Shown here piece by piece: positions 1-32,000 of a DNA stretch of 32,000 nt. Positions within the stretch are counted from its first letter, which is position 1. Each line of letters opens with the position of its first letter. The DNA lies in NCBI RefSeq assembly GCF_008189285.1, contig NZ_CP043315.1:210001-242000 (forward strand). The letters run 5' to 3'. Source of the DNA: Candidatus Saccharimonadota bacterium (GTDB lineage Bacteria > Pseudomonadota > Alphaproteobacteria > CAJXXZ01 > 1604HC). A program made the translations under genes and the position numbers. Below the pieces are notes generated by a model. The model searched no databases. It was not told where the DNA came from and saw nothing but the letters and a program-made list of their open reading frames with translations.

Positions 1-1
1 A

Positions 2-112
2 ATTGAAAGACAGCTGTCTAAAAATGATTTAACTTCACATGAAAAGCCAGAAAATACACAAAGTACTGTAAGAAATTTAACAGCAGAATTAAATGGAGCG
101 CTTAGTCCATAA
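2..112 (+). CDS. possible 3' end of a CDS entering from the left window edge
   Basis: Frame 2 is open from the window edge for 36 codons (IERQLSKNDLTSHEKPENTQSTVRNLTAELNGALSP) and ends at TAA 110-112. No recognisable motif, and it is too short to judge. Confidence 0.2.
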   Translation: MERQLSKNDLTSHEKPENTQSTVRNLTAELNGALSP

Positions 113-782
113 GTAAAAATTAATTAATTATGAAAATTTCTATTAGGAATTAGAGGATTTTTCCCAGAATTTCTTTTGTTATGCAAGTATTTTTCATAAT
201 AATAATTAATAGCATAACAAATCACTATTTTGCATAATAATACAATTTATCAATCACAATAATTAGCAATCAAATAAACAGTCTTGCAAATCTATGAAAT
301 CAATTTTATACAATAAATTAGAATTGAATTAGAATTAATTGTTCAAAGAATTTTATATAGCATACATGAGATTTATGCAATTAATTTAATTGATTTTGAG
401 CAATAAATAAGAGTCGCATTAGAAATGATTTAAGTGAATTGTGATAATTAAAAAACTAAAGTTGAATCAAAATCTATGATCTGTAATTATAGATGAAGAT
501 AATTATTCTTTTTGTTTTTCAGATTTCTATTTAGTTGTTTATAATTCTATAATTCTGCTTTATAGTTTTTAAGTTTTTTATCTCAGTTTATTTAATTTAT
601 CTTCCGCTTTTTTGAGTTTATAGATTCTTTAGCTGCTTGTAATTCTTAGCTTGAGTTTTATAGATTAAGAAAGATCAAATGCTACTATAGAAATTCCACA
701 AATTGATAATTGATTTATCTAGTATAAAATAATATGAAATTGCAGTTGAAGCAAAACCCTAAACCCAAATTATTTAACACGA

Positions 783-1886
783 TCAGTCAGAATTTACAAT
801 TCCAGGCATTGTGATGTAAGTGAAATTATTGTAATTTTCATGTTTCATTAATATGGCTTTATTGATTCCATGGTATTCCAATTTTGTTTTCCCATCTTCG
901 AATAATCTCAAGAAATCTAGCCATATATTAGCGTCTATATTAAATGCAAAATCAGAGCCTTTGTATTCTCCTTCTAATTTCTCTTCTCCAGACCATCCAT
1001 GTGAAATATTATCACATTTTATAATTGACTCATCTTGCAATTTTACTGTTGTGATAATTCTTGATAATTGCGATGAAAGAATTGATATGCGGTCCAATGA
1101 AGATTTTAAATTTCCAATGCTATCTTGGAAAATTCCTTCGATTGAATTTGGTATCAAAGCTTTATAATCGGGGAATGATCCATTTACTAACCTGCTAATA
1201 AAAAAGAAATTTTTTGCTTTAAACATCACTTGATTGTTATCTTTGTAACAGCATATTTCTTCCTCATGAGAAATTAAAGCTACAATTGTTTCTACGCTTT
1301 TTCTAGAAAGAATCATGTCGAATTTATTACAATCCATTTTTTCTGTAAAAACAGCCATTTTATGACCATCTGTCGCTACAAATCGCAATCCATCCTCATC
1401 TCCTTCAATGTGTATTCCATTGAAATGCGCTCTGATTTCATCGTTTGCCATGGCAATTTTTACCATTTTGATCTTTTCCAAAAGATCTGTAGAAAATATC
1501 TTGAATACTAAAGAATCAGCAACTTCAGGTATTTTAGGGAAATCTTCAGGATCTAGAGTGTTTAAATTAAATGACCCAGATCCATAATCTATTTCAACAG
1601 AATCATTTGAGCATTTTATATTCAAAAATTCTTTATTAGATTTTCTAACTAAATTATACAATATATGACCTGGAAGTGTTATCGCTCCATTTGCAATTGT
1701 TTCGCAATCAATTTGGTATTTCAGCATTAAATTTCCATCAGAGCCTTCTATATTTAATTTTCCATTTGATGCATCTAGCTTTACATGAGAGAAAATGGAT
1801 TGAGTTGCCTTTCTATCAAGCACAGACTGCTGACATCTAAGCGCTTCCATTAAATTAGTTCTTTTAACTTTAATATTAAATTGCAT
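783..1886 (-). CDS. dnaN: DNA polymerase III beta subunit (sliding clamp)
   Basis: 367-aa ORF with ATG at 1884-1886 and TGA stop at 783-785. The N-terminus (MQFNIKVKRTNLMEALRCQQSVLDRK...HVKLDASNGKLNIEGSDGNLMLKYQI) and overall length are typical of three-domain beta clamps. Confidence 0.9.
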   Translation of the reverse strand: MQFNIKVKRTNLMEALRCQQSVLDRKATQSIFSHVKLDASNGKLNIEGSDGNLMLKYQIDCETIANGAITLPGHILYNLVRKSNKEFLNIKCSNDSVEIDYGSGSFNLNTLDPEDFPKIPEVADSLVFKIFSTDLLEKIKMVKIAMANDEIRAHFNGIHIEGDEDGLRFVATDGHKMAVFTEKMDCNKFDMILSRKSVETIVALISHEEEICCYKDNNQVMFKAKNFFFISRLVNGSFPDYKALIPNSIEGIFQDSIGNLKSSLDRISILSSQLSRIITTVKLQDESIIKCDNISHGWSGEEKLEGEYKGSDFAFNIDANIWLDFLRLFEDGKTKLEYHGINKAILMKHENYNNFTYITMPGIVNSD

Positions 1887-1958
1887 AACAAATTTTAAAC
1901 TATTTTACTGATAAATGCGATTGTGAGGAGGGTTTTTGAACATATATTATAGATAAAT

Positions 1959-4778
1959 TTAATTTAAGAGAGAGTGAAGTGTATGAATTTTTCCTTTTAG
2001 ATTTGTAATTTGCTTTGCAAGGCTACCTCTCTTATTTTTATCTTGTTTTGAGCTGCCTTTTACATTTCTTTTTGCATCTGTAAGTTCTTCAATTTTATCA
2101 CGCATTTTTTTTATTTCTTCTTCAGCTTTTTCTTCAGTAGTTTTTTCTTCAGTAGTTTTTTCTTCAGCAGTTTTTTCTTCAGCAGTTTTTTCTTCAGCAG
2201 TTTTTTCTTCAGCAGTTTTTTCTTCAGCAGTTTTTTCTTCAGCAGCTTTTACTTCTTCAGTTTTTACTTCTTCAGTTTTTACTTCAGCAGCTTTTGGTTC
2301 TTCAACTTCTAATTTAGCTTCTGGTTGAGAAGCAGCATCTCCAGCTCCAGCTTCTGATCCTTCAGCAACTTTTTCTTCAGCAGCTTCTGGTTCTTTAGCT
2401 TCTGGTTCTTTAGCTTCTGGTTCTTTAGCTTCTGGTTCTTTAGCTTCTGGTTCTTTAGCTTCTGGTTCTTTAGCTTCTGGTTCTTTAGCTTCTGGTTCTT
2501 TAGCTTCTGGTTCTTTAGCTTCTGGTTCTTTAGCTTCTGGTTCTTTAGCTTCTGGTTCTTTAGCTTCTGGTTCTTTAGCTTCTGGTTCTTTAGCTTCTGG
2601 TTCTTTAGCTTCTGGTTCTTTAGCTTCTGGTTCTTTAGCTTCTGGTTCTTCAACTTCTAATTTAGCTTCTGGTTGAGAAGCAGCATCTCCAGCTCCAGCT
2701 TCTGATCCTTCAGCAACTTTTTCTTCAGCAACTTTTTCTTCAGCAACTTTTTCTTCAGCAACTTCTGGTTCTTTAGCTTCTGGTTCTTTAGCTTCTGGTT
2801 CTTTAGCTTCTGGTTCTTTAGCTTCTGGTTCTTTAGCTTCTGGTTCTTCAACTTCTAATTTAGCTTCTGGTTGAGAAGCAGCATCTCCAGCTCCAGCTTC
2901 TGATCCTTCAGCAACTTTTTCTTCAGCAGCTTCTGGTTCTTTAGCTTCTGGTTCTTCAACTTCTAATTTAGCTTCTGGTTGAGAAGCAGCATCTCCAGCT
3001 CCAGCTTCTGATCCTTCAGCAACTTTTTCTTCAGCAACTTTTTCTTCAGCAACTTTTTCTTCAGCAACTTCTGGTTCTTTAGCTTCTGGTTCTTTAGCTT
3101 CTGGTTCTTTAGCTTCTGGTTCTTTAGCTTCTGGTTCTTTAGCTTCTGGTTCTTTAGCTTCTGGTTCTTTAGCTTCTGGTTCTTTAGCTTCTGGTTCTTT
3201 AGCTTCTGGTTCTTTAGCTTCTGGTTCTTCAACTTCTAATTTAGCTTCTGGTTGAGAAGCAGCATCTCCAGCTCCAGCTTCTGATCCTTCAGCAACTTTT
3301 TCTTCAGCAACTTTTTCTTCAGCAACTTTTTCTTCAGCAACTTCTGGTTCTTTAGCTTCTGGTTCTTTAGCTTCTGGTTCTTTAGCTTCTGGTTCTTTAG
3401 CTTCTGGTTCTTTAGCTTCTGGTTCTTCAACTTCTAATTTAGCTTCTGGTTGAGAAGCAGCATCTCCAGCTCCAGCTTCTGATCCTTCAGCAACTTTTTC
3501 TTCAGCAGCTTCTGGTTCTTTAGCTTCTGGTTCTTCAACTTCTAATTTAGCTTCTGGTTGAGAAGCAGCATCTCCAGCTCCAGCTTCTGATCCTTCAGCA
3601 ACTTTTTCTTCAGCAACTTTTTCTTCAGCAACTTTTTCTTCAGCAACTTCTGGTTCTTTAGCTTCTGGTTCTTTAGCTTCTGGTTCTTTAGCTTCTGGTT
3701 CTTTAGCTTCTGGTTCTTTAGCTTCTGGTTCTTTAGCTTCTGGTTCTTTAGCTTCTGGTTCTTTAGCTTCTGGTTCTTTAGCTTCTGGTTCTTTAGCTTC
3801 TGGTTCTTTAGCTTCTGGTTCTTTAGCTTCTGGTTCTTTAGCTTCTGGTTCTTTAGCTTCTGGTTCTTTAGCTTCTGGTTCTTTAGCTTCTGGTTGAGAA
3901 GCAGCATCTCCAGCTCCAGCTTCTGATCCTTCAGCAGCTTTTTCTTCAGCAGCTTTTGGTTCTTTAGCTTCTGATTGAGAAGCACTAACAATAAACGGAA
4001 TTGGATCTTTATGTAATTCTCTAGATTTTTCTTTAGATGACATTGGAGTTCCTGTTTCAGATGTAACGACAGAAGAATATATACTAACTTCAGATCCATC
4101 ATTTTTTACAATGTTAATAACTGAAATGTTTCCATCAATATCTTGGTCTATTTTAATCTTTGAATCATTTTTAGATGTTCCTGTTATGATATCTGATACT
4201 ATTTTAGATATAGCAGATGCAGTTATTGTTCCTTTTTGATCAAATTTGGTAATAATTTCTTCAGCATTTTCATTTGCTTTTGAATATATGCAAATTTCAC
4301 TTTTAGCTTGTTCGGATAATTGATCCCAAGCTTTTTGATTGAACTCATAGATGTTTTGGTTTCTTCCACCAATTTTTTTAGATGTAAGTTTGATCAATTT
4401 TCTCATTGCTTCATCGCTTGATAAATCTATTGCTAATTCATTTCCTTCTTTGTCGTGAATAAAAAGAACAGACAATGCATCTTTATCATTTTTGAATTGA
4501 ATTAAAGATCCGATCAAATTGCCAATGTTGTTTGCTTTTGCATTATTCAAGCATTCTATTGCCATGTCTGAAACTTCTTTAATTCTATTTATTTCTTCAA
4601 AAGATTTTAACAAACTTTGTTGCCTGTCTTTGTTGCATAGAAATATTCCGTCAACTTTTGATGAACGAGATGATAAAAGTTTCTCGCCTTTAGATGGGGC
4701 AAGCTCCCCTTTAGCAGATGCTTTATTGCTTGCAAGTGTTGCAAGTAATAATAATAATTTTATTGATTTATTATTCAT
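1959..4778 (-). CDS. secreted, highly acidic tandem-repeat protein: N-terminal globular domain, EAKEP repeat array, EEKTA repeats and a basic coiled-coil tail
   Basis: 939-aa ORF with a Sec-type signal peptide ([22 protein letters not shown]). A non-repetitive region of about 270 aa is followed by more than 50 EAKEP pentapeptides interleaved with EV(AEEKV)3[24 protein letters not shown] linkers. Then come EEKT(A/T) repeats and a Lys/Arg-rich helical C-terminus. The frame stays open through about 1.8 kb of repeats. Confidence 0.85.
2117..2296. repeat. 15-bp in-frame tandem repeats encoding EEKT(A/T)/EVKTE pentapeptides
   Basis: Units tcttcagcagttttt, tcttcagtagttttt and acttcttcagttttt are visibly repeated. 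They lie inside CDS 1959..4778. Confidence 0.9.
2297..3977. repeat. nested higher-order tandem array built on the 15-bp unit gcttctggttcttta (EAKEP on the minus strand)
   Basis: Blocks of about 17, 5, 1, 10, 5, 1 and 16 perfect 15-bp units (in + strand order) are separated by conserved linker segments of about 75-120 bp. A 579-bp super-unit occurs twice in tandem (about 2650-3228 and 3229-3807). Confidence 0.95.
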
Positions 4779-4920
4779 GCCCTATGTTAATGTTTATTTA
4801 ATATTTTGTAAAGCAAAAAAATCCCTTGAGAGCAATGTTTAAACAAAAGGAAATAAAAATCAATGAAATGTATTTATTAAATTAAAATGAAATAAAAGAT
4901 AAATGCTATTATGTTAGTTC

Positions 4921-6654
4921 TTATTTGTCTGTTTGTATTTGATATAGCTCTTTATACAAGCCTTCTTTAGAAATAAGTGATTCATGATTTCCTTGCTGTA
5001 CAATTTTACCATCATCAAATACTAGTATGTGGTCAGCATTTTTAATTGTATAAAGTCTATGAGCTATTATGAATTTAGTTTTAGATGGATCGATTTCTTC
5101 AATTGCATTTAAAATATCTCTCTCTGTTATAGTATCTAGCGCTGATGTAGATTCATCAAAAATGAATATTTTTGCATTTCTTAACAATCCTCTTGCGATC
5201 ATTAGTCTTTGTCTTTGCCCTCCAGATAAGGAATTATTTTTTATTTCAGTTTCATATTGTTTAGGGAGCGTCATAATAAAATCATGTATTTGCGCTTTTT
5301 GTGAAGCTTCCATTGCCTCGTCTTTAGTTGATTCAAATGATCCATATCTAATATTGCTTAGAATTGTATCTTCAAATACTTTTGGGTCCTGGGGTATAAG
5401 TGCAAAATTCTCTCTTAATTCATATTCATTCATATGACTTGTTTTGTTTTGCCCTAAGAATATTTCTCCTTTTTGTGGGTAAATTAATCCTAGAAGAAGC
5501 CTAACAAATGTACTTTTTCCACTTCCAGATGATCCAACTAAGGCTATTTTGCTTCCTTGTTTTATTTTTAAAATTCCATCATGTGAGAAAACTTCTTTGT
5601 CATTATAAGAAAATGATATATCTTGCATGGAAATATCATAATTAGAGAAATTGATTTTTTGAATTTGATTTTCTCTTTGAATAGAATCACTGTGAGCCAT
5701 ATCCAAACCTTGTCTAATTCTTCCTATATCACTAATAAGCCAAGATAAATCTTGGGCAAATTCCCATAAGTTATGTGAAATATTGTGTATAATTTCTCCA
5801 ACAAGCATGAAATCACCTGGAGTTGTTAATCCATATTTGAATAATCTCAACATGTAGAAAAAAGCAAAAATGGTTATCAATACAGTTACAACTGATTGGC
5901 TGCTGAATATTAATAAAATAAATTTATATAATTTTCTATCTTGATTCATAACTTTTTCAGAATATGCTTTGTTTTTTTCTAATTCTTTTTCAACTCCATT
6001 ATATACAAATACTGAGTCTATGTTGTCGAATGTGTTTGTCCATTTTGCTGATAAGGAGCTTCTTAAATCAGATAATTTATATGACATGCTATATGTTATT
6101 TTTGATAACAATACTGATGATAGCATCCAGATTAAAATCCATGATATTCCCAAATACCCCAATGTTGAATTAACATAAAATAAGGTAATGCAAGCTAAAG
6201 TTAAACTGAATCCAGTTTTAAGAAAATCAACTATATAGTCAACAAATAAATCTGAAGTGGATTCTGAAACTTGAAAAGCAGAGTAAACAAATTTCGTTGG
6301 AGTGAAGTTTTGGAAGAAATTATATGAATATGAGAAAGTTTTCCCCGCTACCTCATCAATGATATTTTTCTTTATGTTTGGTATCATTTTTAATTGCAAA
6401 TACTCTCTTATTCTTGCTGATAACTCATATGCAGCAATAAATGATATGGATAATGCAGAAAATTTATATGCATTTCCAATCTTAGACATATCTTTAGTGC
6501 ATTCTGATAGAGTGTCTAGCAAATATTTTATAGACCAGAAAAATCCATAAACTGACAATGATGATATTCCTACACATAAAATTACCCCAGCAAATATAAG
6601 TCTATATGGCTTAATTGCATTGTGAAGAAATTCTATTAAATTTATTCTTTTCAT
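4921..6654 (-). CDS. ABC transporter, fused permease/ATP-binding protein (ABCB/MsbA-type exporter)
   Basis: 577 aa. The N-terminal half is hydrophobic and multi-helix. The C-terminal NBD has Walker A GSSGSGKST, ABC signature LSGGQRQR, Walker B IFIFDESTSALD and H-loop IIAHRL. Confidence 0.9.
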   Translation of the reverse strand: MKRINLIEFLHNAIKPYRLIFAGVILCVGISSLSVYGFFWSIKYLLDTLSECTKDMSKIGNAYKFSALSISFIAAYELSARIREYLQLKMIPNIKKNIIDEVAGKTFSYSYNFFQNFTPTKFVYSAFQVSESTSDLFVDYIVDFLKTGFSLTLACITLFYVNSTLGYLGISWILIWMLSSVLLSKITYSMSYKLSDLRSSLSAKWTNTFDNIDSVFVYNGVEKELEKNKAYSEKVMNQDRKLYKFILLIFSSQSVVTVLITIFAFFYMLRLFKYGLTTPGDFMLVGEIIHNISHNLWEFAQDLSWLISDIGRIRQGLDMAHSDSIQRENQIQKINFSNYDISMQDISFSYNDKEVFSHDGILKIKQGSKIALVGSSGSGKSTFVRLLLGLIYPQKGEIFLGQNKTSHMNEYELRENFALIPQDPKVFEDTILSNIRYGSFESTKDEAMEASQKAQIHDFIMTLPKQYETEIKNNSLSGGQRQRLMIARGLLRNAKIFIFDESTSALDTITERDILNAIEEIDPSKTKFIIAHRLYTIKNADHILVFDDGKIVQQGNHESLISKEGLYKELYQIQTDK

Positions 6655-6668
6655 AATAATACTATCCT

Positions 6669-7430
6669 TTATTTATTTTTATTTGTTTCATGTTTTGTGC
6701 GCATAATATGCATTCCCAAAGCAGCTGCGACTGATGCATTTAATACAGAAAAATTAGTTTCTGTTTCAATTTTAACAAATGCATCGCATTCAGATCTAAC
6801 TCTTTGTCTAATGCCTTTTCCTTCGCTGCCTATCACAAGCACGCATCCATCTGTTTTTAAATTATCAGAACATTTACTTCCATGCTCTTCAAGTCCAAAA
6901 ACCCAAAAACCTTTCTTTTTCAACTGAATTAGCCCATCAGCTAAATTAGTTACTTTTATGACATGTATGTGCTCTAGAGCTCCGCAAGCATTTTTTGCTA
7001 CGGTTCCATCTAGAGGAGGGGAGTGATCTTTAGTCATTAGCAAATGCTTAAATCCCAATGCAGCCATAGATCTAATAATTGCTCCTACATTGTGAGGGTC
7101 ATTTATTTGATCAAGAGCTATAATTCTATCATTCGGTTCAATGTGTGTGCATAAAGATAACTTGCAACATGAAAGTGAAGAACATGTTAATAATATTCCT
7201 TGATGCTGCACATCAGGAAATCTTTTATTTAGGAAATTTCTATCTACAATTTCTAGACTCACATTGCGAGTATCAATGTGAGCGTCAAAAAGAACTTCTG
7301 CAACTTCATCTCTCAATGAATCTATGCACTGAATTCTAGCTATTTTTCTCTTTTTTTGCTTAATAGCCTCAAAAACAGAATGCTTTCCCCATAAATTTAC
7401 ATATCCGCTCATTAAGGGCAATGATAACAT
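6669..7430 (-). CDS. rlmB: SpoU/TrmH-family RNA 2'-O-methyltransferase, RlmB-like
   Basis: 253 aa with SpoU motifs NDPHNVGAIIRSMAALG, LVIGSEGKGIRQRV and LNASVAAALGMH, plus an N-terminal WGKHSVFEAI substrate-binding part. The true start may be the internal Met at 7412. Confidence 0.8.
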   Translation of the reverse strand: MLSLPLMSGYVNLWGKHSVFEAIKQKKRKIARIQCIDSLRDEVAEVLFDAHIDTRNVSLEIVDRNFLNKRFPDVQHQGILLTCSSLSCCKLSLCTHIEPNDRIIALDQINDPHNVGAIIRSMAALGFKHLLMTKDHSPPLDGTVAKNACGALEHIHVIKVTNLADGLIQLKKKGFWVFGLEEHGSKCSDNLKTDGCVLVIGSEGKGIRQRVRSECDAFVKIETETNFSVLNASVAAALGMHIMRTKHETNKNK

Positions 7431-7680
7431 AGTTTTGAATGTATGTGGAGCGCCTTAATTGATAAGTGCAATTTCAAATAAATCATAATAAATAGAAAGT
7501 TGTTAAATAAATTGTTAAATATATTAAAAAAGAATTTAGCAAAATTAAAGTAAAATTAAAGTAAAAAATGATAATTTTGAATTTTCTATGCAAAATTACA
7601 AAAAATTTTAAATGCTGCAGAAGGTATAATGAATTGCATGAATATATAATAATGCGTGCAAAAAATACATTAAAATTAAA

Positions 7681-7755
7681 ATTACATATAAATTAATTAC
7701 ATATAAATTAATTACATATAAATTAATTGCATATAAATTAATTGCATATAAATAA
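7681..7755. repeat. 15-bp tandem repeat x5 (attacatataaatta / attgcatataaatta) in a divergent intergenic region
   Basis: Five head-to-tail units read directly: three perfect copies, then two with an a>g change, the last ending in aataa. Located between rlmB(-) and trpS(+). Confidence 0.9.
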
Positions 7756-7863
7756 ATTCATCATTGCAAAGAAGTTATATTCATAAGAAATTGAAATTAT
7801 TTAATTTTCAAATGAATTAGCGTAAATATAGAACTTAATTTGTATAAATTGTAGAATATTTTT

Positions 7864-8853
7864 ATGGGAATTGTTTTAACAGGAGATAGGCCTACAGGTA
7901 AATTGCATTTAGGTCATTATGCTGGATCTTTATTATCTAGAATAGAATTGCAAAATGAGCATGATCAGTATGTTATGATTGCTGATTTGCAAGCTATGAC
8001 TGATAGCAATTCAGATTTAATTAAAAATAATATACTTGAGGTTATGAAGGATTATATTTCTGTAGGTTTGGATCCAAATAAAACAACATTTCTTTTGCAA
8101 TCTGCTATACCAGAATTAACAGAGCTTACTTTTCATTATATGAATTTAGTTACATTGGGCAGGCTAGAGAGAAACCCAACTGTTAAAAATGAAATTAGGC
8201 AAAAAAGCTATGAAAATTCTCTTCCTGCTGGATTTTTATGTTATCCAGTTAGTCAGGCTGCAGACATAACTGCTTTTCAAGCTGATTTAGTTCCCGTAGG
8301 AAACGATCAAATTCCTATGATTGAGCAAACTAATGAAATAGTAAGGAAATTTTCCTCATCTCATGGAAGTGGAGCAATAAAGGAAGTAAAGGCAATTTTA
8401 AGTAAAACACAAAGATTAATTGGAATTGACGGACAAGCAAAAGCAAGTAAATCTTTAGGAAATGCAATAATATTATCTGATTCTTCCGAAGAAATTAAGC
8501 GAAAAGTATTCGATATGTATACTGATCCAAATCATATACATGTGAAAGATCCTGGAGAAGTTGAAGGGAATGTTGTTTTTGAATATTTAGATGCATTCTA
8601 TGGAGACAAAGAACATCTTGAAGAATTGAAGATTCATTATAAAAAAGGTGGGTTAGGAGATTTTGCTCTAAAAAAATTGCTTAATCAAGTTTTGCAAGAT
8701 TTAATTGCTCCAATAAGAGAAAAAAGAGAGTCTCTTAATGATTTAGATATGAAAGATATTTTATGGAAAGGGACTCAAAAAGCTAGAGTAGTCGCATCAA
8801 ATACTCTGAGCAAAGTAAGAAAAGCTATTGGGATAGATTTTTTTAACTTATAA
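7864..8853 (+). CDS. trpS: tryptophan--tRNA ligase
   Basis: 329 aa with a class I HIGH-type motif (PTGKLHLGHYAGS), a KMSKS-type motif (KASKS), and VPVGNDQIPMIEQTNEI, which is typical of TrpRS. Confidence 0.9.
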   Translation: MGIVLTGDRPTGKLHLGHYAGSLLSRIELQNEHDQYVMIADLQAMTDSNSDLIKNNILEVMKDYISVGLDPNKTTFLLQSAIPELTELTFHYMNLVTLGRLERNPTVKNEIRQKSYENSLPAGFLCYPVSQAADITAFQADLVPVGNDQIPMIEQTNEIVRKFSSSHGSGAIKEVKAILSKTQRLIGIDGQAKASKSLGNAIILSDSSEEIKRKVFDMYTDPNHIHVKDPGEVEGNVVFEYLDAFYGDKEHLEELKIHYKKGGLGDFALKKLLNQVLQDLIAPIREKRESLNDLDMKDILWKGTQKARVVASNTLSKVRKAIGIDFFNL

Positions 8854-8919
8854 AAACTTTTAATTTAATAAAATTCATAAACAGTTGCACATTATTTTTC
8901 ATGATAATAGAATATAACT

Positions 8920-9441
8920 ATGTTATTGCTATTATTGCCAAACATAATAACCATGTTTCGTATAATTGCCACTCCAGCAATTTGCATTTTAATTTCCTAT
9001 GAAGTGTATTTTTATTCATGCATTTTATTTGCTTCAGCATGCTTGTCTGATTTTCTTGACGGGTATATTGCAAGAGCGTATAAAATGACATCTAAGTTTG
9101 GGCAGCATTTTGATTCTTTTGCAGACAAATTCTTAATAACTTCAGTATCTATAGCTCTTTTACAGAATAGAATTGTGTGCGACTTTCACGTAATCCCTAT
9201 ATATATGATTATTGCAAGAAATTTATTGATGTATTTTATGAGAAATTATATGAATTCAGCCAAAAAGAAGAATATTGAATCTAATATGATGGGAAAATGC
9301 ACAACGTTTATTCAAATGGTTAGTATGTTCTTTTTGATAGGTGGTTTAATTAAATTAGGGTTGGCTATGTTGTGGGCTTCTATGATTTGCGCTGTTATAA
9401 GTTTTATTGGATATTTTATCCACGTTTTGAATTCTGATTAA
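8920..9441 (+). CDS. pgsA: CDP-alcohol phosphatidyltransferase, probably CDP-diacylglycerol--glycerol-3-phosphate 3-phosphatidyltransferase
   Basis: 173-aa polytopic membrane protein. It carries the exact family motif D-x2-D-G-x2-A-R-x8-G-x3-D-x3-D in DFLDGYIARAYKMTSKFGQHFDSFADK. Confidence 0.8.
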   Translation: MLLLLLPNIITMFRIIATPAICILISYEVYFYSCILFASACLSDFLDGYIARAYKMTSKFGQHFDSFADKFLITSVSIALLQNRIVCDFHVIPIYMIIARNLLMYFMRNYMNSAKKKNIESNMMGKCTTFIQMVSMFFLIGGLIKLGLAMLWASMICAVISFIGYFIHVLNSD

Positions 9442-9453
9442 TCAAATCAATAC

Positions 9454-9485
9454 TTTGCAATAGATTTATAAATTGCAAATTGTTT
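9454..9485 (+). terminator. weak candidate intrinsic terminator downstream of pgsA
   Basis: An 8-bp stem (tttgcaat 9454-9461 pairing with attgcaaa 9472-9479) has a 10-nt loop and is followed by ttgttt. The stem is AT-rich, so stability is low. Confidence 0.25.
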
Positions 9486-9575
9486 AAAGTTAGTTATATC
9501 AATATTAATGAAAAATTAGATAAAAAACCGTTTGTGACTTTTTATTTTTTTATTTATTTATGATAAATTATTTCT

Positions 9576-10004
9576 ATGAATAACATAAATATAAAATTAC
9601 TTAATGAAAAATGCATGCCTACTAAAGGAACAAAAGATAGTGCTGGATTTGATTTATATGCAAATATAGATCAAAGTGTCACAATTTCTCCAATGAAGAG
9701 AGTGCTTGTGCCCACGGGATTTTGTATGGAGCTTCCTAAAATGCATGAAGCGCAAATCAGATCTAGATCAGGCCTGGCTTATAAAAATGGAATCTCGGTA
9801 TTAAATTCTCCAGGAACTATTGATTCAGATTATAGACAAGAAGTTAAGGTGATTTTGATTAATTTAGGAGAGCAAGATTTTGTTATAGAGCCATATTTTA
9901 GAATTGCTCAAATGATTATAAATAGATTAGATGATATTATGTTGAGAAATGCTGAAATTATGGATACTGCTAGAGGAGGATTTGGATCAACAGGTATAAA
10001 GTAA
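9576..10004 (+). CDS. dut: dUTP diphosphatase
   Basis: 142 aa with dUTPase motifs AGFDL, SRSGLAYKNG, GTIDSDYRQE and the C-terminal RGGFGSTG. Confidence 0.9.
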   Translation: MNNINIKLLNEKCMPTKGTKDSAGFDLYANIDQSVTISPMKRVLVPTGFCMELPKMHEAQIRSRSGLAYKNGISVLNSPGTIDSDYRQEVKVILINLGEQDFVIEPYFRIAQMIINRLDDIMLRNAEIMDTARGGFGSTGIK

Positions 10005-10072
10005 TCTATAAAATAGACAAAATAAAAGTTAAGTACACTTGATTTTTTAAATAATAATGAGATAATTGATGC

Positions 10073-11641
10073 ATGAATAAAAGTAGTGCAATTTTAGGTA
10101 TGTTGCTTTCTTTATTTTTTAATAGCGTAAATGCTGATAAAGCAGGAATAGAGGCTTTATCTAACTATGCTAGAGATAGTCGTGGAAAAGTTTCTAATAT
10201 TGAAGCTTTCATTCTAGATGTTGAGAGTGGATTAGAATTAGTAAAAGAAAATGGTGATGTTTTTGGAATCAGTAAAGAAAATATCAAAAAATACTTTGAA
10301 TTGAAGAGCATTAATGGAGTTAGAGTTTATACATTCAAAAAAGAAAGAAATAAGCAATTTACTCTTTATGGTCTTTTGGCTGAATTGACAAAAAGTGAAT
10401 CAAAGTATTCTCAAGTTTCATTTGCTGCGGCTGCGGATACATGCAATAAAATAAAATTTGGACCATCTCTTGGATCATTTGAATCATTTGAAATTAATAT
10501 AACAGAAGCTGACATGGAATATTTTGCAGAATTGAGTTCTGAAAATAGAAAAGAAGATTTGGAAGTTCTGAAAGCTATTGCTGAAGAAGCTGAAGAAGGA
10601 ACATTAGCTCATTTCATTAAACTGTCTATTGAAGGAGAAGAAAATTTAACATCTTACTCTTTTGCTTTTGAAAATTTCAAATGCAAAGCAAATGATATTC
10701 TTGAAGAGGTTAAAAATGTTTCAAACGAATCATTAAAAGCTGAAGCTTTGAAAATTCTTGAATCTGTTAATTATCTTGGCGAAGATTCTGAAGAAGATTT
10801 GAGAATTAAAACAGAAGAAGCAAAAGATAAATTAAGCGATTCAAAGACAAGCGAAGAAATTACAAATAATGAAAAGATTTTCATTGAATTGATCAAAATA
10901 GGACAAGCTCAGGAAGCTGTAAGTAAAATTAAAGGGCTTTTTGAAGAATTCAATTATAATAATTTAGATAATTTTATTAAAAAACTTGTTGATCTTTACA
11001 AATCATGGATTTTAAATGAAGCAATTAAATCTGCACATGATATGATTGATGTAAATAGAAAAAGATTTAATGCTGAACTTTATGATTCAAAGAAATTACG
11101 TGAAAGAGTAGAGCAATTTTTAGAAGAGTCAAAAGCAATAATAGAGGCAGAAGAAAGCGCAGAAGAACATGAAGAGGTGGAAGAAGAACATGAAGAAGTA
11201 TGCATAGAGCATTTAGTTTCAGCGCTTACATTGTCAGCAAATGAAGCATATACAAGAGTAGGTGAAACACATATAGCAGCGATTTCAAGAGCAGATGAAG
11301 CACTTTTAAGAGCAGATGAAGCATATACAGCAGCAGATGAAGTGTATACAGCAGCGATTTCAAGAGCAGATGAAGTATATGAAAAAACAGATATAGTAGA
11401 ATTAGAAGCGCTTGTAAAAGCAAGTGAAGTTCAAGAAGCAGCATATGCAAAAGCGCATGAAGCATTTGTAGTAGCGCGCAATGTTTCAGAAATAATTGAA
11501 TGTTTGCGTAATTCAAATGATGGGTTGAAAGAATTACTTGAAACTAATTCTGATTTCTGCAAATTGTTGAATCCATATATAGAAAAAGCAATTGGTAACA
11601 ATGCATACAGCTTTAAGATTAATTCTTCTAGCAAGAAATAA
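10073..11641 (+). CDS. secreted acidic hypothetical protein with degenerate C-terminal ADE(A/V)YT repeats
   Basis: 522 aa with signal peptide MNKSSAILGMLLSLFFNSVNA. The body is Glu-rich and helical. The segment (a/c)agcagcgatttcaagagcagatgaag occurs twice (11273-11300 and 11348-11375). I recognise no family. Confidence 0.7.
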   Translation: MNKSSAILGMLLSLFFNSVNADKAGIEALSNYARDSRGKVSNIEAFILDVESGLELVKENGDVFGISKENIKKYFELKSINGVRVYTFKKERNKQFTLYGLLAELTKSESKYSQVSFAAAADTCNKIKFGPSLGSFESFEINITEADMEYFAELSSENRKEDLEVLKAIAEEAEEGTLAHFIKLSIEGEENLTSYSFAFENFKCKANDILEEVKNVSNESLKAEALKILESVNYLGEDSEEDLRIKTEEAKDKLSDSKTSEEITNNEKIFIELIKIGQAQEAVSKIKGLFEEFNYNNLDNFIKKLVDLYKSWILNEAIKSAHDMIDVNRKRFNAELYDSKKLRERVEQFLEESKAIIEAEESAEEHEEVEEEHEEVCIEHLVSALTLSANEAYTRVGETHIAAISRADEALLRADEAYTAADEVYTAAISRADEVYEKTDIVELEALVKASEVQEAAYAKAHEAFVVARNVSEIIECLRNSNDGLKELLETNSDFCKLLNPYIEKAIGNNAYSFKINSSSKK

Positions 11642-12441
11642 TTTTATATTTCTATATAGCATTTTCTAAATACTATTTTATTTAAAGTTATTTTAATAAT
11701 TGAATGTTTTTTAAATAAGTTGAGCATTTTAATTTAATAATTAAAAATATTGTTAAGTTTTTTAGCTAAATATCATTTTAGCTTAGATAATTTGTTTATA
11801 AATAAATTATTATGAATTCCATTGGAATGTAAATTAATCCCCCCCTATATTCCTTAAATAGTTTAAAAGCAAGCTAAGTGAGATCAATATATAGTTTTTA
11901 TGTATTAAATAACAATTAATAACGCTGATTTTTATACATTATATAATATTTATTTATACAATTTATAATAAATTGAAATATATAAATTAATTTGTTGAAT
12001 TTTTTTTGCATAGTTAATTTTTTTTCACATTAAGTATGAATTCGCGAATATATAATTGATCTTTTTATGGGCATTTATTAAATTAGCGATATAAGTTCTT
12101 TTCAGTATAAATTGTATTAAATGTTTTTTTGTATTATATGAATTTATATAATATATAATCTATAATTTATTGAATTAGTGTATAAAATAAACTTTTCCAA
12201 TGTTAATAAATTCATTAGTGTTTGCAACTTTCTGTATCCAATACAATGAAATGAGTTGTTTTATTGAATTAGGTCATTTTAACTTTAATAGGATTCATGA
12301 TTGCAAGTTAACAAAATTATACAATAGTTGTAATTTGCATGATAAATAGATAATTTAACAATATATTATTATGTAAAATCAAATTAATACTATATAAAAT
12401 TTGCATGATATTAATTTGTTGATGTTGTAATAGAATAAATT

Positions 12442-12446
12442 GGAGG
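12442..12446 (+). promoter_or_regulatory. Shine-Dalgarno GGAGG for giant-protein paralogue A
   Basis: The context tggaggaatgATGaacaagaaa is nearly identical to the paralogue B context tggaggaataATGaataagaaa. The 4-nt spacing favours ATG 12451 over ATG 12448. Confidence 0.55.
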
Positions 12447-12447
12447 A

Positions 12448-14838
12448 ATGATGAACAAGAAAGTATTGGCTTTTATTGCTGCATTTACTATTAATAAATC
12501 TGTTATAGCTCGTGATATATCTTCTTTGGATAATAGTTATCATAGCCATGCTGTTATTTGTGAAGAATCTGTGTTATCGAATGCATCTGATTGTTTGAAG
12601 AAGTGGGTGTCTGATGCAAATAAGGATTTGTATAAATTCTTAACTTATAACAATCACGTTTACACTGGAGAAAATGATGAAGGGTATAGTTTTTATAGAT
12701 TTCGATGCGATGGCAATGATTTTGATGAAGGTGTAGGGTATAAAGATGGAAAATTGATCCATTTTAAAGGCTTAAATTCAAAAACTGATTTGCATGATGT
12801 GCAAGAAGGTGAAATTCATCATGTTGCTAAGGTTGACATAAGTCAAGTTGAAACAGTTAGAGATTTACTATCTGATTCATCATTAGATTTAGCAAAGAGA
12901 GATTTTTATCTAGATATAGTTAAATTCTTTAAAATTATTCAAGCTCCAGCATCTAATCTTGTATTGATGCTAGATTCTGATTTGAGAGATTTTATGGTAG
13001 ATGAAAGCAACAAAAGTTCAGTTTTGTCAATTATTTGCAATGAGGCTCAATCAGGAAAATCATTTTATGATTCTTTATCTGACATGAAGTGCGATATTAG
13101 AAATGCAAGATTGGTAAAAGAATTTAATGCAGAGCTTGCTCCTAATATGCAAGATGAAAATATTCAAGGAATTTTCCAGAATTTGCTTGACAGTTATATT
13201 GATCCAGCAAGTAACCCTGAAGCTGTATCAAAGGTTTATGAGCATATTAATGAACTACATGCAAAACTTGATAGCCAAGAAATTTCTTTGAGTGAGTTTT
13301 TGAATCATTTTCTTAAAGATCAAAAAGGAAATGCAATTACTTTGACTTCTGTAAAATATGCAATCAGTTTAATGAAAGTTGTTTTGAGCAAGCGTGATTG
13401 TTTAATTAATCCAAGAATGGATTCATTTGATGAAATTAAAATGATTGCTGATCGCATATCTGATGATATTTTAGGTGAATTTGAAAGTGAGTATTTATCT
13501 GAGATTGTTATTCAATTTGGAAAATTTGTCAAAATATCTGATCATTTCTTTATGCAAGATATTGTAAAGTTTATGATGCCAATTTGGTTTAGAAGCAGCG
13601 ATTTTGACAATCTTGCTGATTACAATTATAGCAAATATACAGAATTATTTGAACTTGGACAAGAAGGATCAGCTGCTGCCATTCATCATTTTGTAAGAAG
13701 ATATGTAGGAGAAACAGGAAATACTGATATAAGCGAATTATATAATAATGTATTGATTAAGATTTATCCTAATCTTGCAAATGAAATTCAATTAATGCAT
13801 GATGTCATGTCTGGTGCATTGAATGGATATTTGGATAATCAAAGAATTGTGAATGAGAATCCTGATATGCTTTATCGTGATTTGTATGAAGGTGATAAAG
13901 ATGCATATCATCAGCATTTAGTTGATGATTTTGCTCAGCCAATTGTTAATTTATTTAACGCTGAGCAAATTACTGATTTATCAGATAAATCTTTGGCTTA
14001 TGCTCAAGTGATAAATTTTGCAATTGCTTTTGCAAGTGATCCAGTGGAATTCCTTGCTCATATGCCGTTTTCTCCTATTAGTGATGATAAGGTGCTAGAT
14101 TATTCTGCTATGACTCATAATGAGTTGGGGTATGAAACAATGATCGCATTTAACTCTACTGTGATGCCAAGTGGCGCATTTGGATATAAAGTGGACAATA
14201 GTATAGATAGCTTTAAATATGGATTTAATAATATTCTTGATAAATTGTATGAGTTAGAACAAGCAGAAGGAGGTTTTTTACAATTTGTAGAAAATACTGT
14301 TCAAGAAACAAGAAGTAAATATAAAGATATTCTTATGCATATAAATGAATCAGGTGAATACATGAATGCTGGGAAGGTTGACATTGCAAGAAAAGCAATA
14401 ATTAATTTTATACGCAATGCAGATTCTCTTTATGTGGAATATGATGATGATATTATATTTAATCAAGAAATAGATATGATGCATGTGATTTATTATATTG
14501 AAAGTGCATTGCGAGGAAATTTTAATAAAGATTCTTTTAGTTCAATATTAAGAGAGCTAAATTGTCATGCATACAATAGATTGCTATATGGAAAATCAGG
14601 AAATGTTTTAATATATTTATGTTCTATACTTGATATTGATGTTGCTTATACAATAGGAAATGAAAGAGAAGAGTTTAAATATTCAGAGCATATTTCTTTT
14701 AAATTGAATGTTGATAAAATGTTTGCAGAATTAAAAGAAAAATTAGAAAAGAAAAACATTGATGTTGATGCAATTTTAGATGAAATGCATGAGTTAATTA
14801 TGAGTACTAATAGCCCAGAATCTGAATTAGACGAATAA
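12448..14838 (+). CDS. giant secreted protein family, paralogue A (shortest, no repeat cassette)
   Basis: 796 aa with signal peptide MNKKVLAFIAAFTINKSVIA. The N-module shared with ORFs 19783..22692 and 24937..28515 includes ASDCLKKW, HVYTG, DLHDVQEGEIHHVAK, DIVKFFK and ICNEAQSGKSFYDSLSDM. The shared C-module includes MMPIWF and INFAIAFASDP. Confidence 0.85.
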   Translation: MMNKKVLAFIAAFTINKSVIARDISSLDNSYHSHAVICEESVLSNASDCLKKWVSDANKDLYKFLTYNNHVYTGENDEGYSFYRFRCDGNDFDEGVGYKDGKLIHFKGLNSKTDLHDVQEGEIHHVAKVDISQVETVRDLLSDSSLDLAKRDFYLDIVKFFKIIQAPASNLVLMLDSDLRDFMVDESNKSSVLSIICNEAQSGKSFYDSLSDMKCDIRNARLVKEFNAELAPNMQDENIQGIFQNLLDSYIDPASNPEAVSKVYEHINELHAKLDSQEISLSEFLNHFLKDQKGNAITLTSVKYAISLMKVVLSKRDCLINPRMDSFDEIKMIADRISDDILGEFESEYLSEIVIQFGKFVKISDHFFMQDIVKFMMPIWFRSSDFDNLADYNYSKYTELFELGQEGSAAAIHHFVRRYVGETGNTDISELYNNVLIKIYPNLANEIQLMHDVMSGALNGYLDNQRIVNENPDMLYRDLYEGDKDAYHQHLVDDFAQPIVNLFNAEQITDLSDKSLAYAQVINFAIAFASDPVEFLAHMPFSPISDDKVLDYSAMTHNELGYETMIAFNSTVMPSGAFGYKVDNSIDSFKYGFNNILDKLYELEQAEGGFLQFVENTVQETRSKYKDILMHINESGEYMNAGKVDIARKAIINFIRNADSLYVEYDDDIIFNQEIDMMHVIYYIESALRGNFNKDSFSSILRELNCHAYNRLLYGKSGNVLIYLCSILDIDVAYTIGNEREEFKYSEHISFKLNVDKMFAELKEKLEKKNIDVDAILDEMHELIMSTNSPESELDE

Positions 14839-14940
14839 ATGACACAAAACCTAAAGCATAAAAATGCAATAATTTGAGTGCTAATAATACAATGTGTTAT
14901 TTTATTTATGATGCATAAAATCTATTTAGAATATATTGTA

Positions 14941-15516
14941 TTATTTAGAACATATAAAATCTGATAAAAGCAATTCATGAGATTTGTATTCTTTGTCTAT
15001 AATTTGAAGATTTCCTTTTTCATCAATATTATTTACATAGAAAACAGTCTCATTTTTTTTATCTTTTTTCCTAATAATTAAATTTTTCATCTCATTTTCA
15101 ATTTGTTTCTTATTAATCATTTTAAGTTTGTTCATGAAAAAATGAATTTGATGACATATCTTAATAATAATATTTTTCTTGCTAATAATAGGCTTGATTT
15201 GTATGTGCAGTATATTCGTTTTATGAGTTTTGCATTTCGCAATTATATTGTTGTCAAAACATATGGTATTTGGCCAATCAAACTGATATCTTTTATCTAT
15301 ATTTTTTAACATACTATGTGTTGCCAATATACCTATAAATAGCAATATATGATTTTCAAGATCATTGATGATAAAATGAATATCAATCATTGTATCGCTT
15401 TGCAAGTCACTATTTTGCATAATAACGCTATAACTTTTTAACTGGTTATTTGATGCGTATTCTATTGGGTTGTCTGACATAATTAATTCAAAACCTAAGG
15501 GTAATTTGGTGTTCAT
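14941..15516 (-). CDS. hypothetical protein, possibly a degenerate biotin--protein ligase (BPL/LplA/LipB fold) remnant
   Basis: 191 aa. FIGILATHSMLKNIDKRYQFDWPNTICFDNNIIAKCKT resembles the BirA segment (GI..A..L......KWPND....K..G). The C-terminal VNNIDEKGNLQIIDKEYKSHELLLSDF resembles the BirA tail (GID..G.L......G.....SGE). The GRGRxGRxW biotin-binding loop is absent. Confidence 0.5.
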   Translation of the reverse strand: MNTKLPLGFELIMSDNPIEYASNNQLKSYSVIMQNSDLQSDTMIDIHFIINDLENHILLFIGILATHSMLKNIDKRYQFDWPNTICFDNNIIAKCKTHKTNILHIQIKPIISKKNIIIKICHQIHFFMNKLKMINKKQIENEMKNLIIRKKDKKNETVFYVNNIDEKGNLQIIDKEYKSHELLLSDFICSK

Positions 15517-15623
15517 ATTTTATTATAATAACACTGTCATTAAAAAGATGATAAAATAATCTTTACTTTACTTTATTTAAAGTTATCTGCTTTATACTAA
15601 AAGTACACTACAAGGAATATGAT

Positions 15624-16067
15624 ATGGAAAGAAAAAATTTTAACGCACTGCTAGAGCATATTATTAGACTGAATAAAGTTGTTTCTAATGCCATGAAAAG
15701 CAATATTAAAGACATAGGCATTAGCGACTTATCTCCAACACAGGCAATTTTATTGCTATTTATATCAGAAAATAAATTTGGATTATTAGAATTGGCAAAT
15801 AATTACTTCTTGCCAAATATACCGTATAACATAAAGCAAATGAAAAAATATGGATATATTAAGCAAGAGAAATCCAAATATGATAAAAGGGCATATGAAA
15901 TCACTTTGTCTAAAAAAGGCGTAGATGCATTAAATAAATTGCAAATGGAAATAGACAAATATTTATTGAATTACGAAAAGTTTTTGACATTGTCTTTTGG
16001 AGATTTGATCTCTTCAATGCAGCAATTAGAAGATTTGTTCAAGCATTCAAAAGCTGTAGATATCTAA
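15624..16067 (+). CDS. MarR-family winged-helix transcriptional regulator
   Basis: 147 aa. LSPTQAILLLFISENKFGLLELANNYFLPNIPYNIKQMKKYGYIKQEKSKYDKRAYEITLSKKG fits the MarR HTH plus wing (DKR...L(T/S)..G). Divergent from 14941..15516. Confidence 0.7.
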   Translation: MERKNFNALLEHIIRLNKVVSNAMKSNIKDIGISDLSPTQAILLLFISENKFGLLELANNYFLPNIPYNIKQMKKYGYIKQEKSKYDKRAYEITLSKKGVDALNKLQMEIDKYLLNYEKFLTLSFGDLISSMQQLEDLFKHSKAVDI

Positions 16068-16135
16068 TTTAATTGATTGAAAATGATCATACTGATTTAA
16101 GAGCGCACTTTATAAATTATTTGACTGATTTATTG

Positions 16136-16765
16136 TTAAAATGATTGATTGTTGCATAAATATAAATATGCTGGAGGGAAATTTCTCAACACATAGCTGC
16201 ATCTTCTAGAGCTTATGCCATGCTTTTTTGCTTTGCTATTGAAGAATGGACTATAAGACATTTGAAGATAATCTGACCCTTCGTCAACAAATTTTTTAAA
16301 TAATCTCATAATCTCATCAGTTTTTTGTTTTCCAAGAGAAACAAATGGAAGAGTAGAAATGAAGCTATTGATTTGAGTTTTAGAGTCAACAAAATTTTCA
16401 ATTTCCAGTATATCAGCATTATATACCGATGCTTTGGGAAATTTCTTTTTCAATATATCGCAAAAATCTTTCTCTATCTCAAAGCATATAATTCTATCTT
16501 CTGGCACTCCAGATTTTATTAATGCTTCAGTTACCGTGCCAGTTCCGGATCCAACCTCAATAATTGGCCCAGGTTTATTTAAATCTATATTTTTTGCAAA
16601 ATGAAATCCTATCCCAGAAGAGCTAGGAATTATAGAGCCCATTCTGAAAGGATTAGAGATCCATTTTTTGAAAAAAACTTTTTTACTCATTCTTAATTCT
16701 ATCAAATACTTTAGATTATTTAAATGCAGCATTAATTCTTTTATTAATTTTGCAATATTAGGCAT
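16136..16765 (-). CDS. class I SAM-dependent methyltransferase, COG3963/PmtA-like (phospholipid N-methyltransferase-like), copy 1
   Basis: Contains WISNPFRMGSIIPSS, the SAM motif I IIEVGSGTGTVTEAL and an acidic motif II CFEIEKDF. By comparison with the upstream paralogue, the real start is probably the internal ATG at 16690 (MSKKVFFKKWISNP). Confidence 0.75.
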   Translation of the reverse strand: MPNIAKLIKELMLHLNNLKYLIELRMSKKVFFKKWISNPFRMGSIIPSSSGIGFHFAKNIDLNKPGPIIEVGSGTGTVTEALIKSGVPEDRIICFEIEKDFCDILKKKFPKASVYNADILEIENFVDSKTQINSFISTLPFVSLGKQKTDEIMRLFKKFVDEGSDYLQMSYSPFFNSKAKKHGISSRRCSYVLRNFPPAYLYLCNNQSF

Positions 16766-16856
16766 TGTACAATATTAGGCATTATAATGTTTTGCCAATA
16801 TTAAGGGTTTTTTATTGAAAGCATTTCATTTTGTATCTTTAAAATTGTATATACTT

Positions 16857-16914
16857 GAATTTCTAAGATTATATAGCTTTATAGTAGAATTTCTAAGATT
16901 ATATAGCTTTATAG
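16857..16914. repeat. 30-bp tandem duplication spanning the 3' end of methyltransferase copy 2
   Basis: gaatttctaagattatatagctttatag occurs at 16857-16884 and 16887-16914. The second copy contains the last codons and the stop codon of ORF 16899..17462. Confidence 0.9.
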
Positions 16915-17462
16915 CAATGTATATATGTCATTGGAATTCCCCAAACAGATTTGCAGAAAACTTTTTTCATTCCATAGCTTGCGAATGGTACAAATGGAGT
17001 GTATGCAACATGTATTATTACTCCATTATTTGATTTGAGCACATCTACACATGAAGTGATGATTTCTTTAGTGATAGTTTTTCCAACAGACATAAATGGT
17101 ATTGATGAAATAATTACTTCAACATTGTTTAAAATGTCATTAGGTATGTATTCATTGAATTTAGATGCGCTTTTGTTATGAATAATTGCTTTAGGAAATT
17201 TCTTTTGCAATATTTTGCATAGTTCTTCATCTATTTCCACACAAATAATTTTATCTGCATTATTGCTGCTTGATATAAATTCAGTTAAAGCTCCAGATCC
17301 ACTTCCTATTTCCAATATAAGGCCGTTATCTGAAACTTTTGGCATGCTGTGTATCATTTTTTTTCCAACTTTTGAAGATAAAGGCAAGAAAGTTCCCATG
17401 CGTTTAGGATTTTTTATCCAACTTTTAGCAAATTTAATATTCTCTTTGTTAAAAATAGCCAT
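16899..17462 (-). CDS. class I SAM-dependent methyltransferase, COG3963/PmtA-like, copy 2
   Basis: 187 aa with WIKNPKRMGTFLPLSS, ILEIGSGSGALTEFI and CVEIDEELC. Co-linear with ORF 16136..16765 (tandem paralogues). Confidence 0.8.
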   Translation of the reverse strand: MAIFNKENIKFAKSWIKNPKRMGTFLPLSSKVGKKMIHSMPKVSDNGLILEIGSGSGALTEFISSSNNADKIICVEIDEELCKILQKKFPKAIIHNKSASKFNEYIPNDILNNVEVIISSIPFMSVGKTITKEIITSCVDVLKSNNGVIIHVAYTPFVPFASYGMKKVFCKSVWGIPMTYIHCYKAI

Positions 17463-17505
17463 AATACAATTTTATCTAATACGGTCAGCAAATACTAGGA
17501 TATAG

Positions 17506-18699
17506 ATGCGATCTAAAGTATTTATTGATCGAAAAATGCATATTGATTGCTCAAAAAACGTATTTATGGTAGATTTTCTTATGTTTTGCTCTGGCCCAAC
17601 AAAAAAATACAAAGAATGGCATCAAAAATCTAAAGATAAATTACTTCAGGATTTAGGAAGATCGCATAGGTCAGAATTATGGATAAAAAGAATAAGTGAA
17701 ATATATAATTTGATTAGAGTTGCATTGAGAATTCCTGAAGATTATAAAATAGGATTTATTAATGGATCAGCAACATCTGCAGTTGATGCATTATTGTTGA
17801 ATTTGCTTGGGAATAGACCATGCAATGTGTTAAAAACAGGAGTATTTAGCAATAGATGGTCTCAAGAAATATTTAATAAAATGAAGATGCCTGGAAAAAC
17901 TATCGAATTTCAAAAAGATGCTATAAATCAAATAAATCAAATAAATCAAATAAATGCAGAATCAGACAAGCTAAATCAATGTCATGATAATAAATATTTG
18001 AATAATTATATAAATCCAAATCCAAATTGCGATTTTGTTTTCACAATGATTGAAACTACAAATGGTTTTAAATGGTTTGATGAAGAGGTTCTGAAAAAAA
18101 TTAATGGACTAAAAATATGCGATGTAACTTCTGCAGTATTTTGTGAAGAAATTGATTGGAATTTGATAGATTGTGGAGCATTTTCATTTCAAAAAGCATT
18201 AGGCGGAGAGGGAGGAATTGGATGCATTGTTGTGAATAGCAAAGCATTAGAAAATCTCAATAAAAAATTTACTGTGCCACGATTCATGGAAATTAATGAC
18301 AATATATTCGATGCAAAATTGAATAACACTCCATCTCTGATAGCATTGAATGATATAGAAATTAATTTGAATATTTTTATGGAAAAAGGAGGTCTGAGCA
18401 ATGCAATAAAGCAGTGCAAAGAAAATCAAATTAACATAATGAAGTCATTAGGTGATTTGTTTTATAAGACATCTGATGCAAATGGAATGCTGTGTGTGGA
18501 TTTTAAAAAACAATTGGGTGAAAAATCTCAATTAATTAAAATTTTGTCTAAAAAGTGTGAAGATTATGGAATATTTGATATATGTGGGCATCCAGAAGAT
18601 GATCCATGTTTTAGATTTTGGGCAGGCCCAACATTAGAGTGGTCAGAAATTCAACCATATATTAATAAATTCATTAATATAGTAGAAAATGATATTTAG
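17506..18699 (+). CDS. serC: class V aminotransferase, phosphoserine aminotransferase (SerC)-like
   Basis: FCSGPTKK, GFINGSATSAVDALLLNLL and FSFQKALGGEGGIGCIVV (Schiff-base Lys context like AGAQKN.GP.G) resemble SerC. The likely start is the internal ATG at 17566 (MVDFLMFCSGP). A 9-bp x3.6 repeat at 17923-17955 encodes INQINQINQIN. Confidence 0.6.
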   Translation: MRSKVFIDRKMHIDCSKNVFMVDFLMFCSGPTKKYKEWHQKSKDKLLQDLGRSHRSELWIKRISEIYNLIRVALRIPEDYKIGFINGSATSAVDALLLNLLGNRPCNVLKTGVFSNRWSQEIFNKMKMPGKTIEFQKDAINQINQINQINAESDKLNQCHDNKYLNNYINPNPNCDFVFTMIETTNGFKWFDEEVLKKINGLKICDVTSAVFCEEIDWNLIDCGAFSFQKALGGEGGIGCIVVNSKALENLNKKFTVPRFMEINDNIFDAKLNNTPSLIALNDIEINLNIFMEKGGLSNAIKQCKENQINIMKSLGDLFYKTSDANGMLCVDFKKQLGEKSQLIKILSKKCEDYGIFDICGHPEDDPCFRFWAGPTLEWSEIQPYINKFINIVENDI

Positions 18700-19570
18700 T
18701 AAAAAATTAGCAATATTATTCGCATATTTTACATTTTTCAATCATGGAAAAGAGAATAAAAATACAGCGAAAATGATAGTTGATATAGTTGATGATCAAA
18801 AATGCTATCAATCTCGAAATAATTTAGATAAATGCATATTAAATTTAACTACCTCTAAGAAGTATAAAATAAATCGTAATGTGTATAAAAGCAAAACAAA
18901 TGAAGTAGAAAGATTTATTAAAAATTATAGAGCCAATGAAAGATATTTGAAAAAATCCAATTTTATAGGAGATGTTTATCCTGAGAGCAAATCGTATGAT
19001 GTTGCATTGTTGGTGTATGATCCAAACCAGGGGATTGAAGTTTTTAGAGAGAAAGTAATCTTTTTAAACAAGCTTTATGAACAAGGATATAGATGGGATG
19101 TTGTAGAAGTTATAGTTAGCTCTAAAAGCAAAAATTATGGCTTTGAGGAAATACAAATATTGCAAAATAAGTATAATTTATTAAATATCAGGAGATATAA
19201 TATAAAGCAAATACATAGAAAGCCATTAAATGATGAAGATATTGCACAAATTATATTAGAGCAAATGGAATTGAATATAGGGGATAAGATAGAATTTTAC
19301 TCTCATGATCAGTCGTTATCTCAGATTATGCGAGATTGGTCAAATGAAAGCCCTAATACAAAAACAATTGACATACAAATCAATCCTATGATCCCTTACT
19401 ATAAAGCTAGATGGAATGAATATTACAATCATAAATCTAATAAGATAGAAGTTGTTGGAAGCGCTGGAATCACAAACAAAAAAGGGCGAGTTGATATGTA
19501 TTATAATGCAGAATTGATATTAAGTAGCATTGGTTTGTATTATAAATATGCGAATAAATACAGATTTTAA
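18689..19570 (+). CDS. hypothetical protein with hydrophobic N-terminus
   Basis: 293-aa ORF whose start overlaps the stop region of the preceding gene by 11 bp (operon-like coupling). N-terminus MIFSKKLAILFAYFTFFNHG. No recognised motif. Confidence 0.6.
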   Translation: MIFSKKLAILFAYFTFFNHGKENKNTAKMIVDIVDDQKCYQSRNNLDKCILNLTTSKKYKINRNVYKSKTNEVERFIKNYRANERYLKKSNFIGDVYPESKSYDVALLVYDPNQGIEVFREKVIFLNKLYEQGYRWDVVEVIVSSKSKNYGFEEIQILQNKYNLLNIRRYNIKQIHRKPLNDEDIAQIILEQMELNIGDKIEFYSHDQSLSQIMRDWSNESPNTKTIDIQINPMIPYYKARWNEYYNHKSNKIEVVGSAGITNKKGRVDMYYNAELILSSIGLYYKYANKYRF

Positions 19571-19773
19571 ATCATTTTTATAGAATTTATTATGCAAATG
19601 TATTTATATATTATAGTTTTCTGCAATTGTTATTGCCTCATGAAATAAATAAATTACAGTTAACTTTTTAAGACAATTTATATGAATTATAAATTGAATT
19701 ACATTAAAGATTATCAGAATTATAATCTAAATTTACAATATATTAATCGCGCAATGTTTCAATAAAACAAAAT

Positions 19774-19778
19774 GGAGG
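19774..19778 (+). promoter_or_regulatory. Shine-Dalgarno GGAGG for giant-protein paralogue B
   Basis: aaatggaggaataATG, with 4-nt spacing to ATG 19783. Same context as paralogue A. Confidence 0.55.
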
Positions 19779-19782
19779 AATA

Positions 19783-22692
19783 ATGAATAAGAAATTGTTA
19801 GCCTTGTTAGCTGTATTTTCTATTAACAAATCTACTTTTACTAATAATGTGTCTGATGTAAGCAATAACCATTTAAGTAAGACATTTATTTGTGATGGAG
19901 TGATCCCTGAAGATGCATCTGATTGTTTTAAATCATGGATTAGTTCAATTAATGATGGAGATCTTATAAGAAAATTAGTTCATGATAAGCATGTATATAC
20001 TGGTAAAAATGAAAAAGGAATTAAAGCATTTAGATTAAGATGCGATGATGGATTTGATGAATTGGTAGGATACAATTTTGACAAACATGAGATTGTTCGT
20101 TTTACTGGAGTAAATACAAGCGCAGACTTGCATGATGTTCAGCTAGGACAAGTTCATCAAGTTTCCAAGGTTTCTTTAGATCAAACAGAAAATATTTCAG
20201 ATTTGATAAAAAATGGATCTATTAGTGATTCATTAAAGCACAAATATGAAGAAGTGCAAAAGTTTTTTAAAGCGCTTCAATTTCCTATTTCTTATATTAT
20301 GCTAGGTAGAGATCCAAGCTTAAGTAGTTATATGCATAGTTTAAATGGAAAGAAATTTTCTATGGAAACAATTTGTGATGAAGTCAAATCTGGAAGGTCA
20401 TTTTCTGATGCTTTCCAGCATATGCATGACACAATTAAGAGCGAAAAAGATAAATCTGAATTACAAGGCAATATTTCTCAATCTGAAGGAGTTCTTAAAG
20501 CTCATCTTTCAAGTGAAAATGATGAATTGCAAGAATTTGTTGGCGAACAAACTGATGCGCTTGCAGGTCAAAATAGAGTCATTAAATCAAAAGTTGGCGA
20601 ATTGCAAGTATTCGTTGGCGAGAAAACTGATGCTCTTGCAAGTCAAAATGGAGAGATTAAAGTAAAAGTTGGCGAATTACAAGAATTAGTTGATCAGCGC
20701 ACTTTAGCTCTTGCAAATCAAAATGAAGAAATTAAAACAAAAATAGAAGATGCAATTAAAGAGGCTGAAGAATTAGCTCAAGGAGTTGAAGAATGCTGTG
20801 TTGAATTAAAAGATAAAGTAGATTTAACTAACAAGCAATTCGAAGTTATTCCTGGTGAATCGCCAGATACTGATGAAAAAACTCAAAGAGAATTGCTTCT
20901 AAAAGCTCTTGCAAACTCTGAAGAAGCAAAAAATAAATCAAGATTTGAGCATTTGACAAATACCAATGAATTAAGAGTTGGGGTGAGCAATGGTTCAATG
21001 TTTGCTTATCATTTTGTGTATCACTTTATTTCAGATAAGTCATCTGTTACTGATGCAGAAGCAATGGTAATTATTAAAGAATTGTTTGCAAATATGAAAT
21101 GTGGTTTTGGAAACCCATCAAATGACTTGTTAGAAGCAGTTAGATTAGTTGCAGAAAAAGTTGATGCAGAATCTTTTGATAGTTTTAAAGAATCTTACAA
21201 AAATATTGTGACCTTTAAAACTGGATTATATCCTTCTTCATCTTTAGAGATTACCAGCACTAACACTGCAATCAATGATTATATGAGATGGATGATGCCT
21301 ATATGGATTAAAAACACTGATGATACAGGAGGGGCGCTTGCTCAAAACGTACAAGATAATTTTGACCAAGAACTGAAAGATTTTATTGTTAGTCAATATA
21401 CTGAGACATCACATGATATGGCATACAATTTAGTTAGATGGTATGCGCATGTTGCTGAAAATACAGGAAGCGCTATAAAATGGGCTCATAATGCTATTAA
21501 AGCTATTAAAAATGTGCATATTCATTACATGTTTCCTATATTTAGTGGATATGTAGATGCAATGATAGATGAAGAAAGAAAGATAAATTCATCATATTCT
21601 TATAGCGACTTCTATAGAACAAAACAAGATAGCATTGTTCTTGATCTATATGGTATTTTAAATGCATTTGATATTGATTTAAACACAGTTAGCTTAGCAG
21701 ATAAATATAAAATTCAAGATGAAATGGTAAAAATTGCAATCACATATGCGAGCGATATTCCTAAATATTTGAGTGAATTATATAGTACAAATCCAATATA
21801 TTCACCTATCAAGAATACTAGCGATGGATATTATGTTGATAGAGGTTGGATTGATTCAAATGGTGATTTGTATGCAGTATTGCGTGCTTTTGTGATTGCG
21901 ATAAATACAGATGACATAGAAGAAATATCAAATAGTTATGAGCAAAGCATATTGTTAAGAAATATTTTGAAGCATGGATTCAATAATACAATGCCTAATG
22001 TTTATAATTTAAGCACTACAGGATCAGGAGAGGATTACTTTATTAAAGGTAGCGGGTCAACAGATGTTCCTAATGCTGAAAAATCTAAATTATGGCATTT
22101 GCTAAATAGAAGCACAGGAGACTCTCATTTTCTAAAATTTGCAGATGACAATAATGCATTTTTCAAGATAACTGATTTCTTTGCATCTATTATGAGAAAT
22201 AGCGATGTTTATGGAGATGAAGATCATGAAATACTTTCTACTATAGATGCTTGGATTGGTGAAAGTGTTGCTCAATATATGAATTCAGGAGATGAAGCAA
22301 GAAATGCAAATTATAGCGCTCACTATATGCATGCAATGAGAGCATTCTTTGAAGAATTGTGTTGCTATACATCAAAAAGACTAAAAGTAGCTAATGGGCA
22401 AGAAAATAAAATAGAACATTATGCGGCTATTTATGCTTTGTTGAATAAGTCATTGAATAATTACAAAGGCTTCACAAACAAAATGCACAATTTCTTTGAA
22501 GAAGAAAATTTGCCAGCAATGAAAGTGTTTGCATTCGAGCATTCTGTTGGTTATATTATGCATAAATGTATTAAGAAAATAATTGATTCTGGTAATGTTG
22601 GCGATGATTCTTTGATAGGCGCAGCAGCTTTGAAAGAATTTTTTGATATGTCTGCATTTTATGCAAAGACAAATTTTAATATTGAACGATAA
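19783..22692 (+). CDS. giant secreted protein family, paralogue B (25-aa x3 repeat cassette)
   Basis: 969 aa with signal peptide MNKKLLALLAVFSINKSTFT. N-module: ASDCFKSW, HVYTG, DLHDVQLGQVHQVSK, EVQKFFK, ICDEVKSGRSFSDAFQHM. C-module: MMPIWI, VKIAITYASDI. The central coiled-coil insertion is absent from paralogue A. Confidence 0.85.
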   Translation: MNKKLLALLAVFSINKSTFTNNVSDVSNNHLSKTFICDGVIPEDASDCFKSWISSINDGDLIRKLVHDKHVYTGKNEKGIKAFRLRCDDGFDELVGYNFDKHEIVRFTGVNTSADLHDVQLGQVHQVSKVSLDQTENISDLIKNGSISDSLKHKYEEVQKFFKALQFPISYIMLGRDPSLSSYMHSLNGKKFSMETICDEVKSGRSFSDAFQHMHDTIKSEKDKSELQGNISQSEGVLKAHLSSENDELQEFVGEQTDALAGQNRVIKSKVGELQVFVGEKTDALASQNGEIKVKVGELQELVDQRTLALANQNEEIKTKIEDAIKEAEELAQGVEECCVELKDKVDLTNKQFEVIPGESPDTDEKTQRELLLKALANSEEAKNKSRFEHLTNTNELRVGVSNGSMFAYHFVYHFISDKSSVTDAEAMVIIKELFANMKCGFGNPSNDLLEAVRLVAEKVDAESFDSFKESYKNIVTFKTGLYPSSSLEITSTNTAINDYMRWMMPIWIKNTDDTGGALAQNVQDNFDQELKDFIVSQYTETSHDMAYNLVRWYAHVAENTGSAIKWAHNAIKAIKNVHIHYMFPIFSGYVDAMIDEERKINSSYSYSDFYRTKQDSIVLDLYGILNAFDIDLNTVSLADKYKIQDEMVKIAITYASDIPKYLSELYSTNPIYSPIKNTSDGYYVDRGWIDSNGDLYAVLRAFVIAINTDDIEEISNSYEQSILLRNILKHGFNNTMPNVYNLSTTGSGEDYFIKGSGSTDVPNAEKSKLWHLLNRSTGDSHFLKFADDNNAFFKITDFFASIMRNSDVYGDEDHEILSTIDAWIGESVAQYMNSGDEARNANYSAHYMHAMRAFFEELCCYTSKRLKVANGQENKIEHYAAIYALLNKSLNNYKGFTNKMHNFFEEENLPAMKVFAFEHSVGYIMHKCIKKIIDSGNVGDDSLIGAAALKEFFDMSAFYAKTNFNIER
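20524..20748. repeat. 75-bp x3 diverged in-frame tandem repeat (ELQxFVGExTDALAxQNxxIKxKVG)
   Basis: Units at 20524-20598, 20599-20673 and 20674-20748 read directly. The first two are very similar and the third is more diverged. Confidence 0.85.
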
Positions 22693-22705
22693 ACATAAAA
22701 TATAT

Positions 22706-24049
22706 TTAGAAAACTAAATATTTGCATATAGATCCATGTCTAATAATGCCTGATTTAGTTAGTTTTATATGATTTTTATCGACTTGAATATAATTATGTT
22801 TGAGCAAATTATCTATTTTTTCTTTGCTTAATATATCAATAATATTAACATTAAAACGATTTTCAAAATCAATCATATTAATCCCATAGACAAGCCTTAA
22901 TCCCATCATAATAAATTCTTGAATTTGAGCTTGGGTGTCGATTTTTTCTAAATTTCTCAATCCATGCTCAAGATTTTGAACGTGTTTAAGCCATTTTTCA
23001 GGAGTTTTTATATTTTCTGTTGAATAGTAATTTTGGATATTAGGATTAGATGAGATTTCATTTATTGAATTTATGCTTTTTTTTATATCATTGCTATTTA
23101 TTACGTTAAAATCACATTGATTATATTCAGACATTTTTTTTGACATATTAGAAAAATCATCATTATTTAGGAATAATCTTCCATGAGCTCCTGGTCCAAT
23201 TCCTACAAATTGCTTGCTAAGCCAATAATTCTTATTATGCAGAGATTCATAGCCTTTCTTAGAGAAATTGGAAATTTCATATCTTTTATATTCATTTTTT
23301 TCACAATTTTTTAGTATTAAATTATAAAAATCTGCAACTTTATCATCATGAGGTAAGAATAGCTCTTTATTTTCTATTTGATGATTAAGCAATGTATTTT
23401 TCTGCAAAGTAAGCTCATATATGGAAATATGCTTTAGATCGATATCTAATAATTTATCAAGAGTATTTTGCAATATATCAAGCGTTTGAGTTGGAAGCCC
23501 ATACATAATATCTGCAGAAACATTGTCAAAAATATCTAAGCTTTGCTTTATAAAATTCAGAGCCTCTTCTGCGTTATGAGTTCTATTAAGTAGCTTAAGT
23601 ATGTCATTATCTAAAGATTGAACTCCAAACGAAATACGATTTATTCCAGCATTTCTGAAATCTTGCAGTGAATATGATTCAAGAGAAGAAGGGTTAGTTT
23701 CAAGTGTAATTTCAATTTCTTCGTTTGAATTGCTCAACCACTCATTTGAACCATTTGATGATGAGCATTTCCATAACTTCTTTGCTTCATTGATAATTTT
23801 ATTTATATTGCTTGGCTTCATCAGAGAAGGGGTCCCACCTCCAAAAAATATAGATTCCATTTCATATGGAGCATATTGAGACCAATAATGCATTTCTTTT
23901 AGCAATGCATTAATCCATACTTCTTCATCTATAGAATCTCTGACATGGCTGTTTAAATCGCAATATGAGCATTTTTTCCTACAAAATGGCCAATGTATAT
24001 ACAAAGAAAATAACTTTTCTTTTTTATTGGGTTGATTGCAATAATTCAT
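22706..24049 (-). CDS. hemW: radical SAM family heme chaperone HemW (oxygen-independent coproporphyrinogen-III oxidase-like)
   Basis: 447 aa with the radical SAM cluster motif LYIHWPFCRKKCSYCDLNS (CxxxCxxC) and FFGGGTPS. The C-terminal part is HemN_C-like. It is longer than is usual for this family because of Asn/Ser-rich low-complexity insertions. Confidence 0.8.
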   Translation of the reverse strand: MNYCNQPNKKEKLFSLYIHWPFCRKKCSYCDLNSHVRDSIDEEVWINALLKEMHYWSQYAPYEMESIFFGGGTPSLMKPSNINKIINEAKKLWKCSSSNGSNEWLSNSNEEIEITLETNPSSLESYSLQDFRNAGINRISFGVQSLDNDILKLLNRTHNAEEALNFIKQSLDIFDNVSADIMYGLPTQTLDILQNTLDKLLDIDLKHISIYELTLQKNTLLNHQIENKELFLPHDDKVADFYNLILKNCEKNEYKRYEISNFSKKGYESLHNKNYWLSKQFVGIGPGAHGRLFLNNDDFSNMSKKMSEYNQCDFNVINSNDIKKSINSINEISSNPNIQNYYSTENIKTPEKWLKHVQNLEHGLRNLEKIDTQAQIQEFIMMGLRLVYGINMIDFENRFNVNIIDILSKEKIDNLLKHNYIQVDKNHIKLTKSGIIRHGSICKYLVF

Positions 24050-24203
24050 ATTATATTAATTTAACATACTTATTGAGTTTAGATTGCATTGTATGCATTC
24101 ATATTTAGAGTTTATGCTTTATCAATATTTATAAATGCAAATCATCGCATATTCTAGCTTACAATTAATAGAAAATAAATTAATTTTGTAATCTAGTATA
24201 GTT

Positions 24204-24859
24204 ATGACACAGTGCAGTATGAATATAAGTAAATTATTGCTATCAGATATACTTATGCAATCTATGGTTACAGCACCAGATGAAGTAATGATTGATATGA
24301 TGAAGGAAGATATAGAAGTATATAAAAAAGTTAGAGAAGAGAATGATACAAATCATCAAGCTATTATATTTAATCAAAAAGCATCCTTCCATTTATGTTC
24401 TGCGCAAACAAAAAACAAGTTGCAGTAGAAACAAAAGAAAGTTTGAAGGATTTGAAAAAGCTTGATTTGCGTAATGCGTTCATCACTTCAATTGAACCAG
24501 GAATGTTTGAAGGATTATCAACTGAGCCAGGAATGTTTGAAGGATTATCAACTGAACCAGGAATGTTTGAAGGATTATCAACTGAACCAGGAATGTTTGA
24601 AGGATTAAATAGTTTGACATATATTGATCTATCAGATAATAAAATCACTTCGATTGAATTAGAAGCATTTGTGGGATTAAGCAATTTGGGCACGCTTGTT
24701 CTATCACTCAATTACTTCACTTCACTTGAACCAGAAGCATTTGCAGGATTAGGTGGTGCGCAAACAATTTATTTTCAAGATAATCCACTAGATGATAAAT
24801 CTAAAGATTGTTTAGAAAGACTAAGAAGAATATTTCCTTATATAAATACTTATTGCTAA
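24204..24859 (+). pseudogene. leucine-rich-repeat protein (LRR-1) with a frame break in an A5 run; short paralogue of ORF 30803..31990
   Basis: ORF 24204..24428 (MQSMVTAPDEVMIDMMKEDIEVYKKVREENDTNHQAIIFNQK) and ORF 24395..24859 together align co-linearly with LRR-2. In the second frame, upstream of its Met, the sequence reads SILPFMFCANKKQVAVETKE. LRR-2 has KAIALNRRHIMPFMFYISRKQVEVETKD. The frames join at aaaaa 24376-24380. Confidence 0.7.
24494..24607. repeat. 30-bp tandem repeat x3.8 (gaaccaggaatgtttgaaggattatcaact, EPGMFEGLST)
   Basis: Units at 24494-24523, 24524-24553 (one a>g change) and 24554-24583, plus a partial unit to about 24607. In-frame within LRR-1. Confidence 0.95.
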
Positions 24860-24936
24860 ATTTTTCTTATAAATTGTTTATCTTAAAAGATTAATATGCT
24901 TAGATATATCATAAAGTATACTCTTATATTGCATTC

Positions 24937-27900
24937 TTATATTATAGGAGCTATCCATTCGCTTATATCGATTTCATCTCTTCCATACTCTTGATTTATA
25001 AATTTTGCAAAAGATTCTAATTCTCCAAATTTTGTCAAAATTCCTAAGGAGCCGCTAATTTCTCTCTTTGGAGAAATAAACTTAAATGCCTCTCTAAGCA
25101 ATTGTTTGTCTGCTATAGAATTAATTAATCCATTAAAAGATGAAACTATATTATTTCCTACATACGATAAGTGAGGGCGTATATGATAAAAATCCAAACT
25201 TGTAATAGAGGCATTTTCAATTGCTCTATCAACTCCTTCTCGATAAAAATTCTTATAGTTTAGTAAAATATTTGACATTTCTACAATAGCGCTAGGGCTA
25301 TTTTGCAATTCTTTGCATCTATTTTTCATGTAACAAAGAATTCTCCCAAAATAACTATCCAAATAATTTGCCGCATTAGCAATTGCATCCTCATAATCAC
25401 TTGCATTGATTAATTCATTATTTAAAGCAATTGCAATTTTCTCAATAGTTCTTCTTAAAAATACATACATATACTCATTGTTTCCATTATCAGAAAATCT
25501 AGTTAAATCAGAATCACACTCGAATCTCCATAAAGTTTGCTTTAAAGCGCTGCTATGATCTTTAAAATTCCTCATTACATTTCTAGAAAATTGATCGACA
25601 GATTCAGACATTTCAATCATTTCATCTACAATATCTTTAAATCCAGGATCAATAGTATAGTAGTAATAATAGGATGAGAATTGATCCACAATAAATTGAT
25701 TAATGTTAAGCAAAATATTAGAAGTTAATTCATTAACATCATATCTATAATTAAATAAATTCAATGCAAAATGCATATTTTGTTTGTTTTGAATTGAAAT
25801 GTAGCTTTCAACACTAGTTTCTCCAGGAATATAAGATTGCGTTGCGTTGTCATATTCTACTATATTTCCACTTATAAAGAAATTTACAATTCTTTGGCGC
25901 CAAGCACTTCCATATGCAGCATATTCATTGATTCTTTGAGCAACTAACTCAGGCAAATTATTATTACTATGACCCTGAATCACCCATTTAAATGCTACAA
26001 GTCCAAGTTCTGCACTTTCATTACTAGTTGCATCGACCAATTTTTCTTCAATATAATCATCAACTTCTGATATGCCAGATAATAACGGAATAATATTGTT
26101 TAAATCATTAACATGCAATTCATCAGCAAATTTTATTATGATTGCTTTTGTAAAATCAATTTGATCAATATCAGTGTCTTTTAGAGGAATAGTGTCATGA
26201 ATTCTCATGCATCGATTTATCATATGATGCATAAGCTCCAACTTATATTTATTATCTAAATTTTCTAAATAAACATTGTTTTGTTGCAAGTTATTCAAAG
26301 GATTTTTATTGTAATTATTCCAAATATATCTATACGAATTATATATTGCATTTACAATGTATTTTGTGTTATTACTTTCAGAAAATGCAGAAACTCTAAT
26401 CAAGGCAGGGGAGGCAATTCTAAAGAAATCACGATAATTCATAGGATTATTTTTATGCCTCTCTCTTATATAATCAATATATTGTGTTGAAAAAGATGCA
26501 AAAGAATCCTTCTCAACATAACTTGCAATATGCATGATTGAATCTAAAACATCATCGTTTAATTGACTTACAGGGCATGAGTATAAATCAAGAATAACAT
26601 TAACAATGCTTAATGCATGCTCTGTATCTATTGAGGAGGATTCAAAATCTGCCAACATGCTTTTTACATACGCTGTAAATGAAAAATCAATACCATTTTT
26701 CATTGCATTTGTGATGTGAGCGTAATCAAATCTCTCTAACTTGCCTATTATTTTCCTAATATCTCCATGAGCTGTATTCAAAGCATGAAAAAAAGCATCA
26801 TCTTTTCTATTATGCGGATTAAGGTGATAATCAATTTGACGATCAATCTCTTCTGCTTCAAGCTTGATTTGATCTGCTACTTTTTTAATATGACATATTG
26901 CTTCTCCTATATTATCATTGCAATCAACTGCAAGTTGAGAGCTAATTTGTGTATTCATTCCATCTACCTTTGAGCTAACTTGCCCAACTGCAGCACTAAC
27001 GTCATCAACTTTCCCATCAATAGCACTTGCTTTCATTTCAATTCTATCAACTTTGATTTCAATTTGATCGGCTGTGTTTCCAACTGTATCTACTTTTGTA
27101 TCAACTTGCCCAACTGCAGCACTAACGTCATCAACTTTCCCATCAATAGCATTCGCTTTAGCAATTATTTGGTTAGATTTTTGTCTAATTTTCCCTACTA
27201 CAGTATCGATGCCATCTACTTTTGTATCAACTTGCCCAACTGCAGCACTAACGTCATCAACTTTCGAATCAACTTGACCAATTGCATTGTTGATACCATC
27301 TATTTTCCCATCAATTACTCTTGATTTATTTAGAAGTTTATTGGTTTTTTGCTTAACCTTGTCTATTTCTACATCAGTTTCAAGTATTTTTTCTTTAATA
27401 GCTTCAGTTTTTGTGTTTAGATTATCTAACAAAGATTGTATATCAGAATCTATTTTTCTTACTTGCCCCTTCAGATATTCAGGATCTGCATTTGAAACTT
27501 CATTCAAAATCCTATTGAAGTCTGCAGGATTATTCGCTCCAAAAAATGATATCAATCCTCTTTGAACATTGCTGAAAAATACATCGCCCGCATCCTGACC
27601 TCGCAAGATATTTAATATTGCTTCTAATATATTTTGCCCATCATCTGTATTTAGCAGCTCTTTTACTTCATTGCAACTTATTTGCAATTGCGTGTATATT
27701 TCTTCATCTTGAATAGCATCAACTCTCAATGCAATGTGTCCAAGATAGCCAAATATAGTCGTCAAATCATCTGTATGAGCGCTTCCTGCTGTATCTTTCA
27801 ATTTATTTACAGTTTGATGCAATGCAGAAATATCAGCATGAACATCCTCTTTTATTGAGTCAGCATGCTTGTTTTGATGGTACAAATCTAATATATCGCT

Positions 27901-28515
27901 TAAAGAATCATGAACAGATTTTCCAACTAATTTAGATTGAGAGCAAATCAGCTCCTTAGTGTATTGTTGATCATGATCTATTGATATATTCGGGTTAGTT
28001 AAGATTTCATATTGTAAGATCAAGCCTCTCATAACTTGAAAAAATGATACTATATCTTTCAAATAATCTTGCTCGTCTGAGTCAATATTATAATCAATTA
28101 AAACTTTTTCCATTACGCTAAGGTCAATTGCATTTTTAGCAACTGCATGAATTTCCCCATCTTGCATATCATGCAAGGCACTATGAGAATCTTTTATTTT
28201 ATACACAGCTCCTTCTAGATAATTATATGTATACATTCCTGTATATTGTTTGTTATTTTTATTTGATGAGATGAGATACCCTATAATTTCATCACTACTT
28301 GTCTCTAGATTTTCTAATCCATTATAAATAGATCCATTTTTATGCCTAATTAAATTGTGACCTAATAATCCTGTAGACCATTTTTTCACATCATCGCTTT
28401 GATTTTCTAACATTCCATCGCATGGCTTAATTTTCTGCAATATTGAATTTTCAACATTTTTAGAGTTAAGCTTTAATAAGCATAAAAGCGTTAAACAATA
28501 TAATTTTTTGTTCAT
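24937..28515 (-). CDS. giant secreted protein family, paralogue C (longest; 42-aa x3 repeat cassette in a long coiled-coil insertion)
   Basis: 1192 aa with signal peptide MNKKLYCLTLLCLLKLNS. N-module: SDDVKKW, ALHDMQDGEIHAVAK, DIVSFFQ, ICSQSKLVGKSVHDSLSDI. The C-module is co-linear with A and B (DSFASF, IIIKFADEL). The central region is rich in xVDxKVD-type repeats. Confidence 0.85.
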   Translation of the reverse strand: MNKKLYCLTLLCLLKLNSKNVENSILQKIKPCDGMLENQSDDVKKWSTGLLGHNLIRHKNGSIYNGLENLETSSDEIIGYLISSNKNNKQYTGMYTYNYLEGAVYKIKDSHSALHDMQDGEIHAVAKNAIDLSVMEKVLIDYNIDSDEQDYLKDIVSFFQVMRGLILQYEILTNPNISIDHDQQYTKELICSQSKLVGKSVHDSLSDILDLYHQNKHADSIKEDVHADISALHQTVNKLKDTAGSAHTDDLTTIFGYLGHIALRVDAIQDEEIYTQLQISCNEVKELLNTDDGQNILEAILNILRGQDAGDVFFSNVQRGLISFFGANNPADFNRILNEVSNADPEYLKGQVRKIDSDIQSLLDNLNTKTEAIKEKILETDVEIDKVKQKTNKLLNKSRVIDGKIDGINNAIGQVDSKVDDVSAAVGQVDTKVDGIDTVVGKIRQKSNQIIAKANAIDGKVDDVSAAVGQVDTKVDTVGNTADQIEIKVDRIEMKASAIDGKVDDVSAAVGQVSSKVDGMNTQISSQLAVDCNDNIGEAICHIKKVADQIKLEAEEIDRQIDYHLNPHNRKDDAFFHALNTAHGDIRKIIGKLERFDYAHITNAMKNGIDFSFTAYVKSMLADFESSSIDTEHALSIVNVILDLYSCPVSQLNDDVLDSIMHIASYVEKDSFASFSTQYIDYIRERHKNNPMNYRDFFRIASPALIRVSAFSESNNTKYIVNAIYNSYRYIWNNYNKNPLNNLQQNNVYLENLDNKYKLELMHHMINRCMRIHDTIPLKDTDIDQIDFTKAIIIKFADELHVNDLNNIIPLLSGISEVDDYIEEKLVDATSNESAELGLVAFKWVIQGHSNNNLPELVAQRINEYAAYGSAWRQRIVNFFISGNIVEYDNATQSYIPGETSVESYISIQNKQNMHFALNLFNYRYDVNELTSNILLNINQFIVDQFSSYYYYYTIDPGFKDIVDEMIEMSESVDQFSRNVMRNFKDHSSALKQTLWRFECDSDLTRFSDNGNNEYMYVFLRRTIEKIAIALNNELINASDYEDAIANAANYLDSYFGRILCYMKNRCKELQNSPSAIVEMSNILLNYKNFYREGVDRAIENASITSLDFYHIRPHLSYVGNNIVSSFNGLINSIADKQLLREAFKFISPKREISGSLGILTKFGELESFAKFINQEYGRDEIDISEWIAPII
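26977..27265. repeat. 126-bp-period in-frame repeat x3 with an identical 37-nt core
   Basis: aacttgcccaactgcagcactaacgtcatcaactttc occurs at 26977-27013, 27103-27139 and 27229-27265. On the minus strand it encodes KVDDVSAAVGQV. Confidence 0.9.
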
Positions 28516-28686
28516 AAATACACCATAATTATAATTACATTAGACAGTAATGCTAAATTTAATATAAATTTGTGCAAAAATTATTGCAATAATTAATAAT
28601 TAATAATATTTTAAAAATATTTTAAAAATTGATTTGCAATTGATTTGCAATTGTAAAAATCAATAAATCAAGATATGATTTACTAA

Positions 28687-30030
28687 ATGTCAACTGTTTT
28701 TGATCAAGTAATTAAAAATATTAAAAAATTTACTAATATCACTGATGCATTTAGTTATTGCATCGAGTTATATGAAGAAAAAACCAAGCTATTAACTGAG
28801 TCTGCAGACTGCGAAAATCGCACTGTTAATTATCCATACATTGGAATAATATCTAAAAATGATCAAAAGTCTTGCTATTATGGAAATACCATCACGCATC
28901 CTGTAATGCTGAAAAGATACTATACAGATCAAATTAACAAAATAATAAAAAATGGAGAATTTGAATTTCTGGTTGGAGAATCTTATTATCCAATGTCTTT
29001 AGCGTTCGTATGTGAAGATTTATTTAATATTGTAAATAAAGAAAAATCTATAATTATGCCTTGCATAACAAGAATCAGAAAAGGAATGCAAGAAATTGAA
29101 TATGGGAAAAATATAAAAAGAATTGGTTTTTTTCATGCTGAGCACATTGATTATTGCTTGAACAGATTGCATCATTACTGCGGGTCACATTCTAAGCATT
29201 TTCAAAATAATATAATTTTTGCCAATTACAAAATGTATGTAGATTTCTTTGTTGAAGATGGGAAAAAATGGGTTAATGAAGGTATTTATGAATGCCTTCT
29301 TGGTCCAGATATAGAATATTATGGAGAAAATCATGAAAATAATTCTGACATGTACTCAAAGTCAAAAAAACATTCTTCACTTCCTCAAATGCCTGCGTAT
29401 CATTTAAAAAAAGCAAACGGGGATGGAATAACTATCGTTAATGTTGGGGTTGGGCCAAGTAATTCGAAGAGTATCACAGATCACCTTGCAGTTTTGGCTC
29501 CAAAGTCTTGGCTTATGCTTGGGCATTGTGCTGGATTGCATAATGCAATGAAGCTTGGAGATTATGTGATCGCTCAAAATTACATAAGATATGATTATGT
29601 TCTTGACAAGCATGTTCCAAACAAAATTCCAATTCCAAGTTGTGGGAAAATTGTTAAAAAATTAGAAGATCATATTGAAGAATGCAAAATCAATGGAGAA
29701 AAGCTATACAAAGGCTCTCTAATAACAACTGCCGACAGAAATTGGGAATTAGATTGTGAAATGGTTCATGATTTTATAGAATCAAAAGCAATTGCAATTG
29801 ATATGGAATCAGCAACAATAGCAACAAATGCATTTAGGTTTTCAATTCCTTGTGCGACTTTCTTGTGTATATCAGATATGCCGCTTCATGGGAAAATAAA
29901 ATTACGCGGAATGGCAAAAAATTTCTACCAAACAAAAGTAAGGCATCATTTTAATATTGGAATGTTTTCTATTCAAGATTTATATAAAGAAAAGCGTGAA
30001 AAAGCAAATAAATGTACAAAAATAAAATAG
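28687..30030 (+). CDS. amn: AMP nucleosidase
   Basis: 447 aa. VNVGVGPSNSKSITDHLAVLAPKSWLMLGHCAGL, GDYVIAQNYIRYDYVLD, TTADRNWEL and AIAIDMESATIA closely follow the catalytic-domain motifs of enterobacterial Amn as I remember them. Confidence 0.85.
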   Translation: MSTVFDQVIKNIKKFTNITDAFSYCIELYEEKTKLLTESADCENRTVNYPYIGIISKNDQKSCYYGNTITHPVMLKRYYTDQINKIIKNGEFEFLVGESYYPMSLAFVCEDLFNIVNKEKSIIMPCITRIRKGMQEIEYGKNIKRIGFFHAEHIDYCLNRLHHYCGSHSKHFQNNIIFANYKMYVDFFVEDGKKWVNEGIYECLLGPDIEYYGENHENNSDMYSKSKKHSSLPQMPAYHLKKANGDGITIVNVGVGPSNSKSITDHLAVLAPKSWLMLGHCAGLHNAMKLGDYVIAQNYIRYDYVLDKHVPNKIPIPSCGKIVKKLEDHIEECKINGEKLYKGSLITTADRNWELDCEMVHDFIESKAIAIDMESATIATNAFRFSIPCATFLCISDMPLHGKIKLRGMAKNFYQTKVRHHFNIGMFSIQDLYKEKREKANKCTKIK

Positions 30031-30070
30031 ACAAGTCTTTGAAAAAAAATAATAGAAACAGCACAGAAAA

Positions 30071-30733
30071 ATGAAGCTATACCCATCCATATTTGCATTT
30101 AAGGATCTTAATATTGGCAATGAGATCTCTAGATTTGATGGCATTTCATCAGGATTGCATGTTGATATAATAGATGGAAAATATATAAATAATTTCGGAT
30201 TCCCAATATATATGACCAAAATGCTCAAACAATACACAAACAAGTCAATTCATATTCATGTAATGGGATTTATCGATGATTTAATAGGCGAAATTATTTC
30301 ATGCAATCCTGATGTGGTTTTTTTTCATGCAGATTCAACATCGAGCCCTCAAAACATTATAAATATTCTGCAAAGTAATAATATACAAATAGGCTTGGCA
30401 GTTTCAGATTTCAAAAAAGAGATTTCTTTGCACGATGAGATTGATTTATGTAAAAATTCTTACAAAAATAAAATAGTTGATTTATATAAAGTAAATAATT
30501 TAAATTATCTTTTATTTATGACTGTAAATCCAGGAAAATGCGGACAAAAATTTATTGAAAGTAAAAAGCTAGAATTACAGCAATTAAATGAGATTTTTCC
30601 AAATGTCAAAATCATAATAGATGGAGGAGTAAATCCTGATATATTAAAACAAGAATGCATTAAAAATAATGTATATGGAGCAGTAATTGGTTCAGCGCTC
30701 TATAAATATAATGTTTCTCATTTTAAACAATAG
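30071..30733 (+). CDS. rpe: ribulose-phosphate 3-epimerase
   Basis: 220 aa with LHVDIIDGKYINNFGF, HIHVM, FMTVNPGKCGQKFI, IIDGGVN and VIGSALY, corresponding to Rpe TIM-barrel motifs (H.D.MDG.FVPN, MSVNPGFGGQ.F, VDGG). Confidence 0.8.
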   Translation: MKLYPSIFAFKDLNIGNEISRFDGISSGLHVDIIDGKYINNFGFPIYMTKMLKQYTNKSIHIHVMGFIDDLIGEIISCNPDVVFFHADSTSSPQNIINILQSNNIQIGLAVSDFKKEISLHDEIDLCKNSYKNKIVDLYKVNNLNYLLFMTVNPGKCGQKFIESKKLELQQLNEIFPNVKIIIDGGVNPDILKQECIKNNVYGAVIGSALYKYNVSHFKQ

Positions 30734-30802
30734 ACTTTTGTTAAATAAAAATAAGCATGCTATAATACAAGATGAATACAAACAAACTATTATTATCAGT
30801 TT

Positions 30803-31990
30803 GTGCAATCTATTGTTGCGACACCAGACCAAGCAATGCTTGATGAGATGAGAGCAGACATAGAAATATATAAAAAAGTTAGAAAAGAAAATGATGAATG
30901 TGACAAAGCTATAGCATTGAATAGAAGGCATATTATGCCATTTATGTTTTATATAAGCAGAAAACAGGTTGAAGTAGAAACAAAAGATGAAAAAGGAGCT
31001 ATAACAAAAGCTGAAGAGCATATTATAAATGCAGATAATGCAAAAGATGTTATTTCTTTCTTAACAGGAGATGGCCTTTTCTATAAAATTGATCCAAGTA
31101 ATCCAAATTATGTAGAAAACGAAAATTATAAATTAAGCTATCCATTTGATGCATTGAAATATAATCTTGCACACTATATTGATGTTAATGAATTTAGATT
31201 TGAAAACATACAAAAATGTGCAAGCAGTGGAATATTACATATTAGAGGAAAGGAGCAATACTTTTCTATGAAGTATGTCTCTATGCATGATGACGAAGTG
31301 AAAAAGAGCTTAGGGTGCTTGCAACTTCTTACTCTAAGTGGTTATATAGTTCCTTCACTTGAAAAAGGAGTATTTGAAGGATTGGATAGCTTAAATACTC
31401 TTGGGTTATCATGCAGAAGCCTGCGTTCAATTGATCTTGGAGCATTTAATGGACTAAATAATTTGAAAGAGCTTCACATGTCACGCACCTCATTATCAAG
31501 TTCATTGAAACCAGGATTATTTGCAGGATTAAGCAATTTGATAAAGCTGAATCTATCGCATAATAAATTCACTTCACTTAAACCAGGATTATTTGAAGGA
31601 TTGAGTAGTGTGATAAAACTTAATCTATCAGACAATCAAATCACTGAAATTGAACAAGGGGTATTTGAAGGATTGAGTAGTGTGACAAAACTTAATCTAT
31701 CAGGCTGTAAACTTACTTCACTTGAACCAGGAGCATTTGCAGGATTGAGTAGTGTGACAGACCTTGATCTATCAGACAATCAAATCACTGAAATTGAAAA
31801 AGGAGTATTTGAAGGATTGAGCAGTTTGAAAAGCCTTGCTCTATATGAAAATCAAATCACTGAAATTAAACCAGGAGCATTTGAAGAATTAAGTAGCTTG
31901 ACAGAGCTTAATCTATCACGCAATAAAATCAATTTTTCACCTTTAGAAGCTCTAAGAGAAAGATATCAAAATATAAAAATTGTAAGTTAG
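30803..31990 (+). CDS. leucine-rich-repeat protein (LRR-2): private N-module, a middle domain of about 110 aa, and nine 24-residue LRRs
   Basis: 395-aa ORF starting at GTG 30803 (alternative ATG at 30836). It has nine consecutive repeats of the form L..L.LS.N.IT.I..G.FEGLSS, and the 72-bp units are partly near-identical at nucleotide level. The N-module is shared with LRR-1 (24204..24859). Confidence 0.85.
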   Translation: MQSIVATPDQAMLDEMRADIEIYKKVRKENDECDKAIALNRRHIMPFMFYISRKQVEVETKDEKGAITKAEEHIINADNAKDVISFLTGDGLFYKIDPSNPNYVENENYKLSYPFDALKYNLAHYIDVNEFRFENIQKCASSGILHIRGKEQYFSMKYVSMHDDEVKKSLGCLQLLTLSGYIVPSLEKGVFEGLDSLNTLGLSCRSLRSIDLGAFNGLNNLKELHMSRTSLSSSLKPGLFAGLSNLIKLNLSHNKFTSLKPGLFEGLSSVIKLNLSDNQITEIEQGVFEGLSSVTKLNLSGCKLTSLEPGAFAGLSSVTDLDLSDNQITEIEKGVFEGLSSLKSLALYENQITEIKPGAFEELSSLTELNLSRNKINFSPLEALRERYQNIKIVS

Positions 31991-32000
31991 AATCTGCTTT

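Follow-up and report, generated by a model that had tools for sequence, protein, structure and literature searches.

The window analyzed here, that is, the whole stretch of 32,000 nucleotides, has a GC content of 29.5% and carries on its minus strand a long, highly repetitive coding sequence whose neighbors encode a SpoU methylase, an ABC transporter, and the sliding clamp DnaN. Based on a protein search with this DnaN, whose identity to the Ca. C. primus protein is 69%, the window can be assigned to the genus Cytomitobacter, and most likely to Ca. C. indipagum (628 kbp, 29.5% GC); dnaN gave no match to species-representative genomes by exact 8-mers. Members of this genus are obligate endosymbionts of diplonemid protists, with Diplonema aggregatum as the host of Ca. 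C. indipagum, which agrees with the original prediction of an intracellular bacterium. Their genomes are small (~0.62 Mb), devote many genes to secretion and leucine-rich repeat (LRR) proteins, and are rich in genes annotated as hypothetical (22–50% of the protein-coding genes), many of whose products are predicted to be secreted. For Ca. C. indipagum, 106 signal-peptide proteins are predicted, and 276 proteins annotated as hypothetical and 16 pseudogenes are listed. Some of the genes for secretion or LRR proteins lie in the window, as do several further coding tandem repeats, located in orphan secreted proteins. The genes next to the target showed no match to a phage collection. The features of the locus are collected in Table 1.

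Table 1. Features of the repeat-bearing gene and its upstream region (positions within the window).
Feature	Position	Strand	Basis and remarks
Weak sigma-70-like promoter match, TTTACA / 17 nt / TAACAT	4784..4812	-	consensus scan, 9/12 positions
Complete CDS	1959..4778	-	939 aa + stop; ORF list
Sec-type signal peptide, aa 1–22, MNNKSIK / LLLLLATLA / SNKASA	4713..4778	-	translation, -3/-1 rule by inspection
Orphan N-region, aa 23–269	3972..4712	-	pI 5.6, Ser/Ile/Lys/Asn-rich, non-repetitive
Modular repeat core, aa 270–828	2295..3971	-	exact string reconstruction, segment map, Tandem Repeats Finder (TRF)
Super-repeat copy 1, 579 nt: long linker (L), 1 unit (U), short linker (S), 5 units, long linker, 10 units	3072..3650	-	exact duplicate of 2493–3071
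Super-repeat copy 2, 579 nt	2493..3071	-	100% identity to copy 1; exact identity reaches 741 nt
Second 15-nt repeat family E(E/V)KT(A/T/E), aa 829–885	2124..2294	-	TRF, unit comparison, AlphaFold2
Basic C-terminal tail, aa 886–939, pI 9.9	1962..2123	-	two predicted helices, heptad-type hydrophobic periodicity

The repeat core is built around the 15-nt unit GAAGCTAAAGAACCA, which encodes the pentapeptide EAKEP. All 56 copies are free of mismatches, and no further copy appears when one mismatch is allowed. By chance 0.02 copies would be expected, and none of 100 shuffled sequences reached 56. More than 50 nucleotide-perfect units had been claimed at the outset, from a 15-mer which was read on the plus strand and, once reverse-complemented and cyclically rotated, equals the unit; the claim stands, as do the block sizes given with it, except that one solitary unit (3957–3971) had been overlooked. 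The full series of blocks from the N- to the C-terminus is thus 1, 16, 1, 5, 10, 1, 5, and 17. Between them lie four copies of a long linker (41 aa, 123 nt), three of a short linker (31 aa, 93 nt), and a variant first linker of 22 aa. The linkers, described earlier as conserved, are in fact identical at the nucleotide level in every copy of each kind. The 1,677 nt of positions 2295–3971 can be reproduced exactly by concatenating four strings. On a higher level, a 579-nt super-unit (L-1U-S-5U-L-10U) occurs twice, and the longest exact direct repeat spans 741 nt at an offset of 579.

Tandem Repeats Finder reports a period-15 array (2382–3895, score 1332) and places a second array, E(E/V)KT(A/T), at 2114–2295. 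The E(E/V)KT(A/T/E) units of the latter are ~92% identical to one another, and their unit agrees at 13 of 15 nucleotides with the unit that encodes AEEKV in the linkers. Altogether, the repeats cover ~1.86 kb (2114–3971), which corresponds to ~0.3% of the 628-kb genome. Only the annotated frame is free of stop codons through the repeats. Since all codons used in them are those preferred by the genome, the repeat sequence is native rather than foreign; codon usage, composition, and charge of the coding sequence as a whole also match other genes in the window. Each repeat unit is a multiple of three, so slippage alters the length of the protein and leaves the frame untouched, as had been proposed. 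Upstream of the start codon, in a gap of 142 nt, lies a weak sigma-70-like promoter match, although such sites are no more numerous in the region than expected from shuffled sequences.

The encoded protein is predicted to enter the Sec pathway. Its signal peptide, for which cleavage by signal peptidase I is predicted at ASA|KG, lacks the cysteine of a lipobox; similar N-termini are present on other orphan proteins in the window. The mature protein has a mass of ~99 kDa and a pI of ~4.5, with an acidic stalk of ~615 aa placed between an N-region of ~247 aa and a basic tail of ~55 aa. Nearly all of the net charge of the whole protein (~−125) resides in the repeat region (~−123, pI ~4.25), of which ~89% consists of Pro, Glu, Ala/Val, and Lys. 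Within the EAKEP blocks every fifth residue is a proline, and AlphaFold2 predicts no secondary structure for aa 641–837 (pLDDT 40–50). Helices had been suspected by eye in the (AEEKV)3 linkers; this idea was dropped, as AlphaFold2 predicts none there. Predicted helices extend instead over aa 838–904 and 911–938, with moderate confidence for the E(E/V)KT part of the first (pLDDT 56–70) and a pLDDT of at least 90 across the last ~60 residues. In the tail, the 3.5-residue periodicity is seven to nine times background, and heptad periodicity is confined to this part of the protein. Translation, composition, periodicity, and AlphaFold2 agree with the layout originally proposed, in which a Sec signal and an N-region are followed first by an acidic Pro/Glu/Lys stalk and then by a basic coiled-coil tail; the basic and helical character of the tail is borne out by its pI, its periodicity, and the confident helical prediction.

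The N-region has the character of an orphan. A word-indexed search with aa 1–270 among 5.8 billion proteins gave no match, and an exhaustive phmmer search against 1.84 billion representative proteins gave no credible homologue. Two phmmer matches (E = 5e-7 and 8e-4) are taken as chance because their targets are internally repetitive, with all repeats aligning to one short stretch of the query. Likewise, the N-region has no match in species-representative genomes or JGI metagenomes and matches no family in Pfam, NCBIfam, or PHROGs, while PDB sequences contain no meaningful match either to it or to the repeat region with the tail. The absence of direct homology stated in the original prediction is thus upheld by the protein, family, and PDB sequence searches. 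No record of the exact protein exists among public assemblies, a two-unit DNA pattern gave 0 matches in a metagenome scan, and literature searches for EAKEP strings gave noise only. The AlphaFold2 model of the N-region, computed from the single sequence, is uninformative (pLDDT 36). An N-terminal module in common with secreted proteins encoded next to dnaN in two Cytomitobacter-like genomes (L003, L004) was considered and rejected (hhalign E = 0.16, probability 0.4%).

Apart from noise, the family searches gave a single hit, and this one is compositional. In Pfam, the chlamydial histone-like Hc2 (PF07382; 48.7 bits vs 40) alone passes the gathering threshold; it resembles the target in its Lys/Ala-rich pentapeptide-type repeats. 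Hc2, however, is a strongly basic cytoplasmic DNA-binding protein, whereas the matching region has a pI of ~4.25 and follows an export signal; the corresponding NCBIfam model (NF038052) scores 11.5 against a cutoff of 135. An autotransporter or another outer-membrane beta-barrel was also rejected, as there is no Pfam match to such a domain and the C-terminus is predicted to form the two confident helices described above.

Ca. C. primus has a counterpart at the corresponding position. The order and orientation of the genes for the SpoU methylase, the ABC transporter, the intervening protein, and dnaN are kept there, and the intervening gene (L002:7576–9816) encodes a protein of 746 aa that has a signal peptide and a long coiled-coil stalk, shows strong heptad periodicity, and contains no proline across 723 aa. 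Two Ca. C. primus assemblies are identical across the 21-kb locus, and the EAKEP repeat is absent from both. The N-regions of the two proteins can be aligned in collinear order, and BLASTP matches them over 45 aa, with 24% identity and E = 0.001 in a single comparison. In a shuffle test, the pair reached Z = 3.2 in local and 3.4 in semi-global alignment, with 9 and 5 of 1000 shuffles, respectively, scoring as well, and it was the best-scoring pair among the 12 secreted proteins compared. Neither protein retrieves the other in database searches, and a search that started from the N-region of the 746-aa protein was likewise empty. The likeness of the N-regions is marginal (p ~0.005–0.01) and possibly due to chance.

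Taken together, these features lead us to prefer, tentatively, the explanation that the gene encodes a lineage-specific, fast-evolving protein, exported by Sec and composed of a head on a long stalk, which acts in the envelope or at the host interface. The signal peptide would carry the protein across the inner membrane and would be cut after ASA22. The mature protein would then consist of the putative head of ~247 aa, the acidic stalk, and the basic helical tail, which probably oligomerizes or binds an anionic surface. Of the stalk, ~560 aa of EAKEP blocks and linkers carry no predicted secondary structure and are followed by ~57 aa of predicted helical E(E/V)KT repeats; as a whole, it may form an extended polyanionic brush or spacer, located in the periplasm or envelope or on the host-facing surface of the symbiont, with a length set by the repeat copy number. 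The stalk would have been built very recently or kept homogeneous, through slippage of the 15-nt unit and unequal recombination between modules of 300–580 nt, both of which are known dynamics of tandem repeats; the corresponding repeat pattern can be read from the sequence itself. That a stalk of a different type occupies the slot in Ca. C. primus suggests that selection keeps an exported head on a long stalk and not the sequence of the stalk itself.

Proteins of this general design are known. The collagen-like, type 2 secreted Lcl of Legionella pneumophila and the Xr region of protein A of Staphylococcus aureus vary in copy number, act as spacers or adhesive stalks, and are used as typing markers. 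Like the target, they pair a signal peptide and a non-repetitive domain with an in-frame array of short units; unlike it, they have another repeat chemistry and defined ligand-binding domains, and the target is known from one sequence.

A more speculative explanation draws on the PEVK segment of titin and the side-arms of the neurofilament proteins NF-M and NF-H (EAKSP/KSP), which are extended polyelectrolyte springs and spacers. The target has nearly their composition, and EAKEP resembles a phosphomimetic EAKSP. By this analogy, the stalk might be an exported polyanionic entropic spring or brush, tail-anchored or bundled, that sets the width of the periplasm, described as prominent in the D. 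aggregatum symbiont, or of the reproducible gap between the membranes of symbiont and mitochondrion. Its length would be tuned on short timescales by 15-nt slippage, and the coiled-coil stalk of the sister species would do the same job. We consider this a long shot. The titin and neurofilament segments are cytoskeletal, whereas the target is an exported bacterial protein; the analogy is physical and implies no homology. With regard to the envelope, the endosymbiont lacks most of the Tol-Pal system, and only an isolated tolA is listed for it.

The most serious alternative, although an unlikely one in our judgment, is neutral runaway expansion of a slippage-prone 15-nt unit in a weakly selected orphan gene of a drift-dominated genome. 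The stalk would then have no length-dependent function, and the gene may even be decaying. The perfection of the repeat speaks for such a scenario, as 0 substitutions in 56 units point to an expansion too recent for selection; the youth of the repeat, which leaves little time for selection to test the stalk, also counts against the head-and-stalk explanation. The lack of any homologue of the N-region in protein searches, the coding tandem repeats in other orphan secreted proteins of the window, and the many hypothetical proteins and 16 pseudogenes of the genome fit expansion by drift as well. Against it stands the integrity of the gene: a frame of 2.8 kb has remained intact at 29.5% GC, including its non-repetitive first 270 and last 54 codons, and both the signal peptide and the helical tail are preserved. 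Moreover, the protein encoded in the slot of Ca. C. primus is intact as well, its signal peptide and long stalk included, and the 1.86 kb of repeat are carried despite a genome of only 628 kb.

Also unlikely, and ranked after neutral expansion, is a role as a soluble host effector, which would be exported by Sec and leave the cell through the secretin of the reduced type 2 secretion/type 4 pilus machinery or in outer-membrane vesicles. Inside the host, it would work either in the cytosol or at the mitochondrion as a disordered acidic binder, in function akin to the Ehrlichia TRPs or to the secreted periplasmic proteins of Holospora. The symbionts lie against or within the host mitochondrion, and the genus is rich in genes for secretion and LRR proteins, some of which are in the window. 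Acidic tandem-repeat effectors are common among intracellular bacteria. Among them, TRP32, TRP47, TRP120, and MSP1a of Ehrlichia and Anaplasma are acidic, disordered, and lineage-specific proteins of obligate intracellular alphaproteobacteria, with repeat numbers that vary between strains. The Ehrlichia TRPs, to which the target was initially likened, leave the cell by type 1 secretion, and their units are larger and rich in Ser. The target, in contrast, has a 5-aa unit and an N-terminal Sec signal and, given the assignment to Cytomitobacter, belongs to a genus for which type 1 secretion genes are listed as ‘None’. This difference in secretion route undermines the analogy, and the exhaustive phmmer search, with its two chance hits only, revealed no sequence similarity to TRPs.

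A precedent closer in phylogeny is offered by Holospora, which belongs to the same family (Holosporaceae) and stores lineage-specific signal-peptide proteins in its periplasm, some of which are exposed or released to the host. Examples from the infectious form of Holospora obtusa are an 89-kDa invasion-tip protein and the 63-kDa PRP1. The conspicuous periplasm of Holospora has a parallel in the D. aggregatum symbiont, whose periplasm is described as prominent, but the Holospora proteins show no credible homology to the N-region of the target by phmmer (1.84 billion representatives), the Holospora literature used here reports no tandem-repeat stalk for them, and they are tied to an infectious life stage, which is not known for Cytomitobacter. 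Besides Sec, Cytomitobacter has a type 6 system and a reduced number of type 2 secretion/type 4 pilus components. With a type 2 set that is very incomplete and no type 1 genes found in the genus, an effector would have a poor route out of the cell, and export of the target past the periplasm by the reduced secretin set may fail. In addition, the sequence contains no recognizable host-targeting or interaction motif, and the basic tail with its heptads is more suggestive of an element for anchoring or oligomerization. A role as an antigen, also suggested originally, is unlikely because the protist host has no adaptive immunity.

It is improbable that the array is misrepresented by the assembly, in the sense that its block sizes, the 579-nt duplication, or its perfect identity result from hybrid assembly and short-read polishing of a 15-nt loop. 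The published genome of Ca. C. indipagum was assembled with Unicycler from 2x125-bp HiSeq and Nanopore 1D reads. If the window belongs to this genome, the blocks of 240–255 nt and modules of 579–741 nt exceed the short-read length, and reads with no unique placement could polish the units towards one consensus. Perfect identity and exact block sizes may thus stem in part from the hybrid assembly. On the other hand, long reads bridged the locus, so that the genome could be closed, the frame is kept through 1.86 kb, and young tandem repeats are normally perfect too.

Finally, the spacer recalls known periplasm-spanning proteins. The EP/KP spacer of TonB and domain II of TolA are extended segments rich in Pro/Glu/Lys or Ala/Glu/Lys, and the C-terminal domains of both proteins comprise ~90–120 aa. 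A TolA/TonB-type energy transducer, for which the long Pro/Glu/Lys-rich spacer and the similar composition would speak, is nevertheless very improbable, as neither its ends nor its genomic surroundings fit: the hydrophobic stretch is only ~10 residues (LLLLLATLA, then SNKASA|KG), as in a cleavable signal, and not a ~20-residue anchor with a Ser/His motif leading into domain II; a 247-aa region with no counterpart in TonB or TolA separates it from the stalk; the C-terminal non-repeat part is 54 aa long with two predicted helices and, like the rest of the protein, is unmatched by the TolA, TonB_C (domain III), and TonB_2 models, with E-values considered up to 0.01 for Pfam and up to 1 for NCBIfam; and tolQ, tolR, tolB, pal, and exbBD are absent nearby and from the published listing of the genome, with no Tol-Pal gene in the 32-kb window. 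The likeness to the TonB spacer noted originally does not, therefore, extend to membership. One point on the other side is that ‘tolA’ is the sole Tol-Pal entry for Ca. C. indipagum (George et al., Table S3) and may be the target gene, a putative link. The Ala/Glu/Lys-rich composition of the target may explain this annotation, which would flag ‘tolA’ as a probable compositional mis-annotation.

The head-and-stalk protein is a real oddity of an already known general kind. The repeat offers a clean natural case of nested tandem-repeat growth in a type of genome usually deemed static, and it would provide a practical marker for the dynamics of symbiont strains and populations. Even if neutral expansion were its only cause, it would still record the pace of turnover among the orphan secreted genes of these symbionts. 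Their diplonemid hosts belong to the most abundant heterotrophic protists of the sea. With 0.3% of a tiny genome spent on a homogeneous acidic stalk, and a different stalk in the sister species, the protein becomes a candidate for a structural role in the symbiont envelope or at the interface between symbiont and mitochondrion.

The gene for the repeat protein is intact over 2.8 kb, with native codon usage and an export-type N-terminus. The EAKEP-encoding 15-mer GAAGCTAAAGAACCA occurs 56 times within its open reading frame, each copy exact; permitting one mismatch adds no further copy, and the shuffle expectation is 0.02 matches, in line with the original prediction of more than 50 nucleotide-perfect repeats. 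From the N- to the C-terminus, the units fall into blocks of 1, 16, 1, 5, 10, 1, 5, and 17; the predicted list was correct from the 16-unit block onward and had overlooked the solitary first unit. A 22-aa variant linker directly follows that first unit, and two further kinds of linker lie between the blocks, a long one (41 aa, 123 nt; four copies) and a short one (31 aa, 93 nt; three copies), with no nucleotide difference among copies of the same kind. There are two copies of a 579-nt super-unit, each made up of a long linker, 1 unit, a short linker, 5 units, a second long linker, and 10 units; the longest exact direct repeat, 741 nt, has its copies offset by 579 nt. Such a nested pattern requires slippage at the level of the unit together with recombination between modules of 300-580 nt. 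The E(E/V)KT(A/T) unit matches the AEEKV unit of the linkers at 13 of 15 nucleotides and the EAKEP unit at 8 of 15, which suggests that a single ancestral 15-nt period gave rise to all 1.86 kb of repeat.

Across the repeats, every frame but the annotated one is interrupted by stop codons, and the codons used there (GAA, GCT, AAA, CCA, GTT, GGA) are exclusively those preferred by the genome. The local rise in GC to about 40% therefore reflects amino-acid content, and a foreign origin of the repeats was set aside. Both the striking repeat and the gene are real. A second allele of the gene was found in none of the sequence collections searched; the VNTR proposed in the original prediction is a reasonable candidate.

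Features of the repeat gene, its product, and the surrounding window (window coordinates unless given as residues)
Feature	Position	Strand	Description
Repeat protein CDS	1959-4778	-	single ORF, 939 codons
Repeat core	2295-3971 (1,677 nt)	-	rebuilt exactly by concatenating four strings
E(E/V)KT(A/T) family	2114-2295	-	second 15-nt repeat, slightly degenerate, after the EAKEP core
Sec-like signal peptide	residues 1-22, then KG		Ala-x-Ala cleavage site, from inspection of the translation
N-region	residues 23-269		non-repetitive, pI 5.6
Repeat region	residues 270-828		E 35%, A 22%, K 14%, P 13%; pI 4.25; net charge about -123
Tail	last 54 residues		basic, pI 9.9
Region downstream of dnaN	1-782		about 780 nt, 19-29% GC
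Intergenic region, SpoU methylase / trpS	7431-7863		divergent, very AT-rich (about 15% GC); shorter 11-12-nt repeats
Tandem repeat AATTACATATAAATT	7680-7758		15-nt unit, 5.3 copies
Orphan acidic protein	10073-11641	+	522 aa, signal-peptide-like N-terminus, 21-nt and 75-nt coding repeats
Secreted paralogue	12448-14838	+	796 aa, signal-peptide-like N-terminus
Secreted paralogue	19783-22692	+	969 aa, signal-peptide-like N-terminus
Secreted paralogue	24937-28515	-	1192 aa, signal-peptide-like N-terminus
ORF with ATAAATCAA repeat	17506-18699	+	397 aa, otherwise ordinary-looking
Tandem repeat ATAAATCAA	17923-17955		perfect 9-nt unit, 3.7 copies, encodes INQINQINQ stretch
Small LRR_8 protein	24395-24859	+	four near-perfect 30-nt repeats, EPGMFEGLST (TRF 24488-24607, 96% matches)
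Larger LRR_8 protein	30803-31990	+	72/144-nt LRR repeats

The predicted anatomy of signal, N-region, acidic stalk, and basic tail was borne out. Inspection of the N-terminus showed no lipobox cysteine. The repeat region is extremely acidic, punctuated by proline, and devoid of predicted structure, while the tail is basic, confidently predicted as helical, and heptad-patterned. In a single-sequence AlphaFold2 model of residues 641-939, residues 641-837 have no secondary structure (pLDDT 40-50), followed by helices spanning 838-904 and 911-938; the last ~60 residues reach a pLDDT of 90 or higher. A hydrophobic periodicity of 3.5 residues, 7-9 times background, is confined to the tail. The N-region reached an AlphaFold2 pLDDT of only 36, and its description as a folded head thus stays an assumption.

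Homology searches returned nothing credible, and the protein has no detectable family. The N-region had no match in an index of 5.8 billion proteins and none in species-representative genomes or JGI metagenomes; PDB sequences and PHROGs likewise gave no match. Exhaustive phmmer against 1.84 billion representatives yielded two matches, both internally repetitive proteins, which were dismissed as relatives as all their repeats match one short stretch of the N-region. Over the repeats, the sole Pfam match was Hc2 (48.7 bits vs a cutoff of 40). Hc2 itself binds DNA and is very basic, whereas the matched region is acidic, and the curated NCBIfam Hc2 model scored 11.5 against a cutoff of 135; the Pfam match is therefore compositional, and membership was ruled out.

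DnaN, encoded next to the repeat gene, is 69% identical to that of the obligate endosymbiont Candidatus Cytomitobacter primus, which upholds the earlier guess at an intracellular bacterium. The order SpoU methylase, ABC transporter, X, dnaN is common to the window and Ca. C. primus, where X is a 746-aa protein with a signal-peptide-like N-terminus. This protein lacks proline across 723 residues, and its heptad periodicity is strong between about residues 155 and 600, indicating a long coiled-coil stalk. The N-regions of the two proteins align collinearly; BLASTP gave E = 0.001 in a single comparison, over the stretch IY(E/Q)xNQxxW...K(S/D)xI, and shuffle tests of the local and semi-global alignments gave Z = 3.2 and 3.4, matched by 9 and 5 of 1000 shuffles, respectively. 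The Ca. C. primus protein also ranked best among 12 secreted proteins compared with the N-region. These similarities are suggestive, not conclusive, of divergent orthologues.

In two more distant Cytomitobacter-like genomes (L003 and L004), the region is rearranged and unrelated secreted proteins adjoin dnaN. Those at L003:7446-9764, L004:8429-9940, and L004:6406-8103 form one family (BLASTP 3e-28 to 4e-11) with no Pfam match. Its conserved motifs, G-x-G-N-L-C-S/A-F and ...H-Y/F-T/S-Y/L-L, by eye resemble a Cys/His protease or deubiquitinase-like catalytic pair, and L003_772 holds the module twice. The region downstream of dnaN in the window contains no ORF of at least 80 aa, tRNA, or Rfam match, and in Ca. 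C. primus, too, dnaN is followed by a gap of ~890 nt.

Elsewhere in the window, the three putatively secreted paralogues have a ~230-aa N-terminal region in common (BLASTP 1.7e-54, 2e-11) and internal 75-nt and 126-nt coding repeats; with no Pfam domain beyond coiled-coil noise, they look like an expanded lineage-specific secreted family. The 522-aa protein had no Pfam match. The ATAAATCAA array is a further sign that this genome commonly undergoes short in-frame slippage.

According to a review, the genome of the Diplonema aggregatum symbiont, Ca. Cytomitobacter indipagum, is one contig of 628 kbp with 29.5% GC; the window also has 29.5% GC and is inferred to come from this species or an extremely close relative. 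The two LRR_8 proteins fit the 22 reported for it. Cytomitobacter live as obligate endosymbionts in the cytoplasm of diplonemid protists, often against or within the mitochondrion; the antigen role originally suggested is unlikely with a protist as host.

Our tentative preference, at a little short of an even chance, is an exported head with a long acidic stalk acting at the envelope or host interface. Sec would carry the protein across the inner membrane, and the stalk may form an extended polyanionic spacer or brush whose length would be set by copy number; the tail may bundle molecules or bind an anionic surface. The site of action would be the periplasm or envelope, or a host-facing surface. 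The "prominent periplasm" in the published description of the D. aggregatum symbiont, the lineage-specific signal-peptide proteins that Holospora (same family) keeps in the periplasm, some being released to the host, and the head on a coiled-coil stalk that occupies this slot in the sister species Ca. C. primus all fit this reading. A more specific version, a spring that sets a spacing, is improbable.

Neutral runaway expansion within a weakly selected orphan gene has a minor but appreciable chance: the array is young and homologues are lacking, but the frame, signal, and tail are intact and the architecture of the slot is conserved. Release of the protein into the host as a soluble effector has nearly the same chance; it is compatible with the symbiosis biology, but no export route past the periplasm is evident. 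Cytomitobacter has Sec, a reduced set of type 2 secretion/type 4 pilus genes (gspD, gspF, pilB, pilM, pilQ), and a type 6 system in modified form; type 1 secretion genes were not found. For Ca. C. indipagum, 106 signal-peptide proteins are predicted and 276 proteins are hypothetical (George et al.). That the assembly misstates the array is rather improbable. The published Ca. C. indipagum genome was assembled with Unicycler from 2x125-bp reads and Nanopore 1D reads, and if the window is that genome, the 240-255-nt blocks and the 741-nt exact repeat are longer than the short reads, so exact counts and perfect identity are still provisional. A TolA or TonB identity, failing on anchor, C-terminal domain, and partner genes, is hardly credible. 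For Ca. C. indipagum, "tolA" is the sole Tol-Pal gene given, and its relatives lack it (Table S3, bioRxiv 10.1101/719211); we suspect that this entry may be a compositional misannotation of the Ala/Glu/Lys-rich repeat protein.

We place the repeat protein among the exported proteins with disordered tandem repeats that obligate intracellular bacteria encode. The comparison with Ehrlichia TRPs made in the original prediction holds only as a loose analogy, because secretion route and type of repeat unit differ.

Follow-up and report, generated by a model that had tools for sequence, protein, structure and literature searches.

A previously undescribed family of large, predicted Sec-exported proteins in the diplonemid endosymbiont Candidatus Cytomitobacter indipagum

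Introduction

The Cytomitobacter clade comprises Holosporales-like bacteria that have genomes of about 620 kb and live as endosymbionts in diplonemid protists, and we know of no infectious form or invasion tip in these bacteria. The TRPs of Ehrlichia (Anaplasmataceae) leave the cell by the type I route, carry no Sec signal and consist largely of repeats. The 89-kDa and 63-kDa periplasmic proteins of Holospora obtusa are lineage-specific. Substrates of the T2SS share no common sequence motif.

The two H. obtusa proteins are considered here as they are cited in PMC11909080 (Iwatani 2005; Abamo 2008; Fujishima 2023). For Candidatus Cytomitobacter indipagum, the Sec pathway, a reduced T2SS/T4P and 106 proteins with signal peptides have been reported (10.1101/719211). 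C. primus and N. abundans, both residing in D. japonicum, lie in close association with the host mitochondrion or are engulfed by it, and for the D. japonicum symbionts vesicles of about 25-50 nm had been recorded previously (PMC13462478). In this work, three large genes of C. indipagum are described, the products of which would be good candidates for host interaction in a reduced genome.

Results

The window, i.e., the whole stretch of 32,000 nucleotides that was analysed, belongs to the 628-kb genome of C. indipagum, an endosymbiont of a diplonemid protist. Three long ORFs, designated A, B and C, were found exactly at the positions given in the first-pass annotation (Table 1), and all motifs quoted there were present. 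Each is annotated in GenBank as 'hypothetical protein', with gene A starting at the second Met (12451), which gives 795 aa, the ORF itself running from 12448. The chance probability of open frames of 795-1192 codons at 29% GC ranged from 1e-29 to 1e-44. The family proteins have a pI of 4.7-5.1 and are among the most acidic proteins of the window. Downstream they are followed by w191 (conserved elsewhere), HemN or an LRR remnant, and in other genomes by HemN or the orthologues of w397/w293. A decayed LRR paralogue with many stop codons adjoins the family genes.

An old duplication or conversion tract is common to A and B and begins about 50 nt upstream of the ATG. The shared initiation context GGAGGAAT(R)ATG, to which attention had been drawn earlier, is real and represents an ordinary Shine-Dalgarno site within this tract. 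Within the window A and B show a nucleotide identity of only 65%, with no recent homogenisation.

Table 1. Coordinates of the three genes and their parts, counted from the first nucleotide of the window.
Feature	Position	Strand	Description and basis
Gene A (FZC35_00920, QEK37943.1)	12451..14838	+	795 aa, short type; exact match to GenBank hypothetical protein
A, predicted Sec signal peptide	12451..12510	+	MNKK, 10-residue hydrophobic core, V-I-A before cut; read from sequence
A, N-module	12511..13095	+	~195 aa, alpha/beta, C37, C48, C86, C196; BLASTP to B, AF2 model
A, short linker	13096..13206	+	~37 aa, at the cassette position of B/C; alignments
A, C-module	13207..14835	+	543 aa, predicted all-alpha; BLASTP to B, AF2 secondary structure
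Gene B (FZC35_00955, QEK37950.1)	19783..22692	+	969 aa, short type with inserted repeat cassette
B, N-module	19846..20433	+	BLASTP and alignments
B, lineage-specific cassette	20434..20910	+	25-aa x3 tandem repeats; TRF
B, C-module	20911..22689	+	593 aa, predicted all-alpha; BLASTP and alignments
Gene C (FZC35_00975, QEK37954.1)	24937..28515	-	1192 aa, long type
C, C-module	24940..26763	-	608 aa; homology to A/B type shown for first ~80-90 aa only
C, helical/coiled-coil cassette	26764..27879	-	~370 aa, 42-aa x2.5 repeats; TRF, heptad power
C, N-module	27880..28461	-	without the C48/C86 pair; BLASTP and alignments
Old duplication/conversion tract A-B	12397..12834 vs 19729-20172	+	65% nt identity; blastn self-comparison and upstream alignment

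Pairwise alignment of the N-modules bore out the proposal that the three proteins form a true paralogous family, with BLASTP E-values of 3e-48 for A and B (38-39% identity, alignment of 233 aa), 5e-11 for A and C (29% over 187 aa) and 3e-7 for B and C. Searches of Pfam and NCBIfam returned no match for A, B or C, and neither did a sequence/profile search of the PDB. Foldseek with the AF2 model of the A N-domain (pLDDT 77, pTM 0.71) gave at best E=0.9 against the PDB (TM<=0.21) and 0.06 against BFVD, whilst the matches of the C-domain were generic, solenoid-like and non-significant. Since nothing was matched in Pfam, NCBIfam, PDB sequences or by Foldseek, the family is an orphan, as the first-pass annotation had anticipated. 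Judged by these comparisons, A, B and C are real genes of a previously undescribed, presumably exported protein family.

The N-module, about 190 aa long, is the constant part of the family. As long as the comparison stays within A, B and C, residues C37, H115-D116, H123 and C196 are invariant, and a thiol-hydrolase active site had been suggested on the basis of such positions. The 'invariant His-Asp' was lost once relatives were added, H115-D116 being replaced by LADVQ in P0005 and LNTIQ in P0006, both from C. primus, and by other residues in L003 and L004, from two further genomes. Across the seven distinct N-modules only C37, W52, G73, F159, F160 and C196 are invariant, with no invariant His, Asp or Ser, and no hydrolase or protease fold occurred among the Foldseek matches of the N-domain model. 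A, B, P0005, P0006 and L004 have both C48 and C86, and C and L003 have neither, which amounts to two independent co-losses. Because these cysteines are kept or lost as a pair, disulfides rather than a catalytic site are suggested, and the N-module cysteines would be structural.

Signal-peptide-like N-termini were recognised by inspection, in agreement with the earlier proposal: an MNKK n-region is followed by an h-region of 10-12 residues and small residues at -3/-1. The residues before the predicted cut are V-I-A in A, S-F-A in P0005, V-S-A in P0006 and L-N-S in C, the predicted cleavage site of B (T-F-T) being weaker than the sites of other members. A hydrophobicity scan of the proteins detected no second hydrophobic segment beyond the signal peptide, and the lipobox [LVI][ASTVI][GAS]C was absent from all five N-termini inspected, with Cys residues in the h-region of C preceded by Y or L. 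A, B and C are probably exported via Sec with cleavage of the signal peptide. No outer-membrane anchor or known secretion motif was found in the family proteins, so a step beyond the periplasm is unsupported. That they are not autotransporters, as had been stated, was corroborated for the T5SS signature by the lack of a Pfam match, the predicted helical (all-alpha) C-terminal region and the non-aromatic ends (...ELDE, ...NIER and ...APII).

The length differences between the proteins do lie in the inter-module region, which spans about 40 aa in A, 160 aa in B and 370 aa in C. Both B and C contain tandem repeats there, as previously noted, with TRF units of 75 bp x2.9 at 20524-20742 in B and 126 bp x2.5 at 26960-27272 in C; the accompanying description of both cassettes as coiled coils held for C and not for B. 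The power of the heptad periodicity was 3.46 in C and 2.25 in P0006 versus 0.24 in shuffles (0/500 shuffles reached the observed value), and family-profile searches with the C cassette gave sub-threshold matches to coiled-coil families. In the 25-aa repeats of B no heptad (3.5-residue) periodicity was present (power 0.07 versus 0.24 in shuffles); the B cassette may be helical and a coiled coil is not demonstrable. According to the alignments, the B cassette is missing from A and from P0005. The C cassette is kept in the C. primus orthologue P0006 (27% identity, E=3e-22) and is an ancestral feature.

The C-module was predicted by AF2 to be all-alpha, although the full-length model was poor (pLDDT 54). 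A C-module of about 550 aa had been attributed to all three proteins, and this was confirmed for A and B (24-26% identity, BLASTP alignment of 404 aa, E=1e-17) and not for A/B versus C beyond the first 80-90 aa or so. In that opening segment, which in A includes the conserved C317, the similarity of the A/B type to the C type was significant in BLASTP (E=2e-4) and reached E=8e-5 with a probability of 61% in hhalign. HMMER profiles of either C-module type scored the other no higher than shuffled controls, and beyond the opening segment the module showed weak colinear similarity in Smith-Waterman alignments (z=6.5 for P0005-C, 4.4 for B-P0006 and <3 for other pairs). One anchor motif, L-(C)-C-Y/F-x-K, is conserved, and the C-module of A carries the anchor motif LNCHAYNRL. 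The alignments do not reproduce the pairing of IIIKFADEL in C with INFAIAFASDP in A. The architecture of a conserved N-module, hypervariable cassette and conserved C-module had to be revised, the C-module being by these comparisons the most divergent and fastest-diverging part and the C cassette being conserved in P0006.

The family census proposed earlier was run and gives a lower bound. It revealed six further members in three related genomes; Nesciobacter, a 558-kb MAG and metagenome contigs yielded none, and nor did 1.84 billion representative proteins outside Cytomitobacter. The orphan family has so far been found only in the Cytomitobacter clade. C is the positional orthologue of P0006 (QEK38561.1), in synteny beside the AMP nucleosidase gene, the two proteins being 26% identical along their entire length (E=4e-94). 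C. primus has kept syntenic orthologues, and the B slot is occupied by members in two further genomes; at the syntenic sites in the sister genus the family genes are missing. The orthologues are 26-32% identical, compared with 59-86% for housekeeping neighbours. Such fast divergence may stem from relaxed constraint on an endosymbiont with small populations, not from diversifying selection, and is too saturated for dN/dS.

In the ENA genome ERZ25333217, two paralogues (the L003 pair) share 99.3% identity across 838 bp or more, and past this shared 5' part their C-halves are barely alike (z=5.3). In ERZ25333236, two inverted paralogues (the L004 pair) share 97% identity across 1105 bp, of which 53 bp lie upstream, and diverge thereafter. 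This constant-front/variable-back pattern is weak in the window, with identities of 38-39% for the N-modules and 24-26% for the C-modules of A and B.

Discussion

We tentatively favour the reading that A, B and C are Sec-exported envelope or secreted proteins combining a docking N-half with a diversifying helical binding domain for a host partner. It is from the sequence that we infer their localisation, the docking and binding roles and the host target, contact with the host being the most likely role. Each protein would consist of a short cleavable Sec signal peptide; an alpha/beta N-domain of about 190 aa held by two Cys pairs, one invariant and the other optional; a helical spacer that varies in length and in the long type is a genuine coiled coil; and an acidic, all-alpha, extremely fast-evolving C-domain of 450-600 aa. 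The proteins would cross the inner membrane via Sec, be oxidised in the periplasm and then be retained on the envelope or released from the cell, a reduced T2SS/T4P being encoded by these genomes and outer-membrane vesicles having been described for symbionts of D. japonicum. The constant N-half may dock to a bacterial partner, serving as an anchor or in an export step, and would for that reason be kept uniform between paralogues via gene conversion. The C-domain would provide a diversifying binding surface for the host partner, possibly the mitochondrion or the cytoskeleton, which are candidates because the bacteria lie up against the mitochondrion of the host; a different external partner is conceivable as well.

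It is somewhat unlikely that the proteins are instead structural components of the periplasm or envelope, exported by Sec and never released, without direct host contact, which could fill or organise the periplasm or stand in for lost envelope components. A signal peptide together with no outer-membrane anchor, beta-barrel, lipobox or recognised secretion signal would agree with such a role, the Cys pattern suits a periplasmic protein, a coiled-coil/helical build is common among structural proteins and the Holospora periplasm is packed with abundant stage-specific proteins (PMC11909080). However, envelope structural proteins are usually conserved, whereas this family evolves two to five times faster than its neighbours and is missing from the sister genus at syntenic sites, and a purely internal scaffold would hardly account for multiple paralogues in which the front stays constant and the back has diversified. 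Quite improbable, in our view, are polymorphic-toxin-like factors for competition with co-resident bacteria, with the N-half as the delivery module and the C-half as the payload, despite the mosaic of constant N-halves and variable C-halves, which recalls polymorphic toxin loci, the presence of Nesciobacter in the host of C. primus and the effector/immunity interplay of co-occurring symbionts discussed in the genome paper (10.1101/719211). None of the members is followed by a small immunity-like gene (the neighbours being w191, HemN, the LRR remnant and w397/w293), no toxin domain was found in Pfam, the variable part is a helical domain of 450-600 aa and not a compact toxin, and a Sec signal would be an unusual entry into T6SS or CDI delivery. 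The sources consulted differ on a co-resident of C. indipagum: one paper has it alone in D. aggregatum, and a Holosporales review lists a second symbiont in that host.

We regard it as very improbable that the N-module is a hydrolase that relies on a thiol (Cys/His/Asp) and is delivered to the host: the candidate residues are invariant within A, B and C alone, but P0005, P0006, L003 and L004 have other residues in place of H115 and D116, not one His, Asp or Ser is common to all seven N-modules, the paired presence and absence of C48 and C86 suggests structural cysteines, and neither the pTM-0.71 model nor the PDB and Pfam sequence searches matched a hydrolase or protease. It is hardly credible that the ORFs are decaying or functionless, freely drifting lineage-specific junk. 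The very fast divergence, the lack of known domains and a genome with 22-50% hypothetical genes could be read in this way, but frames of such length remain intact with a chance probability of <=1e-29, orthologues occupy syntenic slots in C. primus and B-slot members occur in two further genomes, and core residues, Cys pairs and the C-terminal anchor motif are conserved; the neighbouring LRR paralogue, truly decayed and full of stops, offers a contrast.

The favoured reading of a docking N-half with a host-binding C-domain has a bolder extension, improbable as it stands, in which the family would serve diplonemid endosymbionts, and them alone, as a 'constant dock / variable hand' system that homogenises itself. 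A disulfide-stapled N-half, possibly of a new fold, would be fixed to the bacterial surface or the export apparatus and be kept uniform via gene conversion, and the coiled-coil stalk and rapidly diversifying helical C-domains would take hold of structures of the host, the most attractive candidate being the mitochondrial outer membrane, which wraps these bacteria. If true, the association between symbiont and mitochondrion would have its molecular basis in this family.

Compared with known systems, the family resembles polymorphic toxins (CDI CdiA-CT, Rhs and MAFB) in its constant N-region, sharply diverging C-regions and recombination breakpoints at the junction, and differs from them in having no adjacent immunity gene, known toxin or trafficking domain, a Sec signal peptide in place of dedicated delivery domains and a helical variable part of 450-600 aa. 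Like type Va and trimeric autotransporter adhesins, the proteins are large and carry a signal peptide, and the long type presents a head followed by a coiled-coil stalk; unlike them, they have no C-terminal beta-barrel translocator, terminal aromatic residue or Pfam match, and the last 500 aa are predicted to be all-alpha. The C-module, a predicted long stack of helices, recalls alpha-solenoid (HEAT/ARM-like) domains, importins and the PP2A-A subunit being its top Foldseek matches, a likeness that is not significant (E>=0.076, TM<=0.17, model pLDDT 54, repeat periodicity not shown). The family shares with the Ehrlichia TRPs that it is acidic, repeat-bearing, lineage-specific and fast-evolving and supplies host-interaction candidates of an obligate intracellular alphaproteobacterium, whereas its repeats make up a small, optional stretch inserted between folded modules on either side, and no homology was detected. 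No Holospora protein was among the matches of the 1.84-billion-protein profile search. What the family has in common with the large 89-kDa and 63-kDa proteins of H. obtusa, which, as far as the citing text describes them, are periplasmic and come from a related protist-endosymbiont group, is lifestyle and topology, not homology.

Identity of the three open reading frames

The product of A was identical to FZC35_00920, a hypothetical protein of Ca. Cytomitobacter indipagum (contig of 628,024 bp), and B and C corresponded to FZC35_00955 and FZC35_00975, each of which clustered with no other protein among some 15 billion. The first-pass annotation had described the three open reading frames as homologues, and all of them were recovered in place with the motifs it had quoted. 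Their paralogy was borne out by BLASTP, with matches in the N-module (the front domain of about 190 aa) at E = 3e-48 for A and B (38% identity over 233 aa), 5e-11 for A and C and 3e-7 for B and C. The C-module, the back domain of 450–600 aa, matched between A and B at E = 1e-17 (24% identity over 404 aa), and its 88-aa start matched between B and C at E = 2e-4. The tandem repeats reported in the cassettes of B and C, spacers of varying length, were also present (Table), and the chance of open frames this long at the base composition of the window (GC about 29%) was 1e-29 to 1e-44. The BLASTP matches, the repeats and the frame lengths beyond chance indicate that the family is real. With a pI of 4.7–5.1, its members count among the window's most acidic proteins. 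The initiation context noted as common to A and B was found as well; it is a normal GGAGG Shine-Dalgarno site within an old duplication tract.

Table. Coordinates of family members, homologous tracts and neighbouring features
Feature	Sequence	Position (strand)	Description
A	window	12451–14838 (+)	795 aa
B	window	19783–22692 (+)	969 aa
C	window	24937–28515 (-)	1192 aa
A/B duplication tract	window	12397–12834 vs 19729–20172	65% nt identity; begins ~50 nt 5' of ATG
Tandem repeat in B	window	20524–20742	75 bp x 2.9
Tandem repeat in C	window	26960–27272	126 bp x 2.5
EAKEP-repeat ORF	window	1959–4778 (-)	939 aa
FZC35_00915 (w522)	window	10073–11641 (+)	522 aa; 75-bp repeats
Intergenic gap 5' of A	window	11642–12447	806 bp
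Decayed LRR paralogue	window	24219–24859 (+)	74% nt identity to 30772–30987; 30-bp x 4 repeat
Intact LRR gene	window	30803–31990 (+)	395 aa
Rearranged TrpRS–Rpe region	window	7864–30733	compared with C. primus locus L001
Two signal-peptide paralogues	C. primus locus L001	2429–3607; 3726–5168	392 and 480 aa
QEK39125.1	Nesciobacter abundans locus L006	5516–9676 (-)	1386 aa
Homogenised tracts, direct	ERZ25333217 locus L003	1–838 vs 4447–5284	99.3% DNA identity
Homogenised tracts, inverted	ERZ25333236 locus L004	17176–18277 vs 19329–20430	97% identity over 1105 bp

Searches for known families and folds

Neither A nor B matched Pfam or NCBIfam, C yielded only sub-threshold coiled-coil noise within its cassette, and the relatives found later were likewise blank in both databases. 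Profile searches against all PDB sequences gave no match. The full-length AF2 model of A was poor (pLDDT 54, pTM 0.40), with an all-alpha C-module predicted, and its Foldseek search returned helical-repeat proteins only, generic and non-significant (E ≥ 0.076, TM ≤ 0.17). Modelled alone, the N-module (pLDDT 77, pTM 0.71) was predicted as a small beta-sheet against long helices, with its most conserved motif, LHDVQxGEIHxVAK, in a low-confidence loop. Foldseek matched this model to nothing, with best E values of 0.9 in PDB and 0.06 in BFVD; judged against these two collections, a new fold is possible but unproven. The initial statement that no described family was recognisable held in Pfam, NCBIfam, PDB sequences and Foldseek alike, and the searched passages of the genome paper (10.1101/719211) do not mention the family. 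A, B and C form a real, undescribed, clade-restricted orphan family of modular proteins predicted to be exported. The novelty sits at the level of the family and possibly of the fold; that an intracellular bacterium should have a family of exported paralogues evolving fast is in itself familiar.

Census of the family and synteny

A HMMER search of 1.84 billion representative proteins with a profile of cassette-deleted A, B and C retrieved only the three queries and two proteins of Ca. C. primus, P0005 (QEK38566.1, 833 aa) and P0006 (QEK38561.1, 1246 aa). The C. primus locus is syntenic, since P0005 lies in the slot of B, adjoining HemN, and P0006 in that of C, divergent from the AMP nucleosidase gene. 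C and P0006 aligned end to end (26% identity, E = 4e-94), and P0005 was about equally distant from A and B. With AMP nucleosidase used as bait, syntenic loci were obtained from four further reduced genomes. Two circular ENA assemblies of about 620 kb, ERZ25333217 and ERZ25333236, each carried two more members in B's slot (the sequences of two of these members are partial); their AMP nucleosidases were 63% and 61% identical to that of the window, and the Nesciobacter enzyme 52%. No member was found in the syntenic loci (~21 kb) of the 558-kb MAG CP060235.1 and Nesciobacter abundans.

In all, four genomes of the Cytomitobacter clade yielded nine members, a minimum count because, in a local test, the representative-protein search had missed one member (P0128, 56.7 bits with the same profile) and another (P0127) was beyond its reach. 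A word-indexed protein search with A or a three-sequence profile was uninformative, returning A alone though B and C were in the collection, and negatives from both kinds of search call for caution. A DNA-pattern scan detected C. primus only among genome contigs and nothing in metagenomes; the seven-sequence alignment was too divergent for a usable DNA pattern.

The neighbouring exported proteins w522 and w293, as well as p392a and p480 of C. primus, were tested for membership and do not belong to the family. QEK39125.1 of N. abundans was an unconvincing candidate (best z = 3.5 among 14 comparisons). This protein occupies the slot of C and P0006 in the same orientation, transcribed divergently from AMP nucleosidase, and combines a signal peptide with a coiled coil and a region rich in Ser and Pro. 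It is either an orthologue changed beyond recognition or a replacement without homology.

Modular anatomy

The family comprises a short subtype (A, B, P0005 and the four ENA proteins) and a long subtype (C and P0006), both with the signal peptide and the N-module. Among seven distinct N-modules, only C37, W52, G73, F159, F160 and C196 (A numbering) were invariant. The His-Asp positions taken as invariant from A, B and C lost that status in the wider comparison, being replaced in P0005 (LADVQ) and P0006 (LNTIQ) and substituted also in the ENA proteins. C48 and C86 are both kept in A, B, P0005, P0006 and the ERZ25333236 proteins and both gone in C and the ERZ25333217 proteins. Two independent joint losses are the signature of a putative disulfide pair, and such pairing would fit folding in an oxidising compartment.

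The cassette does vary in length, as the first-pass annotation had it, but simple hypervariability does not describe it: the 370-aa cassette of C is 27% identical to that of P0006 (E = 3e-22) and therefore ancestral. It has strong heptad periodicity. The insert of B (25 aa x 3) is lineage-specific and gave no heptad signal. The conserved C-module assigned to all three proteins had to be given up, since short and long subtypes are significantly alike over its first ~80 aa only (hhalign E = 8e-5) and HMMER C-module profiles of one subtype fail to detect the other. The remainder retains weak colinear similarity (P0005–C, z = 6.5 over ~390 aa; B–P0006, z = 4.4), and an anchor motif, L-(C)-C-Y/F-x-K, is common to both subtypes about 90–150 residues before the C-terminus. 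The C-module is probably homologous across subtypes over its full length but almost randomised.

Tempo of divergence and mosaic paralogues

In the comparison of C. indipagum with C. primus, identity was 59–86% for housekeeping neighbours and 39–52% for conserved hypotheticals; for family orthologues and paralogues the range was only 22–39%. Orthologous N-modules (C–P0006, 32%) were no closer than paralogous ones (P0005–P0006, 35%), which places the family at a structural floor, and orthologues at 26–32% amino-acid identity are saturated for dN/dS.

The pair in ERZ25333217 was nearly identical over at least 838 bp, with 5 of 278 codons differing as far as the readable locus edge. The identity broke off sharply inside the opening segment of the C-module, beyond which the last ~410 aa were barely related (z = 5.3). 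In ERZ25333236 the 97% identical tract took in 53 bp upstream, the first 280 codons were identical and the C-halves then diverged. In both pairs the 5' halves have evolved in concert, through gene conversion or recombination, next to 3' halves that have diversified. They are evidence that gene conversion has acted recently in highly reduced genomes. No recent homogenisation was seen among A, B and C in the window.

Genomic neighbourhood

C. indipagum and C. primus differ by rearrangements in the TrpRS–Rpe region. Two methyltransferase genes together with MarR and w191 form a block that lies inverted, and the w397/w293 pair has likewise been flipped with respect to the family gene. LysRS occurs in C. 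primus only, and the breakpoints adjoin family members. FZC35_00915, directly 5' of A, encodes an acidic protein with a signal peptide and no detectable relatives. Its slot in C. primus holds two paralogues that are 44% identical to each other and unrelated to FZC35_00915 or A; exported genes turn over in this slot, which follows dUTPase. The gap 5' of A is unusually long for a 628-kb genome and contained no ORF, tRNA or Rfam match. Rfam and tRNA scans revealed no RNA genes in the window, and its promoter/terminator scan was not enriched over shuffles.

The EAKEP-repeat ORF encodes a signal peptide, an N-domain of ~260 aa and about 100 EAKEP pentapeptides (15 bp x 100), with a pI of 4.5. Its Pfam HC2 match is probably low-complexity noise, and the exact protein was absent from the 15-billion-protein collection. 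Between HemN and C lies a paralogue of the downstream LRR gene that is truncated and full of stop codons, with a repeat that encodes TEPGMFEGLS; the intact LRR protein has no obvious signal peptide.

Possible role at the host interface

The host is a marine diplonemid protist, and Cytomitobacter and its relatives, with genomes of ~620 kb, are pressed against or engulfed by its single mitochondrion. We know of no obvious nutrition that they supply to the host. According to the genome paper, genomes in this class (605–632 kb) encode Sec, a reduced T2SS/T4P and a T6SS, 22–50% of genes are hypothetical and C. indipagum has 106 signal-peptide proteins (10.1101/719211). The symbionts C. primus and N. 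abundans of Diplonema japonicum abut the host's mitochondrion or are engulfed by it, and vesicles of ~25–50 nm were earlier recorded for symbionts of this host (PMC13462478).

The signal peptide is short and cleavable-type by sequence. The family proteins have no other hydrophobic segment, no lipobox and no beta-barrel, and the missing barrel agrees with the first reading that they are not classical autotransporters. From these absences, the signal peptide, the acidity and the Cys pairing, it is proposed that the proteins are exported by Sec and then either associate with the envelope or are released from the cell; release could plausibly use the reduced T2SS/T4P or the vesicles. A single bacterial partner would be the docking site of the homogenised N-half, and the helical C-domain would act as a diversifying binding surface, projected in the long type on a coiled-coil stalk. 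The mitochondrion would be the most attractive contact target, given the position of the D. japonicum symbionts. We favour this reading tentatively, and every step past the anatomy is one that we infer.

A purely periplasmic or structural role is less probable, though still a serious competitor: it agrees with the lack of any anchor or secretion signal and is hard to square with how fast the family diverges and with its constant/variable mosaic. That mosaic would suit polymorphic-toxin-like competition factors, yet neither an immunity gene nor a toxin domain was found and Sec is the wrong entry route, making this option improbable. The thiol hydrolase guessed from the N-module's Cys, His and Asp positions is very doubtful, as no His or Asp is invariant among the seven N-modules and the model matches no fold. 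That the open reading frames are functionless is hardly credible against kept frames, synteny and conserved core residues, with the truly decayed LRR paralogue next door as a contrast. The original observation was largely right, and its module model and enzymatic guess were wrong.

The three paralogues take ~9 kb (~1.4% of the chromosome), and such an expenditure on one orphan, predicted-exported family in so small a genome strongly hints at an important symbiosis-specific function. They are concrete, testable candidates for how the symbionts hold position at the mitochondrion and exploit the host; were they only periplasmic filler, the finding would be of local interest. The family is also a clean natural example of a homogenised 5' half and a diversified 3' half in a type of genome where most recombination is commonly presumed lost.

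Comparison with known systems

The logic of a constant front and a variable back resembles that of polymorphic toxins and phage receptor-binding proteins, and the long type recalls the head-stalk layout of trimeric autotransporters, whose barrel is missing here; the defining features of all three lie outside the family. No Holospora protein was among the family-profile matches in the 1.84 billion representative proteins. Holospora obtusa offers the nearest functional analogues in two periplasmic proteins, of 89 kDa and 63 kDa, which, to judge from the titles of the papers referenced for them, are translocated or secreted to the exterior of the bacterium in the course of infection (PMC11909080).
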